From Candidatus Woesearchaeota archaeon (GTDB lineage: Archaea; Nanobdellota; Nanobdellia; Woesearchaeales; JAGVZT01), in contig JAANXH010000043.1 of the NCBI GenBank assembly GCA_018263355.1, positions 443 through 64,442 on the forward strand: a DNA stretch of 64,000 nucleotides, given 5' to 3'. The notes beneath the pieces are model-generated. The model saw only the letters and a program-made list of their open reading frames with translations, did not search any database and had not been told where the DNA came from. How positions within the stretch are numbered: position 1 is the stretch's first letter; the number at the start of each line of letters is the position of its first letter. Of this stretch, positions 1 to 64,000 are shown piece after piece. Both the position numbers and the translations under genes were made by a program.

Positions 1-590
1 TGGTGTTGCCATTTTTTACGTAATGTATAATAAATTAATGAAAGAGGAATAAAGGCAAATGAATCAATTGCACTTTTCAAATCATTCAAATATCTAATAA
101 GATCATCATCTGCATTTAGGGTTATCATCAGTGCCATAAAGTAAAGCAGTGCTTTTATCCAATGGTTATTTACTTTTTTCCACGCTACAAAACAAAGTAG
201 TGCAACTACTCCAAATACCAATAATAAATAAATCCAAATCAACCAATTACCTATTAATTTAAACATAAAACTTCTCTGAAAGTTAATTAAGATTACAACC
301 ATGGTAGCCAAAATTACGGCTATTACTGTTCTTTGCCTTTGATTGGCCTGGTCAAAACCAATGCCAAGTCCAACAAAAAATATTGTAACTAATAACACCC
401 AGATTAAAAATAAAAGAAAACCAAAAGCTCCTTTTGGAGTCCTAAACATAGGCAGAGTAAATATTTTTCCTATGAATTGAAATACATCTTCTAAAAGATC
501 AATTACCTCTTGAAATTGATTTTGGGCATATACTACTGAAGAACATAATACTAGTACAAACAGTACAACTAATACAAATCTCTTTTTCAT
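1..590 (-). CDS. Multi-pass membrane protein, hypothetical (runs off window edge)
   Basis: Not in ORF track. Manual translation from ATG at 590 (MKKRFVLVVLFVLVLCSSVVYAQ...) stays open to base 1 and has several hydrophobic segments. Confidence 0.7.
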   Translation of the reverse strand, partial: MKKRFVLVVLFVLVLCSSVVYAQNQFQEVIDLLEDVFQFIGKIFTLPMFRTPKGAFGFLLFLIWVLLVTIFFVGLGIGFDQANQRQRTVIAVILATMVVILINFQRSFMFKLIGNWLIWIYLLLVFGVVALLCFVAWKKVNNHWIKALLYFMALMITLNADDDLIRYLNDLKSAIDSFAFIPLSLIYYTLRKKWQH

Positions 591-718
591 CTATGTTTAA
601 TTTTATTTGTTATATATATAAAATTTTCTGTTTATTGACTAGATTGTGTCCAAAGATCAAAGGATTTGTTACTGTAAAGGAAAAAATATTTATATGCTTT
701 ATTAATACAATATGTGTA

Positions 719-1309
719 ATGAAAAAACTACAAACAATTATGGAGGATATCCAGAAATCAGGCACAGAAGATACTGAGTCTAATGATAACCTGACATTAT
801 TTAGAAGAATAAAGGAATTCTTTGGATTGGATGCTGAAAGTAATATTGATAGATTCATAGACATGAGATTTATCCATAAAAGATCAATTGAAATTTCTCC
901 TAAGTATTTACAAAGATTACAGCAAGATAGAGGTTATAGAAAGATTGTCAAACAATATTTAATTAGATTTCCTGGCTATGAACATGTTGATGATTGTTTG
1001 CATTATGCAGCTGAAACTTTGGAATGTATTGAAGATTTTGGAGGGATTTATCAAGATGCAGTAAAGATGCTAAAATCTGTTCAGAAGTTTATCTTTTATA
1101 TAAAACCAAGTCCCTATAGGGCTTATAAAGCACTTTTTTCAGATATTGCAAAAAGATGCAATTCAAGAAATGACTATTTTGGATTTATTAATTATGCAAA
1201 TATTATGTATAAAAAAAAGCGCAAGAAACTTAATTATCGTGATTATCATCTTCTCTCATTGAGGTCTTTTAATTTATTTGAAGATTTTGATAAATATGAA
1301 TATGGGTAG
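719..1309 (+). CDS. Hypothetical protein, paralog of 2743..3351
   Basis: Track ORF 593..1309. Start moved to ATG 719 (MKKLQTIME), about 30 nt after a TTTATAT box at 689 and clear of the divergent gene. Shares the DMRF..KRSIEISPKYLQRL block with 2743. Confidence 0.7.
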   Translation: MKKLQTIMEDIQKSGTEDTESNDNLTLFRRIKEFFGLDAESNIDRFIDMRFIHKRSIEISPKYLQRLQQDRGYRKIVKQYLIRFPGYEHVDDCLHYAAETLECIEDFGGIYQDAVKMLKSVQKFIFYIKPSPYRAYKALFSDIAKRCNSRNDYFGFINYANIMYKKKRKKLNYRDYHLLSLRSFNLFEDFDKYEYG

Positions 1310-1403
1310 TAATCTTCACTACAACATAACCTTTTATGGAAAATCCCCACATAGATATGTAGAAGATTCAAAGAGGACAGAATTATTCTGTTTTTGTTGA
1401 ATT

Positions 1404-1814
1404 GTAAAGAAAATCTGCTGTTCAGAGCTAATCTCACTCCCCTTTGGTCCGTTCCTGAGTTGCTCTGGCAACCATACTCACTTCATTACATTTCGTTCCA
1501 GGGTTGCTCTGGCAACTTATCTCCCACCTAAATGTCGGAAAACAAAGTTTTCTGATCATCATCAGAAATTTAAAATTTCTGAGAGGTGGGAGCTTTTACG
1601 CTCTTCACTTTGATAAGCAGATATACTCACTAACGTTCCAGACATTTAGCTGTGCTAAATGTAAGTTCACTTCGTTCGTTACCTTTAGCAAGCTAAAGGT
1701 TTTCAGACTCCAGAAGCGAGGCTTATGGATGCCGAACAAAACACGAATGTGTGGAGTGACTGCATCATAATGCTACGGGCTAAAGCCCGGGGATTTAGAC
1801 CCATCGCATTCTGA
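1404..1814 (-). mobile_element. Non-autonomous palindromic element copy A (411 bp), IS200/IS605-like ends
   Basis: Shares terminal and core blocks with 8180-8317 and, inverted, with 31281-31802. Subterminal hairpin CGGGCTAAAGCCCG; GTAAAGA at both junctions; no transposase ORF. Confidence 0.7.
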
Positions 1815-1870
1815 GTAAAGATTATTTTATAAAATGTGGGTCATGGAATAAATATTGCAGGTGAGTAAAA

Positions 1871-2197
1871 ATGAAAAAACTACAAACAATTATGGAGCAG
1901 ATCTCAGGTAATTCTGTTAGATTTGATAAAATTTTACAAGATATAGTTAAGTTTGGACAATCTTTTGACAATCCTGTGATCTGGTACAGAGGTCATGGAA
2001 TAAATATTGCTAGTGAGGAAAATGGTTATTTCAACTCAGGAGGTGTTGGATTTGAAGGGTTGGCACCTTTAGTTGCTGCTCATGGCAAAAAGCACGATAA
2101 TGCAATTCAAACTGAAATTTGCAAAGTCAAGGAAGAATCTAATCTATTAATAGAATTTAGAGAAGAATGGGCAAGAGGCAACTCAGGAAGAGATTGA
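1871..2197 (+). CDS. Hypothetical protein
   Basis: GGTGA RBS at 1860; first 27 nt identical to the start of the gene at 719. Confidence 0.65.
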   Translation: MKKLQTIMEQISGNSVRFDKILQDIVKFGQSFDNPVIWYRGHGINIASEENGYFNSGGVGFEGLAPLVAAHGKKHDNAIQTEICKVKEESNLLIEFREEWARGNSGRD

Positions 2198-2198
2198 T

Positions 2199-2636
2199 TT
2201 GAGATATCATGAATTACTGCTCTCAAAAGTCAGAAATACACTATCCTACAATCCAAATCAAGAAGATTATGGATTTCCAATTTCTTTTCAATCACGGCTT
2301 GAAAAAAATTATTCACGTTTTGATCATGATGAAAAAAATAAACCCAAGCAATCTGCAACAATCACTTTAGGTGTAAGTTCAAGTAATAGGCAAGAGCAAA
2401 AAATTCTTATTAGAAAGGTTCTGCAATATCTTAACAAAGTCCACAAGATTCCACAAGAAAATATGAGTAAACCAGAATTATATAGAATAGAACCAGAGAT
2501 TACATTAACATTATACAACACAAAAGATATGGCCCTTGAAGAGAGAATTGCTGCATTTGATGAAAAGATTGAATTTATTAAATCTTGTTTGGATAAAGGA
2601 GGCCAATTCTGTTTAACTAAATATTATGGCAAGTAA
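2199..2636 (+). CDS. Hypothetical protein
   Basis: 145 aa ORF abutting the previous gene; TTG start. Confidence 0.6.
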   Translation: MRYHELLLSKVRNTLSYNPNQEDYGFPISFQSRLEKNYSRFDHDEKNKPKQSATITLGVSSSNRQEQKILIRKVLQYLNKVHKIPQENMSKPELYRIEPEITLTLYNTKDMALEERIAAFDEKIEFIKSCLDKGGQFCLTKYYGK

Positions 2637-2742
2637 ATAATTTTTCTTTTTCTGAAAATCTTTCGAACTTTCCAGAAACTTTCCGGAAAAACCACCAAAA
2701 TGTCTTTTAAACCAAAAAAAAGAGTTATATTTGGTGAGCGGG

Positions 2743-3351
2743 ATGACAGTTGCACTTGAAAGTATTATGGGAGACATTGCAGATTATAAAACAAGTTCAA
2801 ATAGATTAGAACAAAAAATACTGAGTATAGAAAATATTATTGATTCTATTGATAGATCCATAGATATGAGATTTATCAATAAAAGATCAATTGAAATTTC
2901 TCCTAAGTATTTACAAAGATTAAAGCAAGATAGAGGATATAGAAAACTAGTAAAGAAATTTATGAAATACTGCCCAGGTTATGAACATATGGATGGCTGC
3001 TTGGAATATTCAGCAAAAACACTAGAACTCATTGCAGAGTTTAATGGTAAGTCAGAAGATGCTGTAAGTCTGTTAGATACGCTTCGCAGTTTTAGTTTTG
3101 AGGAACAGTTAGTACCATTTAAAGTATTTCATATCTTTGAAGAGCTAAGTGAGACCTGTGGATCAAGAAATGACTTCAATGGTGGGATAAATTACTTTAA
3201 AGAAGTATATTCAAGAAGTGATAAAAAGGAGGGACACCATATTCTCCCTGGTTACTCAAACCTCCCACTAGATCACGAGAATATTTTCCATAGTTATAGT
3301 AGATACAAAAAAGGTGAAAAATGGTTGGGTTACAAACTGGGTTACATATAA
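2743..3351 (+). CDS. Hypothetical protein, paralog of 719..1309
   Basis: Track ORF 2731..3351; ATG 2743 follows a GGTGA RBS; shared core with 719..1309. Confidence 0.7.
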   Translation: MTVALESIMGDIADYKTSSNRLEQKILSIENIIDSIDRSIDMRFINKRSIEISPKYLQRLKQDRGYRKLVKKFMKYCPGYEHMDGCLEYSAKTLELIAEFNGKSEDAVSLLDTLRSFSFEEQLVPFKVFHIFEELSETCGSRNDFNGGINYFKEVYSRSDKKEGHHILPGYSNLPLDHENIFHSYSRYKKGEKWLGYKLGYI

Positions 3352-3493
3352 TGTGTAATCTTCACTACAACATAACCTTATATAGAAAATCATCTAAATA
3401 AACAGTAAGAAATTCAAAATAAGCAGAAGTATTCTGCTTTAAGGGGATGATTTAGATCTTTATAATTAGCGATAGCTTTAGAGGTGGAAAAAA

Positions 3494-3907
3494 GTGGATA
3501 AAAAAATGAAAATATTAGGAAATTTAAGAAATGATGCAAGACAAAGTCTTGTAAGTATTTCAAAAAAAACAGATATTCCAGTAAGCACAATTTATGAGAA
3601 AATAAAAAAACAAGAAGACTCTACAATTAAAAGGTACACTTCTTTGCTTGATTTTCCTGCTTTGGGTTTTAACATAAGAGCAATGGTTTTAGTCAAAGGT
3701 GATTTAGAAGAATATCTAACAAATCACGAAAATGTAAATTCTGTTTTTCAGTTGAGTGAAGAGTTTGATTTCATAGCAGATTGTATTTTCAAACATATGT
3801 CAGACTATACTGAATTTATTCAGAAACTGGAAAACAAAAAGGTGTTTTTTGTAACAAACGAACTGAAAAGAGAGGAATTTCTTAGTATAAGGAGGGAGAA
3901 AAAATGA
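3494..3907 (+). CDS. Lrp/AsnC family transcriptional regulator
   Basis: N-terminal HTH (LRNDARQSLVSISKKTDIPVSTIYEKIKK), LDFPALGF linker and C-terminal RAM-like domain. Confidence 0.85.
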   Translation: MDKKMKILGNLRNDARQSLVSISKKTDIPVSTIYEKIKKQEDSTIKRYTSLLDFPALGFNIRAMVLVKGDLEEYLTNHENVNSVFQLSEEFDFIADCIFKHMSDYTEFIQKLENKKVFFVTNELKREEFLSIRREKK

Positions 3908-4431
3908 AAAAATTAAATGCAAGACAGAAATTGGTTGCACAACTTGCAGGTGCAGTTATTGTTGGTGGCGTGATAGTTGGAGGAGTAAATTATGCAATAA
4001 ATAACTCAGATAATGCACTAGCAAAACCTGCTATGGCATTGGAGACCAAACTAATTGGGGTTGAGCCTGGGAATTATGTTGATGTAGCAACAGCATATAT
4101 TGCTCAAAACCCACAAGATATGGAGCAGTATGCAGAAAATCTTACAACTTTTTTGTATGCAGCTAATGAAGCTGATCTTCTGACTGAAGATGCGAAAACA
4201 TATTTTTTTACTGATGCTGCACAAGATATTCCAGCAGATTTAGCAGGAAGAGTTTGCAGTGAAAATGTTCTGCCAAGAATAAGTGAAGAACAACAATTAG
4301 AATATGTAATGGCAGGGATGATGGAATTAGACAGCAAAGAGTATGGTCCATTGCTAAAACAAATGGGTATTAGTCTAAAAGACGATGTCTTAGAGGATAT
4401 CAAAGGGTGGTGGGAATCTTATGGGAATTAG
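3904..4431 (+). CDS. Membrane-anchored hypothetical protein
   Basis: N-terminal hydrophobic helix (LAGAVIVGGVIVGGV); ATGA overlap with the Lrp gene. Confidence 0.7.
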   Translation: MKKLNARQKLVAQLAGAVIVGGVIVGGVNYAINNSDNALAKPAMALETKLIGVEPGNYVDVATAYIAQNPQDMEQYAENLTTFLYAANEADLLTEDAKTYFFTDAAQDIPADLAGRVCSENVLPRISEEQQLEYVMAGMMELDSKEYGPLLKQMGISLKDDVLEDIKGWWESYGN

Positions 4432-4630
4432 GAAAAGATTGTTGACATATGCAGTTGTTCTTGCAATTGGTTACAATATAGGTAGCTGCATTACAAAAGC
4501 TGAATATAATCAGCATACTCAAAGTGCAGAAACTACATACATAACAACTGATGTTGAAAATATTCAGTCTTTAGACAATCTGACAAAATTACCACAAGCA
4601 GAGAGGAGAATAGAGGATCTTATTCCATGA
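4421..4630 (+). CDS. Small membrane protein
   Basis: 69 aa, N-terminal TM helix, translationally coupled on both sides. Confidence 0.6.
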   Translation: MGIRKRLLTYAVVLAIGYNIGSCITKAEYNQHTQSAETTYITTDVENIQSLDNLTKLPQAERRIEDLIP

Positions 4631-5127
4631 ACACAACCAAGAAAGGAGCAATGCTTGAAATTTATGTTAAGCAATTGTTCAAAGACTTGTGTAAGCTAAA
4701 GGTTAGGAGAAATGTGCAGTATAGATGCAAGGGAGTTTTGACTAACAAAAACAAAAGAGCTCAGATTGATGTTGAATTTTGGGATCTTAAGGGTAAAACC
4801 ATTGTGGAATGTAAGTATTATGGTTCAAGTAAGGTTTCAGTAACTGATGTTGATGAGTTTTACCAGAGGTCAAAACTTGTCAGACATACTAGAAAAATAA
4901 TGGTTACTAACACATGTTATACACAAGGAGCAGTGAACACAGCAAAAGAACATGGAATAAGACTGATTGATGCAGACCAATTAAAGAAAATGGATTATGA
5001 ACGATTAAGTTTAGTAGGAATGATAAAAGACAGACTTGGCAAAAGAAAAAGTCTTGATGAACAGATAAAGGATGCTGACCTAAGGAATTATGGAGAATAC
5101 TACTCAGCAAAACAATATTTAGTGTGA
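4627..5127 (+). CDS. Mrr-like (PD-(D/E)xK) restriction endonuclease domain protein
   Basis: QIDV...IVECKYY catalytic motif; downstream V...DV..F, IMVTN, YT..A..A..GI.LID pattern typical of Mrr_cat. Confidence 0.75.
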   Translation: MNTTKKGAMLEIYVKQLFKDLCKLKVRRNVQYRCKGVLTNKNKRAQIDVEFWDLKGKTIVECKYYGSSKVSVTDVDEFYQRSKLVRHTRKIMVTNTCYTQGAVNTAKEHGIRLIDADQLKKMDYERLSLVGMIKDRLGKRKSLDEQIKDADLRNYGEYYSAKQYLV

Positions 5128-6170
5128 GGAGGATGAAAATGCAAGAAGAATTAGTTCAAGAAACAATGGTTCATGGAACAGATTTTGATTTAGATAGATT
5201 TGAACAAGCTAATAGTGAAGTTGAACGTCATGTTATGCATGGCGCATCTGAAAGCTCAACAATAAGAGCTGAGGTTGATGAATTAAATCAAGAAACAATA
5301 CAAACTGCAGCTGAGCAAAGAACAGAGAGTCCAATAGTTCAATGGTTTTTGAAAACATATTGGACTCTAACAAATACTGATGCTGTCCAGCTAACAAAAA
5401 AACTATCTAAGGACATAGAGGGAGTTTTAAAGCAGAGCAAAAAAGACCTAAGTTCAATTGTTACTGACATAAACAGAAGCAGAAGGGAGGAGGAAAAGCA
5501 TTTGGAAGATCTTGGAGATCTTGCACAAACTCATAGAACTTTTAAGTATGCAAAACAAGGGTATAGGCAACAGATAGATGAAATTGATTCTTTAGTTGCA
5601 GCCAGATCTAATGGTGGAAATACTCAATCCCTTGAATTAAAAACCTTACCTGAGAAATTCTATGAATTTAGTTTAAGGGAGCTTAAAAGGACAAGAGGAG
5701 AAATTGAAACAAAAATGATGACAACAGACATTGAACTGCAATCTATATATAGTGATATCAGAATTATTGGGGGACAAATCAAAGCAGCTGAAAAGACTAC
5801 TTTGAGACATATTTCACAGTATAATCAAGCATTGTCAAATAGAAATAGGACATTAGAGCATCATATAAAAGTGTATGAGCCTCAATATGTTAAATTAATA
5901 GAAAGACAAGCAAAAATTGCTGAAACAGAAGAACAATCTGAGATTGTAATTAACCAATACCTAAAGGTTTGCGAGTCTTTAGTAAAAGGAGTGGATGAGA
6001 GAAGACACTTATTGTTGTCCTCCTACCAGGCACAATTTGATGATACAAGAGATGCAGAAAGAGCAAGAAAAAGTATTGACAAAGCATTTGATACTCAGAT
6101 TGAAAATGGGAGAATTGGTGGAGAAAAACTACAAAGTGATGCTGAAGCTGTCATGAATCAATATTTGTAG
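5124..6170 (+). CDS. Coiled-coil hypothetical protein
   Basis: 348 aa, E/K/Q-rich helical composition; likely start ATG about 5133 after GGAGG. Confidence 0.7.
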   Translation: MRRMKMQEELVQETMVHGTDFDLDRFEQANSEVERHVMHGASESSTIRAEVDELNQETIQTAAEQRTESPIVQWFLKTYWTLTNTDAVQLTKKLSKDIEGVLKQSKKDLSSIVTDINRSRREEEKHLEDLGDLAQTHRTFKYAKQGYRQQIDEIDSLVAARSNGGNTQSLELKTLPEKFYEFSLRELKRTRGEIETKMMTTDIELQSIYSDIRIIGGQIKAAEKTTLRHISQYNQALSNRNRTLEHHIKVYEPQYVKLIERQAKIAETEEQSEIVINQYLKVCESLVKGVDERRHLLLSSYQAQFDDTRDAERARKSIDKAFDTQIENGRIGGEKLQSDAEAVMNQYL

Positions 6171-6202
6171 TTTTTTATTTTTTTATTTTTTTTGGAGGAA
6201 AA

Positions 6203-7621
6203 ATGATAAAACTAGAATTAACTCAAGAGCAAATTGAAAAAAGATCATTTGATTTGGAAAGCAGGATTAATGGGTTTTCTTTTAAAATAAAAGATAAGTT
6301 AATTTCAGCTGGAAAAAAGCTAGAGGACTCAAGTTCTGAAAGCGCAGTCTCAGCTATTTATTCTGGTTTCTCCATATTGGATTTGATTTGGCATTCAGTT
6401 GTAAAAACCCATAGAAAAGAAAGTATTGTTGGCATATTAACTGCTGCATATATCGGGGCTGATTATGGTCTGTACAATCTTACTGCCAAAAAAACAGGTC
6501 GAATTAAATCAATGTCAAGAAATGTTTTTTCTGGTAAACAAATTGATTTTAATCAAACTTATCCTTATCCACTAGATGATTTACTTGATATATATTCCAA
6601 TGGAGTTGACGAGTACAAAAATGCTGGGCTGTCAAATATCACAGAACAATTCTTTAACTGGGTTAAAAATAGAGTTATTGTAGAGAGTAGCAAGTATCCT
6701 GAAATAAAAGAGCAACTACAAGATGTTAGAGGTAATATTGACCAGATTTATTCTTTTAGAGGTATTTCTTCAAAAGTAAAAAGGAGTGTTGATAAGTCAA
6801 ACAAACTTATCTGGAATAAATTTGGAGGATATCATAATGTGGTTGATTACCTTAAAACACAGGCAAAATTTATTCAAAATTTTGATTATTTGATCTCTTT
6901 GGATGTTTTAGATCATGGAGATCTTTTACCCAAAGCTACTATTTTACATGGTCCTCCAGGTACTGGAAAAACAACCTTATTAAGGATATTTTGCAATGAA
7001 GCAGGTCTTCCATATGAGATGTTTAGCTGCAGTGAAATAGGAAGCCAGTATGTTTTTGGAAGCTCAATAAATATTCAAAATTATTTTGATGAAGCTGCTA
7101 GTTATATTAAAAGAAAAGAAAGTAAATTTGCATTAGTTGTTATTGATGAACTTGATGCACTTGGAAGAAAACGTGCCTATAAATCAAATGGAAGCAATGA
7201 AGACAATAAACTTGTAACAACAATATGTGAGAATTTAGATGGTCATCTTGCAGTAGATGGAGTTTTAGTGTATGGATTAACAAATATGGGAGATGTGCTT
7301 GATCCTGCCTTAACTCGACCTGGAAGGTTTGAAACATGGCTTGAGATGGGTTTTCCAAATAGAAAAGAGCTTAATGAGATATTCAGTATATATCTTGCGG
7401 GTAGGGGAGTTGGAAAAGTTGATGTTGAACATATAATCAACAAATATGTGGATTTAAAGTGGACTGGAGCTCTTGTTGAGAAAGTTGTAATTGATGCAAA
7501 AAGAGCAAAACTAGATAATCATCTGGATGGACAAGAACAATATTTGATTAATACTGATGATGTTTGCAAGCAGATTGAATTATATCAAAGAAGAGATCTT
7601 AATAAAAAATGGCTGGAATAA
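6203..7621 (+). CDS. AAA+ ATPase (classical CDC48/FtsH/Vps4-type single module) with unknown N-terminal domain
   Basis: Walker A GPPGTGKT, Walker B VVIDELD, SRH TN...LDPALTRPGRF. Confidence 0.85.
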   Translation: MIKLELTQEQIEKRSFDLESRINGFSFKIKDKLISAGKKLEDSSSESAVSAIYSGFSILDLIWHSVVKTHRKESIVGILTAAYIGADYGLYNLTAKKTGRIKSMSRNVFSGKQIDFNQTYPYPLDDLLDIYSNGVDEYKNAGLSNITEQFFNWVKNRVIVESSKYPEIKEQLQDVRGNIDQIYSFRGISSKVKRSVDKSNKLIWNKFGGYHNVVDYLKTQAKFIQNFDYLISLDVLDHGDLLPKATILHGPPGTGKTTLLRIFCNEAGLPYEMFSCSEIGSQYVFGSSINIQNYFDEAASYIKRKESKFALVVIDELDALGRKRAYKSNGSNEDNKLVTTICENLDGHLAVDGVLVYGLTNMGDVLDPALTRPGRFETWLEMGFPNRKELNEIFSIYLAGRGVGKVDVEHIINKYVDLKWTGALVEKVVIDAKRAKLDNHLDGQEQYLINTDDVCKQIELYQRRDLNKKWLE

Positions 7622-9456
7622 AACAAAAGAATTGGTTTGAAGTTCAGAGTATGCTAGCTAATGATGATGACCTTATTAAAAAAGTATGTAGTGGGTTTTC
7701 TTCTTACTCTGAGCAGATAAATAGTATAAAAGATCAACCTCTAAGTAAATCGTCTGTTGACAAGATTGTATATCTCACACAAGAGTTAGACGAGTGTTTT
7801 GCAATTCCAGAAAAGTACAGCTGGGTTTATAACCTGGACGATATTGTATTAGGAGCATCTGAAAAAATAAATAAGATTGGTCAACTAAAAGATGAGTTTT
7901 TCAATTCTTTGGATTATTTTTTTGATGAGTTGTCACAGGGATGGGATTCTGCAAAAAAAAGGGTTGAATCTTGGGAGAGAAAATATGGGATAGAAGATCT
8001 ATTAGATTCAAGAGATAAACTAAATTCATTTGCAGAAACATATGATTTATTATTTACACGATTAGGTCAGGATCATCCTATTCTTAATGCACGAATGATC
8101 AGTCAAATTCAAGATTATGTTCAATTTTTAGATGATTTTTCAAATGTGGATGTAGTTTACTTTGAGTTTAAAAACAAATGTAAAGAAAATCTGCTGTTCA
8201 GAGCTGATCCCCCACATAAAGGTGGGAGCTTTTACGCTCTTCACTTCGACACGCAGATTTTCAGACTCAAAAGTCCTCGCCCTAAAGGGCGGGGCTTTAG
8301 ACCCACGGACATTTTGAGTAAAGAACTTGATTCTAAAACAAAACAAGAGCTAAATGTATTAGGCAGAGAATTGAAAAAAATTAGAAAGACCTATGACAAA
8401 ACTTGTGCAAAACATAGGCCTTTTTTTGACAAGCTTAAGCAAAACTCAATATTTGCATATAAGGAGAGATTTATTGATATGCAAGAGCTTGACAAAAGGA
8501 TTGATTATCTTAAGAAAAATGTACAAAATATAGATATTGCACAACAGGATTTAGATGAATGGATTGATTATTATCAACAAACTCTGGATTATTTATCTGA
8601 AGAAAATGAAATTGAAAAAAGTCACATTGAATGGGTTGCTGACTGCAGTACAACAACTCCAAAGATAGTAGAGGATTGGGAAAATAATATATATGTTGCA
8701 GAAAAGATTGGACAAGTAAGTGCATTAAGAAAAGTTGTACATAATAGAGTAGAACAAGAATTAAATAGAATTAAAACTTATTTGGATTCAAGTTTAGATG
8801 ATTTTTCTGACTTGCCTAGTGATACAATTGATCTTGAAGAAAGACTAGAAGAATTACATCAATTCAAAATAATGTACAAACTTATTGGTGAGCCTACACT
8901 TGAGTGTGAAAAAGTACATGAGAAAATCGAGGCCAAGATCAGACAGTCCAAAATTCCCAAAACAATTGCTCAAACTACAAAAAAACCAAGCTCAGTACAA
9001 CAAGATAATATGCCCTATTGGAAACCAATTATTAGAAATCAGAGTGGATATTTTGATATTGCAACCCATTTATTAACAATTGGTTTTCCATCAGGCACAT
9101 ACATGAATATTATGAATACTATGCTTGGAAAAAACAATCAAGGTAGCTGGGCAGAAAAACTTAGAACAGTAAGCCAAGATCTGGAAGATTTACCTATTGC
9201 AGGTTCTCTTCAAGATTTAGATTATATGTATCATTTAGAATATGCTCTTAGGGAAAGTATGAATAGAGGAAATATGGATCATTTAGTTAGCAGAAATAGT
9301 CAAGGATGGAAATTAGCACATCAAGTTTTAAATCAATTAAATAAATACATTTCCATAAGTGAGGACAACATAGGGTTATCTGCAAAACAAATTGAGCTTA
9401 GAAAGCCTGTAACTGGTCCAGAAAACACATACAACCCCAGTTTGGCACTGTATTAG
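7609..9456 (+). CDS. Helical/coiled-coil hypothetical protein carrying a 46-aa in-frame element insertion
   Basis: 615 aa ORF; codons at 8180-8317 derive from the repeat element. Confidence 0.7.
   Translation: MAGIKQKNWFEVQSMLANDDDLIKKVCSGFSSYSEQINSIKDQPLSKSSVDKIVYLTQELDECFAIPEKYSWVYNLDDIVLGASEKINKIGQLKDEFFNSLDYFFDELSQGWDSAKKRVESWERKYGIEDLLDSRDKLNSFAETYDLLFTRLGQDHPILNARMISQIQDYVQFLDDFSNVDVVYFEFKNKCKENLLFRADPPHKGGSFYALHFDTQIFRLKSPRPKGRGFRPTDILSKELDSKTKQELNVLGRELKKIRKTYDKTCAKHRPFFDKLKQNSIFAYKERFIDMQELDKRIDYLKKNVQNIDIAQQDLDEWIDYYQQTLDYLSEENEIEKSHIEWVADCSTTTPKIVEDWENNIYVAEKIGQVSALRKVVHNRVEQELNRIKTYLDSSLDDFSDLPSDTIDLEERLEELHQFKIMYKLIGEPTLECEKVHEKIEAKIRQSKIPKTIAQTTKKPSSVQQDNMPYWKPIIRNQSGYFDIATHLLTIGFPSGTYMNIMNTMLGKNNQGSWAEKLRTVSQDLEDLPIAGSLQDLDYMYHLEYALRESMNRGNMDHLVSRNSQGWKLAHQVLNQLNKYISISEDNIGLSAKQIELRKPVTGPENTYNPSLALY
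8180..8317 (-). mobile_element. Minimal element copy C (138 bp), in frame within a CDS
   Basis: Same core as copies A and B; hairpin CTCGCCCTAAAGGGCGGG; GTAAAGA at 8180 and 8318; removal restores ...NKCKELDSK.... Confidence 0.75.
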
Positions 9457-9765
9457 TGTGACTGATGGTGTTCAGAATTCGTCTGTGCCGTGAATGACAT
9501 GAAATGACCTTTTTTGTTATGAATCCATGGCCAGGCGTAGTTTTTCTGCAGGAAAAAAGGAGTAGGATTTTGGACATCATCAGTTTGTAGCACTGCCCTC
9601 AGTTTACATGGCAACCAGTTTTATCACTAAAAAAGAAAAACATATATATATGTAATATATATCTCTAAATATAAGAGGTGTATATGTTTTTGGTGAATAT
9701 ATGCCAACAAAAATTGTTCATAACAAGACTTATTCTACCAAAAAGAATGGCGCAAGGGGAGGGGT

Positions 9766-11004
9766 ATGAGACAAGAAGATTTAATTGGTAAAGTTATAAG
9801 TGAATACAAAGTAGAGGACAGGTTGACGTCATCTACTCATTCTGCAATATTCCTTGTGAGACATATTAGAATGGATCATTGGCGTAGAGTTATGAAAACT
9901 CTAAATAAACATTTGACAAGAGATCAAAGATTCATGAGGCAAATGAAAAATGAACAAAATATTGTTGGTGAGTTTTCTGATTCTGCTTTAGAATTTAATG
10001 TAAGACCTTATGATGTTGGAGTAATTAAAAATACAGAAACTCACTGGGACAATAGCCCATATATTATTATGGAATATGTTGAGGACGGAAGTTTAAAAGA
10101 AAATTCTCAGATTAGTTTGGAACAAAAAGTTTTTTGTATTGCTCAGGCTACTAGAGGTCTAGACGCTGCTCATGACGAGGGTGTGATTCACAAGGATTTT
10201 CACGACGGAAATGTTTTACTTGTGATGAAAAAGAATCAGATTATTAGTGTTAAAGTTTGTGATTATGGTGTTGGAGCAAATATGGATGATACTGGTTATT
10301 ATGGAGGATATTCTAAGGCTCCAATTTTATACAAAGCACCTGAACAAACAACTGGGGGTAAAGAGAAGGGATTAAGAGAAGGAAAACACACTGATGTATA
10401 TCAGGTTGGAGCAACTTTGTTGAACATTACCAGTGGTCTGCAAATCACAGAAGGAGTAATTCAAGAGTTATACAATGGGTATAAAGATGTGCCAGAGCCA
10501 TTAAAAGATATTATTAAACAATGCATTAGTTTTAATCCAAAAAATCGTCCAAGTCTTAAACAAGTAAGAAAAACTCTACTTAATTTAGATGAATTAGAAA
10601 AGGAAACTAAATTTGCTTCATTAATTGAAAAAGCATCACAAGAATTACATGGCATTGGAAATAGGTATAAAAGAAGATCTTGTAATACCTTAACTGGTAA
10701 AGATATTGATAATTTGTTTAAAATCAGAAATAGATATTACAAAAAATGGGGAAGAATGGATTATACTATTCCAGTAGGCTCAATTGAAGCAATTATTAAT
10801 AGGCTTTTAGAAAGAGATACAATTATAATGGGTGAGTTTGCAGCTCCTTATTGCAATGAAAAATTAAAAGTTGTACATGCACCAAAAAGTAAGAAACAAA
10901 GAGAGAAAGCTGAGCAATATAGTAAGGCACTACAGAATTGGCAAAAACATCTTAATAGAACCATTTATGTTGATCCAGCATCTTGGAAAATGAATATAAA
11001 ATGA
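9766..11004 (+). CDS. Hanks-type Ser/Thr protein kinase
   Basis: VMK lysine, alphaC Glu, HKDFHDGN catalytic loop, DYG, YKAPE, TDVYQVG. The glycine-rich loop is degenerate. Confidence 0.85.
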   Translation: MRQEDLIGKVISEYKVEDRLTSSTHSAIFLVRHIRMDHWRRVMKTLNKHLTRDQRFMRQMKNEQNIVGEFSDSALEFNVRPYDVGVIKNTETHWDNSPYIIMEYVEDGSLKENSQISLEQKVFCIAQATRGLDAAHDEGVIHKDFHDGNVLLVMKKNQIISVKVCDYGVGANMDDTGYYGGYSKAPILYKAPEQTTGGKEKGLREGKHTDVYQVGATLLNITSGLQITEGVIQELYNGYKDVPEPLKDIIKQCISFNPKNRPSLKQVRKTLLNLDELEKETKFASLIEKASQELHGIGNRYKRRSCNTLTGKDIDNLFKIRNRYYKKWGRMDYTIPVGSIEAIINRLLERDTIIMGEFAAPYCNEKLKVVHAPKSKKQREKAEQYSKALQNWQKHLNRTIYVDPASWKMNIK

Positions 11005-13049
11005 AAAAAACTTTTGAGGATATAAGTCAGATTATTCAAGACCAAAAGAGAAGTTTGAAGGGCAAACCTCTTGAGTATTGTATTGGCATAGTTGGTCTTG
11101 GAAAAGTTGGCAGAGAGGTTTATACCCAGATGCTTAACACACGCAGAGTAAATGAAATTCAACTTTTTACAACAAAACCCGATAGAACTGGACAGTTTTT
11201 AGAACGGCAAAATATCGCGCACACACATACTTCTGTAATTGTAAATGATTTTACTGAACTTAAACATCAACATGAAAATTTAGATATTGCAATACTTACT
11301 GTTGATCAAAGTAATTACTTAAATAGATTTCCAGACATATCAAGAGATGATGTTTTGGAAAGTAATGTTGATTTACTTGTTAAAACAGGAAATTTGCTTA
11401 AAGATTATAAGTCTTCAGTTATTGTAGTTACAAATCCTGTTGATTTGGCTGCATATATTGTCTGTGCTAATGCTGGAATTTATCCCGAGCAAGTAACTGG
11501 GCTCAGCCACACAGACCTGGCTAGATTCAGAAAAAATATTAGGGATGTATTTATTGGCAATGGTTTGGACCCAAAATTTGTAAATATGATTGATGTTGAT
11601 GTGTATGGTCCACACTCCACAGAAGCTACATACGTATTTCAAAATTTTGCTAATTTACCTAGACAGGTTTTTACATTTTTATCAAACGAAAACATATATT
11701 CCAAACTAAAAGAAGCAGCAGCACAATATGCTAATACTCAGTTTGAATTAGGCTCTGCACTAAAAGAAGGTACAGAGAGAGAAACTGCTGTTTCAATAAG
11801 AGAGGTAGTTGAAGCAATTATCCAAGAAGATAAGAGAGTTGGAGCTTCTGTTTATATAAACCCAGCAGAGATTGGTGTTAAAGGAATTATCCCTGGTTTA
11901 TTTATGGGCTATCCCACCAGATTTGTGAGTGGCGTAGCTTCTCCAATTCTTGGTAACTTTATTGATGAATCTGATCAGGCAAGAGTAATAAAAGGATATC
12001 ATACTCTTGAGTCAAAAATAATTAGATTACATGAATCAGGAATAATACCAGATTATGTTGAAAGGAGTTTTGATGTTGTAGACATTTATGAAACTAAACA
12101 GACAAAAGTTAATTTACCTAAGTTAAATATTCAGTTTCAAGTTATTGGAGCATGTGCTAATCAGGTTATTAAATGGCCAGATATGGATAATCCAAATTTA
12201 AAAGAACCTATTGATCTTGAACAGAGAGTTACTGCGTTTAGCTGTGCTGATATTGATGAAGAATTAAATTTTATTGTAGGCCATAGGAGAGGAATAACTA
12301 TACTGAGTAAATCAAAAAAAACAGATTATAAATATGAATCTAATCATCGGGTTAGAAAAGTAGGTTTGATAAAAACAGATAGAACTTATTTAGTAGGTGC
12401 GAATTCAAGTAGTGTTTTTGTGTTTGATAAGGATAACCCAGATAGTCCTGTATTTGATATCAATGGATTTAATCATAAATTAGAAAGTTTTGAATTAGGA
12501 TATTACAAAGATAGACCATATTTATGGGTTGTAGGAGATGGAGTTAGTGAATATAGTTTTTTGGAATCAGAAAAATTAAACTTTTATGAGGTTGGAGGTG
12601 TTGAAAAAAAGATCAAAGCACTATTAAAAATAAGATCAAAATTATATGGTGCGAACTTAAATAAAGTGGTTAGATGGAATTTGAATTCTCCTGGTTTGCC
12701 AAGATGGGAATCTGATGAACTTCCAAGTATATCTGTAAGTTGTATTGAATATGCTGAGATTAATGGTTGTAAATCTTTATTTGTTGGGACAGGTAATCCT
12801 GAAGTTTATAGAATTGATGCAAATTCTGGGGAATTAATTAAAGTTTATCAGAAAAAACAAAGTAATCTTAATGGTACTGGACAAGTTAAAGTTTTGGATA
12901 ACAGATACTTACTAACTGCTGATAGAAATATGACTGGTCATACATATGAGTCCGCAATTAATATTTGGGATATTCATGATAAAAAACCAAGTATTGTTTT
13001 GCCAACAGGTTTTAATTCTGGCATAAAGGGTTTGAAGGTCTTAAAATGA
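11001..13049 (+). CDS. LDH/MDH-like dehydrogenase fused to a C-terminal beta-propeller (WD40-like)
   Basis: GIVGLGKVG, SRDD..N, VTNPVD, TDLARF, GPHS in the N-terminal half; beta-rich repeats ending ..RW, ..IWD in the C-terminal half. ATG 11001 overlaps the kinase stop (track start 10983). Confidence 0.75.
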   Translation: MKKTFEDISQIIQDQKRSLKGKPLEYCIGIVGLGKVGREVYTQMLNTRRVNEIQLFTTKPDRTGQFLERQNIAHTHTSVIVNDFTELKHQHENLDIAILTVDQSNYLNRFPDISRDDVLESNVDLLVKTGNLLKDYKSSVIVVTNPVDLAAYIVCANAGIYPEQVTGLSHTDLARFRKNIRDVFIGNGLDPKFVNMIDVDVYGPHSTEATYVFQNFANLPRQVFTFLSNENIYSKLKEAAAQYANTQFELGSALKEGTERETAVSIREVVEAIIQEDKRVGASVYINPAEIGVKGIIPGLFMGYPTRFVSGVASPILGNFIDESDQARVIKGYHTLESKIIRLHESGIIPDYVERSFDVVDIYETKQTKVNLPKLNIQFQVIGACANQVIKWPDMDNPNLKEPIDLEQRVTAFSCADIDEELNFIVGHRRGITILSKSKKTDYKYESNHRVRKVGLIKTDRTYLVGANSSSVFVFDKDNPDSPVFDINGFNHKLESFELGYYKDRPYLWVVGDGVSEYSFLESEKLNFYEVGGVEKKIKALLKIRSKLYGANLNKVVRWNLNSPGLPRWESDELPSISVSCIEYAEINGCKSLFVGTGNPEVYRIDANSGELIKVYQKKQSNLNGTGQVKVLDNRYLLTADRNMTGHTYESAINIWDIHDKKPSIVLPTGFNSGIKGLKVLK

Positions 13050-13312
13050 GCGAAAAAGATGAAGGAAAAAGGCTTGATGACATTATGCTGGGTATCCAAC
13101 ATTATTCCCCTACTCAAATTAAAGCTAATAATATGAGAAAAAAATCTGTACCAATTGTAAAGTGGGCTTTAGCAGGGATTGCTTCAATTGCATTGGTTAT
13201 TAGCGGGTTTTTTATTGAAAAAAATTATGATGTTCTTAGCAACTTAGCTAAAGAGCCAGTTTTAGAGACTACACCTGCTAGGGGTGAACCAACACGGACT
13301 CTATTGTTTTAG
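13046..13312 (+). CDS. Small single-TM protein
   Basis: Central TM helix WALAGIASIALVISGFFI; coupled to the previous gene. Confidence 0.65.
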   Translation: MSEKDEGKRLDDIMLGIQHYSPTQIKANNMRKKSVPIVKWALAGIASIALVISGFFIEKNYDVLSNLAKEPVLETTPARGEPTRTLLF

Positions 13313-13360
13313 AGGAAATTGTCAGTAGTGCTGACAAATCCCAGTAAATATTGATTAAAA

Positions 13361-14743
13361 ATGAAAAATAATAATAAAGAAATGAAAAGATTAGACCAGA
13401 TAATTGGAGATATTGAAGGCCAAAGACCTTTGGCTGATATCTTAGAGGAAATCAAAAATAAACCTACTCCAAAAAAAGAGGAATCTAAAAGTAAAAAATT
13501 AACTGAAAAAATTGCTATTGCTATAATTGGTGGATTAGCCGGCCTTACAGCTATTTTTGGATTAGGTTCATATATCTCTAACCAATATTCTGCCACCCCT
13601 CAAGTGGTTACTAAAACTCCTATTGAAGAAACTCAGCCTAAACCGAGTTTTACTGCAGAACAAGAGATTTTGCCAAGCTTAACTCCACAAAGTCAGCAAC
13701 TCTCTTTAGCAACACAAGAGCCAGTTCTAGATGAGTCTTCAGAAAGTGTTTCACAAGAAGATTTTAGCTCAGTCAATTGGCTTACTGAGAGGATTGGTCA
13801 AAATACAATTGAATCAGAATATGTTTCTGCAGGTAGGTTTTTTTATATTTCAGCAGGTTTTTTCAAGATTGGAGATTTACAATGTTATGCACATGAAGGG
13901 CAGGTTTGTGTTTATATTACCCAACCTTCTCAAGATAAAGAGATTATTATTGAAGGATTAGACCCAGGTGCTTCTTGGATTGCTATAAGTGAAGCAAATT
14001 CTGCAATGCAAGTTTTAGAAGATAGATCTCCTTTTTTCTGGACACAAGACAATTGTGATATTAATGGATGTGATTATGCTAGAGTTTTTATTGATAAAGA
14101 AAATTGTGTTGAAAAATTATTAGTTTATCCCGAGTTCCAATTAGAATATTTAGAAAGATGTGAAACAGGTTCTAGTTTTGTTCCAATTTCTTTGAAAAGT
14201 TATTCTGAAATTAGTTCTCCAGAAACAAATCTTGGAATGGAGCCAGGATTTCACAATATTCAAGGTATAGATTTTGAAAATGGCTGGAGGATTTCAACAA
14301 AGTGTAATGACAACCTGTATAAAGATGTGTATGATTCTTATAATATAAGTGCAGGAGTTGAAAATGTTAAATCTGTATATTTCCTGATTCAGGCTGGATG
14401 GGCATTTAATGAGGATATGGATAAACATATTGGGAGTATCCAGTTAGATTTTGCTGATGGTTCTAAGCTCGTGGAAGAATTGATTTTAGGAAATAATATC
14501 AGAGATTGGACACGAGATAAGTCAATATCAGCTACAACTGTGAGCGCAGACAATATTTTTGAAGCTTGGAGAGGCACAGCTCATGGATATACTGGTGGAG
14601 TTGATATTTTAAGATTAGATATACCCAATTCTATGCAAAAGGGTTATTTAGATAATATTCTTATTCAAGACCTTACCCAGGAAAATCTTGAAAATATTGA
14701 TCCCTGTATCTATGTGCTTGGAATAACTTTAGAAACACAATGA
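13361..14743 (+). CDS. Membrane-anchored surface protein with P/T/E/S linker and extracellular domains
   Basis: TM helix IAIAIIGGLAGLTAIFGLG, low-complexity linker, Cys-containing beta-rich domains. Confidence 0.7.
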   Translation: MKNNNKEMKRLDQIIGDIEGQRPLADILEEIKNKPTPKKEESKSKKLTEKIAIAIIGGLAGLTAIFGLGSYISNQYSATPQVVTKTPIEETQPKPSFTAEQEILPSLTPQSQQLSLATQEPVLDESSESVSQEDFSSVNWLTERIGQNTIESEYVSAGRFFYISAGFFKIGDLQCYAHEGQVCVYITQPSQDKEIIIEGLDPGASWIAISEANSAMQVLEDRSPFFWTQDNCDINGCDYARVFIDKENCVEKLLVYPEFQLEYLERCETGSSFVPISLKSYSEISSPETNLGMEPGFHNIQGIDFENGWRISTKCNDNLYKDVYDSYNISAGVENVKSVYFLIQAGWAFNEDMDKHIGSIQLDFADGSKLVEELILGNNIRDWTRDKSISATTVSADNIFEAWRGTAHGYTGGVDILRLDIPNSMQKGYLDNILIQDLTQENLENIDPCIYVLGITLETQ

Positions 14744-15351
14744 AAAGATTAGATGAAATACTAAAGGAAATTGAAAGTAAACCTACTCCAAAAGTAACTA
14801 CAAAGAAAACTATTTATCAACCTAAATTTAGTAGAAAAATACTTTTATTAGGTATTTTAACAGGAGCCACAATAACAACTATTTGTGGGGGACTTTTTTT
14901 TATTATTTCTCAAGAGACAACTCTTTTACAACAAAAACAAGTATATCCTACGTTGGAAAACCCAGTTGTGAGTTCTCAAGTGGTTGAAGCTAAGCACACA
15001 ATGCAAAATCAGGAATTTTTAACAAATACTCCAGAGACTGTTGATAGTGAGCCAAGTGCAACAAACACTCCAGAATTTACTGCTACAGTCCAACCTACTT
15101 ATACAGCACTTCCTACATATAAAACATATCCTACAAATACTCCTATTCCAACAATCCCATTACCTACAAATACCCTGATCCCCACTAATACTCCCAAACC
15201 AGATCCATACTCAATTTCATTGCACTTAGATGAGGGACATAGTGCATATGAATATTGTGGAAGTGCTAAACTTATTGCTAATCTTCCGCCTAACCGTAAT
15301 GTAGATGTTTTACTCAATGTTGTTCAAGGAGATTCCAGTATGTTCTTATGA
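14740..15351 (+). CDS. Membrane-anchored protein with Pro/Thr-rich linker, possibly truncated
   Basis: TM helix then PT repeats (PTNTPIPTIPLPTNTLIPTNTP); only about 45 aa follow the linker. Confidence 0.65.
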   Translation: MKRLDEILKEIESKPTPKVTTKKTIYQPKFSRKILLLGILTGATITTICGGLFFIISQETTLLQQKQVYPTLENPVVSSQVVEAKHTMQNQEFLTNTPETVDSEPSATNTPEFTATVQPTYTALPTYKTYPTNTPIPTIPLPTNTLIPTNTPKPDPYSISLHLDEGHSAYEYCGSAKLIANLPPNRNVDVLLNVVQGDSSMFL

Positions 15352-15429
15352 TTCAAATGCTGTGATAGATGTCAATATTTCACATGGGGTTTAGGGCTTA
15401 GAATATTATGATGGCAAGGTGAACAGATA

Positions 15430-16500
15430 ATGAGAAAATTAGAAGATATACTTATTGATATCGAGAGTTCATACCGTAATGAACCTATTCCTGTTTACCT
15501 AGAAGGATTGCAGGAGGAGTTACAGAGTATTGACAGTCACAAAGTGTTAAAAAAAGGGATATATGATATCGATTTTCAGATTGTTGTTGAGGAAAAAGGA
15601 GTTTTAGAAATTAAGCCTGGTGCTAAATTATTTTTTAGAGAAAATGCAGGGATTTTATCGTATGGCAAGCTGATAGCCAAAGGCACAAAAGGCAAAGAAA
15701 TTATTTTTACAGCTACGAAGGATAAATGGAAGAATATTACTATAGCAGGAAGTTATACTGATGGCAGTATATTAGAGTATTGTGAAATAAGCAGGGGTTC
15801 AGGCAGGAGGATTATCCCTAGTACTGACCACTTTAATTTAACAAAACATATTTCAAATTATGGAGGAGGTTTAGGCATATACAAAGCAAATCCAACTTTA
15901 AAAAACAACACTATTCAGAGAAATAGCGCCAAAGGAGGTGGAGGAGGAATATATATTCATAAATCTACGTTAGCTTTAATCAATTGTATAGTCAAAAACA
16001 ATACAGCTGGTGGTGGAGGTATACATACTTTAGAAGGAGATGTAACATTATATAACAATACCATTCAGAATAATATTGTAAAGCATTGTGGAGGAGGATT
16101 AAATTCATTTTCAACAAATCTGAGATTAGAAAATAATAGAATTGGAAGCAATTATGCAAAAGAAGGAGGAGGATTGTATTTGAACCACAGTACTGGTTTG
16201 CTAATAAAGAACAAGATATTGGATAACAAGGCAAGAGAAGGTGGGGGATTAAAGCTTTGTCATTCAGATGTTGTTTTAGAAGATAATATATTACAAGGGA
16301 ATATTTCCCGCTCTGGTGCAGGCTTATATGTTTGGCATTCTAGCCCACTATTACACAAAGATAAAATAATTCATAATATAGCCGAAAATCAAGGTGGAGG
16401 ATTATGGATTTATCTAATCTCTGATGTACAATTAAGAAATAATACAATCAAAAACAACATACCAGATGACATTTATGATCAAGCTAAACACAAGTCCTAA
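15430..16500 (+). CDS. Right-handed parallel beta-helix repeat protein
   Basis: Repeated N.A..GGG(I/L)Y and N..I..N motifs. Confidence 0.8.
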   Translation: MRKLEDILIDIESSYRNEPIPVYLEGLQEELQSIDSHKVLKKGIYDIDFQIVVEEKGVLEIKPGAKLFFRENAGILSYGKLIAKGTKGKEIIFTATKDKWKNITIAGSYTDGSILEYCEISRGSGRRIIPSTDHFNLTKHISNYGGGLGIYKANPTLKNNTIQRNSAKGGGGGIYIHKSTLALINCIVKNNTAGGGGIHTLEGDVTLYNNTIQNNIVKHCGGGLNSFSTNLRLENNRIGSNYAKEGGGLYLNHSTGLLIKNKILDNKAREGGGLKLCHSDVVLEDNILQGNISRSGAGLYVWHSSPLLHKDKIIHNIAENQGGGLWIYLISDVQLRNNTIKNNIPDDIYDQAKHKS

Positions 16501-16503
16501 AGA

Positions 16504-17241
16504 TCACTTCTTAGCCAGACTCCATAACAACTTGAAATATTTCCTGTATGATTCTGCCATCCTCTCACTTTCAATAAGAATGGCAAGAGGTGGTTTTGAC
16601 CAGATAAAAAATGCTACCTTGTTTGCATAAACTGTGGTTGCAGCTGGACTATCATATTCTTTTGGCAAATAACCAGCATCTGTATAGGGCATAGACCTTA
16701 GATGCTCTAATCTTTGTTTTGCATCAGCATTATATATATGGATTTGCTCTATTTTTTTTGCAATTCTTCTTTTATGGTATATTTTTATGAAATTTTTCAT
16801 TAAATCGGGTGTGTTTTTTGGATTCCCAAATGTAAGTACTTTATCATTTTCTTTGCAGCTAATCAGAATATCTTCTGTTATTGACTTGATTCCAGCAATT
16901 CCTTCAAATACCATTGCTTTATCTTTGGATTTTGCAAGATTATCACTTAGTTTTAACTGAGGAATTATTTGTTTTAATTTTTCCTGCTTTTGTTTAACAA
17001 TTCCTATTAAACTTTCTGGATTACTTGCTTGAAAATACTTAACATTATTTTTTTCTATATGAGATACTACTCCTTTTTGCATTAGTCTGTCTAATGCATC
17101 ATATACAGTTGTTCTGTGAATTTTAGAAGAATCTGCAATTGTAGATGCAGTTGAGGATCCAATGTTATTTAGTGTAAGGTAAACTTTTGCTTCGTTTTTA
17201 CTAAACCCAATATTTTCCAGTATTTTCAGAAGTTCTTCCAT
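16504..17241 (-). CDS. TrmB family transcriptional regulator
   Basis: LENIGFSKNEAKVYLTL...IHRTTVYDALDRLMQKG wHTH, VFEG linker, C-terminal sensor-like domain. Confidence 0.85.
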   Translation of the reverse strand: MEELLKILENIGFSKNEAKVYLTLNNIGSSTASTIADSSKIHRTTVYDALDRLMQKGVVSHIEKNNVKYFQASNPESLIGIVKQKQEKLKQIIPQLKLSDNLAKSKDKAMVFEGIAGIKSITEDILISCKENDKVLTFGNPKNTPDLMKNFIKIYHKRRIAKKIEQIHIYNADAKQRLEHLRSMPYTDAGYLPKEYDSPAATTVYANKVAFFIWSKPPLAILIESERMAESYRKYFKLLWSLAKK

Positions 17242-17324
17242 AAATATTAGAAAAGTTTCTGAAAATATAAATATTTGTTATTTTCTCAATATATTTTTAT
17301 ATATATTCCCAATACCAGTGAAAT

Positions 17325-17915
17325 ATGAGAATTTTATGTTTTGTTGATCTTCATGGAGATTTTGGAGCTATTAAAAAACTAAAAAATAAATCCAAAAGAG
17401 CAGATTTGTTAGTTTGTGCTGGAGATATTACCAGATTTGAAACAGATATTGACCATATTTTGCAAAAAATCAACAATATTGGGAAAAAAACTCTTATGAT
17501 TCATGGAAATCATGAATGTTCAGATTTTTTAAAAGAAAAATGCGAAAATTATCCAAATATTTACTTTTTTCACAAAAAAGCCCAATTTATCAATAATATC
17601 TTATTTATGGGATTTGGAGGTGGAGGTTTTGAACAATCTTGTCCTGAAATGGAAGAATTCTTTAAAAAACATAAGAATTTGTTAAATAATGCTAAAAAAA
17701 AGGTTTTTATTACACATGCTCCTCCTTTTAAGACAAATTTAGATGTTCTTGGCAAAGATTACCATGGAAATAATACTTTAAAAAATCTAATTATAAAATT
17801 CCAACCAAATTTTGCTATTTCTGGACATTTTCATGAGAATTGGGGTAAGTTTGACACTATTGGAATGTGTAAAGTGCTTAATCCTGGCCAAAAGGGGCGT
17901 TTTTTTGAAATTTAG
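17325..17915 (+). CDS. Metallophosphoesterase (calcineurin-like)
   Basis: DLHG, GD, GNHE, THAPP, GHFHE motifs. Confidence 0.85.
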   Translation: MRILCFVDLHGDFGAIKKLKNKSKRADLLVCAGDITRFETDIDHILQKINNIGKKTLMIHGNHECSDFLKEKCENYPNIYFFHKKAQFINNILFMGFGGGGFEQSCPEMEEFFKKHKNLLNNAKKKVFITHAPPFKTNLDVLGKDYHGNNTLKNLIIKFQPNFAISGHFHENWGKFDTIGMCKVLNPGQKGRFFEI

Positions 17916-18075
17916 TCTCAATCTTGTCTTGAGACTGTCTCAAGACTGTCTCACTAAGTTCCACATGAAACCAAGGAGTATACTCTCCACATGAAATCAA
18001 GGGGTTCTAGCTCCAGTGGAAATCAAGGGGTGTCTCAATCTTGTCTCAAGACTATCTTGATTCTGTCTCATGAGA
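17915..18075. promoter_or_regulatory. Putative replication origin: three ORB-like boxes flanked by GTCTCAAG/TGTCTCA repeats
   Basis: TCCACATGAAACCAAGG (17960), TCCACATGAAATCAAGGGG (17986), TCCAGTGGAAATCAAGGGG (18012), spaced exactly 26 bp apart. They match the archaeal ORB pattern TCCAxxGAAA...GGGG. Confidence 0.65.
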
Positions 18076-18531
18076 CAAAGTTTTAAATACTACTTAATTA
18101 ATTGGATGATTATGGGGGATGAATTAGAAGAATTAAAGTATAATCTGAAAGTTTCTTTTTCCAGGATGAAAAATGATATTCAGGATAATAAGGAAAAGAT
18201 TTCTAAGCTTCTAGAAATAAACCAACAGTTAACTAATGAGATTCAAAAATTACACAAATCCTTAGATAAAGGCTCTGATTCCAAGTCAGAGCTTGCCAGA
18301 CAGTTTAATAGAAACAAAAAATCAATAATACAACAGAGGATTATAGATTTAGTCCAAAAAGCTGAGTATAATCTCCCAGATCTTAAAAGAATTATTGTTG
18401 ACCAGAAGAGATACTGCTCAAAAGCCACATTCTATAGATATATTAATGAATTAGAAGAATCTAAGTTATTAAATACAGCTGAAGTTAATGGAGAGAACAT
18501 TGTTGTTGGTACAAATAGCAAGATACAATAG
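18070..18531 (+). CDS. Coiled-coil plus winged-HTH protein next to the putative origin
   Basis: N-terminal coiled coil; C-terminal CSKATFYRYINELEE HTH. True start probably 18106 or 18112. Confidence 0.7.
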   Translation: MRQSFKYYLINWMIMGDELEELKYNLKVSFSRMKNDIQDNKEKISKLLEINQQLTNEIQKLHKSLDKGSDSKSELARQFNRNKKSIIQQRIIDLVQKAEYNLPDLKRIIVDQKRYCSKATFYRYINELEESKLLNTAEVNGENIVVGTNSKIQ

Positions 18532-18581
18532 ATTAAATTTTTCCAAAACTATTTTAATATAAGTTAATTTTTGGTATAAAC

Positions 18582-20333
18582 ATGACTCGAATTGCAGTTG
18601 TTGAAAAGGAGAAATGCAACCCTAAAAAATGCGGGGATTGGCTTTGTGTTAGATTATGCCCTGTTAACAGAACTGGAGAAGAATGCATTGTTAAAGGTAA
18701 TGATCAAAAGGCGAAGATTGATGAAAAACTATGTACTGGTTGTGGAATCTGTCCTCAGCGCTGTCCTTTTGGTGCAATTCATATTATTAATCTGCCTGAA
18801 CAGTTAACTCAAGAACCAATTCATAGATTTGGTGAAAATTCTTTTGCTTTGTATTCTCTGCCAACACCTATGTTTGGAAAGGTTGTGGGGATTTTAGGAA
18901 GAAATGGAATTGGTAAGTCTACAGCTGTAGAGATTCTTTCAGGATTGCTAAAACCAAATTTAGGTAATATTGGACAAAAAGCAGATATTGATAATCTTAT
19001 TGAGTATTTTAAAGGTAGTGAAGCACAAAAGTTTTTTGAAAATATTAGAGATGAAAAGATTGTAGTTAGTTTCAAACCCCAAAAAGTAGATGCTATTCCT
19101 GACCAGTATCAAGGTAAGGTAAAAGATCTTTTGGAACGTGTTGATGAAAAAAACGAGTTAGATAAGGTGGCTGTAAAACTTGATCTTACAAAAATATTAG
19201 ATAATGATATTGGCAATATTTCTGGGGGTGAACTACAGAGAGTTGCGATTGCGGCAGCTGTATTGAAAAAAGCTAATCTTTATGTTTTTGATGAGCCAAC
19301 TTCTTATCTTGATATTAAGCAAAGAATCAAAGTTAGTAAGTTTATTAAAGAGCTAGCAGATGATGATACTGCTGTTTTGGTTGTTGAACATGACCTTATA
19401 ATTCTTGATTATATGACTGATCTTGTGCATATTATGTATGGTAAGCAGGCAGTTTATGGTATTGTAAGTAAGCCAATGACTACAAAAGCTGGGATTAATA
19501 TTTATCTTGAAGGCTATTTAAAAGAAGAAAACATCAGATTTAGGGATTCAAAAATCAAGTTTATTGAGAAAGCTCCAACTAAACAAGCTAAACAAAACTC
19601 TTTAGTTAAGTGGGATGATATTTACAAAAGACTAGGTAAATTTGAGCTTACTGCAAAATCTGGAGAATTAGAAAATAAAAAGGTTATTGGTGTTGTTGGA
19701 GAAAATGCTATTGGTAAGACTAGTTTTGTCAAGATCTTGGCTGGAGCTCTTGAATCTGATAAAGGAAATATTCTTGGAGATATTAAAGTGAGTTATAAGC
19801 CCCAGTATTTGGAATCCACAGACCAGCTTGTTGCTGTGGTTTTAAGAGATGCTATGAAGCACAAAGCACAGTTAATTACTCCTTTGGATATTGAACCATT
19901 AATGCAAAAAAAACTTTCAGAACTTTCTGGAGGTGAACTGCAAAGAGTTGCTATTTGTGCTTGCCTAGCAAAAGATGCAGATTTATACCTACTTGATGAG
20001 CCTTCTGCTTATCTGGATGTTGAGCAAAGATTAAACGTGTCTAAAGTTTTAGGTAATGTTATTTCTAAAAGAGAAAAATCAGCTTTAGTTGTTGATCATG
20101 ATTTACTATTTATTGATTATATTTCAGAGCAGCTTTTGGTTTTTGATGGTGTTCCTGCTGAAAAAGGAGTTGTAAATGGACCATTTTCAATGCAAAAAGG
20201 TATGAATATGTTTTTAAAAGACCTAGGGATTACCTTTAGGCGAGATCCAGAAAGTAAAAGACCTAGAGCAAATAAACCAGAATCTGTTATGGATAGAAAA
20301 CAAAAATCAGAAAATAAGTTGTATTATACTTAA
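18582..20333 (+). CDS. rli1: ABCE1/Rli1 ribosome recycling ATPase
   Basis: N-terminal 2x4Fe-4S Cys motifs, two ABC domains with LSGGELQRVAI signatures, C-terminal TFRRD...RPRANK. Confidence 0.95.
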   Translation: MTRIAVVEKEKCNPKKCGDWLCVRLCPVNRTGEECIVKGNDQKAKIDEKLCTGCGICPQRCPFGAIHIINLPEQLTQEPIHRFGENSFALYSLPTPMFGKVVGILGRNGIGKSTAVEILSGLLKPNLGNIGQKADIDNLIEYFKGSEAQKFFENIRDEKIVVSFKPQKVDAIPDQYQGKVKDLLERVDEKNELDKVAVKLDLTKILDNDIGNISGGELQRVAIAAAVLKKANLYVFDEPTSYLDIKQRIKVSKFIKELADDDTAVLVVEHDLIILDYMTDLVHIMYGKQAVYGIVSKPMTTKAGINIYLEGYLKEENIRFRDSKIKFIEKAPTKQAKQNSLVKWDDIYKRLGKFELTAKSGELENKKVIGVVGENAIGKTSFVKILAGALESDKGNILGDIKVSYKPQYLESTDQLVAVVLRDAMKHKAQLITPLDIEPLMQKKLSELSGGELQRVAICACLAKDADLYLLDEPSAYLDVEQRLNVSKVLGNVISKREKSALVVDHDLLFIDYISEQLLVFDGVPAEKGVVNGPFSMQKGMNMFLKDLGITFRRDPESKRPRANKPESVMDRKQKSENKLYYT

Positions 20334-21419
20334 AATCTGTTTCCTGTAGAAAACAATAACTCCAGTTACGACTATAAAAAAGGAGATTAAAAATCCCATT
20401 ATTTTGTTAGATTTTTTCACTATAAATTGTTTATTAATTATATTTGAAGATTCTCCATTGTACAAGATAGAACCAACCAGATGATATTTTCCTGATGAAG
20501 GTACTTCATAGTTTAGGGTTAGGTACTTTTCTTGACTGGGTGCAAGCAATAACAAATCACTTTCAATTATGTCTAATGGTTGATTGTTTCTATTTAACTT
20601 ACCCTGAAATCTTGCTTTTAATGGAACTTTTCCAGTATTTTTGACAATTGAGTTTATTTGAATTTTTTCTTTGTTTTGGATGATTTGCATATCTTTTATT
20701 CTTCCCTCTTTAGAAAAGTATCCCAGAGGATAAACATTGAACACTAGCTCTTGATATTTTATTGGTTTATCTAGACTTACTTGCACTTTTGCAGTGTGGC
20801 TGCCAAGAAAAAGCTTATCTGTGCTCCGGTTTATTCTTATTTGCTGTCTGGAATTTGGCAGGATGTAATCTGTTTCAAATCTAAATTCATCTATTGTTAT
20901 ATTATTTTTTTGCAGTAGAAAATAGATGTCTGGTTTAACTTTCACATTCCCTTTATTATACAGTTGAATACCAAAGATTAACAGATTATTTTGCTCAGCA
21001 TCATTGACATTGATTTTTTCAACCAGTAAGTTGATTAGCTGCTTTCCACTAATTTTGATTTTTGATTTTATTGAGATTCCAGTGTTAAAACTAACTCCTT
21101 TTTTATCTGGATTGTCAAAGGAGACTGTAATAAATTTTATATATTCTCCATTTGGAGCATCTGTGCTTACAATAGCTTCAATTTCTTTTGTCTGTTTTGA
21201 TTTAATTACTCCTTTTGGCTCTGAAAATTCAAACCAATCTCCTTGAATATAATAACTAACTTGATAATTCGAAGGATTAATTATTCTAAAGTATGTTTTT
21301 GCTTTTTGTCCCCTGTGTAGATTAATTTCCAGTTTTGAGGGAGATACTCCTATTGACTGACCAAAAACACCTGGCAAAATTGCCAGGCTAAGCAACAGCA
21401 TTAAGATATATTTCTCCAT
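20307..21419 (-). CDS. Secreted/membrane-anchored Ig-like surface protein
   Basis: Signal peptide, GVSPS motif, C-terminal TM plus basic tail; start moved from 21440 to MEKYIL. Confidence 0.7.
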   Translation of the reverse strand: MEKYILMLLLSLAILPGVFGQSIGVSPSKLEINLHRGQKAKTYFRIINPSNYQVSYYIQGDWFEFSEPKGVIKSKQTKEIEAIVSTDAPNGEYIKFITVSFDNPDKKGVSFNTGISIKSKIKISGKQLINLLVEKINVNDAEQNNLLIFGIQLYNKGNVKVKPDIYFLLQKNNITIDEFRFETDYILPNSRQQIRINRSTDKLFLGSHTAKVQVSLDKPIKYQELVFNVYPLGYFSKEGRIKDMQIIQNKEKIQINSIVKNTGKVPLKARFQGKLNRNNQPLDIIESDLLLLAPSQEKYLTLNYEVPSSGKYHLVGSILYNGESSNIINKQFIVKKSNKIMGFLISFFIVVTGVIVFYRKQILSIIQLIF

Positions 21420-22665
21420 TGTAATTGCCTGTTGTTGCACTTTGAGGTATTTGTAAACCTATGCTTAACTCTCGCAGTGAAGATAATCCATAATTAAGTC
21501 CTAAATTGACTCTTTGGGAATTTTTACTCAAAACTCCAGCATACTCTGATTCAAAGTCATTGTCCAAAAAAGAATATTTCATATTTTCAACTGCTATTGT
21601 GTCAAATATTGAATTAAGATCAGTAGCCCTTATCTCAAAGTCAAGCTGTGTATTTCCTATGTTTCTGATTGTTGGGTTAGGTGTTGTCATGTTGTGGTCT
21701 CCCAGCACCTCAAGATAAGAACCAGATTTCCCGCTGAAGTTGATTTCAGGAGTGTCAATTTCAAAAGCAGCTATCTCTAAATATTCAAAATGTTTTTCTT
21801 CTGTTATGTTATTTCCTGCTGCATCTTCCACTGAAAGGCTAACTGAGTAATTATCAGAACTCAAATAATAATTTAGAGGAATTTGTAAACTGTATTGGGC
21901 AGTAGTTGTGTTTATTTCCTGCTGCATTTGCATCTGATATTGACTTTGATCAAACCAGATTTCAGGTGTTTCCATGTCCTGGTCAAAATCAGTAATATTT
22001 GCTTGTGCTGTCAGATATTTTGTATTTCCAGGATTTGGAAGAATTTGAATTCCCAGGTTAGCAGACTCATCAGGATAAATTAAAAATTGTTCTATTTTTG
22101 GAGGATTGCTTTCAACATTAATATTAAGTTCTATTTTTGTTCCTAATCTTGCTCTAGAATTTTGTGGAATTGGTAATTGCTCAGAAAAATCAAAACTATT
22201 ATTGTCTGTATCAATAAGGTTATTTCTTGCAAGACTATAACCTTCATCAACATCAATAGCAGGACCTGCTTCAAATATTAATGAATTACCCCATCCAACT
22301 GCATCAACAATATTATTGAAGTTATCTAATAACTGGACTCCTGAATCTGTATTTGGCAGGCTGATTTCTTCTGTATGATCTGGCGCTGGCCATTCCTCAA
22401 GCCATACCTGTGTATCATCTTCATCAGCTATCAGAAAAGAAGTGTTAGAGTCTAAAAAAGTATTTTCAGGAATCTCAGCCTGCACTCTTGTGGTGTTAAG
22501 TTTCCAGTCGCTTATATTTACAGATTCTCCAGGATTATAGATTTCTACAAATTCAGTATCTGATTCTGACAGTTCTGGATCATAATGAACTTCAGTTATT
22601 ATTATGTTTGCCGACGCAAAAGGTATTATCAGCAGTATTATTAAGATTATTTTTTTCATACACAA
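21388..22665 (-). CDS. Lamin-tail-domain surface protein
   Basis: Signal peptide then IIITEVHYDP....EFVEIYN, L.N..D.V.L, and S.AR motifs. Confidence 0.75.
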   Translation of the reverse strand: MCMKKIILIILLIIPFASANIIITEVHYDPELSESDTEFVEIYNPGESVNISDWKLNTTRVQAEIPENTFLDSNTSFLIADEDDTQVWLEEWPAPDHTEEISLPNTDSGVQLLDNFNNIVDAVGWGNSLIFEAGPAIDVDEGYSLARNNLIDTDNNSFDFSEQLPIPQNSRARLGTKIELNINVESNPPKIEQFLIYPDESANLGIQILPNPGNTKYLTAQANITDFDQDMETPEIWFDQSQYQMQMQQEINTTTAQYSLQIPLNYYLSSDNYSVSLSVEDAAGNNITEEKHFEYLEIAAFEIDTPEINFSGKSGSYLEVLGDHNMTTPNPTIRNIGNTQLDFEIRATDLNSIFDTIAVENMKYSFLDNDFESEYAGVLSKNSQRVNLGLNYGLSSLRELSIGLQIPQSATTGNYNGEIYLNAVA

Positions 22666-22882
22666 AATTGTTATATAGAATTTAAAATGATTTATGGTAA
22701 CTTTACCGGAAGATTTACGAGTTGTACTTATGATTTAAAAATCTAGCTTTTCAAATTCAATTAATACAAATCTTTTAATAAAATTCATAACATTTATAAC
22801 TAATAACTAAATAAAAACTAATAGAAATATATTAATATTAGAATTACTATTGGAAGAATAACTAAAAAGGGGTGTTATTAAA

Positions 22883-24154
22883 ATGAATAAAATAATTTTG
22901 TGCTTCTTACTTTTTTCAATATTATTTATGGTTGGATGTAAAACAGGGAATATAGTTGTTGCTAGAACACGGGGAGTTAATGCTGAAAAAATAGAAGAAG
23001 TTGTTAGCGGCAACAATAAATTTGCTTTTGATTTGTATGATGAATATAAATCTAGTGATGAAAATATTTTATTCTCACCTTATGTTATCTCAAATGCTTT
23101 AGCTATGACTCACGAAGGTGCTCGAGGACAAACTGCTCAAGAAATACAATCTGTTTTGTATCTCCCAAAAAAAGATATAAGAAGACCTGCTTATGCTAAA
23201 ATATTTAATTCTTTGAGAAAAAGAAAGAAATATGAAATTTCTACTGCGAATGCTATATGGGTTCAAAAGGATTATACTTTGACTAATGAATATTCTAAAG
23301 TATCTGTTAGATATTATGGAGGTAGAACTGAGAATGTTAATTTTGCTGAAAATAACACAAAGAGAAAGTTAGATAGATTTATTGAAGGAGAAACAAGTGG
23401 GTACATAAAAGAAATTATTCCTGAAAAATCTATTGGACCAAAAACCAAAATGGTATTAACCAATGCTATTTACTTTAATTTTATTTTGTCTGATAATATC
23501 TATAGAAAAAATACATCAAAAAAAGAATTTGTAACCCTAGATAACTCAAAAGTAGATGTTCCAATGATGAGCTTGACTGGAATTGAAGCTAATCTTAAAT
23601 TTGGAGAGAATAAAGATATTCAGATAATTAAACTACCATATAAAAATAAAGTAGTACTTACCTACTTTGCACCAAATATGCAGATATTTGAACTACCTTA
23701 TGGAAATAAAACATTATCCACATATATAATCTTACCTAAACAGGGCTTAGCTGAAGTTGAGTCTAAACTAAATCCTAAAAACTTTAAATTATGGAAACAG
23801 ATGATGAAAAAACAAGATATAAACATATATATTCCCAGATTTGAATTAGAATCTGACCAATCTATGATTCCAGCTTTGAAAAATATGGGTATGTCTAATG
23901 CATTATCAGAAAATGCAGATTTTTCTGGAATTGATGGTTCAAAAAACCTTTTTATTAATGATATTTTTCATAAAGTTTTAATTAATTTCAATGAAACAGG
24001 AATCACACCAGTTAAATTTGCTCCAATACAATCAAATACAACATCAAACAGGTCAGTAACTACATTTAATGCAGATCATGCTTTTTTATTTATTATACAA
24101 GATGAAAAGACTGGTCTAATATTACTTATGGGAAGAGTATCTGATCCTAGCTAA
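22883..24154 (+). CDS. Serpin family protein with lipoprotein-type signal
   Basis: NNKFAFDLY, NILFSPY, LTNAIYF, LPY, F.ADHAFLFII...ILLMGRV motifs; lipobox-like VGC. Confidence 0.9.
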   Translation: MNKIILCFLLFSILFMVGCKTGNIVVARTRGVNAEKIEEVVSGNNKFAFDLYDEYKSSDENILFSPYVISNALAMTHEGARGQTAQEIQSVLYLPKKDIRRPAYAKIFNSLRKRKKYEISTANAIWVQKDYTLTNEYSKVSVRYYGGRTENVNFAENNTKRKLDRFIEGETSGYIKEIIPEKSIGPKTKMVLTNAIYFNFILSDNIYRKNTSKKEFVTLDNSKVDVPMMSLTGIEANLKFGENKDIQIIKLPYKNKVVLTYFAPNMQIFELPYGNKTLSTYIILPKQGLAEVESKLNPKNFKLWKQMMKKQDINIYIPRFELESDQSMIPALKNMGMSNALSENADFSGIDGSKNLFINDIFHKVLINFNETGITPVKFAPIQSNTTSNRSVTTFNADHAFLFIIQDEKTGLILLMGRVSDPS

Positions 24155-24165
24155 GGAAGGGTTTA

Positions 24166-25071
24166 TTATTTTTTTAAAGAAGCTAGATATCTGGCTGCTT
24201 TAATTAATGCCATTGCACCTTGGCCTGCAGAAATGACATATTGATATTCATGACCTGATGCACAATCCCCTGCTGCATAAATTCCAGGAACAGAAGTCTG
24301 AGTTTGACAGTCTATTTGTATATGGCCATGTTTGTCTAATTTCAAAAACCCTTTAACAAAATCTGTGCTGGGATTTCTTCCAATTTCTATTATCACACCT
24401 TGAACATTAATTGATTTTTCCTTGCCTTGTTTTTTATATTTTAAACCATTAACTAGTTTACTTCCTATTATCTCTGTTGTTTGTGCATTGTAGATAATTT
24501 TTACTTTGTCATTTGATTTGATATTCTCAATTAAATACTCATGACCTTTTAATTTATCAGCTTTAACAATTAAGTAGATTTTGGATGCAATATCTTTTAA
24601 AAAATCAACTGCTTCCATTGCAGAATCTCCCCCTCCAATAACTGCAACATCCATTCCTGAAAATAATGGTCCATCACAAATAGAGCAGTATGTTACTCCC
24701 TTATTTGTAAATTCTTTTTCTCCAGGCACATTTAGCTTTCTTGGTCTTGAGCCTGTTGCAATTATCACTGTTTTTGTTTCATATTGCTGATTTTCACCAA
24801 TAACAATAAAATGATTGTCTTGTTTTTTTATTTGCTTAACATATTCTTCTTTGACTTTTATGTTATTTACCTGCATTTGTTTTTGCATGGTTTTACTAAG
24901 CTCTGTACCTGTAGTTTCAACAATACCTGGATAATTAAGAATCTCACCACTAATCATGAACTGGCCACCAAATTCTTTTGCCAGTATTTCATACTTCATT
25001 CTCTTTCTGGAAGCATATATGGCTGCAGTCATTCCAGCCATACCAGCCCCAATTATTATTGTGTCATACAT
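24166..25071 (-). CDS. trxB: Thioredoxin reductase
   Basis: GAGMAG, GVTYCSICDG, GGGDSA, TSVPGIYAAGD. Confidence 0.9.
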   Translation of the reverse strand: MYDTIIIGAGMAGMTAAIYASRKRMKYEILAKEFGGQFMISGEILNYPGIVETTGTELSKTMQKQMQVNNIKVKEEYVKQIKKQDNHFIVIGENQQYETKTVIIATGSRPRKLNVPGEKEFTNKGVTYCSICDGPLFSGMDVAVIGGGDSAMEAVDFLKDIASKIYLIVKADKLKGHEYLIENIKSNDKVKIIYNAQTTEIIGSKLVNGLKYKKQGKEKSINVQGVIIEIGRNPSTDFVKGFLKLDKHGHIQIDCQTQTSVPGIYAAGDCASGHEYQYVISAGQGAMALIKAARYLASLKK

Positions 25072-25076
25072 TTGTC

Positions 25077-25313
25077 TTAATCAAGTTTAAGCAGCTGGTC
25101 GATTTTGGATTTATTAAAACCAACTATTACTTCATCATCTATCATAATAACTGGAACTCCCATTTGTCCTGATTTTTCAACCATTTCTTTTCTAGCTTCT
25201 AGATCTTCTGCCACATTCTTTGCTTCAAATTCTATTTTTTTTTCTTTGAAGTAATCTTTTGCTTTAGTGCACCAAGGACAGGTTGGTGTTGAAAAAACTT
25301 TAACTTTTGCCAT
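25077..25313 (-). CDS. Glutaredoxin (NrdH/YruB-like)
   Basis: CPWC active site, GVPVI, VGF. Confidence 0.9.
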   Translation of the reverse strand: MAKVKVFSTPTCPWCTKAKDYFKEKKIEFEAKNVAEDLEARKEMVEKSGQMGVPVIMIDDEVIVGFNKSKIDQLLKLD

Positions 25314-25315
25314 TT

Positions 25316-25414
25316 TTACCTCCTTGTGAATACTTCACATTCACACTTCTCTTCATTACATTTACATACTGTACATATTAATTTTTCCCCTACTTTTGTG
25401 CATGCTTCCTTCAT
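25316..25414 (-). CDS. Small Cys-rich peptide (32 aa)
   Basis: Not in track. MKEACTKVGEKLICTVCKCNEEKCECEVFTRR, six Cys, GGGGTGA RBS 4 nt upstream, stop overlaps the glutaredoxin RBS. Confidence 0.6.
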   Translation of the reverse strand: MKEACTKVGEKLICTVCKCNEEKCECEVFTRR

Positions 25415-25424
25415 GATTTCACCC

Positions 25425-25512
25425 CATTACATTCAGTTCCTGAGTTGCTCTAGCAACTAATCTCACTTCGCTTTGCTTCGTTCGTGAGTTGCTCTAGCAA
25501 CTAATCTCACTT
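25425..25512. repeat. Stand-alone tandem 44-bp-period hairpin module
   Basis: TGAGTTGCTCTAGCAACTAATCTCACTT at 25441 and 25485; the same module at the same period lies inside elements A (1459/1503) and B (31639/31683). Confidence 0.8.
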
Positions 25513-25992
25513 TCTTTTACTTAATCTCCTATCTAAAACCATTAATGCAGGTTTCGTCTGTCCAACCATTTTTAATTTTTGCACTATCTCATCTGCAGAA
25601 GCTTCTTCTTCAACTTGTTCTTCTACAAACCATTGCAAAAAGTTTTCAGTTGCATGGTCTTTTTGTTCTCGTGCTAAATCAACTAGAAAATTAATTCTTT
25701 TTGAAATATGCAGCTCATGATTATAAGCAGCTTTCATTGTCTCTAATGGATTATCCCATTTGAAATTTGGTTTTTTTATCTCTGCAAGTTTCACTCTGGC
25801 TCCTCTCTCATTAATATAACTGAATATTTTCATTGCATGCTCTATTTCTTCATCTGCTTGTTTTCTCATCCAGTGTCCAAATCCACTTAAACTAAGGGAT
25901 TCAAAATAAGCAGACATGGATAGATAAATATAAGCTGATGCTAATTCTTCGTTTATCTGATTGTTTAACTCTTCTAATACTTTTTTGTTCAT
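25507..25992 (-). CDS. ftn: Non-heme ferritin
   Basis: QINEELASAYIYLSMS, EE.EHA, FLQWFVEEQVEEE ferroxidase motifs. Confidence 0.92.
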   Translation of the reverse strand: MNKKVLEELNNQINEELASAYIYLSMSAYFESLSLSGFGHWMRKQADEEIEHAMKIFSYINERGARVKLAEIKKPNFKWDNPLETMKAAYNHELHISKRINFLVDLAREQKDHATENFLQWFVEEQVEEEASADEIVQKLKMVGQTKPALMVLDRRLSKRK

Positions 25993-26003
25993 TTTGACCT
26001 CCT

Positions 26004-26555
26004 TTAATCAGTTTTTATTGTATCTTGTCCTGGCTCCCAATTTACAGGGCATACAGATCCTGAATGTTTGCTAATGAATTTTGCAGCTTTTATTTTCCTA
26101 AGAATCTCTGGTATGCTCCTTCCCATACCATTATCATGAAACTCAAATGCTCTTATATTCTGCTCAGGGTCTATAATAAATGTTGCTCTAATACTTAAAC
26201 CCTCATTTTGAATTAATGTGTCATACGCTTTTGTGACCCTTGTTGCTGGGTCTGCAAGCATAGGATATTTTATCTTGGCTATAGCCTCTGAATTTTCATG
26301 CCATGCTTTGTGTACAAAGGCTGTATCTGTACTTACACTTATGACTTCTGCATCTAATTTTTTGAAATCTTCATATCTGTTTGCTAATTCTTCTAATTCT
26401 GTTGGACAAACAAATGTAAAGTCAGCTGGATAAAAAAACAATACTATCCATTTACCTTTGTAATCATCTAAGCCAATTTTTTTTATTTTTCCATTTACAA
26501 AAGCATCCTCTCTAAATTGCGGCGCTTTATCTCCTATTTTAATCATTTTTTCCAC
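26004..26555 (-). CDS. ahpC: 2-Cys peroxiredoxin
   Basis: FYPADFTFVCPTE and VCP motifs. Confidence 0.92.
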   Translation of the reverse strand: MEKMIKIGDKAPQFREDAFVNGKIKKIGLDDYKGKWIVLFFYPADFTFVCPTELEELANRYEDFKKLDAEVISVSTDTAFVHKAWHENSEAIAKIKYPMLADPATRVTKAYDTLIQNEGLSIRATFIIDPEQNIRAFEFHDNGMGRSIPEILRKIKAAKFISKHSGSVCPVNWEPGQDTIKTD

Positions 26556-26556
26556 C

Positions 26557-26805
26557 TCAAAATTCTATCTTAATCTTTCCTTGTTTTATTTTGCATTGAC
26601 ATGCTAATCTTTGGTTATTATCCATATCCATTTCTTTTTTTGTTAATTTATTTAGGTTTTCTGCTCCCTCAAGCACATTGATTTTACATGAGCCATAAAA
26701 ACCTGAGTAGCAGCCAAAGACAACTCCCAATTTTTCACAAACTGGGGTGATTTTACTGTTATCTTTGACTTCTATCTCTTTTTCGTTTGCAATTATTGTT
26801 GCCAT
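26557..26805 (-). CDS. 2Fe-2S ferredoxin-like protein (one Cys ligand replaced by Tyr)
   Basis: FGCYSGFYGSC and RLACQ motifs. Confidence 0.75.
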   Translation of the reverse strand: MATIIANEKEIEVKDNSKITPVCEKLGVVFGCYSGFYGSCKINVLEGAENLNKLTKKEMDMDNNQRLACQCKIKQGKIKIEF

Positions 26806-27395
26806 TTTTCAAGATTTTTATCAACTGCTTGCCAGTTGATTATCTTAAAGAAATTCTCAACATATTCTGCTCTTTTGTTTTGATAGTTAAGGTAATATGC
26901 ATGTTCCCAAACATCAAGCAATAACAAAGGTTTTAGCCCTTTTGTTAATGGATTGTCTTGGTTTGGAGTGTTCATTACCTTTAGCTTATCTTTATCTAAA
27001 ACAAGCCATGCCCACCCACTTCCAAATCTGCTTAGTGCTACCTTTGTAAACTCTTGTTTGAATTTATCAAAACTACCAAACTGATCTTTAATCATTTCAG
27101 CGGTTTTTCCTGTAAATTCCTGATCTTTTTTTAGAATTTTCCAGAACATAGAGTGGTTTAAATGTCCTCCTCCTGCTCTTCTCACAGTTGTTTTAATCTC
27201 TTGTGGAACCTGATCTAGATTTTTTATTAATTCCACCACTTCTTTTTTTTGCAGTTCAGGATTGTTTTCCAAAGCTTTGTTAAACTTGTTGAAATAACCC
27301 TGGTGATGCTTAGAATGATGTATCCTCATTGTTTTCTCATCTATATATGGTTCTAATGCATCGTATGCATAATCTAATTTTTTTATTTTAGCCAT
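26793..27395 (-). CDS. sod: Fe/Mn superoxide dismutase
   Basis: YDALEP, HHSKHH, NHSMFW, FGSGW.WL, DVWEHAYY; ATG 27395 follows GGAGGTGA. Confidence 0.95.
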   Translation of the reverse strand: MAKIKKLDYAYDALEPYIDEKTMRIHHSKHHQGYFNKFNKALENNPELQKKEVVELIKNLDQVPQEIKTTVRRAGGGHLNHSMFWKILKKDQEFTGKTAEMIKDQFGSFDKFKQEFTKVALSRFGSGWAWLVLDKDKLKVMNTPNQDNPLTKGLKPLLLLDVWEHAYYLNYQNKRAEYVENFFKIINWQAVDKNLEKWQQ

Positions 27396-27470
27396 TTGAT
27401 TCACCTCCACATAAAAGTCCTGCAGGAAAAAGGTGCTAACCTACAGATACTTTTACTTATCTAATATTAT

Positions 27471-27611
27471 TTAATAATATACCATTTTTTGAAATAACTC
27501 TTTGTCAATTTCATTTATTATTGGATCTCTGTCAAATACTTTGTCCATTTTTGTTATTATCTCTGTTTGATCTATACATTTTCCTTTATTGCATTGAATT
27601 TTTTGTTTCAT
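27471..27611 (-). CDS. Small hypothetical protein (46 aa)
   Basis: Not in track. MKQKIQCNKGKCIDQTEII...MVYY with a GAGGTGA RBS; fills the gap between the DUF1858-like gene and sod. Confidence 0.45.
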   Translation of the reverse strand: MKQKIQCNKGKCIDQTEIITKMDKVFDRDPIINEIDKELFQKMVYY

Positions 27612-27840
27612 TTATAATCACCTCAAAGTTTGTTTTATGTATTAATGTTGATAGTTCAGTTGTTAATTTGTCAATATCAATTTCATATGATTTTGCGCAT
27701 TGCTCAACTGTTTCCCATGTTGCAATACAACAGCCCATACATGGAATACCATATTCAGATAGTATTTGCACAGACTTAGGATATTTTTTTATCAGATCTG
27801 CCATAATCATATTTTTTATCATCTTATGATATATTAACAA
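27586..27840 (-). CDS. DUF1858-like (hybrid-cluster-associated disulfide domain) protein
   Basis: ADLIKKYP.....L..YGIPCMGC..A..ET.E pattern. Confidence 0.75.
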   Translation of the reverse strand: MLIYHKMIKNMIMADLIKKYPKSVQILSEYGIPCMGCCIATWETVEQCAKSYEIDIDKLTTELSTLIHKTNFEVIINETKNSMQ

Positions 27841-27944
27841 TGAAAGATATATAAAAGTAACCCAGATATAATATAAGTTTAGTTCGTTATTGACCTATTA
27901 AATATAGGTAAAATATTTATATGAGAAGCTTTTTTATATAAATT

Positions 27945-28508
27945 ATGGTCAAAAAAAATAAAACTTTTTTAAGAATTCAAGAATTTGACAAAAAAATAGG
28001 GCTCAAAAAAAAACTGAATTTAGATAAGAGAGATAATGTAATTATATCAATGCTGCAGCAAAACCCAAATGTTTCACAAGAAGAGATAGGTAAAAAAATA
28101 AAACTTTCACAGCCTTCTGTTGGTGCAAGATTAAAAAAACTTGAAAACAAGGGAATTCTTCAAAGTATTAATGGAGTGAATTTCAGGGTTGTTGATTTAA
28201 GCCTTGGTTTGGTACAGGTAAATAGTACAGATACAGCTGCTATTATCAGTGAGTTTAAGGATTGTCCTTTTTTTCTTAATGCCCTAATTACTTCTGGTCA
28301 ACATAATTTAACATTATTGTTTATGGCTACTGACCTGAAAAGATTAGAAGGAATAGTAAATCATCATTTAAGGGGAAATTCCAAGGTAAAAGATGTACAG
28401 TTAAATATTGTGATTTCAACTGCTAAAGATTTTGTACTCCCACTTAATATTGATTATGAAAACAAGGATCAGTTAGAATGTAATCAGGACTGTGAGCATT
28501 GTATATAA
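27945..28508 (+). CDS. Lrp/AsnC regulator with Cys-rich tail, divergent from the redox operon
   Basis: LDKRD..II..L, LSQPSVGARLKKLE HTH; C-terminal CNQDCEHC. Confidence 0.85.
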   Translation: MVKKNKTFLRIQEFDKKIGLKKKLNLDKRDNVIISMLQQNPNVSQEEIGKKIKLSQPSVGARLKKLENKGILQSINGVNFRVVDLSLGLVQVNSTDTAAIISEFKDCPFFLNALITSGQHNLTLLFMATDLKRLEGIVNHHLRGNSKVKDVQLNIVISTAKDFVLPLNIDYENKDQLECNQDCEHCI

Positions 28509-28509
28509 G

Positions 28510-30543
28510 CTATTTCCTATAGCACTCCAATTCTTTTTCCTCATCCCCTATATAAGTGCAGTATTTTTTTGTAAAATTAGAATACTTCAGACGACAAGAT
28601 TCATCTCTACAATAATGAGGGTATCTTGTAATCTTAACTATTTGCTTACTGACCCTTTTGGCTTCAGTTGGTTTTAGATCCCGAGCCTTTCTCCCTATTT
28701 TTTCAGCTAAATACAGCTCATAACACTTTAGTCTCAAGGTTCTGCTAATTCTGTTTTCATTGTTATTGAATTTAAAAAAATCATTAGATATTTTTTCTTC
28801 ATTTGCATTCCACCAGGAGTTAGAACTAAATTCTTCCCATAATTGGACTCGCTTTAAACCACGCAGGATTCTATTTTGCATTTTTTCATTTAGTGAATCT
28901 CCTTTTCTATAATCAGTGAAAAAACCTGAATATCTTTTGTCATCTGTTTTTAAACTTGCATCGATTTCTGATAATAGCTTAATATTTAATTCAAGCTGTT
29001 TTTTGTGATCTTTCAAATTAGAGTGTCCATCATAAAAAATTGAATTGTTATTCTGATTAAAGATTATAGCACGATGCTCAAGCAGTGCAATATCTGTGTT
29101 TGTATGAGCAAACCGAGTTTTTATAGTATTTTTTTGTGCTTTTCTTGCAATAGCAATAATATTCTGTTCCAGTTCTCCAGTAAAAAAATATACAATTTTA
29201 TCATAAGCATTTAGATTTCTAAATAATTTAGCTTCTTGTTCATATACCATAAATCCTTTCAAACCTTCTTTATGAAGATTATTAAGCTCCTTTACAACCA
29301 ACAGATTCCGCAAGTCTGGTGTTTCAATCATATCACGTGATAGAATTTCTTCTTTGGTTAATTGTGGTAAAATAAATAAATCTATCTTTGTGTTATTTTC
29401 AATATAACTAAATGCAACAATAATATTCCCTTCTTTTTTTTTGGGTAGTTGTGAATACAGTGGAAGATTCTTGTTGAATTCAATTTTTTGACATTCTAAG
29501 TTAACATTGCAATTACCATAAATACTGCCCAGTTTGTCATTACTAAATTCTGGTAACATGCCTGACACAGAGTATGACTGAACAGTATATTTGTCAAATT
29601 TAACATAACCTTTTTGTTGCAGGATATAGTCATATCTGTGTAGATACAAGTAATCACCATTATTCTCAGATAAACGTGAAAGTTCTTGAGCATAATACAT
29701 TCCAAAAATTGCTAATGCCACAACGGCTGCAACAAAAAGAATTAGACCCAATCCAAAAGTACTGATATTTATTGATTTATGAACATTTGGTTTTTTACTT
29801 GAAAATATGTTCAAAATTCTAAATGGAAAATGTTTGAACCTAAAGTAAGCATTATAATCTAGCTTGCCAAAGACTCTTTTTAGCAGTTTTGTTGATATGA
29901 ATAAGTAGGAAAATGCAAGTAGCAAGAAGACAGGTATTGAGATCAAAATTAATGTAATCAAGGTATAAGGACTAATTAAAGGAACAATTACATATGAAAA
30001 GAATAATAAAATCAAGAGAATAACCATTTCGGTCAAGACAACAGATATAAAAAATACTAAATACACAGATTCAAACAAATAGCTTTTGTTTGATTTAAAA
30101 TAATAAAATGCTACAGGAATCAGTGCAATTAAAAAAAAAGGAACAAATAAAAGAAATACTAATTTGAATTGTACCCAAATTAATATCATAAAAGAGATTA
30201 TACTCCAAATCAGTACCAAAGACCTATGATGCCTGTTTAGAATGTCAAATATTACCACACATAACAAAGATAAGATTAAAACAATTATCCCATTAGTCAA
30301 TTGATTAAACGAGTAAGATATGAATAAAAACGAAATCAAAAAAGCAAACATAACAGGTAAGGATAAACTTTTAATAAATTTTAAAAGAGAAAAGTGTATC
30401 AAGCCAGAATCTGATTTTTTCATTGCTTTTCTGACATAATCCTTTGGATAACCTTTTTCTAACAAATACTTTTTTAATTGCTTATCTGAATAACCTTGAC
30501 TCTCTTCCCATTTTATCCAGTCCACCAGCTTTTTTAGTTTCAC
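28510..30543 (-). CDS. Multi-pass membrane protein with large soluble C-terminal domain
   Basis: 677 aa; about 7 hydrophobic helices in the N-terminal half. Confidence 0.7.
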   Translation of the reverse strand: MKLKKLVDWIKWEESQGYSDKQLKKYLLEKGYPKDYVRKAMKKSDSGLIHFSLLKFIKSLSLPVMFAFLISFLFISYSFNQLTNGIIVLILSLLCVVIFDILNRHHRSLVLIWSIISFMILIWVQFKLVFLLFVPFFLIALIPVAFYYFKSNKSYLFESVYLVFFISVVLTEMVILLILLFFSYVIVPLISPYTLITLILISIPVFLLLAFSYLFISTKLLKRVFGKLDYNAYFRFKHFPFRILNIFSSKKPNVHKSINISTFGLGLILFVAAVVALAIFGMYYAQELSRLSENNGDYLYLHRYDYILQQKGYVKFDKYTVQSYSVSGMLPEFSNDKLGSIYGNCNVNLECQKIEFNKNLPLYSQLPKKKEGNIIVAFSYIENNTKIDLFILPQLTKEEILSRDMIETPDLRNLLVVKELNNLHKEGLKGFMVYEQEAKLFRNLNAYDKIVYFFTGELEQNIIAIARKAQKNTIKTRFAHTNTDIALLEHRAIIFNQNNNSIFYDGHSNLKDHKKQLELNIKLLSEIDASLKTDDKRYSGFFTDYRKGDSLNEKMQNRILRGLKRVQLWEEFSSNSWWNANEEKISNDFFKFNNNENRISRTLRLKCYELYLAEKIGRKARDLKPTEAKRVSKQIVKITRYPHYCRDESCRLKYSNFTKKYCTYIGDEEKELECYRK

Positions 30544-30621
30544 AAATCCTTTTTTAATAAACTGACTTATAAGTTTTATGATTAAGTTTTATTTTTACAA
30601 GATAAAAAAGAGGTTTGGGTA

Positions 30622-31101
30622 TTATTTTGATGCTTTCTCTTTCCAGGAAGTATTTACTTTTTTTACTATTTTTACAAATTTAGGATCTAACTTATTGTTC
30701 CACAAATCTACTGCATCATCTATAAACTGTGCTTCTAGTTTTTTATCCTTTGTTAAACCTATAAGTGTGTTTCGAGAAACCAGTTCCATTATATCATTTA
30801 ATAAATTAATAATCTTCTGTTTTTCCTCATCTTCAAATATCTTGCTTTCTTTGACACTCATCATTGAGTTTGGGTTTGGGATTACTAAACCATGCAAATA
30901 TGACGTCCAGGAATTAAATGTTTTTGAGATTCTATGACATATCATTCTTGAAAGATTAGTGCTGACATATCCTTCATTTTGAATAAAATCTTTTAAAAAA
31001 AATATTTTCTCAAGATCTTGAAAACTAGATTTAAAGCCAAGTTCTTTTTTCATTTTATCAAATTCCTGCTCAAATTCATCCAATAACTTGCTGTTTGTCA
31101 T
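30622..31101 (-). CDS. Hypothetical protein
   Basis: Track ORF to 31227; real start probably ATG 31101 (MTNSK), about 31 nt from a TTTATATA box at 31133. Confidence 0.7.
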   Translation of the reverse strand: MTNSKLLDEFEQEFDKMKKELGFKSSFQDLEKIFFLKDFIQNEGYVSTNLSRMICHRISKTFNSWTSYLHGLVIPNPNSMMSVKESKIFEDEEKQKIINLLNDIMELVSRNTLIGLTKDKKLEAQFIDDAVDLWNNKLDPKFVKIVKKVNTSWKEKASK

Positions 31102-31143
31102 TATACTAATGGGAACTAAACTGAATATATAAATAATTCCCTT

Positions 31144-31851
31144 ATGGAAAGTCAAATTTGATGAGGAGAGCCAAAAGCAATACCTGATTGGTGAGCGAGA
31201 CCTCAACAATCGTAAGAAGCTATGCAAAACAGTTTGTCTTCTCTAAATTGGTATTAAAATTTGCTTGCTAACAATTTCACTCAGAATGCGTTGGGTCTAA
31301 ATGTCAGGACTGTTCGTCCTGATCATGCTCAGGAAGCTACGCTTCCCGACAGCCCCTGGCTTATCTCACTAGCGTTCCTAACACATAAATCCTAGATTTC
31401 TGGCTTTAGTCAGTAGCATTATAATGCAGTCACTTTACATATTCGTGCTATGTTCGGCATCCATAAGCTTTGCTTCTGGAGTCTGAAAAGCTATCGCAAG
31501 ATAGCTGCCGAGTGAACAAAGTGAACGAATGCATCTGCTTGTCAAAGTGAAGAGCGTAAAAGCTCCCACCTCTCAGAAATTTTAAATTTCTGATGATGAT
31601 CAGAAAACTTTGTTTTCCGACATTTAGGTGGGAGATAAGTTGCCAGAGCAACCCAGGAACGAAATGTAATGAAGTGAGTATGGTTGCCAGAGCAACTCAG
31701 GAACGGACCAAAGGGGAGTGAGATTAGTTAGAAGTGTAGCTTATAACCTTGGAATGTAGCGAAGCGGAATGAGTACGGCTCTGAACAGCAGATTTTCTTT
31801 ACAAACTGGCAAGCGAACAATATATTTTGGCAAACACATCAAACTTAACTC
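31144..31851 (-). ncRNA. Candidate structured RNA (about 185 nt) interrupted by element B; identity unknown
   Basis: TTTAAATA box about 30 nt upstream of G31851; a 15-bp terminal helix with three G-U pairs (31837-31851 with 31149-31163); nested helices across the insertion. Confidence 0.4.
31281..31802 (+). mobile_element. Element copy B (522 bp), inverted relative to A and C
   Basis: About 170 bp nearly identical to the reverse complement of copy A, plus shared termini (TCAGAATGCG.TGGGTCTAAA ... GCTCTGAACAGCAGATTTTCTTTAC) and extra hairpin inserts. Confidence 0.75.
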
Positions 31852-31984
31852 AACCCCCTTATGGTGTGTGTTGGTATTTAAAGCCCAAAACAGTGGTTTT
31901 TTGTATTGTTTGTTATTTTAAAGTAGTAAAAATAGAAAGATTTATATACTTGAAGTTTTACTTTACTACTTAGAGGTGGTTTTA

Positions 31985-32224
31985 ATGACAGAGTTGTCAG
32001 AACTGGTAAAATCAAGAACTGTCAGAAAGTATGAAGAAAAAGGAGCTGAAAAGGTTAAAACTGACTATAATCCAGATTAAAAGGTGAAGAATGTGTTTGA
32101 TGAACAAACTGACCGAGATGTTCTTAAGGCAATAAGAAGCCGAAAGAAAACATTTGAAGAAGTTGTAAACCAGAAAAATATAACTAATGACGAATTGGAT
32201 GAAGTAATGCAAGAAGATTTTTGA
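31985..32224 (+). pseudogene. 79-codon frame split by one in-frame TAA (or two small genes)
   Basis: MTELSELVKSR...DYNPD*KVKNVFDEQ...MQEDF; RBS GAGGTGG before ATG 31985 and AGGTGA before GTG 32093. Confidence 0.45.
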
Positions 32225-32259
32225 AAAGCTTTTTAAAAAAGCACTTGTTCTAATATATT

Positions 32260-32511
32260 ATGGAGTATGAATTTGAGATTGAAAAGATTATTAAGCAGAT
32301 TAACAAACAAAATGCTAAGATTGTCTGTTTGCAGCTTTCAGATGGTTTAAAACCTAAAGCTAAGACCTTACAAGAAGAAATTGAAAAAAATACCAGAGCA
32401 CAAGTTATATTATGGGCTGGAACCTGTTTTGGAGCATGTGATATTCCTGTGGAATTAAAAAATATGAATGCGGATTTATTAGTACAGTTTGGACATAGTG
32501 AGTGGAAATGA
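32260..32511 (+). CDS. dph2: Diphthamide synthesis Dph2 N-terminal fragment
   Basis: LQL.DGLK, FGACD, QFGHS motifs; only 83 aa. Confidence 0.8.
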   Translation: MEYEFEIEKIIKQINKQNAKIVCLQLSDGLKPKAKTLQEEIEKNTRAQVILWAGTCFGACDIPVELKNMNADLLVQFGHSEWK

Positions 32512-33662
32512 AATATTTAATTGAATCAGAGACTTTGAAAAAATTAGACCATAGAATAAAAAAGGCAGTGAAATTGATTAAAGAAAGTATTGGAAATAAT
32601 CCTATTATTATCAGGCATCATTCAGATTGTGATGGTTATACTGGTGCTGTTGCTATTGAGACTGCAATAGATAATAAACTAATTAGCAGGAAAAAATGGC
32701 ATTACTTAAAAAGATCTCCTTCTAGAGCCCCATATTATGAATACAGAGACGCTTTCTGGGATATTTCTAATCACTTAAAAGATATTTCACATGAAAAGAT
32801 ACCTTTGTTACTTATTATGGATCTTGGAAGTACAGATCAAAGTCTGTTTGCTATTAAACTAGCAAAACTTTATGGGTTTAAGGTTATTGTTATTGATCAT
32901 CACCAGCCTACTTTTGAAAATGGAAAGGCGATTATTGAGAAGCATACTGATGTTTTTATTAATCCTTACGTGGTAGGAGGAGATTCTAACCTTACTGCTG
33001 GAATGATTGGAGCTGAGATTTCAAGGTTTATAAAAAAGCAACCAGTTCATCATTTACCAGCTATTGCAGGTATTGCTGATATGGCAGAAGGAAAGGATAT
33101 TGAAGGCTATCTTAATGTTGCAAAACAAAAAGGTTATTCAAAAAAGCTTATTACTTCTATTGCAAGGTGTATTGATTTTCAAGCTTATTATATTAATGCT
33201 AATTCTAAAATGACACATGATTTATTACTTTCAGACCTAAAGGAGCAAAAAGTCAAAGCTTTTTTAATTGAAAATGAGATTAAAAAACTGGAAAATGAAG
33301 CAGTTGAGAAGCTAAAAGCATTAAGTAAGATTTCTGGAAGTCAAAAAAAAATTATTCAAATTGATGTAAGTAACATCTATAGGGGATCTTATCCTCCTCA
33401 AGGCAAATCTACAGGATTAATGTTTAGATATTATGAAAAACAGTTTGAAGAAAAAATCCTAGTTTTAGGAGTGAATGATTCATCAATAACAATTAGAACA
33501 AATTTTAATGATTTTGATGTTAATGAACTAATTGAAAAACTAAGACAAAAACTCAAACACGGAGCTATAGATGGTGGTGGTCATGAGGTTGCTGGGACTA
33601 TTCAATTTGCAGCTTCTGTTAAAAATGATGTGCTTAGGTTAATTAAACAATACGCAAAATGA
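32502..33662 (+). CDS. DHH family phosphoesterase (archaeal RecJ-like)
   Basis: HHSDCDG, DLGS, IDHH, GGGH motifs. Confidence 0.85.
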   Translation: MEMKYLIESETLKKLDHRIKKAVKLIKESIGNNPIIIRHHSDCDGYTGAVAIETAIDNKLISRKKWHYLKRSPSRAPYYEYRDAFWDISNHLKDISHEKIPLLLIMDLGSTDQSLFAIKLAKLYGFKVIVIDHHQPTFENGKAIIEKHTDVFINPYVVGGDSNLTAGMIGAEISRFIKKQPVHHLPAIAGIADMAEGKDIEGYLNVAKQKGYSKKLITSIARCIDFQAYYINANSKMTHDLLLSDLKEQKVKAFLIENEIKKLENEAVEKLKALSKISGSQKKIIQIDVSNIYRGSYPPQGKSTGLMFRYYEKQFEEKILVLGVNDSSITIRTNFNDFDVNELIEKLRQKLKHGAIDGGGHEVAGTIQFAASVKNDVLRLIKQYAK

Positions 33663-34129
33663 TTCAATTCATATTAGTATCAATATTGTGTTTTTTAGGA
33701 TTATTTTTAGGTGTGATTCTTGCATTTATTGCAAAAGAAATTGAGCTTAAACCTGGGAAAAAATATTTTATTATTATTCGAAGATTTGTTTTTAGTTTAA
33801 TTATTGCAGCTGTCTTATATCACCTAAATATGGTTCTTGCATTTTTACTGGGTGGTTTTTGTTATTTTATTTTAAAAAAAATTGAAAAGCAAAAAATTTC
33901 TTATTGGTTACTTGGATTGTTCTTATTTTTTGGCTCATTTAGCCCACAATTTCTGATTATTGCAAGTTTAGTTTTATTTTACGGTTTTGTGCAAGGCACA
34001 CTAGACTCAGATAAACTTCTTAAAAAAAGCATATGGAATGTATTGGTTTTAGAACTAAAAAACCATTATTTGTTTTTAGGTTTTTCATTAATACCTAAAA
34101 TCGTTTTAAACTTGGTCCAGAGCCTTTGA
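33659..34129 (+). CDS. Integral membrane protein
   Basis: Highly hydrophobic 156 aa; coupled to the DHH gene. Confidence 0.7.
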   Translation: MIQFILVSILCFLGLFLGVILAFIAKEIELKPGKKYFIIIRRFVFSLIIAAVLYHLNMVLAFLLGGFCYFILKKIEKQKISYWLLGLFLFFGSFSPQFLIIASLVLFYGFVQGTLDSDKLLKKSIWNVLVLELKNHYLFLGFSLIPKIVLNLVQSL

Positions 34130-36078
34130 ATATTTTGCTTGACAGTTAATTTTTTAAGTTCAATATTTATTTTTTCTTCTTCATAGTATTCAATATTATT
34201 TTTATCATAATATAGAACCATTATTTCAACAGTGTTATTTTGGGGTTTTAAATCCTTACTATTGAATTCTAATATCAGTTCTTTGTTGTTTTCAAATTTA
34301 TTATAATTGTATTTTCTTTTAAATCCCCCAATTAGTACTACTTGTACATCTTGAGGATTAGAAGACGAATTCTTTGTCAAATGTATATTTATTTTATGAT
34401 TAGTATCAAAACTAACATTTGAAGGGTATTTAATTTTTTGAATGTTGATTTTTGGTCTGTCAAGGATAGTGTAGTTGATATTAGTTGTTTTGGTTATTTG
34501 AGTATTTTCAGCCACAATTGTTTGTTCGATAAATCCTGGTTTTTCTGGGGTTATTGTAAAATTTAATTGAGCTGATCTTCCAATGCCCATATCAAATGAG
34601 TGACATTTACCAATGCACACTTTAAGATTCTTTAAGATTACATTCCCTGTATTTTTTAAGTTACAAAATCCAGAGACTTTTTCATAAACATAGTACTGGT
34701 CATTATCTGTTCTACATTTAAAGTTTACATCTTTTGAGTATTCTAGTGAGTCTTCCTGCTGTAATTCCTCAATCATATGGTTAATCTCTCCTAGTGAATA
34801 ATATGTATAGTGTTGTGAGGATTCAAATGAACTGTATACTGTGGTGCCTCGTGATGAGGTAATTCCTATTGGCATCTCATACAAATAATTGTTTTTAAGG
34901 TTTTTATCCACCTTAAGTGTCCAATAAACATTTGTTTCAGAATTTGGCTTTACTAACACATATTTATTAGGTGTGCTTATCAATTTTGTTCCTGATGAAC
35001 CTGTAAATAATAGCCTTGTTGCAACATAATAATCCTTATTATTTACAACTCTTACTTTGATAAGATTGTATGAACCAAAGCCCACTTGATGCCTTAATGG
35101 TTTTAGCTCAAATTTTAATTCTTCTTCTGCTGCCTTTGATCTAGATATTAAGGTTGTTTCTATGTTAAGCTGATTTGAACTCATTTGAACATCACGGCCT
35201 GTCCACATTATAAAGCTAGAACTTTTATTAGAGTCCGGATTTTTCCCAAATACTACATGGCTTGGATCTACAAAGCCAAATTCACCATAGGTTACATCAA
35301 ATGGGACCCATCCATATTCTGGAAAATACAATTCTGCCCAACCATGCGATTGCCACCCATCCATATCATGATAATTAGTATAAGCAACACCACTAACATA
35401 TCTTGCTGGAATCCCAAGGCTTCTTGAGAGAGCCATAAACAGTGTTGTAATTTCATCACATACTCCGTATTTGTTTTTAAGTACCCATGATGCTGGCTGG
35501 GATGCTGAAGCTGTGATTGTACTCATATTGTACTGTACATTGTGATCTACCCATTTAAACAGTTCAAAAGCTACATAAGTTAAATCATCTTGTCCTGAGG
35601 CTAATCTAGAGGCTAATTCAACGATTTCTTGATCATCTGAATCAATATTTTCAGTTGCAACAAGATACTTGTCAAGAGAAGGATCAAGCTTATCTAGAGG
35701 AAAACTGACTTTGGTTTTTATTTGAGGATTATATTCTCTTACTCTAACTCTTGAATCAACATTAGTTGTAAAAACTAAATCATCAAAACTATTCCACTTA
35801 AAGGTAATCTCATCATCAACAGATTCTGGTTTAGGGAATATATCTTGCTTTAAAACAGTTTGTTGGACTGTATCTTTTGGAAATATTACTAATTTGTATT
35901 GAAGCTCTGAGAGCCTAGCTGAGCTACTTGTTTCAACTGCCTCTAGTTTGGAATCTATTGAAATATCCAAGGTCATCTGACTAGATTCTCTTCCCAGATT
36001 TGCTTGTACTATCTGCATGTGTAAAATAGTAATAAAAAATATAATTAGTGTACATACAAATAGTGCACCTCTTTTCAT
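34066..36078 (-). CDS. Secreted transglutaminase-like domain protein
   Basis: GVCDE, LGIPARYVSG, HGWAE, WVPFD triad motifs. Confidence 0.85.
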   Translation of the reverse strand: MKRGALFVCTLIIFFITILHMQIVQANLGRESSQMTLDISIDSKLEAVETSSSARLSELQYKLVIFPKDTVQQTVLKQDIFPKPESVDDEITFKWNSFDDLVFTTNVDSRVRVREYNPQIKTKVSFPLDKLDPSLDKYLVATENIDSDDQEIVELASRLASGQDDLTYVAFELFKWVDHNVQYNMSTITASASQPASWVLKNKYGVCDEITTLFMALSRSLGIPARYVSGVAYTNYHDMDGWQSHGWAELYFPEYGWVPFDVTYGEFGFVDPSHVVFGKNPDSNKSSSFIMWTGRDVQMSSNQLNIETTLISRSKAAEEELKFELKPLRHQVGFGSYNLIKVRVVNNKDYYVATRLLFTGSSGTKLISTPNKYVLVKPNSETNVYWTLKVDKNLKNNYLYEMPIGITSSRGTTVYSSFESSQHYTYYSLGEINHMIEELQQEDSLEYSKDVNFKCRTDNDQYYVYEKVSGFCNLKNTGNVILKNLKVCIGKCHSFDMGIGRSAQLNFTITPEKPGFIEQTIVAENTQITKTTNINYTILDRPKINIQKIKYPSNVSFDTNHKINIHLTKNSSSNPQDVQVVLIGGFKRKYNYNKFENNKELILEFNSKDLKPQNNTVEIMVLYYDKNNIEYYEEEKINIELKKLTVKQNIQRLWTKFKTILGINEKPKNK

Positions 36079-36192
36079 ACACTTGTTTTTATTTGGTTAA
36101 TATATAAGGTTTTTGTAAAAATGAATAAGATTATTTGATTTTTCAATTTATTAATCAAAAACCTTAAAAACTTTGGTTAATTATGTAAATAT

Positions 36193-37260
36193 ATGGGAAT
36201 GTTTGATGATATGCTAAAAGCTGATGAGTCTTTGTTTAAGAATCCTGTTGCTCTTGATTATGATTATCTACCAAAATTACTTCCTTTTAGAGAAGGTGAA
36301 CAGCGTAAAATTGCTGCCTGTATCAAGCCACTTTTTCAAAGAAGAAATGGTCGCAATATTTTGATTTATGGTAAGTCTGGAGTTGGTAAAACTGCTGCTT
36401 GCAAACATGTTTTAAAAGAACTCGAAGAACAAACTGACAAGATCACACCTATTTTTATTAATTGCTGGCAAAAAAATACTTCTTATAAAATTTTAACCCA
36501 GATATGTGAATTAATAGGTTATAGACTAACTCATAATAAAAAAACAGATGAGCTACTAAAAGTTGTTGTGAAACTTTTAAACAAGGAATCTGCAGTTTTG
36601 GTTTTTGATGAGATTGATAAGGTTGAGGACTATGATTTTCTTTATTATTTTCTAGAAAGCATTTACAGAAAGAGTGTGATTCTAGTCACTAACCATAAAA
36701 AATGGTATAATGAACTTGATTCTAGGATTAAGTCCAGATTAGTTGCAGAAATGCAAGAGTTTGAACCTTATGATTTAAAAGAAACTGCTGGAATACTTCG
36801 ACAAAGGATTTTACATGGTTTTTATGAGGGTGTTTTTAATGAGGAGTCAATAAATCTAATCACAAATAAAACCTATCAGTTAAAAGATATTAGATCTGGA
36901 CTTTATCTGTTAAAAGAGGCTGCAAATATTGCAGAGGAAAACGCTAGTAGAAAAGTAGAGCTTGAGCATGTTAAAAAGGCAATAGGTAAGCTTGATGATT
37001 TTAAGATTAAGAATAGTGAAGATCTTGATGAGGATACACGAAAGATTCTTCATATTATAAAAAATAATTCTGGAAAAAAGATTGGGGACTTATTTAAAGT
37101 TTACCAGGAAGATGGGGGAGAGCTTGTATACAAGACTTTTCAAAGAAAAGTCAAAAAGCTTGAGAAAGGAAAATATATTTCTGTAAATAAAAAAACTGGA
37201 GGCAAGGACGGCACTACCTCTATACTTAATTATGATAATACTAAGCTGACTGATTTTTAG
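36193..37260 (+). CDS. cdc6: Orc1/Cdc6 replication initiator
   Basis: Y.P..LPFRE, GKSGVGKT, FINC, FDEID, G..R sensor region. Confidence 0.88.
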   Translation: MGMFDDMLKADESLFKNPVALDYDYLPKLLPFREGEQRKIAACIKPLFQRRNGRNILIYGKSGVGKTAACKHVLKELEEQTDKITPIFINCWQKNTSYKILTQICELIGYRLTHNKKTDELLKVVVKLLNKESAVLVFDEIDKVEDYDFLYYFLESIYRKSVILVTNHKKWYNELDSRIKSRLVAEMQEFEPYDLKETAGILRQRILHGFYEGVFNEESINLITNKTYQLKDIRSGLYLLKEAANIAEENASRKVELEHVKKAIGKLDDFKIKNSEDLDEDTRKILHIIKNNSGKKIGDLFKVYQEDGGELVYKTFQRKVKKLEKGKYISVNKKTGGKDGTTSILNYDNTKLTDF

Positions 37261-37529
37261 AACACTACCTGAAAGTCATCATAATCCTTAGTTGGTTTTT
37301 CATATTTAATATCAAGATTATCAACTCTTGCCAAGAACGAACCTTTTCTTGCCTCATGAATCAATTTTTCAATTTGTTTTTCTTCACCTTCTGCAATTAT
37401 CTGAACAGAGCCATCTGATTTGTTTCTTACTGTTCCTTTTAATCCTAATTTATTGGCCTTTTTTTTAATGTATAACCTGTATGAGACTCCCTGCACCTTG
37501 CCTTTAGCTGTTATTTTTGCTCTTTTCAT
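37257..37529 (-). CDS. acyP: Acylphosphatase
   Basis: GKVQGV.YR, G.VRN..DG.V.I.AEG. Confidence 0.92.
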   Translation of the reverse strand: MKRAKITAKGKVQGVSYRLYIKKKANKLGLKGTVRNKSDGSVQIIAEGEEKQIEKLIHEARKGSFLARVDNLDIKYEKPTKDYDDFQVVF

Positions 37530-37676
37530 TCTTTATTACACTTCAATTTCGGATTTATATATCTTTTGTTCAAGTTATAATATTTTAGACAACAATAATA
37601 ATGGCACTGGACACTGGACATTATCGTGTGAGATATTTAAACAAACCTGATTCAACTTATTCTAAGAGGTGATTTC

Positions 37677-37757
37677 ATGGAAAACATGAACAATATTTCA
37701 GAACTATTTTTTGAGCAAATTAAAAATATGTCTTTAAAGGGTGGTCCAAATGCATGA
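37677..37757 (+). CDS. Very small ORF (26 aa)
   Basis: Not in track; GAGGTGA RBS; MENMNNISELFFEQIKNMSLKGGPNA. Confidence 0.4.
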   Translation: MENMNNISELFFEQIKNMSLKGGPNA

Positions 37758-37854
37758 TGTTTATTCAAAACAAGGACTAAAGACAGTATTTGATGATGAT
37801 AGTCTGTCAGCTGGAGAATATGCTTTTATGAGAGGGTATTTAGATGCAGCCTGA
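37750..37854 (+). CDS. Small acidic protein (34 aa)
   Basis: Not in track; GGTGG RBS; MHDVYSKQGLKTVFDDDSLSAGEYAFMRGYLDAA. Confidence 0.55.
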   Translation: MHDVYSKQGLKTVFDDDSLSAGEYAFMRGYLDAA

Positions 37855-37977
37855 ATATATTGATTGGAAAAAGTACTCAAAAAAAGCTAATTTTTTTAAT
37901 TTATTTTATTTTCAGCAGCAGGTTAGAAAGCAAAATTGTCATAATTTATTTAAATAGAGCCTGATTCCCATATATGT

Positions 37978-38553
37978 ATGAATGTTATTACAAAAGATGA
38001 AGTAATGCTTAACAAAAAGAAAATTGTAAAGCAGATAAAACAAGGTGCTGTTTTTATTCATCCTACAGATACCATATATGGGATCGGATGTAGTGTTATT
38101 GATAAAGATGCTGTTAAAACTGTAAGAAATGTGAAAAAAAGGAATTTTATGCCTTTTTCAGTATTTGCACCATCTAAAGACTGGATTTTTGAAAATTGTA
38201 AGGTTAGCAATAAAGCAGAGGAATGGATAGAGAAACTGCCTGGGCCATATACTTTAATACTAGCGCTTAAAAATAAAGATGCTGTTGTCCCAGAAGTAAA
38301 TAATAATTTAAACACAATAGGAGTTAGAATTCCTGACCACTGGTTTAGAGAAGTAGTTAGTGAGCTTGACACCCCAATTGTTACAACAAGTGCAAATATT
38401 AAAGGAGATAATTTTATGACCTGCTTGGATAATCTTAACCCAAAGATTAAATCTACAATGAGTTTTATTGTTTATGAAGGTGAAAAACAGGGTAAACCTT
38501 CTACACTAGTTGATCTTTCTAAAAAAGAACCCAAAATAATTCACAGATCTTAA
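37978..38553 (+). CDS. tsaC: L-threonylcarbamoyladenylate synthase (TsaC/Sua5 YrdC domain)
   Basis: PTDTIYGIG, K.R, LPGPYT, GVRIPDH, TTSAN. Confidence 0.9.
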   Translation: MNVITKDEVMLNKKKIVKQIKQGAVFIHPTDTIYGIGCSVIDKDAVKTVRNVKKRNFMPFSVFAPSKDWIFENCKVSNKAEEWIEKLPGPYTLILALKNKDAVVPEVNNNLNTIGVRIPDHWFREVVSELDTPIVTTSANIKGDNFMTCLDNLNPKIKSTMSFIVYEGEKQGKPSTLVDLSKKEPKIIHRS

Positions 38554-38591
38554 TAAGATTTTTAAATAAAGCCAGATTTAAGTGGTTTAAG

Positions 38592-39194
38592 ATGAAAATA
38601 CTAGCATTTGGGGATATTCATGGTGATTCCAGATTAGCTTTAAAACTAGCTGAAAGGGCTGAAAAAGAAAATGTGGACTTAGTTGTTTTATGTGGAGATA
38701 TTACTTATAATGACCAATCCACAGACAATCTTATTGGACCTTTTGTTAAAAAAAACAAAAAGATTTTACTTGTACCTGGGAACCATGAAAGTGTTGCAAC
38801 TACTGATTTTTTAGCTAGACTATATGGTGCTACAAATTTACATGGTTATTCTATTACTGCAGGAGATGTTGGGTTTTTTGGATGTGGTGGAGCTAATATT
38901 GGAATTCATCAGTTAGAAGAAAAAGAGATATTTAATTTGCTCAAAAAAAGTCATGAGAGTATTGAAAAAGTTAAAAAGAAGATTATGGTTACTCATGTAC
39001 ATCCGTCTGGTTCAACAATGGAAAAGATGACAAAGTTCTTTCCTGGATCAAAAGGTGTGAAAAAAGCTATTGATGAGTTTAAACCAGATTTACTGCTTTG
39101 CTCACATGTGCATGAAGCAGAAGGCCTTGAAGAGATGATAGGCAAGACAAAAGTAATTAATGTAGGCAAAGAAGGAAAAATAATTGAACTATAA
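38592..39194 (+). CDS. Metallophosphoesterase
   Basis: GDIHG, GD, PGNHE, THVHP, HVHE. Confidence 0.85.
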   Translation: MKILAFGDIHGDSRLALKLAERAEKENVDLVVLCGDITYNDQSTDNLIGPFVKKNKKILLVPGNHESVATTDFLARLYGATNLHGYSITAGDVGFFGCGGANIGIHQLEEKEIFNLLKKSHESIEKVKKKIMVTHVHPSGSTMEKMTKFFPGSKGVKKAIDEFKPDLLLCSHVHEAEGLEEMIGKTKVINVGKEGKIIEL

Positions 39195-39213
39195 GAAAAA
39201 TAAATTTCTAAGA

Positions 39214-40671
39214 TTAACCTTTTATACTAATCAAAGGCTTTACCCTAACTACTTTTCTTGCAACATTTGAGTTGTGCATTACATTTACAACCATATTTAC
39301 TGCTTTGTATGCTCCTGGTGCTTCTTCTGCAACCCCTTTTAGACTATGGCCTCTGATAATAATTCCTTTTTCTGCTAGTTTTCTTACTAGCTCTCTTCCT
39401 CTCCACTGTCTTTTAGCCTGATTTCTTGACATTACTCTTCCTGCACCATGAATAGCGCTTCCAAAAGTCTCCCTCATCCCTGTATCTGTTCCATGAAGTA
39501 TGTAAGAAGATGTTCCCATTGTTCCTCCAACTAATACTGGCTGACCAATTTGTCTGTATGCTTTTGGGATTTCCTCTCTGCCCGGACCAAATGCACGGGT
39601 TGCTCCTTTTCTGTGCACTAATAATTCTTTTTGTTTTGATTTAACTGTGTGCTTTTCTATTTTCACATTATTGTGGCCAATTTCATAAAAAGTTTGAATT
39701 TCATCTGGATTTACATTGATTGCTTTGAATGCTTTTCTTGTTAGATGAGTTATCATTTGTCTGTTTGCAAATGCACAATTGATTCCTGCTTTAACTGCAG
39801 AAAAATATGCTCTTCCTTCATCACTTTGAATCGGAGCGCATACAAGTTCCTTTTCTCTTATTGGAATATTGTATTTTTTGCTTGCTGCTTCTAATTTTTT
39901 TAAGTAGTCTGTTCCAATTTGATGGCCAAGTGCTCTTGAGCCACAATGAATACTTACAAGAATTTGGTCTTTAAACAAACCATAAGCGTTAGCAGCTTTT
40001 TCATCATAAATCTCATCCACATATTGGACTTCTAGATAATGATTACCTGAGCCCAAGGTTCCTACTTGCCTAAATTGTCTTTGTTTAGCTTTGTTACTTA
40101 CTTTTGAAGGATCTGCTCCTTTAACCCTACCGTTTTCTTCCATATACTCAAGATCATTTTTATTTCCATATCCCCTACCAACAACATATTCAGCTCCCTG
40201 CATTAATACCTGATCAATTTGCTTCATATCTAATTTTAAATTTCCTTTTGAGCCTATTCCTGCTGGAACTGTGTTAAATAGTGAGTCAGCTAACTTTTTC
40301 TTTACTTTTTCAACATCCTTTTTAGTAAGTTGTGTTTTTAAGGTTCTAACACCACAATTAATATCAAAACCAACTCCTGCAACACTTATTACTCCTTCTT
40401 GCATGTCAAATGCACCAACACCACCAATTGGAAAACCATATCCTGGATGAACATCAGACATAGCCAGTGAAAATTCCTGGATTCCTGGTAAGCTTGCAAC
40501 ATTTTTAATTTGATTAAAGGCATTCCATTTTTTGCCTGCTTTAACATCTGCTAAAAGATGATCAATTATCTGCCTGTTAGCATATATTCTACCCGGAACT
40601 CTCATATCACCTTGTTTTGGGATTTCCCACACATAATCTTTAACTTTTTTTACCTCTTGCATTTTTATCAC
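39214..40671 (-). CDS. rtcB: RtcB tRNA-splicing ligase
   Basis: DVHPGYGFPIG, DINCG, GSGNHYLE, HN, HRKGAT, HGAGR. Confidence 0.96.
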   Translation of the reverse strand: MIKMQEVKKVKDYVWEIPKQGDMRVPGRIYANRQIIDHLLADVKAGKKWNAFNQIKNVASLPGIQEFSLAMSDVHPGYGFPIGGVGAFDMQEGVISVAGVGFDINCGVRTLKTQLTKKDVEKVKKKLADSLFNTVPAGIGSKGNLKLDMKQIDQVLMQGAEYVVGRGYGNKNDLEYMEENGRVKGADPSKVSNKAKQRQFRQVGTLGSGNHYLEVQYVDEIYDEKAANAYGLFKDQILVSIHCGSRALGHQIGTDYLKKLEAASKKYNIPIREKELVCAPIQSDEGRAYFSAVKAGINCAFANRQMITHLTRKAFKAINVNPDEIQTFYEIGHNNVKIEKHTVKSKQKELLVHRKGATRAFGPGREEIPKAYRQIGQPVLVGGTMGTSSYILHGTDTGMRETFGSAIHGAGRVMSRNQAKRQWRGRELVRKLAEKGIIIRGHSLKGVAEEAPGAYKAVNMVVNVMHNSNVARKVVRVKPLISIKG

Positions 40672-41091
40672 CTACACATCTAGTAAACATTCAAAATAAT
40701 GTTGTTTGCCTTCATATTTATAATCTAAACCTGAGTATGTCGCTGCCTTGACTTCTGTTTTAGTCTCGTGCTTGTCAAGATTAATTTTCTCTCCTATTGC
40801 TTGTCCAATTAAAGAAAATCCTTTGTCTTCTATTATTTTTACTTTAAAATCTGAAAAAAACATAATACTAATATCCATTTGAGCTAGTAATTCATTTAAC
40901 CATTCAATAAACAAGGCAGGGAGATTGTCTGCTTTGCAGTTTATTTCTACTTCTTTTTTGTGTTCTACTTGGTCTAAATCAATCATCACATTAAACATTG
41001 CCTTGGCTCCATCCTCAAATGCCTTCTTTACTGTGTTTCCAAAGGCTTGGATTCCAACATCTGCTTCATGTTCTAAGTATTTGTAACCCAT
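40672..41091 (-). CDS. Archease
   Basis: YKYLEHEADVG and EVKAATY motifs; immediately upstream of rtcB. Confidence 0.92.
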   Translation of the reverse strand: MGYKYLEHEADVGIQAFGNTVKKAFEDGAKAMFNVMIDLDQVEHKKEVEINCKADNLPALFIEWLNELLAQMDISIMFFSDFKVKIIEDKGFSLIGQAIGEKINLDKHETKTEVKAATYSGLDYKYEGKQHYFECLLDV

Positions 41092-41170
41092 AATCTAAAG
41101 TATTGCATATGTGTTTAAAAGGTTTGTGTACAATATCAGATAGGACTTATCAAAGAAAAACTTTTTATAT

Positions 41171-42700
41171 GTGTATATACTCCATATAAATATGGCTGTA
41201 ATGTCTTTGGTTTGGGGTATATTTAGTAGTGGGACTACAAAACAGTTAATTATAACTTTTTTAATTCTGTTAATTGGGTTTATATTTGCTAGATTTTCAA
41301 CTAAAATTATCCATGCACTGTACAGGGCAATCAGAGGAAAGGAGTCTATTAAATTACACGAGGAAAAAGAGCCTTTACTAAAGTTTATCAAATATGTTAT
41401 TATGAGTCTAACTATTATTTCTGCTTTAGTATATCTTAGAGTTTCGATTGTTGAACATCTTAAGTTAACTTATGACTTAGTTCCAGAGATTTTGTCGGTT
41501 ATTTTAGTTTTAGTCCTAGGGGTGACCATTATTGAGTTTTTTATTTTTATCTTAAAGTCATTTTTCAAATCAGTGGGTCTTGATAAGTATATGGATTTGT
41601 ATAATTTAGGGCACTTGCTTGGAGTAATAATATGGATTGTTAAGATTACACTTCATTTAGTTCTGCTTGAGATCCTGCTTAGAATGGTAGGTATTGACTT
41701 TACACCTTTTACTACTTTTCTTAGGATTGTTTTGTATGCATCATTTATTTTATTAGTGTTATTTATTTTTATTGGTCTAAAATGGTTTGTAGAAAATCTT
41801 TTTGCAGGTTTGTTTTTGAGAAGTATTCCTTTTTTTAAGGTTGGAAGAAGCATTAAGTATAAAAAATTTAAAGGAGAAATTGAAAACATTACCAAGGCAG
41901 CAACCACAATAAAAAAAGGTAAAAAAGTCCTTTGGATACCTAATAAATTAATGACACATGCTGAACTTGAGTTTGAAGAAAAAATCCCAGAGTTAAAATC
42001 TCTGCCAAAAATAAAAAAGTATTTTGTTGAACAGCGTCCGAGTTATTGCGGTCCTGCTTCTGCAGAGATTATCTTAAATATTTTTGGCCACAAAGCTGAC
42101 CAATTAAAAATTGGTGAGATGTGTAAAACAAAAACAGGTGTTGGAACCCACCCTAAAACATTGATCAAAGTTTTAGAAAAACTCACTAAAAATAAAGTAA
42201 AGGGAAAATGGATTGACTACAATTATATACTGGATTTACATAGAGAAATTAAAACCTGGCTTGATCAGGGTGCATTAGTTATTATTGACTATAAGAAAAA
42301 CTTTTTATTTCCAAAAGCAAAAACTGCCCATTATTCTGTGGTTGTAGCTGTTGAAGGAAATGAATTATTAGTTGTTGACCCAAGTATGCATACTGGAGGA
42401 GTATATTATGTTAATCCAAAAAGGGTTTTTAAGGGAATGAATACTTACTCAAATCTTATTCAAGGAAAAAGGGGATATATTGTACTTGCCCCTTCAGGTA
42501 CTAATGCATTTTGGAGAATTGAAAATGATCTTGTTTATGCTGATCTTAGTATTTACAAGGATCTTAGTAAAAAATTAAGAAATAAGTTAAACAAACTTAT
42601 CAATACAACTACAAATGGTACAATATTTCCAAAAAAGGTCAAAAAGTTTCTTAATACATGGGAAAAAAAGGAAAAAGTAAATCGGGTTTGGAAACCTTAG
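41171..42700 (+). CDS. MscS-like membrane domain fused to a C39-like cysteine peptidase
   Basis: Multiple TMs, EN.FAGLFL...F..G..I...GEI beta-domain, then Q...CGPAS, HY.VV, DP. Confidence 0.7.
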   Translation: MYILHINMAVMSLVWGIFSSGTTKQLIITFLILLIGFIFARFSTKIIHALYRAIRGKESIKLHEEKEPLLKFIKYVIMSLTIISALVYLRVSIVEHLKLTYDLVPEILSVILVLVLGVTIIEFFIFILKSFFKSVGLDKYMDLYNLGHLLGVIIWIVKITLHLVLLEILLRMVGIDFTPFTTFLRIVLYASFILLVLFIFIGLKWFVENLFAGLFLRSIPFFKVGRSIKYKKFKGEIENITKAATTIKKGKKVLWIPNKLMTHAELEFEEKIPELKSLPKIKKYFVEQRPSYCGPASAEIILNIFGHKADQLKIGEMCKTKTGVGTHPKTLIKVLEKLTKNKVKGKWIDYNYILDLHREIKTWLDQGALVIIDYKKNFLFPKAKTAHYSVVVAVEGNELLVVDPSMHTGGVYYVNPKRVFKGMNTYSNLIQGKRGYIVLAPSGTNAFWRIENDLVYADLSIYKDLSKKLRNKLNKLINTTTNGTIFPKKVKKFLNTWEKKEKVNRVWKP

Positions 42701-43524
42701 AATTCCTTTGTCCTTTTAATTTCAACATCAATCTTTTTCATTAATCTTTTTATCTTGTCTTTGTGACCACTAAGACCTTTCCAATCTAGAATAATCAGCT
42801 CTGATTTAGGAATAGTTCTGTCCATTGCCTGTTTTATCATTTCAAGAGTAAGGTTTTTGACCATATACTTTGGGCATACATGACCAATGGCAATATCTGA
42901 ATCTAGAATTATTTTTTTAAAGTTTGGTGTGTGGTGCAAGCCACCTATTCCTACTGCAGTTCTGTATTTAGGAATATCTGAGGTGATAATAGAATGAATA
43001 GTTTCTGCAATTATGTTTGATGCATTTTTGTCAGTCCATCTTTGTTTTGAAGAGCCAATCTCAATAAACATAGAAGGTTTTTGCAAGTATGGCCCGTGAT
43101 GCGTACATTCTTGGATTATGTCATAATCTGTGTTCTTTGCAAGATTTTGCAGTTTTATCAGCCCTTTTTTCAAATAATTTGCAGGACTCACCGCTAATTG
43201 AGATTTTTTTCCACCAAAATCTGCACTTCCCCAATTACCCTGTGTGTGCACACTTAAGCTAGGAATACCTGATTTAGATTCATGTTTTGTTGCAAAAATA
43301 AACATATCTGCTTTGATTTGCATATCCATATTTTCACAATATACAGAATCTTTTTGTGTAGTATATAACTTGGTATTTTCTAGTTCATAAACAGGTTCTG
43401 ATTCAAATACTCCTTTTTTTTCAAATGAATAAAGATCTAGTAATGTTTTTTTTATATTCATTCCTGCTAAGTCTTTTTCAGATACAATTATTGCATATTT
43501 CATCTTGTTAATACTCTTGTACAT
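42697..43524 (-). CDS. dtdA: Archaeal D-aminoacyl-tRNA deacylase
   Basis: FATKH.S.SG..SLSVH, ECTHHGP, FIEIGS, GGLHH, HVCPKY. Confidence 0.88.
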   Translation of the reverse strand: MYKSINKMKYAIIVSEKDLAGMNIKKTLLDLYSFEKKGVFESEPVYELENTKLYTTQKDSVYCENMDMQIKADMFIFATKHESKSGIPSLSVHTQGNWGSADFGGKKSQLAVSPANYLKKGLIKLQNLAKNTDYDIIQECTHHGPYLQKPSMFIEIGSSKQRWTDKNASNIIAETIHSIITSDIPKYRTAVGIGGLHHTPNFKKIILDSDIAIGHVCPKYMVKNLTLEMIKQAMDRTIPKSELIILDWKGLSGHKDKIKRLMKKIDVEIKRTKEF

Positions 43525-43528
43525 TTCA

Positions 43529-44137
43529 TTATAGTAAATTATCTAACCTTTGTTTAAACTTTTTGATTACAGGTTTTCTTAATATTTCCATTTTTATATT
43601 TGTGGGGATCTGAGCAAATGATTTTCCTTGATACTTTTTTGCCACAAGCTTAGGAACAAAGATACAATCCCAGTCAAATCCGTATACTCCATTTTTTGGT
43701 TTTTTGGGAATACTACCTATAACTTTATGGTCCACTATAACTTTTTTGCTATGTTGCGTTTTTCCAGCTATAATCACTTGGATATGAGCATCTCTTTTTT
43801 TATCTGGATTAAGGTAATCACACCAACCTGCAAAATCACCATTAAATTTTCTGTTTGTATATCTTTTTATTAATCCTCCCGGCTTTCCATTCAATTGATT
43901 AATGTAAAATCCCACATCAGTTACAAAAAAGAAACCACTCTTATCTGCAAATTGTTTAACTGCTTTATTTAGTTTATCTACCACAACCTTTTGAACAGAC
44001 TTAGATTCTAATTCTTTTATGGGTTTAACAGGAGTGATGGGAACTACTTCATAATTTGGATTTAAAACCTCTTGAAAAATCCTTACTTTATTTTTGTTTC
44101 CAGTGACAAAATATATTCTCTTTTTTTCCTTTGCCAA
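43529..44137 (-). CDS. HAM1/ITPase-like NTP pyrophosphatase (divergent)
   Basis: FVTGN.NK, D.G....LNG.PG, GVYGFDWD.IF; the C-terminal SHR motif is absent. Confidence 0.7.
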   Translation of the reverse strand: MAKEKKRIYFVTGNKNKVRIFQEVLNPNYEVVPITPVKPIKELESKSVQKVVVDKLNKAVKQFADKSGFFFVTDVGFYINQLNGKPGGLIKRYTNRKFNGDFAGWCDYLNPDKKRDAHIQVIIAGKTQHSKKVIVDHKVIGSIPKKPKNGVYGFDWDCIFVPKLVAKKYQGKSFAQIPTNIKMEILRKPVIKKFKQRLDNLL

Positions 44138-44313
44138 TTAAATCACCAATCAAATATTATTATTAGATCTTTGAATTTATAAACCATTAAAAACTTTTTG
44201 ATAACCAAAACCCTCTTTAAAGATTCAATACAGAAAAGATACAATAGATAAGTGTAAAACTAAATGGGATTTATATTTTTGTTTGGTTTAAAATATTATT
44301 TTTATCTGACTAA

Positions 44314-45516
44314 TCACAACCTATTATATAGTGTTTTTCTAAACATAGGATTATTAACTATGTTTTCTAATAGACTGTCTGCTCTAACTAGTCCTGCTCC
44401 AAAAATCCATTTATTTTCATAATTTCTATCTGACTCTAAATGATCTGCACACCCTTGCATAATCTGCTCTAGATCCCCTGTTTTGTTCAAAGCAAGTGCC
44501 AAAGCCAAGGTTCCCGTTATATGAGGAGTTGCCATGGAAGTTCCACTCAATATTGCTGATCCTCCTCCTGGATAACAAGACATTATATCAACTCCTGGAG
44601 CTGAAATGTCATTAGTTTCCCAAATATTGCTAAATTGTGCATGTTTATTTGCTTGGTCAACTGCAGCAACTGCAATTACTGATTCATCAAAAGATGCTGG
44701 GTATGAAGGACCATAACTTTCATTGCCTGCTGCTGCTACTAAGAAATGCCCGTTATTATAAGCTAAAGCACAGATTTCTTCATATGCTAAGGATGCATTT
44801 CTTGATCCCAGACTCATGTTCATAACATCAATATTGTTTTTAATACCCCACTCAACACCTGCTATAACATCTGCTTCTGATCCAAATCCCATATCATCTA
44901 AAACTCTAACTGCATATAGTCTTGAGTCCAGACTGACCCCATAGCTTTGAGAGCAGCTGGTTGCAGCAACATGAGTTCCATGTCCTTCTTCATCCATAGG
45001 GTTTGTACCAGGAATTACTATGTCTACACCTTTTGATTTTCCAAATCTTGAGCTTAGTTCCGGATGATTATAATCAATTCCTGTGTCAATAATACCTATT
45101 GATACATTTGCACCAGTACTTATTTTATGTGCTTGATACACACCAATATTATTTAAGTTCCACAAACTGCTAAATTCAAGGCTATGGTAGATATCCGGTT
45201 TGTGAGATTTGGCAGGAACTTTTGAAACTTTTGCTACAACATCTAATGAGGTTATTGATGAAAGATCTTTTTTTAGATTCTGTGAATTAAGTTGAGAGGA
45301 TATTTGTCTAACATGTCCGGCAGATAGTGTGACACTCACATAAGGAATTAATTCATATATGTGGTCTATTTTACCATAGTTGTCTAATACTTGAGCAATT
45401 TTTTCTTGGTGTCCGTTTTTTACTCTGATTAGTACACTAAAATCATCATCTTTATGTGATCTTGCTAGTCTTGATTCAAGGTGATCTTTTCTTCTGATTT
45501 GTCTTAGAATTTTCAT
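44314..45516 (-). CDS. S8 subtilisin-like protease with propeptide
   Basis: IIDTGID, GHGTHVA, AAGN, GTSMATPH. Confidence 0.92.
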   Translation of the reverse strand: MKILRQIRRKDHLESRLARSHKDDDFSVLIRVKNGHQEKIAQVLDNYGKIDHIYELIPYVSVTLSAGHVRQISSQLNSQNLKKDLSSITSLDVVAKVSKVPAKSHKPDIYHSLEFSSLWNLNNIGVYQAHKISTGANVSIGIIDTGIDYNHPELSSRFGKSKGVDIVIPGTNPMDEEGHGTHVAATSCSQSYGVSLDSRLYAVRVLDDMGFGSEADVIAGVEWGIKNNIDVMNMSLGSRNASLAYEEICALAYNNGHFLVAAAGNESYGPSYPASFDESVIAVAAVDQANKHAQFSNIWETNDISAPGVDIMSCYPGGGSAILSGTSMATPHITGTLALALALNKTGDLEQIMQGCADHLESDRNYENKWIFGAGLVRADSLLENIVNNPMFRKTLYNRL

Positions 45517-45655
45517 AAGATAGTTTTCACATTTATGTTAAAAATATCTTAAGGTCTTTTTTCCGAAAAGTTTTCGAAAAATACGAAAAAAATTATTTTT
45601 CACATTATAGTGTACAGTAAACTTTTTAAAACCCCACGGATTCTGCAGATTAAAG

Positions 45656-45973
45656 ATGATTGTAATTTACATTACTTTTCCTGATAAAAAAGAGGCTCAA
45701 TCTGTTTCTAGGGTGCTTCTTGAAAAAAAATTAATTGCATGTTCTAATATTTACAGTTTTGACTCAAGTTATTGGTGGAAAAACCAGATTAAGACAAAAC
45801 AGGAATTTGCTATGATTGCAAAGACCACACAAGAAAAATATGAATCTGTAAAACAAGAAGTTGAAAGATCACACAGTTATGATATTCCTTGTATTACTTA
45901 CTGGAAAGCTAACGCAAACAAAAAATACATTGATTGGATGAAGCGATGCGTGAATGAAGGATCATTTGATTAA
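45656..45973 (+). CDS. cutA: CutA divalent-cation tolerance protein
   Basis: LIACSN, S.YWW, HSYDIPCI. Confidence 0.9.
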   Translation: MIVIYITFPDKKEAQSVSRVLLEKKLIACSNIYSFDSSYWWKNQIKTKQEFAMIAKTTQEKYESVKQEVERSHSYDIPCITYWKANANKKYIDWMKRCVNEGSFD

Positions 45974-46172
45974 ACAGAATATGGAATGCCTATATTGTAG
46001 TGAAGAGGCAGAGAAGAGATGGGTCTCTGAATGGAACTGTGAACATCATTATAAGTCATTTTGCTGCAAGAATTGTGGTAAGAAAAATTTTGTCAGAGTA
46101 AATTTTCAGGGTTCTGGACATGATTCTTGGGGACTTGAAGATAAGATTAATTCTGACAAGAAAATCTTATAA
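45954..46172 (+). CDS. Small zinc-ribbon protein
   Basis: CxxC...CxxC plus GSGHD. Confidence 0.65.
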   Translation: MKDHLIKQNMECLYCSEEAEKRWVSEWNCEHHYKSFCCKNCGKKNFVRVNFQGSGHDSWGLEDKINSDKKIL

Positions 46173-47303
46173 GATTTGTTTTAATGTATCTACAGCTGTA
46201 TCAACATGTTCTTTTTCAATTATCAATGGAGGTAGAAACCTAACAACTGTTGAGGCAGCAGGTATTGCTAAAATTCCAAATTCCTGCAATTTCTTCAGAT
46301 AAGCAGAATGTCTCTTTCTAAGATCCAAAGCAATCATCAACCCTCTTCCTCTTGCCTCTCTTATTGTTGGACTTTCAATCTGTGATAATTGTTCTATAAA
46401 ATAATCTCCCATTTGTTTTGAATGCTCCAGCAGATTATTCTCTTCAATAAAATTAATGGTTGCAGATCCTGCTGCACATGCTAATGGATTTCCTCCAAAA
46501 GTGCATGAGTGCATTCCTTTTGATAATTTTTCCGAAACTTTTTGTGAGATTAATGTAACTCCAATTGGAACACCATTTGCAAGACTTTTTGCCATGCACA
46601 TTATATCTGGTTTAATGCCATATAGTTGGGAAGCAGTCCAGTTTCCAGTTCTAAGTCCTGTTTGTACCTCATCAAAAACCAGTAAAGCATCATTATCATC
46701 ACATAAATCCCTGGCGCATTTCAAAAACTCTTTGGTTGCAGGTCTAATTCCCGACTCTCCCTGAATTGGTTCTAATAATACTGCTGCTGTTTTTTTGTTT
46801 ACAGCCAGTTTTAGTTGCTCAATATTGTTGTAAGATATTGGTTCAAATTCTGTAAATAATGGTTTGAAAGGTTTTTGATATTTTGGACTTGAAGTTGTTG
46901 CTGAAAGTGCTCCTAAAGTCTTACCATGATATCCAAGTTTTGCTGTAATAATCTTTCTATTTTTTGAGTAAGCCCACACAAACTTTATTGCAGCTTCAAC
47001 TGACTCAGTACCTGAATTTGAAAGATATACCTTTGTTAAATTTTTGGGAGTAATCTCTATTAATTTTTGTGCAAATTTCTGCCTAGTTTTATTTTCAAAA
47101 CTGCAATGCAGGCTTGTTAGATTTTGAATCTGTGTATTTACTGCCTTATTAACTGCATTGTTTGCATGTCCAATGATATTTACACCATAATTAGTCATTA
47201 AGTCTAAATATTTTTTCCCCTGTGTGTCATATACATAAATTCCTTTCCCCCTTTCAATATCAAGACCTCTAGTCATATAAGTTGGAGCCATATTTTCATT
47301 CAT
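46167..47303 (-). CDS. lysJ: [LysW]-aminoadipate semialdehyde transaminase
   Basis: Class III PLP: NSGTES.E, YHG.T, EPIQGE.G, DEVQTG, AK.L; operon context. Confidence 0.85.
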   Translation of the reverse strand: MNENMAPTYMTRGLDIERGKGIYVYDTQGKKYLDLMTNYGVNIIGHANNAVNKAVNTQIQNLTSLHCSFENKTRQKFAQKLIEITPKNLTKVYLSNSGTESVEAAIKFVWAYSKNRKIITAKLGYHGKTLGALSATTSSPKYQKPFKPLFTEFEPISYNNIEQLKLAVNKKTAAVLLEPIQGESGIRPATKEFLKCARDLCDDNDALLVFDEVQTGLRTGNWTASQLYGIKPDIMCMAKSLANGVPIGVTLISQKVSEKLSKGMHSCTFGGNPLACAAGSATINFIEENNLLEHSKQMGDYFIEQLSQIESPTIREARGRGLMIALDLRKRHSAYLKKLQEFGILAIPAASTVVRFLPPLIIEKEHVDTAVDTLKQIL

Positions 47304-48082
47304 CTTATCACCGTCCCATTTGCATTTGTTATTGGATTTTCAATCCTACCATCTGTAATAATAACTTCTGTCGGAGCTGATTCAAATAGTTTTTTGATAG
47401 CCAAAATTTTCCTTTTCATTCTTCCTTTTACCTGCTCTAATCTTTGATCTAGTTCCTTTGCACAAATCTCTTCTACTAGGGAACTTGGATCATTTAGATC
47501 ATCTAAAAATCCTGGTGCTTCAATTAACTGAATAATTTTGTCAGCTCTAATCTCATTATGAATAACCCTTACAATATTGTCATTTTCAGAATTTATTGCA
47601 AATGCCTTTTCATCAATTATTGGAACAGTAATTACAGGAACAAAACCATTATTAAGCAGAAGTTCTAGCAATTTTTTGTTTGCTTTCCTTGGTTTTCCTG
47701 AAAAATCTCTTACAATCTTCAATTTATTGTCTTTTTTTACTCTTATGCCTCTGTTTCTTTTACCTTGAATTAGTTTTCCGTCCAGACCAGTTAATCCTAT
47801 TGCATTGATATTGTTTTGCTGGCATAACTCTACAATTCTTTTATTTCTCAGGCCAGAGTAAGCCATCATCATTACATCCAAAGCATCTTTATCTGAAAAA
47901 ACACTTGAGTAACCAGATGCAGAGGTAATTGTTTTTTTAGGCTTTCCAAGCTGCTCCCCAATCTCATCTCTAAGTGCATTTGCTCCGTGTACAATTATGA
48001 ATTTTTCATCTAACTTAGCAAGATCTTTTATTGTTCCTTCTATGTTTATTTTATCTCCTCCTCCAATTTTGACAATTATCAT
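47300..48082 (-). CDS. lysZ: [LysW]-aminoadipate kinase
   Basis: VKIGG, VHGAN, GRMKRK; operon context. Confidence 0.88.
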   Translation of the reverse strand: MIIVKIGGGDKINIEGTIKDLAKLDEKFIIVHGANALRDEIGEQLGKPKKTITSASGYSSVFSDKDALDVMMMAYSGLRNKRIVELCQQNNINAIGLTGLDGKLIQGKRNRGIRVKKDNKLKIVRDFSGKPRKANKKLLELLLNNGFVPVITVPIIDEKAFAINSENDNIVRVIHNEIRADKIIQLIEAPGFLDDLNDPSSLVEEICAKELDQRLEQVKGRMKRKILAIKKLFESAPTEVIITDGRIENPITNANGTVIR

Positions 48083-48711
48083 TTATAGCACCTCACAAGA
48101 TTATTTGGTATTTTATCAAAACTGTCATCAAGTTTGATTGAGCATAATTGCAATCCATTTTCTTTGCTCTCATACATTGTAAAATATTCTGGTCTTTCAT
48201 TAAAGTTTACTGACAAGTAAATATTGTCGTCTGTTTTGTCAAGTATGATAAAGTTCATTGCCTTTACATATTTTGTTCTCTTTCTAATTATCTTTACTGC
48301 TTTAGATATTGCTTGTTTTAGGTCTCCTTTATGAAATCGTTGGATATAGTTAAATATTTTTTCTGCACCAATTCTCCCCTTTTGTCTAATTCTTACTCCT
48401 TGTAATTCTCCGTTAAAGATAAATATTTGATTGTGGTTTTGAAATGGCATATTGTTTTCAATTACTATATCTTTATCCTCAAATGCACTTCTTGCATGTG
48501 CCAGCAAAATTTTTGTTGATCCAAATTTTTCAAAATCTTCTTCCCAGATTGGATTAATGTTTTTATAAGATCTCCAACCATTGTCTAAATAAGCACATCC
48601 CCAGCCATGACCCTGATATTCTTTGCTTTGCCTGCATTTATCTGCAAATCTAGTTAGAGCAGAAGAAATCTCAATTTCTTTTTCTGATTTTATTACTAGT
48701 AATCTGCACAT
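48079..48711 (-). CDS. Class II glutamine amidotransferase/Ntn-hydrolase (YafJ/Dug3/EgtC-like)
   Basis: N-terminal MCRL nucleophile, GWG, AHAR, N.PF, NG motifs. Confidence 0.8.
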   Translation of the reverse strand: MCRLLVIKSEKEIEISSALTRFADKCRQSKEYQGHGWGCAYLDNGWRSYKNINPIWEEDFEKFGSTKILLAHARSAFEDKDIVIENNMPFQNHNQIFIFNGELQGVRIRQKGRIGAEKIFNYIQRFHKGDLKQAISKAVKIIRKRTKYVKAMNFIILDKTDDNIYLSVNFNERPEYFTMYESKENGLQLCSIKLDDSFDKIPNNLVRCYK

Positions 48712-48718
48712 TTTAAAC

Positions 48719-49750
48719 CTATACTGGATGTAATCCTAAAAATTCTAATCCTGTTGTTTCCTCAAACCCACACATTATATTCATTGACTGAACTGCTTGT
48801 CCTGCTCCTCCTTTCATTAAATTGTCTATTGCACTCATCACAACTAATCTGTTAGAGTTAGGATCTAGTTCAAATCCTACTTCCACAAAATTAGTGCCTG
48901 CAAGAATTTTTGGCTCAGGATATCTATAAACTCCTCTTGATTTTTTTACAATTCTAACAAATGGCTCATCATTATATTCCTGTCTGTATATTCTCCAGAT
49001 ATCTTTTTTTGTAAATCCTTTTTTTAGAAAAACATGAGATGTTGCTAAAATACCTCTTACTAGTTCAACTGCTGTTCCAGAAAAATGTACTTGAGGTTTA
49101 CTATTAAAACTTAACTCCTGAATTATCTCTGCAGTATGTCTGTGTCCTGTTGGCTTAAATGACCTTATCACATTAGATCTTTCTGAATGATGTGTTGACA
49201 AGTTAGGTTTGTTTCCTGATGCTGAGCTTCCAACTTTTGCTTCTACTATCACTTGATCTTTAACAAGATTGTTCTTAAATAAGGGATATAAGCCCATAAT
49301 TGTTGCAGTTGCAAGGCAACCTGTTCCAGCAACAAGATTAGATTCCCTAATCTCTTTTCTGTGCAGTTCTGCATTCCCATACACAAATCTCTTAAGATAT
49401 TCAGGATTTGGGTGAGGATGTTTATACCATTTTTTATAATCTTCTGGATCTCTGAGTCTGAAATCCCCGCTCAAATCAATTATTTTACCAGCTTTTTTTT
49501 CCAGGTCTTTTATTTTTTCCATAGAGACTCCATGAGGAAGAGCCAAAAATAAAACATCAGTTTCTTCAAGGTCATTTATACTTGAAAATTTTAGACTTGA
49601 GCCTCTTAAATTAGGATGTACTGCTTGCACAAATTTACCTGCAAATCTTTCTGATGTGATTTGATTAGGCTGAACTTTTGGATGTGTCATTAATAACCTT
49701 ACTGCTTCTCCTCCAATATAACCTGATGCTCCAACAACACTTACTTTCAT
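48719..49750 (-). CDS. lysY: [LysW]-aminoadipyl-phosphate reductase
   Basis: GASGY.G, ALPHG, DLSGDFRL, GC.AT, DNLMKGGAGQA. Confidence 0.9.
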   Translation of the reverse strand: MKVSVVGASGYIGGEAVRLLMTHPKVQPNQITSERFAGKFVQAVHPNLRGSSLKFSSINDLEETDVLFLALPHGVSMEKIKDLEKKAGKIIDLSGDFRLRDPEDYKKWYKHPHPNPEYLKRFVYGNAELHRKEIRESNLVAGTGCLATATIMGLYPLFKNNLVKDQVIVEAKVGSSASGNKPNLSTHHSERSNVIRSFKPTGHRHTAEIIQELSFNSKPQVHFSGTAVELVRGILATSHVFLKKGFTKKDIWRIYRQEYNDEPFVRIVKKSRGVYRYPEPKILAGTNFVEVGFELDPNSNRLVVMSAIDNLMKGGAGQAVQSMNIMCGFEETTGLEFLGLHPV

Positions 49751-50589
49751 TTTTTTGCCTCCTCTACCAGATATTCAATCATTTTTTCTGGAATGTTTAC
49801 TCCGGTTGTTTTAATACTATTTCTAAATTCCATTGTGTGATTTACTTCATTTACTATTAAACCTTTATCTGTTTCAAATAGATCTAAAGCCAATATCCCC
49901 CCACCTAAGGCTTTTGCTGTTTTTAAACAGATTTCATTTATTTCATCTGTTACTGGGCAATTAGTAGCTCTGCCTCCTCTTGCAGTATTTGTTATCCAAT
50001 GCTTTGATGATCTGTATATAGCACCTATTGTTTCATCACCCACCACAAACGCCCTAATATCTCTGCCCGGTTTTTCAACAAACTCATTGATAAAAAAGAC
50101 TGAATGGTGGTATGAACCTAATACCTGCTTGTGCTCAAGAATTGTTTCTGCTGCAGATTTATTATCTATTTTTGATAAGAGTCTACCCCAAGAACCTACT
50201 GCAGGTTTTAGCACAACAGGATATCCAAATTGTTCAATAGCTTTCATTGCACTTTTTCTTGAAAAAGCAACTTTTACTTTTACTGTTGGAACATTATTTT
50301 TTTCAAGGGCCAGTGTTGTGAGAATTTTGTCTCCACATGTCCTAACTACTTCTGCTTTGTTAATTATGTTAATTGACCTGTCACACAAAATCTTTGTTAT
50401 ATGTCGTGACCTTGAAAAGTTAATACTTCTGTCAAGTAAGATGTCTGCTTCAAACTTAGGTGCATTTTCAAGTTCAAATATAAGATTACGATCATCATAT
50501 CTGACAAGTTCAAGATTTTTTTTTCTGACTGCTTGAAACAATAGTTTTTCTTCTGGTCTAACTCTAGAACAGATTATTCCTATTTTCAT
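49747..50589 (-). CDS. lysX: LysW-aminoadipate ligase
   Basis: RimK ATP-grasp: KP.VGSWGRL, WITNTARGG, EVNHTMEFRN. Confidence 0.9.
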   Translation of the reverse strand: MKIGIICSRVRPEEKLLFQAVRKKNLELVRYDDRNLIFELENAPKFEADILLDRSINFSRSRHITKILCDRSINIINKAEVVRTCGDKILTTLALEKNNVPTVKVKVAFSRKSAMKAIEQFGYPVVLKPAVGSWGRLLSKIDNKSAAETILEHKQVLGSYHHSVFFINEFVEKPGRDIRAFVVGDETIGAIYRSSKHWITNTARGGRATNCPVTDEINEICLKTAKALGGGILALDLFETDKGLIVNEVNHTMEFRNSIKTTGVNIPEKMIEYLVEEAKK

Positions 50590-51416
50590 TTTTGCACCTC
50601 TAAATAGTTAATAACATCATCAATAATTTTTTCATCTAAATGTGGAAAATATTGGCTAAACTCAGGAGTATAATCAACTTCAAGTACTTTTAACCCAGAT
50701 TTAGACTCTAATATATCCACACATACAAAATCTCCTCTGACTGCTTTTTTTGCGCTAAGTGCTAGTTTTCTTATTTTATCTGTTACTGGACATTTCTGTA
50801 TTTTTGCACCTTTGTTTATGTGAGTAATCCAATGGTCTGATTTTCTGTACACTGCATATACCTTATCCCCAATAACAAAGGCTCTAATATCACGCCCAGG
50901 TTTTTCAATATATTCCTGAATATAAAATACTGAATGATGATATGTACCAAGATTTTTTTTATGGTTTAATACTGCTTCAGCTGCTTGTCTGTCATTTACT
51001 TTTGCAAGTAGTTTTCCCCACGAACCTATTGCAGGTTTTAGCACAGCAGGATATCCCATTTTTTCTATTGCTTGTAAAGCTTTTTGCTCTGTAAATGCAA
51101 TCCTGACTTTGGGTGTTGGTATATTATTGGTTATTAGTGCTTCTGATACTAATAATTTACTTCCACAAATCTGTGCAGTTTCTCCTGAATTTATTGTACG
51201 CACACCAAAATTATTTAGTATTTTTAGTGCATACATGGCAGTTATATGGCTAATAGACCTTTCAAGCACAAGATCATAATCAAAACCATTTTTTTTAATG
51301 TCAAATAGTACTTTGCTGTCTTTGATTAAATCAAATTCCCAGCCTCTTGATTTTGCTGCTTTGATTAAGTGTTTTTCATCCTTTCTTATCCTATGGTGCA
51401 ATAATCCGATTTTCAT
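50586..51416 (-). CDS. Divergent LysX/ArgX paralog
   Basis: KP.IGSWG, PGRDIR, but WITHINKGA and EVDYTPEF. Confidence 0.8.
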   Translation of the reverse strand: MKIGLLHHRIRKDEKHLIKAAKSRGWEFDLIKDSKVLFDIKKNGFDYDLVLERSISHITAMYALKILNNFGVRTINSGETAQICGSKLLVSEALITNNIPTPKVRIAFTEQKALQAIEKMGYPAVLKPAIGSWGKLLAKVNDRQAAEAVLNHKKNLGTYHHSVFYIQEYIEKPGRDIRAFVIGDKVYAVYRKSDHWITHINKGAKIQKCPVTDKIRKLALSAKKAVRGDFVCVDILESKSGLKVLEVDYTPEFSQYFPHLDEKIIDDVINYLEVQK

Positions 51417-52423
51417 TTTATCAACTCTTGGATTTTTTCTATTACTTTATCTGTAACTTGATTTATGTTTAGATTTCCTCCTAAATCTTTTGTACTATAA
51501 CCCTTTTTAAGGTTTGATACTACTGATTTTTCAATTATAATTGCTTTGTTTTCTTCACCAAGATAATCCAGCATCATTTTTGCTGACATTATAGCTGCAA
51601 AAGGATTTGCAATATTTTTCCCGGAAATATCTGGTGCTGAACCATGGACTGGTTCAAATAATGCACCTGCTTTTCCTATGTTTGCAGATGCTGCTAATCC
51701 CAAACCACCAACAAGCATACATGCTTCGTCACTGAGTATGTCTCCAAATAGATTTGTAGTAACAATCACATCAAAACTTTCTGGTTTATTTATAAGTTGC
51801 ATTGCCATTGCATCAACAAGCATCTCTTCTGTTGTAATGTTTGGATATTCCTGTGATATTTCTTGTGCTATACTCCTAAAAAGACCGCATGTTTGCCTGA
51901 GTATGTTAGCCTTATGCACATAAGTTAATTTTTTTCTGTTTTGCTTTTTGGCCATTTCATATGCATATCTAATTATTCTTTCACATCCGTTATTGGTAAT
52001 TATTCTTTCTGTGATAGCTTTTTCACCACTTTGTTCTGTTCTTTCTACTCCAGAATAAAGACCTTCTGTGTTTTCTCTTACAATAACCAAATCCACATTC
52101 TCTCTAAAACCAGGTATTGGATAAGATTTATTGGGTCTAATATTTGCATATAGCTGCAAGTCCTGTCTTAGTTTAACAATAGGGCTGAAATAGTTTTCAA
52201 TATTTGGAGGAGTGGTTACTGCCCCAAAAAGAACTGCATCACAAGTTCTGGCTTGATCAATTGTTTTATCTGGCAGAGGAGTTTTGTGTCTTTTATAACA
52301 TTCATATCCAATCTCACCATAACTAAATTTAATATCAAGATCTAGTGCTTTCAAGACTCTAACTGCAGACTGTGTTACCTCAATTCCAATTCCATCTCCT
52401 GGCAAAACAAAAATATTATACAT
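51413..52423 (-). CDS. Homoisocitrate/isopropylmalate-family dehydrogenase
   Basis: PGDGIG.EV, VRENTEG.Y, HKANI, NLFGDILSD, EPVHGSAPDI; operon context favours homoisocitrate dehydrogenase. Confidence 0.88.
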   Translation of the reverse strand: MYNIFVLPGDGIGIEVTQSAVRVLKALDLDIKFSYGEIGYECYKRHKTPLPDKTIDQARTCDAVLFGAVTTPPNIENYFSPIVKLRQDLQLYANIRPNKSYPIPGFRENVDLVIVRENTEGLYSGVERTEQSGEKAITERIITNNGCERIIRYAYEMAKKQNRKKLTYVHKANILRQTCGLFRSIAQEISQEYPNITTEEMLVDAMAMQLINKPESFDVIVTTNLFGDILSDEACMLVGGLGLAASANIGKAGALFEPVHGSAPDISGKNIANPFAAIMSAKMMLDYLGEENKAIIIEKSVVSNLKKGYSTKDLGGNLNINQVTDKVIEKIQELIK

Positions 52424-52910
52424 TTTGCAGGTCTCCAAGATTATTCTCTCTTAAATATTGAACAATCCCTCTGTAAGATATTATTTTACTGACAAATTCA
52501 GGTAATGGTTTGGCTTTAAAAGTGGCCTTATTTAATATTATCTTACCACAGGAGAGTTGGACGTTTATTTCATGTCCTTGTTTAACTTTATTATGTAATT
52601 TTCTAGAGATTAATATTGGAAAACCTATATTAATACAATTCCTGTAAAATATTCTTGCAAAACTTTTTGCAATTACGCATTTTAAACCTGAATGTAAAAG
52701 TGCTAGTGCAGCATATTCTCTTGATGAACCGCAACCAAAATTATGGCCTGCAACTAAAATATCTCCTTGTTTTTTATTATTTGCAAATTCAGGATATGAA
52801 TCAATTAATGCATATCTCCCAAGTTCTTTATTATTGCTTCTAGGATAATAACTACATGGAATTATCTCGTCTGTATTTACATCATCTCCTATTTTCCATA
52901 CTTTTGCCAT
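52416..52910 (-). CDS. Homoaconitase/isopropylmalate isomerase small subunit
   Basis: DDVNTD.I, NFGCGSSRE, SFARIFYRN. Confidence 0.9.
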   Translation of the reverse strand: MAKVWKIGDDVNTDEIIPCSYYPRSNNKELGRYALIDSYPEFANNKKQGDILVAGHNFGCGSSREYAALALLHSGLKCVIAKSFARIFYRNCINIGFPILISRKLHNKVKQGHEINVQLSCGKIILNKATFKAKPLPEFVSKIISYRGIVQYLRENNLGDLQNV

Positions 52911-52923
52911 ATGAATTCCTTTC

Positions 52924-54165
52924 CTAGATAACCTTTCTTGGGTCTGTAATTTTTCCATTTATTGCAGTTGCTGCACAAGTTGCAGGGCTAGCCAGATAGA
53001 TCTCAGATTCAGGATTGCCCATTCTTCCCTTAAAATTGCGATTCATTGTTGTCAAAGCTCTTTCATTGTCTGCAAGTATACCTTGGTGGCGACCTACACA
53101 AGGACCACAGCCAGGGTTTCCAACTGTAACTCCTGCATCCAAGAAAATATCAATTAATCCATTAGACATTGCTTTTTTATATACTCCTACTGATGCTGGA
53201 ACAACAATTGTTTTGCAAAACCTGGCTACTTTTCTTTTCTTTAAAATATCTGCAGCAATTTTCAGATCATCATATCTTCCATTTGTACAAGTTCCTATAA
53301 AAACTTGATCAATATCTAAACCTGCAAATTCACCAATTGGTTTTACATTATCAACTCTTGAGGGGAATGCTATTTGTGGTTCAATGTTTGAAATATTGAA
53401 GTTATATGTTGACTCATACTTAGGATTATTAGACTTGATTTCTACAAACTCTGCCAGAGGATTTGCACCCAGAAAATTTGCTGTTTTTTCATCTGTTTGT
53501 ATTAGTCCTGTTTTTGCCCCTGCTTCAACTGCCATATTACTTAGAGTGAGTCTTTGGTGAATTTGCATATTTCTAATTGCATTTCCTGTAAATTCAATTG
53601 ATTTATATGTTGCACCATTTGCCCCTATTTTTCTTATTATATTCAATATTAGATCCTTTGCATAAACTCCATTCTGAAAATTACCACCAATCTCGATATT
53701 GATGGTTTCTGGTATTTTAAACCAATTTTTTCCTGTGGCCCAGCTAACACCTATGTCAGTGGATCCCATACCTGTGGAAAAGCAGCCTAGTGCTCCATAG
53801 GTACAAGTATGTGAATCACCACCAATAACTATTGAGCCTGGTTTAGCAAAACCTTTTTCAATCATTATCTGGTGACATACTCCTTTAAAAAAAATATTTT
53901 TAATACCTTGTTTTTTTGCAAATTTCATAATCTGCTTGTGTGTGTTAGATCCTTTTGAGTTTGGAGCAGGATAATAATGATCAAATACTATCACAATATT
54001 GTCTGGATTGTGCAAAGGCTTTCCAATCTCTTTCCATGCATCAATTGCAAGAGGAGTAGTTGTATCATGACTCATTATATAGTCAACATCGGTTATTACT
54101 GTCTCTCCAGCTTTTACTTCTCTTCCCAATTTTTTTGAAAATATCTCCTCAGCAAGAGTGCCCAT
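52924..54165 (-). CDS. Homoaconitase/isopropylmalate isomerase large subunit
   Basis: HD, FDH, GVCH, DSHT, GTCTNGR, GCGPC, NRNF.GR. Confidence 0.9.
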   Translation of the reverse strand: MGTLAEEIFSKKLGREVKAGETVITDVDYIMSHDTTTPLAIDAWKEIGKPLHNPDNIVIVFDHYYPAPNSKGSNTHKQIMKFAKKQGIKNIFFKGVCHQIMIEKGFAKPGSIVIGGDSHTCTYGALGCFSTGMGSTDIGVSWATGKNWFKIPETINIEIGGNFQNGVYAKDLILNIIRKIGANGATYKSIEFTGNAIRNMQIHQRLTLSNMAVEAGAKTGLIQTDEKTANFLGANPLAEFVEIKSNNPKYESTYNFNISNIEPQIAFPSRVDNVKPIGEFAGLDIDQVFIGTCTNGRYDDLKIAADILKKRKVARFCKTIVVPASVGVYKKAMSNGLIDIFLDAGVTVGNPGCGPCVGRHQGILADNERALTTMNRNFKGRMGNPESEIYLASPATCAATAINGKITDPRKVI

Positions 54166-54166
54166 T

Positions 54167-55330
54167 TTAGTTTTTTCCTCCACCATTACTATTATTCCAC
54201 TCTACAATATGTCTTAATTCTTCCTCATCAACTACTCTTCCTTTAGTTCCTATTTCTTTTACTTTCCTTAATATTGTCAATTTATCTTCCTCACTTGACT
54301 CCTCATGTCCAATCTTTGATAACATGTAGTGTACTGCTGCTCTTCCACTCATATGGTCAAGACATATTTTTTGCTCTTTGCCATACAAATCAGGAGGAAT
54401 ACTTTGATAATGAACAGGGTTCTGGATTGCTGCCTGGGAATGGACTCCAGCACAATGAGTAAAAGCATTATCCCCTATCAATGGTGTGTTTACTGGAATA
54501 GGTACACCAGAATACTGACTTACTAAGCAGTAGAGTTTATCAAGTAAACTCAAGTCCCATTTTTCTTCTCCAAAATCAAGATATAGTGTATTTAGTAATT
54601 GAGCTAGATCAACTATTCCCGCACGCTCTCCCAGGGAAAGTACTGAGGCGTCAATTATATCAACTCCTGCTCTATAAGCATCAATAGCATTTGCTAATGC
54701 AAATCCTCTATCATTGTGACAATGTACTGCAATTTTTGGATTTATCCCTTGTTTTTCAAATTCTGATTTTAGTCTCAATACATAATCATACATATTTCTG
54801 TCTGTTCCAGGTACCATATAACCCGTTGTATCTGCAATACTGATTATGTCTGCACCTGCTTTTACTGCTGCAACAGATGCTTTAACTACATTTTCAAATT
54901 CTGATCTTACTGTATCTTCTGGTGTGTATCTAATTATTACTTCTGAGTTTTTCCTCTTGGCATATGCAACAGTTTCTGATATCTGCTCGAGAACTTGATT
55001 TATGTCTTTTTTGTATACTCCATTTAATCTTTCTTCTGATACACAATAAAATATTCCAATGAACCCAACCCCTGTATCTAATGCTTCGTCAATATCTTTT
55101 TTTAATGTTCTTGAGTGTGCTGCAATTACTGAATTTAACTTTGAACTTGTCAACTCAGTTAAACCTTGTTTTATTTCTGGCCAAACAATTGGATGTCCTG
55201 CCTCAATAAAATCAATTCCAATTTTATCTAGTAAAGTGGCAATAGCAAGCATGATGTGAGTATCAAAATACACACCAGGTGTTTGCTCGCCTTCTCTTAA
55301 TGTACTATCTAAAATCTGAATCCGGCTCAT
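54167..55330 (-). CDS. Homocitrate synthase
   Basis: DSTLREGEQ, ADT.G, HCHND.G, H.AG.H; directly after lysW. Confidence 0.85.
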   Translation of the reverse strand: MSRIQILDSTLREGEQTPGVYFDTHIMLAIATLLDKIGIDFIEAGHPIVWPEIKQGLTELTSSKLNSVIAAHSRTLKKDIDEALDTGVGFIGIFYCVSEERLNGVYKKDINQVLEQISETVAYAKRKNSEVIIRYTPEDTVRSEFENVVKASVAAVKAGADIISIADTTGYMVPGTDRNMYDYVLRLKSEFEKQGINPKIAVHCHNDRGFALANAIDAYRAGVDIIDASVLSLGERAGIVDLAQLLNTLYLDFGEEKWDLSLLDKLYCLVSQYSGVPIPVNTPLIGDNAFTHCAGVHSQAAIQNPVHYQSIPPDLYGKEQKICLDHMSGRAAVHYMLSKIGHEESSEEDKLTILRKVKEIGTKGRVVDEEELRHIVEWNNSNGGGKN

Positions 55331-55488
55331 TCTCCCCAATCCTCATCCACTTCTGGTGCTAGTTCTAGCTCTATTGGATTAACTGACCTTACTTCAAGTT
55401 CTGCTCCACAGTCTTCACAATTTACTATTTCTGCTACTTCAACATCTTCTAATTCTATATTTGCTCCACATTCTGGACATTCAACCAT
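55327..55488 (-). CDS. lysW: Carrier protein LysW (53 aa)
   Basis: Not in track. MVECPECGANIELEDVEVAEIVNCEDCGAELEVRSVNPIELELAPEVDEDWGE: two CxxC motifs and the C-terminal EDWGE. Confidence 0.95.
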   Translation of the reverse strand: MVECPECGANIELEDVEVAEIVNCEDCGAELEVRSVNPIELELAPEVDEDWGE

Positions 55489-55564
55489 TTTATTTTCCTC
55501 CTATACTTTATCTGTTTTATTTTAGACAAACCAAACAATTCTCAAATCTTGTTGTGTTTGTATT

Positions 55565-55667
55565 AGAGAACTTTGAAATACGCTTCAAAAAATATATTAT
55601 GAAATAATAATATTTTATGATTTCAAAGTTCTCTCTGAGAATTTTGTTAGGTTTTTCAAAATTCTCA
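55565..55667. promoter_or_regulatory. Inverted repeats between the lys operon and the divergent regulator
   Basis: Perfect 15-bp IR (55565-79/55620-34) and 11-bp IR (55636-46/55657-67). Confidence 0.55.
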
Positions 55668-55797
55668 TTAGATTCTTCCAAATATTTGTATTAATATCAT
55701 ACAAATAATACTTGAAAAAAATAATTAGCACACATATATTAACTTATTGTTATCCCAATAACAAAATTTAAATAATATTGTTATTTTTGCCTAATTT

Positions 55798-56463
55798 ATG
55801 GTTTCCATAGCACATGTTGTTTCAGATAAACTATCAAAAAGACCATTTATAGAAGAAGCTTTATCTAGAGGACTTATCAATTATGGTGCCCTGGCAGATG
55901 AAATGATTCCTCTTGTTGAAGCTACTTTACAAAAAAAAGTAAAACACTCAGCAGTAATGATGGCTATTAGAAGACATACTGAGAAAATTAATCAACTCAA
56001 ATCAAACCAAATTGATTTTTTTAAAAACACAGATCTAAGTGTAAGATCTAATCTTTTTGAAGTAACATTTCAAAAATCTTCAGATGTACATAAAAAGATT
56101 ATACAATTATATGATATAATTAATCCAAGTCAAGGAGATATCTTAAATATTATTCAAGGAAATTATGAGATTACTATAATTTCAAATCAAGTGATCAAAA
56201 AAAAGATTATTGAAAAAGTAGGTAAGAGCAATATAATTAAAAGTTTTGATAATCTTTCTTCAGTGTCAATAAGATTTCCTATAAAACATATTAATACGCC
56301 AGGATTTATTTTTGCATGTGTTAAAGCAATATCCTGGGAACAAATAAATATTGTTGAGGTAGTATCAACAATGACTGAACTTACATTTATTTTAAATGAA
56401 AGGGATGTAATTCCTGCTTTTGAAATTCTAAAAAATCTGATCTCTGGTGGAAATGCCGTCTAA
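55798..56463 (+). CDS. ACT-like domain protein, probable amino-acid-responsive regulator
   Basis: N-terminal L..GLINY.ALA helix bundle; C-terminal TPG......L....INIVEVVST..E ACT-like pattern; divergent from the lys operon. Confidence 0.7.
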   Translation: MVSIAHVVSDKLSKRPFIEEALSRGLINYGALADEMIPLVEATLQKKVKHSAVMMAIRRHTEKINQLKSNQIDFFKNTDLSVRSNLFEVTFQKSSDVHKKIIQLYDIINPSQGDILNIIQGNYEITIISNQVIKKKIIEKVGKSNIIKSFDNLSSVSIRFPIKHINTPGFIFACVKAISWEQINIVEVVSTMTELTFILNERDVIPAFEILKNLISGGNAV

Positions 56464-56640
56464 GGCATAGTTTTATAAACAGTTAGGAATTAACCTAAGG
56501 CTAATATATGCTATTATATTGAAATATTTGATCATAACTATTTCATTAAAAAGTGGTAGTAAATTTACTGCATTTTAAAGTAACAAAAAATCAAAAACTT
56601 AATAAAGGAGATAGTTTTTATCAAAGTAAAGGGGATAAAT

Positions 56641-57147
56641 TTGAAAAAGTTAATTTTATTGGGATTAATACTATTGGTTACATGCATGGTTATTGCACAG
56701 CAAGACGCAGCACAGGAACCACAAGAGCCACAAGGACCACAAGAAGTTCCTGAAATTCAACATACACAAACTCAAGAATTAGATGTTGAGGTTGTTGAAG
56801 AGGAAAAAAATACAGGTATTACATTGATGAATCAAGTTAAATCAACGATTATTGGGTTTTTTAGTTATATTGCAACAAGAGATTATATCTCTACTGCAAA
56901 GAACTTCGGAAGATTTTTATTAGGATTAAATTTATGGGTAAAAATAGCTATATCTATTGTTATACTGATTATTGCCCTGATAATATGGAATTTATATTTT
57001 AAAGATTGCAGAAGAAATAACATGAGAAAAGCTCGAAAACTACACAAGAAAGCTAAAAAATCTCATGACAAAGGAGACGAGGGCAGAGCAGATATTTTGT
57101 ACCAAAGAGCAGCAGAATATAGGGAAAAAGCCCAGGAGCAATGGTAA
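56641..57147 (+). CDS. Membrane protein, hypothetical
   Basis: Signal peptide, QEP repeats, TM helix, basic helical tail. Confidence 0.7.
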   Translation: MKKLILLGLILLVTCMVIAQQDAAQEPQEPQGPQEVPEIQHTQTQELDVEVVEEEKNTGITLMNQVKSTIIGFFSYIATRDYISTAKNFGRFLLGLNLWVKIAISIVILIIALIIWNLYFKDCRRNNMRKARKLHKKAKKSHDKGDEGRADILYQRAAEYREKAQEQW

Positions 57148-57148
57148 G

Positions 57149-57856
57149 ATGGAATGGTTTGAAGAATTAGATTTTGATGAAAATCCTTTTGATACTAATC
57201 CAAAGAGACATCCTGAAAAACTAGTAGGATTAACAGAAATATCAAGTGAACTAATGTATAGGCTTGAATCTGGAGCCATGGTTTTTCTACAGGGCAAAAA
57301 AGGTTTTGGTAAAACTTCTTTACTTTGGAATGTTATTAGAAACAAGAGATGGAGAGGTAAAATAATCTATGTTGATTGCAAATCACTTAGTGAAGACTTA
57401 AATATTGAAAAACTACTCATAAACAAACAAGGTTTAAAAGGTATACTTTTCAAAGTTAAGCCAAAAGATATGGTCTTATTGCTTGACAATGTTGGAAAAC
57501 TAAGTAAAATAAACACAGAAAGAGTAAAATACTTTTTTGACCAAGGATATTTAAGATCTGTTGTGTTTACTGGTGAAGATTTTAAGAAAGCAGATTTTTC
57601 AAAAAGTCTTAAACAGAGAATAGGAAGTAGAATCTTAGAGATAGAGCCTGTAGACAAATACCAGGCAATTGCAATTATTAGAAACAGGATTCATGATTTA
57701 AACATGATTTCAGATGATCTTATTGAAGAAGTTTTTAAGAAATCTGATAAAAATCCAAAAAAATTGCTAGAAAACTGTGAACAACTGTTTAGCAGTGTTA
57801 TTGAGAGTAATGAAGACAAGATTACAAAAAAACATCTAAAATTAATAGAGGGATAA
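57149..57856 (+). CDS. ExeA-like P-loop ATPase
   Basis: W...L.F..NPF N-terminus, GKKGFGKT, LLLD; start moved from 57065. Confidence 0.7.
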   Translation: MEWFEELDFDENPFDTNPKRHPEKLVGLTEISSELMYRLESGAMVFLQGKKGFGKTSLLWNVIRNKRWRGKIIYVDCKSLSEDLNIEKLLINKQGLKGILFKVKPKDMVLLLDNVGKLSKINTERVKYFFDQGYLRSVVFTGEDFKKADFSKSLKQRIGSRILEIEPVDKYQAIAIIRNRIHDLNMISDDLIEEVFKKSDKNPKKLLENCEQLFSSVIESNEDKITKKHLKLIEG

Positions 57857-57857
57857 A

Positions 57858-58733
57858 ATGTTATGGTATAAAGAGTGGGGATTTCACAATAATCCGTTTA
57901 GTATTAAGCCTGCAGCTTTTAATGATAATGTTGTTGGTTATGACCTAACTGAAATTTTTGACAAGATATCTCAAGGCGAGATCTTATTTTTGGAAGGAAA
58001 ATTCGGATATGGTAAAACAACGATTTTAAAGCACATTATTAGTAGGTTTGGCGGTCAAAGAGAGGTTGCATATTATAACTGCAACAGAAAAAAAGGAGAT
58101 ATTGAAGTAGAGAGTGTCTTAAAAGGAAAGTTTGGTTTTTTTGGAAAACTGTTCCTTGGAACTCCAAATAACATGATTTTTTTACTGGATGAAGTTAAGG
58201 AATTATCAGAATTTGACCAACAAGAAATGCTTAGGCTTTTTTCAAACGGTAACTTAAAGTCTGTAGTATTGTTCGGACCAAAGTTTGAATTAGTTAATGC
58301 AACTCCAGACTTAAAAGAAAAACTGGTTGATAATGTAATTGAACTAACAAAGCTAACTGAAGAGGAAGCAATAGATTTGGTTAGAGAAAGAATAGGAGAT
58401 ATTAAACTAGTATCTGATGATATTATCAAAAAGGTATTTAAACACACTAAAAAGATTCCAAGAGTGCTTCTTGAGAATCTTGAGGATGTATGCAAATACG
58501 CTGCTGAGAATAATGAAGAAGAAGTAACAGAGGATCATTTAAAAGAAGTTTTAGGTATTAAAAAGTCAAAAAAGAAAAAGGCAAAACCTAAGAAGAAAAA
58601 GAAGAAAAAATCAAAAAAGAAAAAGGAAAAAGCTCAGGAAGAAAAAGAGAATGAGAAAGAAAAACCTAAGAAACCTAAAACTCCAAATGAAATTGCTGAA
58701 GAAAAAGAGGAAGCAGAATTCTTTTATTATTAA
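57858..58733 (+). CDS. ExeA-like P-loop ATPase, tandem paralog with Lys-rich tail
   Basis: WY..WGF..NPF, GKFGYGKTT, FLLDE, PR sensor. Confidence 0.7.
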   Translation: MLWYKEWGFHNNPFSIKPAAFNDNVVGYDLTEIFDKISQGEILFLEGKFGYGKTTILKHIISRFGGQREVAYYNCNRKKGDIEVESVLKGKFGFFGKLFLGTPNNMIFLLDEVKELSEFDQQEMLRLFSNGNLKSVVLFGPKFELVNATPDLKEKLVDNVIELTKLTEEEAIDLVRERIGDIKLVSDDIIKKVFKHTKKIPRVLLENLEDVCKYAAENNEEEVTEDHLKEVLGIKKSKKKKAKPKKKKKKKSKKKKEKAQEEKENEKEKPKKPKTPNEIAEEKEEAEFFYY

Positions 58734-58855
58734 GAATTGTTAATTCTCCTAAGCAGGGTTTTTTATTTGATTTTCTAAATCATTGAAAGAATTTCTGAAT
58801 AAGACTTGCTTTATTTGATAAAGTTTTTATATCACTTTCCATTTGTTATATTAAT

Positions 58856-60988
58856 ATGGAAGAAAATAAACTTGTTGAAGAGAGAAAAAGAAAACTAAAA
58901 AAGTTACGAGAACGAGGAATAGAACCTTATGCTTATAATTTTGATAAAAAACATAAAGCTGCTGAAGTCCAGGATAAATTTGAGAAGTTCAAAGATAAAT
59001 CTGTAAAAGTTGCAGGTAGAATTATGTCCATGAGAGATATGGGAAAGGTTGTTTTTATGGATATTTATGATTCAACTGCAAATATTCAACTATATTTTAG
59101 ACAAGAAAATCTTGGTAAAGACAAACTTGAGATTATCTCTTTGCTAGATATAGGAGATATAATTGGGTGTGAAGGCACTGTTTTTAAAACAAGAACAAAA
59201 GAGATAACTGTTAAAGTAAAAAAGTTTAAGCTTTTAACAAAATCATTAAAGCCTTTGCCTGAAAAATGGCACGGTCTCAAAGACAAGGAGCAAAAGTACA
59301 GACAAAGGTATGTCCATCTAATTATGGAGCCTGAGGAGAAAAAGACATTTCTAATTAGAGAGCAAATTATTCAAGGTATTAGAGAATATTTGACCAAAAG
59401 AGAATACGTTGAGGTGCAAACCCCTATTTTACAGCCACTTTATGGCGGAGCTTCTGCAAGGCCTTTCAAAGCTAATCTTCATGCACTGAATATGCCAGTT
59501 TATATGCGTATTTCAAATGAGATGTACTTGAAAAGACTTATTGTTGCGGGATTTGATAGGGTTTTTGAATTTTCAATTGATTTTAGAAATGAAGGCATTG
59601 ATAAAAATCACAATCCTGAGTTTTTATTGTTTGAAGCAATGACTGCTTACACAGATTACTTTGATGGTATGAAGCTAATTGAAAATATCACTGAGTATGT
59701 TGTTAAAAAAGTGAAAGGAACAACTAAAGTAAAATACCAAGGAAAAGAAATTGATTTTAAAGCTCCTTGGGATAGGATATCTGTAAGAGACTCGATTATT
59801 AAATATGCAGATATTGATATTGAGAAAACTGATGATGAAGAGATGAAAAAGATCCTTGCTAAACACAATATTAAACTCAAAGGGGAATATACTAGAGGAA
59901 ATGCTATTCTTACACTTGTTGAAGAGTTTTGTGAAGAGCATTTTGTACAACCAACTATTTTGTATGATTATCCAAGAGAAACAAGTCCTCTAGCAAAGCC
60001 AAAAAGGGATGATCCAAGGTATACTGAGAGATTTGAACAATTTGTTAACTGTTTTGAATTAGGTAATAATTATACTGAGGTTACCAATGCACAGATTTTA
60101 AGGGAGAACTGGGAAAAAGAAGAGGAGGCATTAAGCAAAGGAGATTATGAAGCTATGAGAATGGATTATGATTACCTGAATGCAATTGAGGTTGGAATGC
60201 CCCCTGTATGTGGGATTGCTATAGGAATTGACAGATTAATTATGATTCTTTCAGATAAGGCTTCAATAAGAGATGTTATCTTGTTTCCTTTTATGAAACC
60301 CAAATTTAGGAAAAAAGAACCACAGGTTAAAATTGATGAATTGCCATCAGAAAAAGTTATTGTATCAAAAGAAGCAAAAAAGCTTGGTCTTAAAACATCA
60401 TATGCAATTATTAAGGATGTTTCAATTGAAAAGTCTTCTGCTAAACTAAAAAAGATGAAAAAAGACATAAGTGCAAATCCAAATGAAAAAAGAATAAAGT
60501 GCATGCAAGATGCCTACAAATCTTTTGGGATTGATCCAACAAAAAGATTGCCAAGTTCAGTTGCACTAATCAAAAGAGTAGAAGAGGGTAAAGGGATTTA
60601 TAATGTCAATACATTAGTAGATGCGTACAATATTTCTTCTATTAGAGAAAGTTTGCCTATGGCTTGTTATGATCTTAGTAAAGTAGATTTTCCGATTAAA
60701 TTAAGAAAAGCAAAAGAAGGTGAAGAAATCACTTTGATTGGAGGAAAAATAAAATCTATTAACAAAGGTGAAATTGTGTATTCAGATAATTCCAGAGTCA
60801 TATGTTTAGATTTTAATTACAGAGATGCTGATTTTACAAAAGTAACAAGCAAAACAAAAAATGTTATAGTTTTTGTTGATGGATGCAAAGGTATTTCTAA
60901 CATGGAATTACTTAAAGCACTAGACAATAGTTGCGAACTTATTACTCAGCTTTGTGGTGGAGAAATCATTGAAAAAAGAATTGCTTAA
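58856..60988 (+). CDS. lysS: Class II lysyl-tRNA synthetase with C-terminal B3/4 domain
   Basis: OB fold, YRQRY, GGASARPF, FRNEG...HNPEF, ERFE, GIGIDRL; then Y..FGIDP.K..PS..AL, N.LVD.YN, DFNYRD. Confidence 0.92.
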   Translation: MEENKLVEERKRKLKKLRERGIEPYAYNFDKKHKAAEVQDKFEKFKDKSVKVAGRIMSMRDMGKVVFMDIYDSTANIQLYFRQENLGKDKLEIISLLDIGDIIGCEGTVFKTRTKEITVKVKKFKLLTKSLKPLPEKWHGLKDKEQKYRQRYVHLIMEPEEKKTFLIREQIIQGIREYLTKREYVEVQTPILQPLYGGASARPFKANLHALNMPVYMRISNEMYLKRLIVAGFDRVFEFSIDFRNEGIDKNHNPEFLLFEAMTAYTDYFDGMKLIENITEYVVKKVKGTTKVKYQGKEIDFKAPWDRISVRDSIIKYADIDIEKTDDEEMKKILAKHNIKLKGEYTRGNAILTLVEEFCEEHFVQPTILYDYPRETSPLAKPKRDDPRYTERFEQFVNCFELGNNYTEVTNAQILRENWEKEEEALSKGDYEAMRMDYDYLNAIEVGMPPVCGIAIGIDRLIMILSDKASIRDVILFPFMKPKFRKKEPQVKIDELPSEKVIVSKEAKKLGLKTSYAIIKDVSIEKSSAKLKKMKKDISANPNEKRIKCMQDAYKSFGIDPTKRLPSSVALIKRVEEGKGIYNVNTLVDAYNISSIRESLPMACYDLSKVDFPIKLRKAKEGEEITLIGGKIKSINKGEIVYSDNSRVICLDFNYRDADFTKVTSKTKNVIVFVDGCKGISNMELLKALDNSCELITQLCGGEIIEKRIA

Positions 60989-62994
60989 GTTTTTCGCTTA
61001 ATCTTTTCTTGAAGATTTACTATTTTATCAAATACTTCTTCTTTTTTCTTTTTTGGCAAAAGAGTGTATAACTCATTAATACTCAAATACAAGACATGAG
61101 CTCTTTTATAGTCTCTTATATTTATCATTTCTCTTGCCTCATCAAGTAGTACATCAATTTTTTTTACTGGATCTAGTTTTTTGCCTGCAGTATCGTCTAC
61201 TACTTTACCTATATTTTTTGGAGCAATTCTTAATACATATTTTCTGATTATGTGCTTTTTGATAAATGTATTTAGTATTATTATGATTAATGCAAACAGA
61301 CTAATGTAGATCAAAATCAAGAATAATGCTGAAACCTGACTAATAAAATAACTGTCTGAAGCAATTGTTTGCAGACTTGCATTAAACAATATACTTCTTC
61401 TGAGCAAAAATTGACTAATTACAAACGGATTGAATCTTGCTATGTCAATAAAATAAAGTGGCATTGATTCTAATGGAAGGATTACATCTGATAAAAATAA
61501 ACTAATGCTTGTGATGGATATTGCAGCCAATGTTCCGGTTTCAGCTGAGTTAAATGCAACACCTATTAAGATTCCAATTATAGAGAATAAGACTGTAATA
61601 AGGAGTAATATTACTGAAGTTGGAAGTATGTTTGTTAAAACATTAACATCAAACACAAAATAAGATACACTTAAGATTAAAATAAGCTGGAGGACTACCA
61701 AGATTAATGTGCTCAACAGATTTGCAACCAGATATAATATGTCTGGATTTGGAACTACTAGATTTCTAAAATACGCTTTTGAACGTTTTTCCATCATAAC
61801 AATTGTTGATGAAAACAAAATAGCAACCAGCATAATTACTAGTGCTACAATACTTGGAAACATATAATTTAGATATGTTTTTGAAACAACTTCTTCTTTT
61901 GTGATTTTAACAGGCTGAACAATAGTTTCTGAGTCTGTGACTTTAATCTGATTAATTTCCTTCTTAGCATCCTGAAGTTCTTTCATTATTAACATCATAG
62001 TATTTAAACTAGTCTCTAAATTCTGTTCATTATAACTTATTCCTCCAGAGACTTCTACTCTTTTATCTATAGCCAAGTCAAATTTTTCCTTTGTTGCTTG
62101 AATCTGAGTCTCTAAATTATCAACTGCTGTTTCCAAAGCATCTACTGTTTCTGTATTTAATTCTTCTAATTGTTCATCAATATCCACAATAGCTTCTTCA
62201 AGTTCTTCAAGATCCGTTTCAGTAGCTGAACCGTTCAATGCTGGATCTTCATTGAAATAAGATAGAATCTCTTCAATCAATAGCATGCTTTCATTAATTT
62301 TCTCATTAATTGAGCTATTCTCTGCCAAAATTGAAGAACTAAGAGTTGTTTCAACTTGTTTAATATCTCCCACTTTATATGTGTCCGCATTAAATTCAAA
62401 ATTCATCTCCCCTAGTGCTGATTTCAACTGACCTTGCTTAGATTGCATTTGATCATTCATATCAATGAGACTAACAAATCTTGGATCCTGCTTTTCTATT
62501 GTTGATTTTGAGTTATCCAAGGTAGTAAGGATCTCAGTAGTTAACTCAGCACTTATCTCTTGAGTTCTTGATGCCACTTTTGTAGAGATCATATCAATTA
62601 CACTATCAACCAAGTTCATTCTTGATGGATCTACATAGAACTTAATCTCATTACTAACATCTTTATTATCATTAGAAGCTATTTCAAAACTTTTTGGAAA
62701 TGTCATGCAAATATTTACAACACCTTGCTGAATATTATCAATACACAGTTCTTTTGACTCTGTTTTCAGCACTCTAAATTGTGCATCTTCGAGTTTTGTG
62801 ATAAATGAATTAACAAAATCATTGTATTCTGGAGAATAAACTCCAATATTAATACTATAGTTTGATGCATTATTAAAAGCTAGACCCACTAGTAGTGTAA
62901 TAAACAAAGGCCCAAATATTGTTATAAGTCCGGATATCTTAGACCTTATTATTAGCCTAAAGTTCTTTATAATTATTCTAATCAGTTTGTTCAT
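60985..62994 (-). CDS. ABC-2 type transporter permease with large extracellular coiled region
   Basis: N-terminal TM, long helical insert, six C-terminal TMs with LSD...P.E.MP. Confidence 0.8.
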   Translation of the reverse strand: MNKLIRIIIKNFRLIIRSKISGLITIFGPLFITLLVGLAFNNASNYSINIGVYSPEYNDFVNSFITKLEDAQFRVLKTESKELCIDNIQQGVVNICMTFPKSFEIASNDNKDVSNEIKFYVDPSRMNLVDSVIDMISTKVASRTQEISAELTTEILTTLDNSKSTIEKQDPRFVSLIDMNDQMQSKQGQLKSALGEMNFEFNADTYKVGDIKQVETTLSSSILAENSSINEKINESMLLIEEILSYFNEDPALNGSATETDLEELEEAIVDIDEQLEELNTETVDALETAVDNLETQIQATKEKFDLAIDKRVEVSGGISYNEQNLETSLNTMMLIMKELQDAKKEINQIKVTDSETIVQPVKITKEEVVSKTYLNYMFPSIVALVIMLVAILFSSTIVMMEKRSKAYFRNLVVPNPDILYLVANLLSTLILVVLQLILILSVSYFVFDVNVLTNILPTSVILLLITVLFSIIGILIGVAFNSAETGTLAAISITSISLFLSDVILPLESMPLYFIDIARFNPFVISQFLLRRSILFNASLQTIASDSYFISQVSALFLILIYISLFALIIIILNTFIKKHIIRKYVLRIAPKNIGKVVDDTAGKKLDPVKKIDVLLDEAREMINIRDYKRAHVLYLSINELYTLLPKKKKEEVFDKIVNLQEKIKRKT

Positions 62995-63982
62995 TTTTAC
63001 CTTTTACTAATGATTCAAAAACCTCTTTTAATGAAGGTTTTGCCACTTCAATATCTATTATGTGCTCTTTTTGCTTTTCTAAGATATGAAGTATATCATG
63101 AAGCACCTTTATTGAATCTGGTGAATATAGTATTAATTTATGTCCTTTATTAATTATCTCTGATACTTTGGATTTTTTGGATTTTTTGAGTTTTTTCAAT
63201 ATTTTGTCATACTTGCCAGGATATGTTTCTAAGTGGATTTCTTCATTTTTAGTATATAGGTTTTTTATATGATCCGGAGTACCAACTGTTCCAAGTTGTT
63301 TTTTATGTAAAACCCCTATTCTTGTGCAAAGTTTTTCCATATCTTTTAAAAAATGTGATGCAATTATAATTGTAGTTCCCTGACTATTGATTCTCTTGAT
63401 TAATTCTATCATTTGTGCTCTTAATAGTGGATCTAAATCTGAAGTTGGTTCATCCAAGATTAACACATCTGGATTATGAACCAGTGCGCAGGCAATATCA
63501 AGCCTTTTCATCATACCTCCAGATAATTGACCAGCAAGTGAGTTTTTGCAATGATCTAATCCCACTAATTCCAATACTTTAGCCATATTTTTTTCTCTCA
63601 GCTCTTTTTTTATACCATACATTGAACTAAAATATCTAAGATTTTCATCAACTGTAAGTTTTAAATAAAAAGATGGATCTTGAGCTGTAAATCCAAAAAT
63701 TTGTCTGACTTTTAATTGATTGCTTTGCACATAATTGTATTTAGATTTTTTATCTTTACTTTTTTTCCTAGTTTTTTCCAAAAACCTGTATTCGATTTTA
63801 CCAACAGTGGGATCAATCACACCCCCAAGAATATTTAAAAATGTGGTTTTTCCACTTCCACTTAATCCTACTATACCAAAGATTTCTCCTTGTTTAATAT
63901 CTAAATTAACATTATTTAAAACAAGTAATTTACCAAAAATTATTGTAAGATTTCTTACCTTTATTAGGGCATCTTTAGACAT
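62978..63982 (-). CDS. ABC transporter ATP-binding protein
   Basis: GLSGSGKTT, LSGGM.KR, LILDEPT, SH. Confidence 0.9.
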   Translation of the reverse strand: MSKDALIKVRNLTIIFGKLLVLNNVNLDIKQGEIFGIVGLSGSGKTTFLNILGGVIDPTVGKIEYRFLEKTRKKSKDKKSKYNYVQSNQLKVRQIFGFTAQDPSFYLKLTVDENLRYFSSMYGIKKELREKNMAKVLELVGLDHCKNSLAGQLSGGMMKRLDIACALVHNPDVLILDEPTSDLDPLLRAQMIELIKRINSQGTTIIIASHFLKDMEKLCTRIGVLHKKQLGTVGTPDHIKNLYTKNEEIHLETYPGKYDKILKKLKKSKKSKVSEIINKGHKLILYSPDSIKVLHDILHILEKQKEHIIDIEVAKPSLKEVFESLVKGKNEQTD

Positions 63983-64000
63983 AAGAACTTTTATTTATTA

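Follow-up and report, generated by a model that had tools for sequence, protein, structure and literature searches.

Eight genes of a variable island open with a shared peptide

The window (the whole 64-kb stretch of DNA that was analyzed) comes from a very small, uncultured archaeon; it has a flat GC content and contains an island flanked by core archaeal genes. In relatives, this island is a conserved variable site directly downstream of the 23S rRNA gene. Eight open reading frames between positions 719 and 16500 open with the motif (K/R)-L-(D/E)-x-I-(L/M/I)-x-(D/E)-I, here called the tag (Table 1), and all eight N-terminal motifs described in an earlier note on this DNA are present. Two of the eight proteins have a second, internal copy (VRFDKILQDIV at 1916 in B1871; RPLADILEEIK at 13424 in F13361). 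The tag begins at residue 2 or 3 in six of the eight proteins and at residue 8 or 9 in E13046 and F13361; in F13361 the onset becomes residue 2 if Met-8 is the true start. We place the start of A719 at position 719 on the basis of a TATA-like TTTATAT ~35 nt upstream and of homologs that begin at the tag. B1871 and the next open reading frame are a single gene broken by a 2-nt indel.

Table 1. Tags, tagged genes, and neighboring genes in the island
Feature	Position	Strand	Gene or remark
Tag of A719 (MKKLQTIMEDIQ)	719..754	+	Gene 719-1309; family 1, all-helical
Double tag of B1871 (MKKLQTIMEQIS-GNS-VRFDKILQDIV)	1871..1948	+	Gene 1871-2197, continuing in 2199-2636
Tag of C2743 (MTVALESIMGDIA)	2743..2781	+	Gene 2743-3351; family 1 paralog of A719
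Tag of D11001, the weakest (MKKTFEDISQIIQ)	11001..11039	+	Gene 11001-13049; Ldh_1_N domain
Tag of E13046 (MSEKDEGKRLDDIMLGIQ)	13046..13099	+	Gene 13046-13312
Double-tag cassette of F13361 (MKNNNKEMKRLDQIIGDIE-GQ-RPLADILEEIK)	13361..13456	+	Gene 13361-14743
Tag of G14740 (MKRLDEILKEIE)	14740..14775	+	Gene 14740-15351
Tag of H15430 (MRKLEDILIDIE)	15430..15465	+	Gene 15430-16500
Hanks-type Ser/Thr kinase	9766..11004	+	Heads packed array kinase-D-E-F-G-H; candidate tag reader
Genes amid the tagged genes	3904..9456	+	Candidate partners
Polytopic "NQFQ" membrane protein	3..590	-	Divergent from A719

The kinase shares its array with five of the eight tag carriers. Stop and start codons overlap by 4 nt from the kinase through D to E and again between F and G, such that the start of D11001 overlaps the kinase stop. 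Amid the tagged genes lie those for a membrane protein (3904), a small protein (4421), an Mrr-like nuclease (4627), a coiled-coil protein (5124), an AAA+ protein (6203-7621), and 7609; 3904, 5124, 6203, and 7609 form a four-gene module that is conserved in the relatives L028/L029. The AAA+ protein belongs to the classic clade, with a single Cdc48/VAT-like AAA domain (E value of 2e-42 to VAT) and a novel 240-aa N-domain that has no Pfam match; Pfam detected only AAA-type domains in this protein. Across the three genomes examined, NQFQ is the only gene family that was always found next to family 1 tagged genes.

The tag is distinct from background

With a score matrix, the ten tag sites scored 21.7 to 29.1 bits, and the maximum among the ~128,000 other six-frame positions of the window was 9.7 bits. 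In leave-one-out scoring, the ten sites ranged from 9.3 to 25.5 bits; the second copy of F13361 (9.3) and D11001 (10.1) were the lowest against the background maximum of 9.7, and the remaining eight sites were clear of it. We also built a hidden Markov model (HMM) from 20 tags of the window and its relatives. Each tag scored at least 4.3 bits with this model, and the top nontag, at 3.4 bits, was the first helix of TrmB. A degenerate DNA pattern matched four times in the window and never in 100 shuffles. A strict DNA pattern with three or four matches in the window had 22 unclustered matches in 596 Gb of genomes, 32 matches in metagenomes, none of them clustered, and a single match in 2.9 million viral contigs. 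These data demonstrate that the tag exists, that it is N-terminal, and that it is nonrandom. No core gene carries it, as previously noted: it was absent from all genes between 16.5 and 64 kb of the window. The restriction of the tag to islands refers to this 64-kb window and to the islands of two relatives.

Similar helices occur as ordinary elements of protein folds. The N-terminal helix of TrmB (MEELLKILENIG) and the N terminus of a Dph2-like protein at 32260 both resemble the tag, and both score below every tag.

The bodies behind the tags had been thought to differ completely. Several do, but A719 and C2743 are paralogs (42% identity over the full length), and E13046, F13361, and G14740 share a homologous N-terminal module made up of the tag, a KPTPK-type linker, and a transmembrane (TM) helix. 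Hence, there are ~5 to 6 independent bodies rather than eight; the tag set is small, and descent accounts for part of it.

The tag is a cytoplasmic amphipathic helix

The typical layout is a Met, one or two basic residues, an amphipathic helix of ~11 residues (three turns), and a linker containing Ser, Thr, Gly, or Pro. A hydrophobic stripe occupies tag positions 4, 7, 8, and 11 (L/F, I, L/M/I, and I/V), and the polar face is acidic. Nine of the ten tags have a hydrophobic moment of 0.47 to 0.73, and nine of the ten have a net charge of 0 to -2. Stable coiled coils are usually longer than 11 residues. We rejected a Sec, Tat, or class III signal peptide, given a mean hydrophobicity near 0, acidic residues, and no TM-like stretch in the tag. 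An AlphaFold model of family 1 (pTM of 0.73, from an 8-sequence alignment) has the tag as a separate first helix (residues 2 to 15) followed by a loop (residues 16 to 21), with confidence of 63 to 68 in this region versus 83 to 93 in the core. In family 1, the tag helix could belong integrally to the fold.

Three carriers are membrane proteins. E13046 is an 88-aa N-in single-pass protein (TM at residues 34 to 59, with RKK before it), F13361 has a TM helix at residues 47 to 72 followed by a 370-aa orphan ectodomain, and G14740 has a KPTPK linker, a TM helix at residues 34 to 57, and a Thr/Pro-rich ectodomain. In all three, the tag is separated from the TM helix by a Lys/Arg cluster. Because the tag precedes an N-in TM anchor, it is cytoplasmic in these proteins, which demonstrates its topology. 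No TM segment was found in A719, B1871, C2743, D11001, or H15430.

Tags are added to unrelated bodies and probably exchanged between them

H15430 is a right-handed beta-helix protein without a signal peptide. Its nearest homologs align from approximately residue 38 onward and begin, in place of the tag, with a signal peptide (P0005, P0025, P0036, and P0071), a TM/lipobox anchor (P0020), or an Ig-like domain. In D11001, the tag lies ~25 residues ahead of Rossmann strand 1 of the Ldh_1_N domain; the C-terminal region of this protein (residues ~170 to 682) has no Pfam match and may be a beta-propeller.

Since the closest homologs of H15430 are mostly secreted or anchored, and H15430 has the tag at that position, the tag might be a nonclassical export or hand-over signal that replaces the Sec signal peptide, acting, for example, through an AAA+/membrane-protein route or contact-dependent transfer to a host cell. 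The island does encode several membrane proteins and a classic-clade AAA+ protein, and a constant N terminus on variable bodies recalls polymorphic effector systems. However, the "export machine" of the earlier note fits poorly with three carriers that already have a signal-anchor helix and whose tag, ahead of that N-in anchor, is cytoplasmic. Moreover, the tag is acidic and without a hydrophobic core, the beta-helix relatives P0076, P0035, and P0060 also lack a signal peptide, no known secretion component was found among the island proteins scanned, and tags and the AAA+ module separate in relatives. We consider an export signal unlikely.

Some leaders are identical at the DNA level, as had been noted: 27 nt are shared exactly between positions 719 and 1871, and 15 nt between 13460 and 14779. 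B1871 opens with the same 27 nt as A719, and the B ortholog in the syntenic relative L033 (L033:8499), which retains both tag copies, has a different tag variant. This combination therefore points to gene conversion. In the L033 island, the B and C orthologs have kept the tag and a new body is headed by a double tag: the cassette that opens the membrane protein F13361 is homologous to the N terminus of L033:2358, a soluble 239-aa protein. The C2743 ortholog P0126 starts with MTVALESVMNDIA, and distant family 1 homologs (E values of 1e-9 to 1e-16) keep the tag (MTVVTLDQLLEDII, MTVITLDQMLEEII, MDELELMLEQVV, and MDELEIMLDEII). Between orthologous tags, there are both synonymous changes (GAA/GAG, GAC/GAT, and ATT/ATA) and conservative ones (I/V, L/M, and D/E), with positions 6 and 9 free to vary. 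The 90 nt upstream of the tags are unrelated. With different codons and no relationship in the upstream DNA, the tag is conserved across genomes as a peptide and not as DNA or RNA. The beta-helix homologs, the placement in D11001, the 27-nt identity, and the L033 cassette demonstrate that it is portable between genes.

Shared descent, gene conversion among neighbors, and the bias of an AT-rich genome toward K, E, I, and L might together produce such a pattern with no common function. The A/C paralogy, the common module of E, F, and G, the 27-nt conversion tract, and the look-alike helices of TrmB and the Dph2-like protein are all consistent with this, and MK(K/R)L is a frequent start in AT-rich genomes. 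Against it, none of the other six-frame positions of the window gave a comparable match, the hydrophobic positions are kept across genomes where the bodies have fallen to 23 to 30% identity, D11001 and H15430 are tagged although their domain families are not, and placement of the tag is strictly N-terminal. We regard the lack of any common function as unlikely.

Candidate partners in the island

A partner for the tag could be sought in the kinase, in which case the tag would be a docking motif that recruits substrates for phosphorylation of the Ser/Thr(-Pro) linker. The kinase leads the packed array described above, the linkers are Ser/Thr rich, and S-P or T-P occurs in E (YSPT), F (KPTPKK), and G (KPTPKV), as well as in the linkers of P0130 (NSPVEP) and P0132 (NTPVEP). 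In general, kinase docking motifs likewise combine a basic cluster with spaced hydrophobic residues after it, and the gene for the beta-helix relative P0076 adjoins PP2C and kinase genes. However, A, B, and C lie 7 to 9 kb upstream in other transcription units, the tagged genes of the L033 and L037 islands have no nearby kinase gene, P0035 has no kinase context, and Pro/Ser/Thr-rich linkers are common in any case. We consider kinase docking an unlikely purpose of the tag.

Alternatively, the tag could be a degron or extraction handle recognized by the AAA+ unfoldase. N-domains of the kind found in this Cdc48/VAT-like protein usually select substrates, terminal peptides are customary unfoldase handles, and membrane-extracting AAA proteins grasp the cytoplasmic N-terminal tails of bitopic proteins. 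Pfam detected no MIT or other known peptide-binding domain in the 6203 N-domain, however, and the distribution in relatives argues against the pairing: the four-gene module of L028/L029 lies on a 7.2-kb contig with no tagged gene, and the L033 island has three tagged genes in the absence of the AAA+ and kinase genes (its Mrr gene is truncated at 61 aa). The earlier note had read the tag as a docking or targeting peptide grafted onto putatively acquired genes. A portable add-on outside the carrier folds is what we found; the AAA+ ATPase as its partner has lost ground, since relatives have either one in the absence of the other. We give little credence to the AAA+ handle.

A proposed portable cytoplasmic docking helix

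Our preferred explanation, to which we assign a probability of about 45%, is that the tag is a portable, lineage-specific, cytoplasmic docking helix of ~11 residues; the docking, the bundle geometry, and any partner are what we infer. The helix is displayed in the cytoplasm, at the very N terminus both of A, B, C, D, and H, which are soluble, and of the N-in single-pass proteins E, F, and G. Its hydrophobic stripe may pack on a complementary helix or groove of one shared partner, or tags may pack on other tags to form a small helical bundle, for which the tandem double tags would be a ready-made hairpin. In this way, a changing set of island proteins could be gathered into one membrane-proximal assembly. 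The cotranscribed Ser/Thr kinase is a plausible regulator via the Ser/Thr-Pro linkers right behind the tag. The tag itself probably spreads by cassette exchange and gene conversion inside the hypervariable island.

A bolder proposal, which we hold to be improbable, is that Woesearchaeota-type DPANN archaea have an undescribed protein-sorting system with the tag as its address code, by which an island arsenal would be routed, under control of the kinase, to a dedicated membrane machine for display, export, or hand-over to a host cell. If so, the arsenal would be a changing set of soluble enzymes and surface proteins encoded downstream of the 23S rRNA gene, and the NQFQ polytopic proteins and/or the 3904-5124-AAA+-7609 module would be candidates for the machine.

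Comparison with known systems

Encapsulation peptides of bacterial microcompartments (BMC; PduP, PduD, and EutC) are terminal amphipathic helices of ~18 residues that act by helix docking. Like them, the tag has a hydrophobic i, i+3/4, i+7 stripe and a poorly conserved linker and is found on otherwise unrelated carriers; it is likewise a terminal amphipathic helix joined to its cargo by a flexible linker. The PduD peptide (...KLLRQIIEDVL) resembles it. In contrast to these peptides, the tag has only ~11 residues and its host is a DPANN-type archaeon. BMC cargo consists of soluble lumen enzymes, whereas E, F, and G each have one TM helix. A Pfam scan of 17 island proteins found no BMC shell protein (PF00936, BMC-H; PF03319, BMC-P). 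A 2025 preprint reports microcompartments in Hodarchaeales (Asgard archaea), and its authors were aware of no earlier identification in Archaea (PMC12747264).

Barring a remote MIT-like fold, a MIM helix/MIT domain pairing of the Vps4/CdvC type is unlikely: Pfam found no MIT domain in 6203, and by sequence the structures closest to 6203 are those of Cdc48/VAT/AFG2 rather than Vps4. With the N-terminal trafficking domains of polymorphic toxins, the tag shares a constant N terminus, variable C-terminal bodies, recombination, and a variable island; it is, however, a peptide and not a domain, and an LDH-like enzyme and a beta-helix are among its bodies. The island proteins scanned matched no recognized toxin or immunity family, and most bodies are orphans.

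The capsid targeting sequence of phage T4 is an N-terminal peptide on the internal proteins IPI to IPIII and Alt. Like the tag, it has ~10 residues, sits on unrelated proteins, and is transferable between genes as a leader. Unlike it, the tag is also found on membrane proteins, and a viral context is absent: among 12 island proteins (including A, B, 2199, 3904, 5124, 7609, and E to H but not C or D), PHROGs gave one weak match, to a PHROG of unknown function, the island proteins of relatives likewise had no informative match, and the island has no prohead protease.

In PilN-PilM and FtsN-FtsA, a conserved N-terminal cytoplasmic peptide of a bitopic membrane protein docks a cytoplasmic partner. 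E, F, and G have this architecture, in which a basic linker joins the short conserved N-terminal peptide to a single TM helix and a domain lies outside the cell, but the tag is unrelated in sequence and is also found on soluble proteins, and the island showed no PilM/FtsA-like partner. AKAP helices with the RII docking-dimerization domain, and the docking domains of PKS/NRPS, bring enzymes together on a scaffold by plugging an amphipathic helix into a small helical bundle. A bundle of this sort could arise from the tandem double tags, although the tag has no homology to these helices. Kept by relatives and mobile between genes, the tag looks like an address or docking label of an undescribed kind.

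A recurrent N-terminal peptide in the island

Genes in the left 16.5 kb of the window form a tightly packed array, all in one orientation, with the same GC content as the remainder. The earlier note had described eight ORFs in this island that begin with a motif of approximately (K/R)-L-(D/E)-x-I-(L/M/I)-x-(D/E)-I, and all eight, named here by letter and start position, were borne out (see the table). B1871 and F13361 each carry a second copy of the tag a few residues after the first (VRFDKILQDIV and RPLADILEEIK, respectively). Scored with a position-specific matrix, the ten tag sites reached 21.7 to 29.1 bits, compared with 9.7 bits for the best non-tag site among the ~128,000 other six-frame positions of the window. 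Leave-one-out scores ranged from 9.3 to 25.5, the weakest being those of D11001 and the second copy of F13361.

A degenerate DNA pattern encoding M-[KR]-[KR]-L-[DEQ]-x-I-h-x-[DE]-I-[EQ] matched four times in the window and in 0 of 100 shuffles. A slightly narrower pattern gave 22 single matches in 596 Gb of species-representative genomes and 1 match in 2.9 million viral contigs; the broader one gave 32 single matches in a metagenome collection. These outside matches are for the most part Met codons inside members of a single Bacteroidota protein family, or ordinary N-terminal helices (e.g., of XseB- and CobT-like proteins). No clustering of matches was found in the genomes, metagenomes, or viral contigs.

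The tag had also been claimed to be missing from the core genes of the window, and indeed none of the genes at 16.5 to 64 kb carries it. The nearest look-alike, the first helix of the TrmB regulator, scored below every tag. Both TrmB and a Dph2-like N-terminal fragment start with a helix that mimics the hydrophobic spacing of the tag; these helices belong to known folds and are the main potential false positives in tag scans.

Features of the window and of related loci (window positions unless a locus is named)
Feature	Coordinates	Strand	N-terminal sequence or description
Tag of A719	from 719		MKKLQTIMEDIQ
Tag of B1871	from 1871		MKKLQTIMEQIS
Tag of C2743	from 2743		MTVALESIMGDIA
Tag of D11001	from 11001		MKKTFEDISQIIQ
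Tag of E13046	from 13046		..EGKRLDDIMLGIQ
Tag of F13361	from 13361		..EMKRLDQIIGDIE
Tag of G14740	from 14740		MKRLDEILKEIE
Tag of H15430	from 15430		MRKLEDILIDIE
NQFQ family	3-590; L033:5045-8379; L037:5527-7240	-	polytopic membrane proteins
B1871 plus next ORF	1871-2636 (next ORF, 2199-2636)		108 aa and 145 aa
Conserved module	3904-9456; L028:348-4524		genes 3904, 5124, AAA+, and 7609
MscS-C39 peptidase fusion	41192-42700		
TrmB regulator	16504-17241	-	MEELLKILENIG...
Dph2-like N-terminal fragment	32260-32511	+	MEYEFEIEKIIKQIN...
Island start, L033	L033:1-1088		
Island start, L037	L037:1-1902		
High-depth segments	1235-1851; 8022-8638; 9256-9872		summed depth 643; 201; 254
Repeat copy in gene 7609	8180-8317		in frame
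Repeat copy in L033	L033:8736-8843		86% over 36 aa

The tag is joined to different protein bodies

A719 and C2743 are paralogs (42% identity) of a small, all-helical family (family 1) with only 8 real homolog clusters among 1.84 billion representatives; P0128 (3237 aa) was rejected as a spurious cumulative match to a repetitive plant-NLR-like protein. The family-1 structural model had a pTM of 0.73, and Foldseek returned no significant fold relative in the PDB. A search with a 3-sequence alignment found no metagenome relatives of family-1 loci, nor did we find a Rosetta-stone fusion of family 1 with another island protein. The likeness of B1871 to A719 is limited to the first 11 residues. D11001 has an extension of ~25 residues holding the tag, followed by an Ldh_1_N Rossmann domain and a large C-terminal region. 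E13046, F13361, and G14740 are single-pass membrane proteins in which a common tag, a KPTPK-type basic linker, and a transmembrane (TM) helix precede ectodomains that differ; F13361 matched only itself among 5.8 billion proteins. H15430 is a right-handed beta-helix, for which a single-sequence AlphaFold model (pLDDT, 46) was uninformative. Almost all carriers are thus "dark matter" proteins. The claim that the eight bodies are unrelated held in part: several do differ (Ldh_1_N, beta-helix, membrane, and family 1), but since A719 and C2743 are paralogs and E13046, F13361, and G14740 have a common module, about five or six are independent.

B1871 and the next ORF together make up a single gene. 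In sequencing run X1, contigs at a depth of about 47 have two additional T residues (TT) after position 2166, and with these the two ORFs read as one 255-aa protein. Hence, the window allele is frameshifted at B1871 or contains an assembly error.

Selection acts on the peptide, and the tag is an add-on

The tags are preceded by 90-nt stretches that bear no relation to one another, and the changes that separate orthologous tags of relatives are synonymous or conservative, with positions 6 and 9 free to vary. We therefore concluded that selection acts on the peptide. An mRNA-level element was rejected because codons are variable and the upstream DNA is unrelated. The two DNA-identical stretches reported among the tag leaders are real. 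Since the B ortholog in the related locus L033 begins MTGIKFQPILDEIG, the 27-nt identity between A719 and B1871 is best read, from these sequences, as a recent conversion between tags.

Alignment with tag-less homologs supported the proposal that the tag was added to existing proteins. The closest homologs of H15430 align from about residue 38 and start with a signal peptide, a TM/lipobox anchor, or an Ig-like domain, although a few have none of these. The tag of D11001 sits outside the Rossmann fold. Family-1 homologs at 18 to 26% identity keep the tag (MTVVTLDQLLEDII, MTVITLDQMLEEII, MDELELMLEQVV, and MDELEIMLDEII), which is predicted in the family-1 model to form a separate first helix (residues 2 to 15) followed by a loop, at a confidence below that of the core.

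One beta-helix homolog of H15430, P0020, has the N-terminus MLEQKLEGKPTKKRS and, behind it, a TM helix that ends in GGC. This N-terminus resembles the tag-KPTPK-TM module of F13361 and G14740 with a degenerate tag, and P0020 may be a membrane-anchored version of the beta-helix protein in a relative.

Tagged genes in related islands

Synteny between L033 (GCA_964419615.1) and the window extends to both sides, with an NQFQ membrane protein on the left and TrmB, metallophosphoesterase, and ABCE1 on the right. TrmB, ABCE1, and archaeal LSU rRNA in syntenic relatives confirmed the archaeal context. The islands of L033 and of a second relative, L037 (GCA_964354685.1), begin directly downstream of the 3' end of an archaeal 23S rRNA gene; the window had no tRNA or Rfam matches. 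The window sequence was present only in marine DNA metagenomes, with no RNA runs. L033 keeps a C ortholog and a B ortholog with both tag copies. Another L033 gene encodes a soluble protein of 239 aa; its N-terminal sequence, MNNKKE-RPFTEILSEIA-EYEDGN-VLLAEILQEIG, and the double-tag cassette of F13361, a membrane protein, are homologous. Absent from L033 is everything from the middle of the Mrr-like nuclease gene to TrmB, i.e., the coiled-coil genes, the AAA+ gene, the kinase gene, and D to H. We concluded that the tag of this hypervariable archaeal island is real and that it is a non-random, conserved, and portable N-terminal peptide.

The ~11 kb from mid-Mrr to TrmB reflect a deletion in L033 or an insertion in the window. 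The islands of different genomes vary greatly in gene content; that of L033 includes Bro-N and MNT/HepT toxin-antitoxin genes.

The NQFQ family is the sole family seen to adjoin family-1 genes in all three genomes, and it matched no Pfam family. In its members, a cleavable signal peptide precedes the motif NQFQ(E/D)V.DLL.DV. Each island encodes two to three paralogs, one of which bears a long coiled-coil tail, and these genes are always neighbors of family-1 or B tagged genes.

Conservation of the module 3904-5124-AAA+-7609 extends to L028/L029, where the contig has no tagged genes. The four genes of the module, which encode a membrane protein (175 aa), a coiled-coil protein (348 aa), a classic AAA+ protein whose N-domain is novel, and a large helical protein, occur at 23 to 48% identity on contigs of other samples (ERR10503155 and ERR10503158). 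An MscS-C39 peptidase fusion follows the module in L028 and lies 32 kb away in the window.

Three island segments had summed X1 contig depths 3 to 10 times those of their flanks (about 65 to 70), and many contig joints connect 1410-1764 with 8208-8267. The segments have the look of a short, multi-copy repeat, with one copy within gene 7609 and another adjoining the truncated B ortholog of L033.

A probable docking helix and its candidate partners

The tag is amphipathic (hydrophobic moment, about 0.5 to 0.7; hydrophobic positions 4, 7, 8, and 11), with an acidic polar face, a basic N-terminal cap, and a Pro/Ser/Thr/Gly linker behind it. A membrane-binding amphipathic helix was rejected because of the acidic polar face. 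The tag always stands at the extreme N-terminus, on the cytoplasmic side in membrane-bound carriers, as the positive-inside rule indicates for E13046, F13361, and G14740. Judged from sequence, its role is probably that of a docking or address helix, as the earlier note had proposed; most economically, it would dock onto one common partner or onto other tags. Tandem copies could fold as a hairpin.

An export signal would explain why the tag of H15430 takes the place of its homologs' signal peptides. It fits poorly with E13046, F13361, and G14740, which are already signal-anchored and hold the tag on the cytoplasmic side.

For a docking helix, kinase 9766 is the candidate partner best linked by operon structure, and S/T-P sites lie behind several tags; however, L033 and L037 have tags without a nearby kinase. 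The kinase context of beta-helix relatives is inconsistent, being present for P0076 and absent for P0035 (L072), which is in a BatA/VWA operon instead. The N-terminus of the kinase was rejected as a tag because the kinase domain begins there. AAA+ protein 6203, also a candidate partner, combines a classic Cdc48/VAT-like unfoldase domain with its novel N-domain, but it is uncoupled from tags in relatives.

P0076 (JGI 3300075153), the closest H15430 homolog without a signal peptide, has a gene that shares an array with PP2C phosphatase and Ser/Thr kinase genes, echoing the kinase linkage of the window. PADLOC matched only generic domains (kinase, mad6 and PD-T4-6; AAA+, IetA), and these matches were not counted as evidence for a known defense system.

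Significance and comparison with known systems

Short terminal address peptides common to unrelated proteins load microcompartments, capsids, and secretion machines. We know of no such peptide in DPANN archaea, whose cell biology and interaction with hosts are still poorly understood, and full-text literature searching turned up no report of a tag of this kind in the group. If validated, the tag would provide a handle for pulling out its partner machine, define a functional set among hypothetical proteins, and yield a docking peptide that is compact and transferable; should it prove to be just a family quirk, checking costs little.

The island proteins scanned matched no secretion, shell, or capsid families. 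Unlike microcompartment (BMC) encapsulation peptides, the tag occurs in an island without shell genes and on membrane-bound carriers too; membrane-bound carriers and the lack of a viral context also set it apart from the T4 capsid-targeting sequence. Its sequence is unrelated to the docking peptides that bitopic proteins such as PilN carry at their cytoplasmic N-termini. By analogy, these three are nevertheless the systems that the tag would work most like.

Follow-up and report, generated by a model that had tools for sequence, protein, structure and literature searches.

Three copies of a short repeat in the DNA of an uncultured marine woesearchaeote (Woesearchaeota, DPANN; genome GC 32%) probably represent a family of non-autonomous, protein-less transposons of the IS200/IS605 type (PATEs) with IS608-like geometry, carried by a marine Woesearchaeota population. 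The family itself, its target, the lack of a target site duplication (TSD), compensated hairpins, guide tetranucleotides and a filled/empty polymorphism at the DNA level were observed here. The copies were located in the window, which is the whole 64,000-nucleotide stretch that was analysed, at the following positions.

1404 to 1814, minus strand: copy A, long composite form, 411 bp; intergenic, directly upstream of the TATA-like box of the gene at 1871-2197.
8180 to 8317, minus strand: copy B, minimal form, 138 bp; in frame within the ORF at 7609-9456.
31281 to 31802, plus strand: copy C, long composite form, 522 bp; intergenic, upstream of the minus-strand gene at 30622-31227.
8180 to 8204, minus strand: invariant right end of copy B, GCTCTGAACAGCAGATTTTCTTTAC, terminating in the element's own TTAC; identical at 1404-1428 and 31778-31802.

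The coordinates and the lengths of 411, 138 and 522 bp given in the original prediction were correct, and the end and core blocks that it described as shared were recovered in all three copies. The right-end 25-mer occurred exactly three times in the window (1404 and 8180 on the minus strand, 31778 on the plus strand), as did the core 24-mer GTGAAGAGCGTAAAAGCTCCCACC (1585 and 8221, minus; 31547, plus); the expectation from shuffled sequence was 0 for both. The blocks TCA(G/A)AATG, GGGTCTAAA and GAGTCTGAAAA were also common to copies A, B and C. The copies are richer in GC (0.43-0.49) than the genome as a whole (∼0.32), and copy B folds strongly on either strand (z of -5.3 and -4.3). Folding energy and G-U count were equal between the strands and did not discriminate the strand of the element.

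Assembly contigs and graphs placed the family at 10 or more loci with mutually unrelated flanks. A right-end copy number of ∼10-16 was estimated from assembly depth, and the right end carried no variants over 25-30 nt at ∼16x depth (∼16 copies). At 138-522 bp the copies are too short or too broken to encode a transposase. Copies A and C contain stop codons in all six frames, and a homologue search with the 88-aa ORF in copy A returned none.

The left flank was TTAC in at least 8 of 11 insertions and TCAC in 3 of 11. For copies A, B and C the flanks read TTTAC, TTTAC and TTCAC, as originally reported, with the target tetranucleotides at the following positions.

1815 to 1818: target tetranucleotide of copy A, equivalent to that of copy B.
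8318 to 8321, minus strand: target tetranucleotide TTAC of copy B, 5' of the left end (GTAA on the plus strand).
31277 to 31280: target tetranucleotide of copy C, TCAC.

The right end always read ...TTTTCTTTAC, including in copies whose left flank was TCAC, and so belongs to the element itself; it is no TSD. The same applies to the 8-nt direct repeat TTCTTTAC that flanks copy B: its right unit is the invariant element end, to which the target is merely similar. Depending on the copy, target and right end shared between 4 and 8 nt. The target is not a palindrome, and its polarity relative to the element was constant; the empty alleles described below contained one target site only, that of copy C reading TTTTAC. 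Target and polarity were thus constant and no target duplication was found, as in IS200/IS605-derived PATEs.

Each copy is built around a pair of subterminal hairpins, both having an 8-bp stem, a TTTA loop and AAAG directly 5' of the foot. The junctions read AAAG followed by CCCCGCCC... at the left and AAAG followed by CTCCCACC... at the right; copy A is an exception in having AAAT as its left guide. The hairpins of the minimal copy were assigned as follows.

8275 to 8298, minus strand: left subterminal hairpin of copy B with guide-like AAAG; CCCCGCCC-TTTA-GGGCGAGG at 8275-8294, AAAG at 8295-8298.
8209 to 8232, minus strand: right subterminal hairpin of copy B with AAAG; CTCCCAC-CTTTAT-GTGGGGG at 8209-8228, AAAG at 8229-8232.

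The left cleavage site and the left hairpin are 23 nt apart, and 29 nt, the last four of them TTAC, follow the right hairpin. Assembly variants included a double change in the left stem, 8280 C>G paired with 8289 G>C at equal depth. Across copies the stems read CGCCC/GGGCG, CGGGC/GCCCG or CTGGC/GTCAG with pairing kept, while the TTTA loops were constant. These paired stem changes show that the hairpins are under structural constraint.

In IS608 (ISHp608, Helicobacter pylori) the left guide is AAAG and the left cleavage site TTAC, with each guide formed by the four nucleotides 5' of its hairpin foot (PMC3201880, PMC5934647). The woesearchaeal copies resemble it in inserting 3' of TTAC with neither duplication nor footprint, and in having subterminal imperfect palindromes at both ends with an AAAG guide that specifies TTAC (PMC3201880, PMC5934647). 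Spacing and right-end code differ: the left cleavage site is 19 nt from the left hairpin in IS608 and 23 nt here, the right hairpin is 10 nt from the tip in IS608 and 29 nt here, and the right guide/cleavage site pair is GAAT/TCAA in IS608 and AAAG/TTAC here, so that both ends of the present element share one code. The copies also lack tnpA and tnpB and reside in a DPANN archaeon. Haloquadratum PATEs lack ITRs, carry near-terminal palindromes, cause no target duplication and include strain-specific insertions (PMC3119063). The present family likewise has subterminal imperfect palindromes without TIRs; it follows the AAAG-for-TTAC guide rule of IS608, and its coding capacity is too small for a transposase.

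The right cleavage site equals the target, and by sequence alone most copies are compatible with a 4-bp TTAC duplication. A MITE mobilised by a DDE or other transposase, or by a site-specific recombinase, with TTAC duplicated as a 4-bp TSD and hairpins that are incidental or regulatory, was considered and is regarded as unlikely. In its favour, TTAC bounds the copies on both sides; against it, three copies have TCAC at the left and TTAC at the right, and the apparent repeat is always the element's own TTTAC. The termini show weak inverted similarity (TCAAAATGTCC vs AGAAAATCTGC, 7/11), but their first two bases differ (TC vs AG), the similarity falls to 5/10 in copies A and C, and no convincing TIR was found. 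Although no TnpA was found among the window ORFs, which suits a MITE, the target is non-palindromic with a single polarity, target/right-end homology ranging over 4 to 8 nt is unlike the product of a fixed staggered cut, and the AAAG ahead of both hairpins is left without explanation.

The PATE reading is further supported by empty alleles, comparison with which had been proposed alongside the original prediction; seamless empty sites were found for copies B and C. In run X6, one contig joins 8179 to 8318, which is a precise absence of the 138 nt of copy B. This allele had a depth of 15 against ∼41 for the filled branch (∼27% of the population), and contigs ending at 8187 and starting at 8318 were present in the same run, as a filled/empty polymorphism predicts. 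In run X8, 31275 is joined to 31798 (a skip of 522), the empty site of copy C, alongside a filled contig. Two of the three loci are thus present or absent in natural populations, which is mobility at the DNA level. The paralogous intergenic region at 3355-3500 was tried as an empty-site stand-in for copy A and rejected, since it diverges after 37 nt. The flanks, guide tetranucleotides and empty alleles bear out the proposal of IS200/IS605-like ends with subterminal hairpins, and they agree with a non-coding element mobilised in trans. Insertion 3' of TTAC without a TSD likewise held over the additional flanks, the single-site empty alleles and the invariant right TTAC.

The expandable core that had been proposed proved to consist of nested 50-52-nt mini-repeats and 44-45-nt modules situated at the hairpins.

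1533 to 1584, minus strand: nested 52-nt mini-repeat TCTCAG...CCGACA in copy A, separating the 5' arm of the right hairpin from its TTTA loop.
31571 to 31622, plus strand: 52-nt mini-repeat TCTCAG...CCGACA in copy C, in the right hairpin at the same position as in copy A.
31302 to 31351, plus strand: related 50-nt mini-repeat TGTCAG...CCGACA in copy C, splitting the left guide (AAA/G).
31639 to 31726, plus strand: two tandem 44-nt hairpin modules in copy C, GTTGCCAGAGCAAC and CAGGAACG ... AGTGAG, between the right hairpin and the right end.

Copy A carries the same pair of hairpin modules at 1431-1523 and the copy in glmS (below) only one; the number of 44-45-nt units varies, as seen in a skip of 44. 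The ends of the three 50-52-nt units (T[CG]TCAG...CCGACA) are inverted repeats at 5 of 6 positions, and each of the three units interrupts either a hairpin, at the junction of arm and loop, or a guide. In this they match small mobile repeats with ITRs that insert into near-terminal palindromes, like SMR-A, which invades Haloquadratum PATE palindromes to give composite elements (PMC3119063). The likeness to the Haloquadratum walsbyi PATEs extends to non-coding size, similar palindromes near both ends and preferential invasion by small repeats (PMC3119063). The sequences are unrelated, the lineage and GC differ, the nested repeats are 50-52 nt with an additional 44-45-nt tandem module as against ∼110 bp for SMR-A, and two woesearchaeal copies lie in frame inside genes.

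7609 to 9456, plus strand: host ORF of copy B, 615 aa, or 569 aa in the empty allele; the copy adds 46 aa.

This ORF is an ORFan; a homologue search found none, hence no empty orthologue. A fourth copy lies in frame in glmS, in the same frame as copy B, and adds 61 aa near the N-terminal domain, at a point where the blocks that align with E. coli GlmS are separated in the latter by a short variable segment. No record was found for the glmS contig and two neighbouring genes. The 48-aa element peptide, searched against 1.84 billion representatives, matched only itself and two unrelated repeat proteins. Rickettsia palindromic elements (RPEs), also short and palindromic, are retained in frame within coding genes, to which they add a peptide segment, as the in-frame copies do here. 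To our knowledge their transposition mechanism has not been established and no TTAC/guide architecture has been described for them; they share no sequence relation with the present family, most copies of which are intergenic.

Multiple-of-3 lengths and a shared orientation had been read as pointing to an RNA-level or translation-tolerated life cycle. The lengths carry no such meaning: copies A and C are intergenic with stops in six frames, the agreement is a 1-in-9 coincidence, and other copies differ in length by 44, 95, 140 or 170 nt. The orientation rule was likewise not supported, with four of four copies (p ∼0.125). An intron-like or otherwise excised structured RNA, with the in-frame copies left untranslated and spread perhaps occurring by reverse splicing or retro-homing, is highly improbable. 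Each of the four oriented copies lies in sense relative to its neighbouring gene, the sense strand of every copy begins GUAAAG with GUAA or GUGA after the element, sense-strand structure is strong, and the window encodes RtcB and archease. A scan of the boundaries of A, B and C nevertheless gave no consistent BHB motif of the archaeal (EndA/RtcB) intron type, no candidate pairing a complete central helix of 4 bp with outer and inner helices longer than 1 bp, and Rfam returned neither a ribozyme nor an intron family. At two loci the empty allele was found in DNA runs, where the joined form is thus present; none of the RNA runs contained the organism. Promoter-like boxes follow copies A and C, which are free of reading-frame constraint. 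The 61-aa insert in the normally essential glmS would favour removal from the RNA, but it coincides with the short variable segment of E. coli GlmS; that the two coding copies share a frame is what survivorship predicts, as only two of the six frames of the minimal form are open. With no BHB motif at the boundaries and presence/absence at the DNA level, the RNA-level life cycle was not supported. The element is a live genome parasite of basically known kind, not an RNA-level element.

The original prediction had also raised an orphan guide-RNA scaffold. Some PATEs keep an omegaRNA, and a right end invariant over 25-30 nt in ∼16 copies would suit either an orphan omegaRNA (TnpB/IscB scaffold) or a REP/RAYT-like repeat kept for a host or nuclease function. 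Such a domesticated repeat is very unlikely here. Rfam 15, transposon-associated RNAs included, gave 0 matches at gathering scores and only chance-level matches at E up to 10. In the minimal copy the right half measures only ∼78 nt, neither tnpB nor iscB was found in the window, and presence/absence together with invasion by other repeats resembles parasitic turnover.

A transposase or an autonomous relative was sought at several levels. A Pfam scan of 40 window ORFs gave neither TnpA nor TnpB. The window encodes Orc1/Cdc6 at 36193-37260, and no skew switch was evident in it. The 10 kb beyond the window contained neither a further copy nor a transposase. The right-end 20-mer, searched against public genome and metagenome contig collections, gave chance matches in unrelated genes only, and the core and module gave 0 matches in viral contigs, with no longer element bearing these ends. 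Interior-directed branches in the assembly graph were all 53 nt or shorter, with no copy having a long unique interior visible. No copy with tnpA or tnpB and these ends was thus seen in the window, the two public collections or the assembly graph. In archaea no IS family is more common than IS200/IS605, and Nanobdellota has every one of the 27 annotated IS families (PMC13343696), which makes a transposase source plausible.

A more radical reading is that the reduced genome encodes no Y1 TnpA and that the family nevertheless moves. The elements, and with them the 50-nt and 44-nt mini-repeats that home to hairpin loops and guide, would then be served by a viral or host-organism enzyme, or by a novel process recognising structure in single-stranded nucleic acid. 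A stronger version adds that cells remove or bypass, in RNA, the in-frame copies in glmS and ORF 7609-9456. We consider this distinctly unlikely.

Under the preferred IS608-like reading, we infer the involvement of TnpA and a single-stranded circle. The top strand of each copy reads TTAC, a left end of ∼23 nt, AAAG and hairpin, then AAAG and hairpin and ∼29 nt ending in TTAC. A Y1 (HUH) TnpA supplied in trans would bind both hairpins on single-stranded DNA, directed by the AAAG guides to TTAC at the left flank and right tip. The top strand would leave as a circle with the putative junction ...GCAGATTTTCTTTAC joined to TCA(A/G)AATG..., and the circle would be re-inserted 3' of another TTAC, leaving neither duplication nor footprint. 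Insertions into coding DNA would persist only where the frame is open (two of six for the minimal form), which would account for the in-frame additions of 46 aa in ORF 7609-9456 and 61 aa in glmS. The long copies are this element after invasion of its hairpins and guide by smaller repeats.

On this reading the range of IS200/IS605-type PATEs, and of their invasion by smaller repeats, is extended beyond haloarchaea and bacteria to a DPANN archaeon with a tiny genome. The family has been caught in action, with two of three loci polymorphic in natural samples and one of these within an intact reading frame, and can be used as a marker of strain-level variation in these populations. It also explains GC-rich islands that look like structured RNA and are otherwise misread by gene and ncRNA finders. 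A new mechanism would be implied only if the transposase were truly absent; the family offers a clean case for testing which transposase acts on such elements where the genome may not encode one.

The three copies proposed in the original prediction were confirmed, with copy B as the minimal form:

1404-1814, minus strand: copy A, 411 bp, intergenic
8180-8317, minus strand: copy B, 138 bp, within the 615-aa ORFan 7609-9456, in frame and adding 46 aa
31281-31802, plus strand: copy C, 522 bp, intergenic

Copies A and C both stop ∼50 nt short of the following start codon, immediately upstream of a TATA-like box. For both the 25-nt right end and the 24-nt core block, exactly 3 occurrences were counted in the window against an expectation of 0 from shuffled sequence, and the remaining common blocks that had been claimed were found in 3/3 copies. 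GC content was 43-49% in the copies versus ∼32% for the window. Copy B was predicted to fold as two long adjoining hairpins, whichever strand is taken (z -5.3 and -4.3).

The window is represented in Logan contigs from eight marine metagenome runs (X1-X8) belonging to a single study, and these supplied depth and flanking sequence. Depth of the right end was ∼10-16x that of unique flanks and certain nested modules reached ∼33-39x flank. Contigs broke at the element, and the loose ends yielded unrelated flanks for at least 10 loci. Apart from these runs the family was very restricted in distribution. A right-end 20-mer gave only chance matches in GTDB species genomes and JGI metagenomes, the core and module had no match in IMG/VR, and the in-frame element peptide matched its own protein alone among 1.84 billion representatives. 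The only other protein found to carry the element was a glmS product assigned to a Candidatus Woesearchaeota MAG (P0002). Its insert is a 61-aa version (KENLLFRA...GGxFYALHFDTQIFRLKSPRPKGRGFRPxDILS) in the same orientation and frame as copy B, the additional 15 aa being a single 44-45-nt module unit. Against E. coli GlmS it falls between aligned blocks, in a short variable segment at ∼residue 50. DNA matching this copy (...TTCGTTTCTGAGTTGCTCTGGCAACTGAT) was present in the same study runs.

Filled and empty sites were both recovered as DNA. At copy B, a contig of X6 joins 8179 to 8318, skipping exactly 138 nt, with 8 nt at the joint (GTAAAGAA) that fit either side. This empty allele preserves the frame (...FKNKCKELDSK...). 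Depth was 15 at the empty joint, 40.9 on the filled branch and ∼48 on the flanks; the joining contig (22 + 8 + 22 = 52 nt) has the size expected of a k=31 assembly bubble. Independent support came from contigs ending exactly at 8187 (two samples) or starting exactly at 8318 (another), which are the predicted branch points. Only the filled form of copy B was seen in X1-X4. At copy C, positions 31275 and 31798 are joined in a contig of X8 (depth 4.5; skip 522, side 58), giving the empty site AATTTTAC/AAACTGG, and a filled contig was present in the same run at depth 5.2. X7 contained a more distant strain with a diverged empty site at this locus. Two of the three window copies (B and C) are therefore seamless filled/empty polymorphisms in DNA, which implies recent insertion or precise excision, and removal at the RNA level is unnecessary to explain the alleles. 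A BHB intron was also considered and was rejected, the motif being absent at the element boundaries.

The element is flanked on the left (top strand) by TTAC in copies A and B, the glmS copy (deduced from codons GGT/AAT) and at least 5 further copies, and by TCAC in copy C and two others. The right end is invariant in every copy (...GATTTTCTTTAC) and is followed by unrelated bases (A, C or T). The right TTAC belongs to the element, since it is constant even where the left flank is TCAC. Homology between target and right tip ranges from 4 to 8 nt and is thus not a fixed-length duplication. As inverted repeats the termini were not convincing (7/11 matches, first two bases mismatched). Each end has an imperfect stem of 8 bp capped by a TTTA loop, with AAAG directly 5' of it:

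Left hairpin: AAAG, then CCCCGCCC-TTTA-GGGCGAGG, 23 nt from the left boundary
Right hairpin: AAAG, then CTCCCACC-TTTA(T)-G(G)TGGGGG, followed by 29 nt ending in TTAC

Pairing of the left stem is preserved by double changes (8280 C>G with 8289 G>C at equal depth), the counterparts being CGCCC/GGGCG in B, CGGGC/GCCCG in A and CTGGC/GTCAG in C. In IS608, a guide of 4 nt stands 5' of the foot of each hairpin; cleavage site CL (TTAC), specified by GL (AAAG), sits 19 nt 5' of the hairpin at the left end, and CR 10 nt 3' of that at the right end (PMC3201880, PMC5934647). In the present element, by comparison, both putative guides are AAAG and both putative cleavage sites TTAC, which, as read from sequence, would apply the IS608 code in an internally consistent way.

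The expandable core of the original prediction was borne out, long copies A and C being the same element bearing nested repeats:

1533-1584, minus strand (A) and 31571-31622, plus strand (C): 52-nt unit (TCTCAG...CCGACA), in the right hairpin between 5' arm and TTTA loop
31302-31351, plus strand (C): related 50-nt unit, splitting the left guide (AAA/G)
1431-1523 (A) and 31639-31726 (C): two units of the 44-45-nt hairpin module, present as one or two units between right hairpin and tip

Module unit number differs among strains (joint with skip 44), and joints with skips of 44, 51, 95, 140 and 170 show that module content varies between copies. The PATEs (palindrome-associated transposable elements) of Haloquadratum walsbyi have near-terminal palindromes, no ITRs, no target duplication and strain-specific insertions, and small mobile repeats (SMR-A) preferentially invade their palindromes (PMC3119063); the nested structure of the window family matches this arrangement.

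The 50-52-nt mini-repeat consists of T[CG]TCAG, two hairpins and CCGACA, with ends matching as inverted repeats at 5/6 positions. Each insertion lies either where the arm and loop of a hairpin meet or within the AAAG guide of the larger element, resembling the SMR-A attack on Haloquadratum PATEs. The tandem module, at ∼33-39x flank depth, reads, on the plus strand, ATCTCACT, ∼11 variable nt and CGTTCCTGAGTTGCTCTrGCAAC. A solitary array of two units and a partial third lies at 25416-25508, between a glutaredoxin-like ORF and a ferritin gene. The centre of copy A (1634-1690) had zero contig depth in X1 and X4, yet was present in X6; its interior may differ between samples of one study.

Archaeal markers are present in the window (RtcB, archease, Orc1/Cdc6, RLI-type ABC ATPase, LysW-pathway genes), with Orc1/Cdc6 at 36193-37260 and the RtcB-archease pair at 39214-41091. 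These markers, and the Woesearchaeota origin of the glmS product, are consistent with a marine Woesearchaeota (DPANN) host. No GC-skew switch was evident beside cdc6 at 2-kb resolution. A full-length serpin gene, in a DPANN genome, lies at 22883-24154 (Pfam Serpin, E 4.5e-94). The island 593-7621 holds paralogous gene cassettes (844-1096 versus 2847-3099, 74% identity; post-gene 37-mer 1309-1345 versus 3355-3391, 95%) together with an Mrr-like nuclease, AAA ATPase and Ser/Thr kinase, and its genes at 719, 1871, 3904 and 6203 share the N-terminal motif MKKLQTIMEx. Downstream of ORF 7609-9456, a GC-richer intergenic stretch (9457-9640) has TGATG/CTGA-like boxes. Every Logan contig of the study breaks between ∼9473 and ∼9547, indicating a repeated or polymorphic stretch, perhaps a small RNA gene or a further repeat family.

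The structural reading of the original prediction was supported; its RNA-level and guide-RNA extensions were not. Nor was any meaning supported for lengths in multiples of 3. Length differences among other copies are not multiples of 3. Survival of copy B and the glmS copy requires in-frame insertion, and their shared frame is a 1-in-2 event because the minimal form has just 2 open frames out of 6; the lengths of A and C are a 1-in-9 coincidence because both are intergenic with stops in all frames. The proposed orientation rule amounts to 4/4 copies sense to the neighbouring gene (p ∼0.125), with A and C upstream of promoters. For an omegaRNA scaffold, no Rfam family matched and just ∼78 nt make up the right half of B.

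No TnpA (Y1 transposase) or TnpB was found among 40 window ORFs scanned or in a further 10 kb outside the window, and no longer element with the same ends in any collection searched. All inward branches from the ends in the assembly graph were ≤53 nt, with no copy bearing a long unique interior visible. Among archaeal IS families IS200/IS605 is the most widespread, and every one of the 27 annotated families occurs in Nanobdellota (PMC13343696); mobilisation by a putative trans-acting TnpA is therefore plausible. Movement by a TnpA/single-strand mechanism is somewhat favoured, and that the family is a non-autonomous DNA transposon, by whatever mechanism, is very likely. We conclude that these elements are IS608-like PATEs, real, recently active and invaded by smaller repeats, and of a kind already known.

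Follow-up and report, generated by a model that had tools for sequence, protein, structure and literature searches.

One ORF of a Woesearchaeota archaeon carries 138 nucleotides that related genes lack and that belong to a repeat family with other copies in the same genome. This locus raises the question of how such a segment came to lie within a protein-coding gene, and of whether the 46 codons that it adds are translated or are removed at the RNA or DNA level. The locus was analysed within a window, by which we mean the whole stretch of 64,000 nucleotides under study, and against the remainder of the source assembly, which comprises 1.17 Mb in 60 contigs, is 99.96% complete and includes an archaeal SSU rRNA gene. 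The explanation that we favor, with a probability of roughly 0.75, is that the segment is a recent insertion of an element resembling palindrome-associated transposable elements (PATEs) and moved by a Y1 transposase, that insertions of this element into genes are mostly lost by selection, and that the present copy is translated as a disordered loop. Coordinates of the relevant features are collected in Table 1.

Table 1. Window coordinates of the host gene, the insert and its parts, and two long copies of the same family
Feature	Positions	Strand	Remarks
Host gene, 615-aa all-helical protein of a small conserved family	7609..9456	+	Overlaps the upstream AAA ATPase gene at the stop of the latter
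Inserted element, short form of the family	8180..8317	+	Lengthens the host ORF by 46 codons; homologs gapped there
Left copy of direct repeat GTAAAGAA	8180..8187	+	Includes the conserved RTAA boundary tetranucleotide
Right copy of direct repeat GTAAAGAA	8318..8325	+	Made up of GTAA, the conserved 3' terminus of the element, and AGAA of the host
Domain 1, closing stem GAAAATCTGC / GCAGATTTTC, encloses hairpin 1	8185..8262	+	Fold, compensatory changes
Hairpin 1, TAAA loop on a GC-rich stem, then GCTTTTAC	8209..8228	+	Resembles IS200-type end hairpins
Domain 2, closing stem AGACTCAAAAGTCC / GGACATTTTGAGT, encloses hairpin 2	8263..8319	+	Fold, compensatory changes
Hairpin 2, CCTCGCCC-TAAA-GGGCGGGG, followed by CTTTAGAC	8275..8294	+	
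Long family copy, ~415 nt, intergenic, extra modules nested in loops	1404..1818	+	
Long family copy, ~525 nt, intergenic	31277..31802	-	

The insert and its host gene

The host protein lacks Pfam domains, and a fold search with it gave no meaningful structural match. A preliminary description of the locus had claimed that the 138-bp copy is free of stop codons in the host frame; this is correct, and translation of the ORF gives exactly the 46-residue peptide that was quoted, from which the tryptic peptide GGSFYALHFDTQIFR is predicted. The insert has a GC content of about 50%, compared with 32% for the genome. Its folding energy of -54.6 kcal/mol compares with -35.2 +/- 3.7 kcal/mol for shuffled sequences (z = -5.2), and none of 200 shuffles equalled it.

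A word-based search for homologs recovered only the host protein itself and GlmS of the same genome, the latter through the shared insert alone. An exhaustive HMMER search recovered 22 distant homologs with 28-38% identity. All 11 of the homologs that were aligned have a gap exactly over the 46 inserted residues while both flanks align; two of them carry two extra residues. One of these 11, P0004, comes from a sister genus and is the syntenic ortholog, as it occupies the same position in the gene order AAA ATPase, homolog, kinase, and Ldh_1_N protein. The host family is patchy, being present in five of 151 genomes of the order.

An 8-nucleotide direct repeat bounds the insert, whose limits can slide: removal of any 138 nucleotides that start between positions 8180 and 8188 yields an identical product, ...FKNKCKELDSKTKQEL.... 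The preliminary description had predicted this product and had called it seamlessly helical. The predicted sequence is indeed obtained, but the site corresponds to a turn between helices. AlphaFold models of the host protein and of the insert-free ortholog P0004 were built from the homolog alignment, and both are confident. In the ortholog model, the site follows residue 164 and falls, with confidence, in the turn between helices 137-163 and 171-195. In the host model, residues 193-236 lack secondary structure and have a pLDDT of 25-48, compared with about 90 to either side of the insert. The models thus suggest that the insert most likely adds a floppy, disordered loop of 46 residues to the host protein.

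The gene cluster at window positions 5124-13049 is common to two genera (compare L212 in G001). It contains the AAA ATPase, the helical host protein, one or more Ser/Thr protein kinases, and a large Ldh_1_N-domain protein; together these genes resemble an uncharacterised system of several genes that occupies an accessory island. An unrelated repeat of about 155 nucleotides (9443-9598) begins just 5' of the host stop codon (9454-9456) and continues downstream; about nine more copies, 81-94% identical, occur in the genome, and contig depth at this repeat is very high in the metagenome runs. Elsewhere in the assembly, the SSU rRNA gene (G000:C59:27644-29462; L001 1501-3319) carries about 340 nucleotides of inserted sequence, possibly an intron, because it spans 1819 nucleotides compared with the 1478 positions of the model.

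A widespread family of structured elements

The insert is not a chance feature, for related copies occur in the window and 16 complete copies are found genome-wide. These 16 copies range from 140 to 658 nucleotides and have common ends, in that all of them start with (G/A)TAAAGAAAATCTGC and finish with CATTCTGAGTAA. The short form of the element comprises 137-138 nucleotides of inserted sequence, and the long copies consist of this short form with additional hairpin modules placed within its loops. Many partial copies sit at contig ends. The closest sister copy of the insert, on contig C8, is 97% identical to it, which indicates that the insertion at 8180-8317 is young.

Copies from five genomes share a common fold of two domains, each closed by a long-range stem, and compensatory changes are found at 16 of its 42 base pairs. 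Hairpins 1 and 2, one in each domain, are alike: each has a TAAA loop on a GC-rich stem, followed by a GGGG-CTTT tail. When a covariance model derived from these copies was run on 401 genomes of the order, 119 of them proved to contain the family, as did 95 of the 258 genera; the matches are mostly 135-143 nucleotides long. Rfam 15 has no family that matches within the window (the best sub-threshold score is 18.7 bits, compared with a cut-off of 80), and we found no paper that describes the family in Woesearchaeota. A scan of the genome contigs with a 15-base pattern for the element was discarded as too unspecific, given chance matches in bacteria.

The modules nested in the loops of long copies include palindromes built around GTTGCYAGAGCAAC (window positions 1431-1523 and 31639-31726). 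The same module is free-standing at 25416-25508, and the genome contains 19 such palindromes. In Haloquadratum, PATEs are targeted by small repeats that these modules resemble.

Probable relation to IS200/IS605-type transposons

The properties of the family are suggestive of a particular mode of movement. The 138 nucleotides would represent a recent DNA-level insertion of a non-autonomous, noncoding, hairpin-rich mobile element that most probably moves as single-stranded DNA through an IS200/IS605-type Y1 (HUH) transposase supplied in trans, inserts adjoining an RTAA tetranucleotide (TTAY on the other strand), and persists in a genome that presumably no longer encodes such a transposase.

In the IS200/IS605 elements IS608 and ISDra2, the Y1 HUH transposase TnpA recognises subterminal hairpins, there are no obvious inverted repeats, and the target of IS608 is TTAC. 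The present element likewise has subterminal hairpins, the recognition elements in IS608 and ISDra2, and no obvious inverted repeats, and it adjoins a specific tetranucleotide that reads TTAC, the IS608 target, on the complementary strand. It differs in that it contains neither tnpA nor tnpB. RTAA precedes the 5' end of every copy examined.

The hairpins provide a further connection. An IS200 end hairpin located beside tnpA in the congeneric genome G004, CCCAACCTAAAGGTTGGGG, is identical to hairpin 1 of the family at 17 of 19 positions, with compensatory changes at the other two. More generally, GC-rich hairpins with TAAA loops are about 25-fold enriched within 350 nucleotides of tnpA genes relative to background. 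Among 301 genomes of the order, 103 carry tnpA, G004 being one of them. Presence of this gene is associated with that of the element across the 301 genomes, with an odds ratio of 2.9 (P = 4e-5) that is confounded by phylogeny. A local alignment of the 8180-8317 copy with the whole flanks of the G004 insertion sequence did not score above shuffled sequences, and no full-length insertion sequence with the exact ends of the element was found. The resemblance of its hairpins to the ends of IS200-type transposons makes it probable that the element is a PATE-like passenger and that a Y1 transposase of the IS200/IS605 type moves it.

Whole-genome scans for Y1 transposase and TnpB found neither in the 99.96%-complete source genome, so that the long copies encode no Y1_Tnp or TnpB ORF. 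A TnpB guide RNA (omega or reRNA) was rejected as an identity for the element since TnpB is missing; the lone weak zinc-ribbon match is a TFS/RpoM-like protein of 118 aa.

The lack of tnpA in the source genome is also consistent with a movement of DNA that does not involve Y1, namely a cut-and-paste MITE that duplicates TA, TAA or RTAA, or recombination between a short homology and the element's own end. RTAA is found at both ends of most copies, so that insertion may duplicate a short target. The first base of RTAA agrees between the two ends in 14 of the 16 copies that could be scored. Three copies have direct repeats of 7, 8 and 14 nucleotides, and the ends show a weak complementarity (AAAAT...ATTTT). 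However, comparison of the ends finds this complementarity to extend over 5-6 nucleotides, with nine of 17 positions matching, and reveals no convincing terminal inverted repeats. The two copies of RTAA can differ even inside one subfamily (C50:15186, G001), and three copies in G087 have no matching 3' repeat. Together with the resemblance of the two internal hairpins to IS200 end hairpins and the association of the element with tnpA, these observations make movement by such a route unlikely. A classical MITE in particular fits poorly, since clear inverted repeats are missing and the end repeats vary from 4 to 14 nucleotides and are absent in G087.

The longer direct repeats are observed in several places. 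The window copies have direct repeats of 8 and 7 nucleotides, and the 3' flank of another copy (L004 / L184; G004:C1:20229-20421) repeats the first 10 nucleotides of the element, AGAAAATCTG, which results in a direct repeat of 14 nucleotides. An extended target preference or self-targeting is a possible origin of these repeats.

Copies within genes

Two of the 16 complete copies lie within long ORFs: the copy at 8180-8317, and a 183-nucleotide version in glmS. By comparison, 82% of GTAA/TTAC sites genome-wide are in ORFs of at least 120 aa, and the probability of finding two or fewer genic copies by chance is 2.6e-9. Part of this depletion could be caused by a preference in insertion rather than by selection. 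The two genic copies share their orientation and their element frame (KENLLFRA...FYALHFDTQIFRLKSPRPKGRGFRP.DILS), which is the sole stop-free sense frame of these copies; in other genomes, just 29-45% of 31 family members are free of stops in this frame. About one third of copy lengths are divisible by three, which is the chance expectation and reveals no bias toward multiples of three. The 137-nucleotide copies of the source genome are all intergenic.

The glmS copy has a nearly nucleotide-level empty site. The ortholog in G001, which is 70% identical, reads ATA GGT GAA TTT where the filled site reads ATA GGT AA[183 nt]T TTT, so that the insertion is an exact gain of 61 codons at GGTAA^T. GTAA occurs once at the empty site and twice at the filled site. 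The insert is located between residues ~56 and 69 in the numbering of E. coli GlmS.

A third in-frame case is found in the sister genus, where a 138-nucleotide copy (G001:C6:4211-4349; L006 / L185) follows codon 2-3 of a gene for a secreted or surface protein of 547 aa and places 46 residues before the signal peptide. A TTG near the end of this copy could serve as an alternative start codon. In G087, a copy on contig C221 (L054 547-683) interrupts an apparent ORF of 250 aa out of frame and with a stop codon; the interrupted ORF has no Pfam match, and the split gene is putative. This copy is 280 nucleotides from an IS200-type tnpA gene, and at least eight nearly identical copies in G087 suggest recent activity. 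In several genomes (L185, L195, L199, L202 and L207), the first TAA of the element is the stop codon of the upstream gene, and insertion at or beside TAA stop codons seems to be common. Copies in G290 and G389 that appeared to be read through were rejected as genic insertions, and are upstream leaders of a dehydrogenase gene.

The depletion of genic copies and their confinement to the open frame argue for a filter imposed by selection and not for splicing. A DNA transposon would be expected to leave such a pattern if most of its insertions into genes are purged and the survivors happen to keep the reading frame at a permissive site. Selection would thus eliminate most genic insertions, and the copy at 8180-8317 may have survived because it belongs to a subfamily of 138 nucleotides, a multiple of three, because it landed in the stop-free sense frame, and because it hit a turn between helices. 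Since length, open frame and helix turn are all permissive, the ribosome probably reads through the insert, and the resulting protein would have a disordered, basic loop of 46 residues. We infer that the insert is translated and tolerated.

An open frame is no proof of a working protein, because the insertion is young. Perhaps, then, the insert is translated but inactivates its host, such that the gene is a young pseudogene-in-waiting in an accessory island whose frame is open merely through recency. The 97% identity of the nearest sister copy fits such a recent event, as do the patchy distribution of the host family and the lack of a known function for the host protein. Against these points, the insert lies in a turn between helices and has confidently modelled structure on either side, and the other 569 codons are intact in a preserved operon context. 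The same element is also tolerated in glmS, and the filled allele is the sole one observed in four metagenome runs from two studies. Inactivation of the host protein is for these reasons quite unlikely.

Proposed removal at the RNA or DNA level

The preliminary description had offered removal of the element from RNA or DNA as an option. The corresponding proposal is that a fold conserved across about 95 genera directs removal or skipping, such that the host protein and GlmS are both made without extra residues. The insert would be lost by excision from mRNA, whether at a relaxed bulge-helix-bulge or guided by another structure, or by ribosome bypass, in which the ribosome hops between the repeated AAA-GAA codons, as it does at the GC-rich 'byp' inserts in yeast mitochondria and in T4 gene 60. 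The compensatory changes that support a conserved RNA fold, the identical 8-nucleotide boundaries of the 8180-8317 copy, and the presence of a sister copy within glmS, which encodes a conserved housekeeping enzyme, are all compatible with this idea. If it were true, a hitherto undescribed class of intervening sequence, small and mobile, would exist in archaeal protein genes.

Several searches for the signals of such a process were negative. A bulge-helix-bulge scan over all 138-nucleotide offsets gave as its best candidate a 4-bp center with flanking helices of 0-1 bp. An archaeal intron of the cbf5 type was rejected, as the two 3-nucleotide bulges and 4-bp helix are absent from the junctions; a spliceosomal-type GT...AG intron was rejected because no 138-nucleotide interval starts with GT and ends with AG; and Rfam has nothing to suggest a ribozyme, an intron, or another known RNA family. 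Metagenome contigs enter the insert from both flanks and contain only the filled allele, and no contig with the empty allele was found in the four runs from two studies (among X1-X5). Similarly, an empty allele of the C8 sister copy was not found in X1-X4, four runs of one study.

The distribution of copies bears on this question as well. An element that is spliced or bypassed would need neither an open frame nor a particular length, and its genic copies would not be depleted. Genic copies are in fact strongly depleted, and the two in this genome have an open frame and a length divisible by three, a pattern that fits translation and disfavors removal. The boundaries of the glmS copy repeat GTAA only, which also counts against removal. 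To our knowledge, 138 nucleotides far exceed any translational bypass, which counts against that variant. Removal at the RNA level is unsupported, and is disfavoured rather than refuted; that either protein is made without the added residues is highly improbable.

Comparison with known elements

PATEs are palindrome-associated transposable elements of Haloquadratum walsbyi that derive from IS200/IS605-type transposons (PMC3119063), and they are mechanistically the closest known system. Like the present element, they are archaeal, too short to encode a transposase, and without clear terminal inverted repeats. Both have two similar palindromes near their termini that resemble IS200/IS605 ends, a conserved terminal oligonucleotide, and heterogeneous cores in which other small repeats are nested, and both persist where the transposase is missing. 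In contrast to PATEs, the element studied here occurs in a different phylum (the DPANN Woesearchaeota), has an additional long-range stem that closes each half, and lacks a cognate full-length insertion sequence with the same ends among those found.

Rickettsia palindromic elements (RPEs; Ogata et al. 2000/2002, summarised in PMC10969869) are inserted in frame into unrelated protein genes at permissive sites, where they contribute a peptide and leave the protein unbroken, and the preliminary description had suggested that the 138-nucleotide element is an archaeal analogue of them. This suggestion is appropriate insofar as the element is palindromic, occurs in many copies, and is found in frame in a real gene. 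Both are palindromic repeats of ~100-150 bp in a small AT-rich genome, and in the host ORF and in glmS the peptide appears to be gained at a structurally permissive site. The analogy fails with respect to frequency, since in-frame copies are exceptional (two of 16) compared with nearly half of the copies in some RPE families. Moreover, an open frame and a length divisible by three are traits of one subfamily here and do not extend to the family, and the element is modular and nested. The host is an archaeon, the comparison is by function and not by sequence, and the likeness to RPEs is a functional analogy only.

Intragenic MITEs of bacteria, such as ERIC, BOX, QMITE1 and the Anabaena MITEs, occasionally fuse a small structured repeat in frame with an ORF (PMC10969869). 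These MITEs differ from the present element in having terminal inverted repeats and target duplications, neither of which is clearly present here. The in-frame insertion is of a known kind, its mechanism would be ordinary, and the element family is apparently uncatalogued.

Interest in the locus is raised by the breadth of this family and by the second in-frame copy in glmS. Insertions of this type have rarely been documented in archaea. The host gene provides a clean case, with an exact gap in homologs, a site that the models place at a helix turn, and a predicted disordered loop. A structured element of ~140 nucleotides is present in roughly a third of the sampled Woesearchaeales genomes, where assemblies are broken at its copies and the annotation of genes and proteins can be misled. 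In-frame insertion of small hairpin transposons into proteins, for which Rickettsia and some other bacteria have been the main source of examples, on this evidence extends to archaea with very small genomes.

Follow-up and report, generated by a model that had tools for sequence, protein, structure and literature searches.

The 162-bp block of repeats at positions 17915-18076 of the window (a stretch of 64,000 nucleotides from a Candidatus Woesearchaeota genome) is a composite protein-binding module and not a canonical replication origin. On balance, and with confidence a little better than even, we read it as a site outside the origin at which Orc1/Cdc6 and a small coiled-coil/winged-helix (wHTH) protein would bind together, and which in this genome would also be the operator of the wHTH gene. 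The initial annotation had placed a DPANN origin here, co-controlled by a second DNA-binding protein; the second protein was supported by the present analysis and the origin was not.

The 190-bp gap between the metallophosphoesterase gene (17325-17915) and the start of the wHTH gene at 18112 was occupied by ordered repeats nearly throughout. In order, the module was comprised of a left GTCTCA array, three ORBs, a right GTCTCA array and a TATA-like box, followed by the coiled-coil/winged-helix gene:

17915..17953, + strand: left GTCTCA array, with GTCTCA at 17915, 17937 and 17948 and TGAGAC at 17930, in 11-bp phasing
17960..18030, + strand: three head-to-tail ORB boxes at exact 26-bp spacing
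17960-17978, + strand: ORB box 1, TCCACATGAAACCAAGGAG
17986-18004, + strand: ORB box 2, TCCACATGAAATCAAGGGG
18012-18030, + strand: ORB box 3, TCCAGTGGAAATCAAGGGG
18032..18076, + strand: right GTCTCA array, with GTCTCA at 18032, 18043 and 18065 and an inverted TGAGAC at 18071
18081..18089, + strand: TATA-like box TTTTAAATA, 4 nt past the last TGAGAC and ~30 nt before the start codon
18112..18531, + strand: gene for a coiled-coil plus winged-helix protein of 139 aa, from an uncharacterised family

Each array also contained one degenerate hexamer in phase, GTCTTG at 17926 on the left and ATCTTG at 18054 on the right. The first G of the left array doubles as the G of the TAG stop of the upstream gene, and the inverted TGAGAC that ends the right array creates the palindrome TGTCTCATGAGACA (18064-18077). 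Every ORB box of the module followed the pattern TCCA-N3-GAAA-N4-GG(G/A)G, and a single nucleotide separated the G-string of ORB3 from the start of the right array. The three boxes at exact 26-bp spacing that had been described earlier were thus found again at 17960, 17986 and 18012, and the two repeat clusters said to bracket them (17915-17953 and 18032-18076) proved to be phased at 11 bp. The AT-rich patch reported before the gene was also present, at 18077-18105, though it is short and contains the TATA-like box. To judge from its position, TTTTAAATA is probably the core promoter of the wHTH gene, in which case the transcript would be near-leaderless. An Rfam scan of 17700-18700 returned no RNA family. 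Readings of the module as an RNA gene, as chance repeats and as a CRISPR-like array were each rejected.

The ORBs of the module were compared with the rest of the 1.17-Mb genome by means of a weight matrix derived from the boxes found in it. The scan returned 7 sites at 28-36 bits, confined to three loci: the module, a direct pair at tbp-mcm and an inverted pair at cdc6, the last two on a different contig (C47). The module's three ORBs scored 33-36 bits on this matrix of the genome's own boxes. The next-best site genome-wide reached 15 bits, and shuffled genomes contained 4-5 sites above 14 bits. Because strong sites occur at three loci only, with the next best at 15 bits and within reach of the shuffled background, boxes of this kind are not scattered over the genome, a concern that had accompanied the first description. 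ORB box 3 carries CTCCAGTGGAAAT, which on the opposite strand reads ATTTCCACTGGAG, the core of the Pyrococcus furiosus ORB2 oligo; 13 nt of the box are identical to the Pyrococcus ORB core. The P. furiosus oligo was bound by purified Cdc6/Orc1 in gel-shift assays (PMC1904270). The matrix scores and the 13-nt Pyrococcus identity support the view that the boxes are genuine ORB-type sites.

The hexamers were similarly concentrated. GTCTCA or TGAGAC occurred 266 times in the genome, 8 of these within the 162 bp of the module, and the two arrays of the module were the only GTCTCA clusters found. Six of the eight hexamer pairs in the genome with a spacing of 25 bp or less lay in the module. As a side observation, a regulator that has its own promoter as its only clustered target needs another output.

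Within the family, the module was retained in 7 genera. The left array kept the layout GTCTCA-N9-TGAGAC-N1-GTCTCA-N5-GTCTCA in all 7, accompanied by two or three ORBs at 26 bp and by the right array. The arrangement TGAGAC-N3-6-TATA-like-~30 nt-ATGGGGGA was likewise present in all 7 family genomes. Among the columns specified by the ORBs, 23/24 were invariant across the 7 genera, against a mean conservation of 0.62 in the spacers; no other part of the module is conserved as well as the ORBs. The synteny comparison suggested by the initial annotation showed the metallophosphoesterase and rli1 genes flanking the module widely in the family.

Across the order, 201 genomes were sampled, with the reversed hexamer pattern as control. 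An 11-bp phased GTCTCA pair was found in 46 of the 201 genomes, while the reversed control gave 13 hits, spread over 12 genomes. Of the 46 genomes, 36 had the phased pair within 600 bp of a wHTH-family gene (31 upstream and 5 downstream). The 10 genomes with an unlinked pair consisted of nine with single hits and a tenth with its pair at a contig edge. This order-wide linkage to the wHTH gene (36/46) supports the earlier proposal that a second DNA-binding protein recognises the repeats, with binding itself a prediction. The module was a single locus in each genome, and in six genomes its distance from oriC was 90-280 kb.

In total, 32 loci were examined for the placement of ORBs within the array, and 29 had one to three ORBs embedded in phase. 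A hexamer preceded the first ORB by 10-13 nt, and counted start to start, another hexamer followed the last ORB at 18-23 nt; in many families, and at no fewer than 16 loci, this hexamer and the last ORB abutted. At about five loci a single ORB was flipped inside arrays of the same sense. Three chromosomal loci (G024, G177 and G078) had an array beside a wHTH-family match and no ORB, and two putative viral contigs (L188 and L189) had a fragmentary wHTH-family match with an array, again with no ORB. These ORB-less arrays indicate that the hexamers go with the wHTH protein. Judged by co-occurrence in these sequences, the stable pair is the hexamer array and the wHTH gene, and the ORBs are a very frequent and precisely placed insert.

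The conserved start of the wHTH gene was ATG GGG GAT at 18112, encoding MGDELEEL, and was kept in all homologues; further in-frame ATGs occur at 18106 and 18070. AlphaFold2 predicted a single long N-terminal helix, spanning residues 2-54, and after it a winged helix, with a mean pLDDT of 84, which bears out the earlier description of a coiled-coil-wHTH gene. The recognition-helix region YCSKATFYRY was invariant, and within it the invariant family core C-S-x3-F-Y-R fits the invariance of the hexamer. The family contained 585 representatives (50% clustering, E<=0.001). Sequence searches of Pfam, NCBIfam and the PDB assigned the protein to no family and returned only generic wHTH and coiled-coil signals, and the top 50 Foldseek matches were only generic winged helices of the PadR, ArsR and Fur types. 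No Cdt1 family in Pfam was matched at E<=0.01 by any of 40 family members, and no Rep family in Pfam matched the protein. The analogy with WhiP that had been drawn for this gene therefore breaks down at the protein level, given the lack of a Cdt1 score in Pfam among the 40 members and the generic folds found by Foldseek. Among 2.9 million viral contigs there were 3 weak matches to the wHTH family. With the family nearly missing from those contigs, there was no sign that the module is a captured mobile replicon.

The module lacked the features expected of an origin. Its AT content was 62% against a genome mean of 68%, its least stable 80-bp window was ordinary (17% of genome windows are equally unstable), and neither AT content nor duplex stability revealed an unwinding element in or adjoining it. 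No inverted ORBs were present in the module, all three lying on the + strand, and the flanking genes were co-directional. No canonical initiator gene adjoined it; the genome's sole Cdc6_C protein is encoded on C47, beside polD. Other genes of the window that bear on the locus were:

16504..17241, - strand: TrmB-family regulator gene
17325..17915, + strand: calcineurin-like metallophosphoesterase gene, next upstream and in the same direction, with synteny in most of the family
18582..20333, + strand: rli1/ABCE1 gene, next downstream and in the same direction, with synteny in the family
36193..37260, + strand: divergent Orc1/Cdc6 paralogue with AAA+ and lid domains and no Pfam Cdc6_C hit

The TrmB-family gene (16504-17241) and the trmB-like gene beside the canonical oriC are distant paralogues, with 33% identity over 108 aa. 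No Rep protein or partition NTPase was encoded beside the module; the neighbours are the phosphoesterase and rli1 here and other genes in other families. The gene previously taken as a cdc6 18 kb away is the divergent paralogue at 36193-37260, which scored barely over the cut-off of TIGR02928; the canonical orc1/cdc6 is on another contig. The paralogue lies 18 kb from the module here and 49 kb in G003. It was matched (E<=1e-10) in all 201 of the sampled order genomes, most at 50-68% identity. Its co-occurrence was dropped as a clue to the module because it is universal in the order, and it was also rejected as an origin marker.

A classical oriC of Pyrococcus-type layout is present on C47 at ~95.8-96.1 kb. 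There, an inverted ORB pair at 95864 (-) and 96099 (+) brackets ~215 bp of 94-97% AT, and the region holds the most AT-rich 150 bp and the least stable DNA of the genome. It lies directly upstream of the only Cdc6_C-encoding gene, which is followed by both PolD subunits. Third-position GC skew, corrected for orientation by treating plus- and minus-strand genes separately, had an origin-type V-shaped minimum at this oriC, rising across it from 0.08 to 0.39 in plus-strand genes and falling from 0.40 to 0.14 in minus-strand genes. Raw GC skew on C38 and C47 followed gene orientation only and was discarded. Inverted ORBs, the most AT-rich stretch and the skew minimum thus place the canonical origin on C47 instead of at the module, contrary to the original proposal.

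The same three kinds of ORB locus recurred in 41 relatives. Neighbouring genes were identified in 20 regions fetched from relatives. Regions with an inverted pair contained the canonical cdc6 in 11 of 12 cases; the remaining region (L040) showed only the trmB-like gene, which often borders oriC on the side away from cdc6. The direct ORB pair of the genome (84292 and 84375 on C47) lies upstream of the tbp-mcm operon, and in relatives a direct pair spaced 83-86 bp was upstream of and co-oriented with (tbp-)mcm in 9/9 genomes, two of which lacked tbp. This constant orientation in all nine genomes points to the use of ORBs at promoters in the order.

Genome-wide skew had been named earlier as a check on the origin, and the orientation-corrected test found no strand-composition switch at the module in six relatives (G001, G003, G013, G040, G103 and G091). 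In the first five of these, the same strand was G-rich on either side of the module, with the following third-position skews for plus- and minus-strand genes:

G001 (same genus): left 0.29 plus and 0.05 minus; right 0.39 plus and -0.09 minus
G003: left 0.00 plus and 0.34 minus; right -0.01 plus and 0.43 minus
G013: left 0.42 plus and -0.10 minus; right 0.24 plus and 0.03 minus
G040: left -0.09 plus and 0.32 minus; right 0.00 plus and 0.48 minus
G103 (closed): left -0.02 plus and -0.23 minus; right -0.05 plus and -0.22 minus

In the closed genome G103, both skew and gene-strand bias flip at the cdc6-oriC, from 8 plus and 56 minus genes to 64 plus and 22 minus genes. In the closed genome G091, the whole-genome skew curve had its switch at neither cdc6 nor the module; the strongest origin-type switch was at 0-10 kb, ~45 kb from the module, and not at 869 kb. 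Altogether, the cdc6-adjacent oriC lay off any origin-type switch in three of six relatives or contigs (G003, G028 and G091), which weakens skew as a witness. No synteny was found between the skew minima of G003 (253 kb) and G091. In the genome itself (G000), the 18 kb to the left of the module are weak in skew, and the test has little power there. Taken with the missing unwinding element, the direct ORBs and the co-directional genes, the lack of a switch in six relatives speaks against the claim that the origin lies here, away from cdc6.

The reading that we favour, joint binding by Orc1/Cdc6 and the wHTH protein outside the origin, can be put as a sequence of steps. One to three Orc1/Cdc6 monomers would occupy the ORBs head to tail, and several copies of the wHTH protein would occupy the GTCTCA hexamers on both flanks of the ORBs. 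Hexamers 11 bp apart would align the wHTH proteins on one face of the helix, and the array could be assembled through the long helix of the protein. Because the ORBs keep the register of the hexamers and abut the nearest ones, the two proteins are probably in contact, within a single nucleoprotein complex. With the last hexamer 4 nt from the TATA box, in this genome and in the family, the complex should set transcription of the wHTH gene, which may be controlled by self-repression of the wHTH protein together with an input from initiator occupancy. A pure promoter-operator role is not universal, since 5 of the 36 genomes have the module 3' of the gene and about five loci have a flipped ORB. 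As the module is the sole clustered GTCTCA target and stays by the gene even off the promoter, there is probably a further output that involves Orc1/Cdc6; the complex probably also acts on the initiator, or else affects replication or the behaviour of the chromosome.

Other accounts assign the module to replication or chromosome maintenance more directly. The module could be a non-canonical secondary or dormant origin, at which the wHTH protein on its arrays would assist MCM loading by a polar Orc1-ORB complex, as at Sulfolobus oriC3 with whiP. The ORBs are true ones, the 11-bp iteron-like arrays and dedicated adjacent gene recall plasmid origins and the rule that an origin lies beside its initiator gene, and the module keeps to the wHTH gene even off the promoter position. 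The distance of 90-280 kb from oriC in six genomes is plausible for a second origin, and in closed G091 the strongest switch is only ~45 kb from the module while the cdc6-oriC is without one. That switch, however, resolved at 0-10 kb and not at 869 kb, and both skew and gene-strand polarity were unchanged across the module in G001, G003, G013, G040 and G103. An AT-rich unwinding element is missing in and beside the module, the ORBs are all direct or single, and the genes on both sides run in one direction. Pfam gives neither a Cdt1 nor a Rep match for the protein, the fold search gives only generic winged helices, and the near absence of its family from 2.9 million viral contigs leaves capture of a mobile replicon unsupported. 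We consider a secondary or dormant origin unlikely. A centromere-like or chromosome-organising site, with the coiled-coil protein on phased arrays and Orc1 as passenger or tether, is highly unlikely. It would suit the two 11-bp direct-repeat sets around a central element, next to the gene for the presumed binder, the long N-terminal helix fit for higher-order assembly and the single locus per genome, but there is no linked partner NTPase and the ORBs would have no reason to be the best-conserved part.

By functional analogy, the module might instead be an initiator-control locus, a counterpart of datA/DARS that would titrate Orc1/Cdc6 or alter its nucleotide state, with its dose following replication timing. 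This is rather unlikely in our estimate. It would account for an off-origin cluster of initiator boxes tightly juxtaposed with dedicated accessory-protein sites, for the presence of one such locus per genome at a moderate distance from oriC and for the persistence of the module when detached from the promoter. Set against it, one to three boxes offer a small titration capacity, some arrays have no ORB, and the promoter position in most genomes is explained by simpler gene regulation. In a more specific form of the idea, which we regard as doubtful, Woesearchaeales would possess a dedicated off-origin locus for initiator control in which Orc1/Cdc6 is clamped between two phased wHTH arrays, where it would be sequestered or recycled, or would mediate silencing, so that licensing is coupled to expression.

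The module shares its ORB sequence with canonical Orc1/Cdc6 origins such as Pyrococcus oriC and Sulfolobus oriC1, and differs from them in that its ORBs are not inverted, it has neither an AT-rich unwinding element nor a canonical orc1/cdc6 beside it, and skew does not switch there. Within the dp1 gene, Thermococcales have a cluster of ORBs and mini-ORBs that is bound by Cdc6/Orc1 in ChIP and gel-shift assays (Matsunaga et al., 2007; PMC1904270). The role of this cluster, which lies inside a 5-kb oriC-cdc6-dp1 region, is unknown (PMC1904270). It is the nearest archaeal precedent, both being conserved ORB clusters outside an unwinding region; the module differs in lying 90-280 kb from oriC and in being embedded in the site array of a second protein. 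Sulfolobus oriC3 is a mapped origin, and WhiP is a Cdt1-like protein. Like the module, oriC3 has ORB-type elements beside a winged-helix gene and not beside orc1. In contrast to WhiP, the protein here has 139 aa, a coiled coil and a single winged helix and gives no Cdt1 signal in Pfam, and its site is without origin hallmarks.

Outside the Archaea, Escherichia coli has, in datA and DARS, clusters of initiator boxes away from the origin, which act together with accessory DNA-binding proteins. The module is likewise an off-origin cluster of initiator boxes with sites for an accessory protein (predicted here), although it belongs to another domain of life with another initiator and other accessory proteins, and any likeness would be one of function. 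The parC site of plasmid R1 has a central element between two sets of 11-bp direct repeats and adjoins the autoregulated ParR gene. As in parC/ParR and iteron arrays, the phased repeats of the module adjoin the gene of their (here predicted) binder, but no partition NTPase is present and the likeness to parC/ParR is architectural only. The yeast HM silencers, in which an ORC site is flanked by sites for sequence-specific factors and acts on transcription, also resemble the module in architecture only, as no silencing machinery is present at the module. ORBs are known, as are phased repeat arrays beside the gene of their binder; it is the combination that appears to be new. In the full-text literature searched, no description was found of initiator boxes placed in register within the array of a dedicated second protein, at a single off-origin locus, and conserved across an order.

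To our knowledge, it is mainly from a few model species that anything is known of how archaea limit replication to once per cycle, or of whether Orc1/Cdc6 has off-origin roles. ChIP-chip in Pyrococcus identified oriC as practically the sole Cdc6/Orc1 site (PMC1904270). The order studied here keeps perfect initiator boxes at two places that are not origins, the promoter of the helicase operon and the module. For metagenome-assembled genomes, this is a caution that origins are not callable from ORB motifs alone. With ~200 bp of DNA and two small proteins, the module is a testable system for asking whether an archaeal initiator works as a transcription factor or is in turn controlled by a locus on the chromosome. 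If initiator control were the correct account, the module would give the Archaea their first analogue of the bacterial datA/DARS loci or of silencers that depend on ORC, and, with the tbp-mcm ORBs included, Orc1/Cdc6 would stand at the centre of a small replication regulon.

At the canonical oriC of the source genome (G000), approximately 215 bp of 94-97% AT were enclosed by an inverted ORB (Orc1/Cdc6 binding box) pair plus one weak box. This oriC was flanked by orc1/cdc6-polD(small)-polD(large) on one side and a trmB-like gene on the other, and the orientation-corrected GC3 skew reached its minimum there. In many genomes of the order the canonical oriC was flanked by a trmB-like gene, which is related to the TrmB-family regulator within the window. 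The loci concerned, and a second Orc1/Cdc6 gene, were:

G000 contig C47:95794-96120 (fetched region L001:2671-2997), outside the window: canonical oriC
G000 contig C47:84292-84396, likewise outside the window: direct ORB pair, with counterparts L022-L029 in relatives
Window 16504-17241, minus strand: TrmB-family regulator, two genes upstream of the module
Window 36193-37260: divergent second Orc1/Cdc6 paralogue

A Pfam search with the paralogue gave no Cdc6_C match; it had a match at E<=1e-10 in every one of the 201 genomes of the order sample, and for most of these the identity was 50-68%.

The cdc6-adjacent oriC was not at an origin-type skew switch in G003:C1 (L042-L061), G091:C1 (L102-L147), and G028:C2 (L092-L101). 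On G003:C1 the skew had a maximum at the cdc6-adjacent oriC and a minimum near 253 kb. In the closed genome G091 the switch fell at 0-10 kb. ORBs and common synteny were looked for at the minima of G003 and G091, and none were found. Possible causes of this mismatch between oriC and skew are rearrangements, ORB-less origins, and origin-independent replication.

Within the window, the metallophosphoesterase TAG stop and the first GTCTCA of the array share one G (17913-17920), as they also do in G001, G002, and G003; the module therefore starts exactly where the upstream gene ends. Variants of the module in relatives and a match on a contig filed as viral were:

L156, L158, L159, L161 (genomes G050, G073, G175, G198): single ORB inverted
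L152, L153, L165 (genomes G177, G078, G024): GTCTCA arrays only
L188:428-682 (3.6-kb IMG/VR contig): short wHTH-family match

In the first set the hexamer arrays kept the same sense and the single ORB within them was reversed. The arrays of the second set held no recognizable ORB, and that of G024 carried repeated ATATTCCCA units in its place. GTCTCA/TGAGAC arrays without an ORB lay on both flanks of the L188 match; this contig may be a cellular fragment wrongly filed.

Upstream of (tbp-)mcm, the direct ORB pair had the same orientation as the operon and a spacing of 83-86 bp in nine of nine genomes. The intergenic region was itself highly AT-rich: among windows of the genome it ranked in the top 0.01-0.3%, the figure varying with window size. 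This arrangement suggests that the initiator controls the helicase operon, but it resembles an origin more closely than the window's module does.
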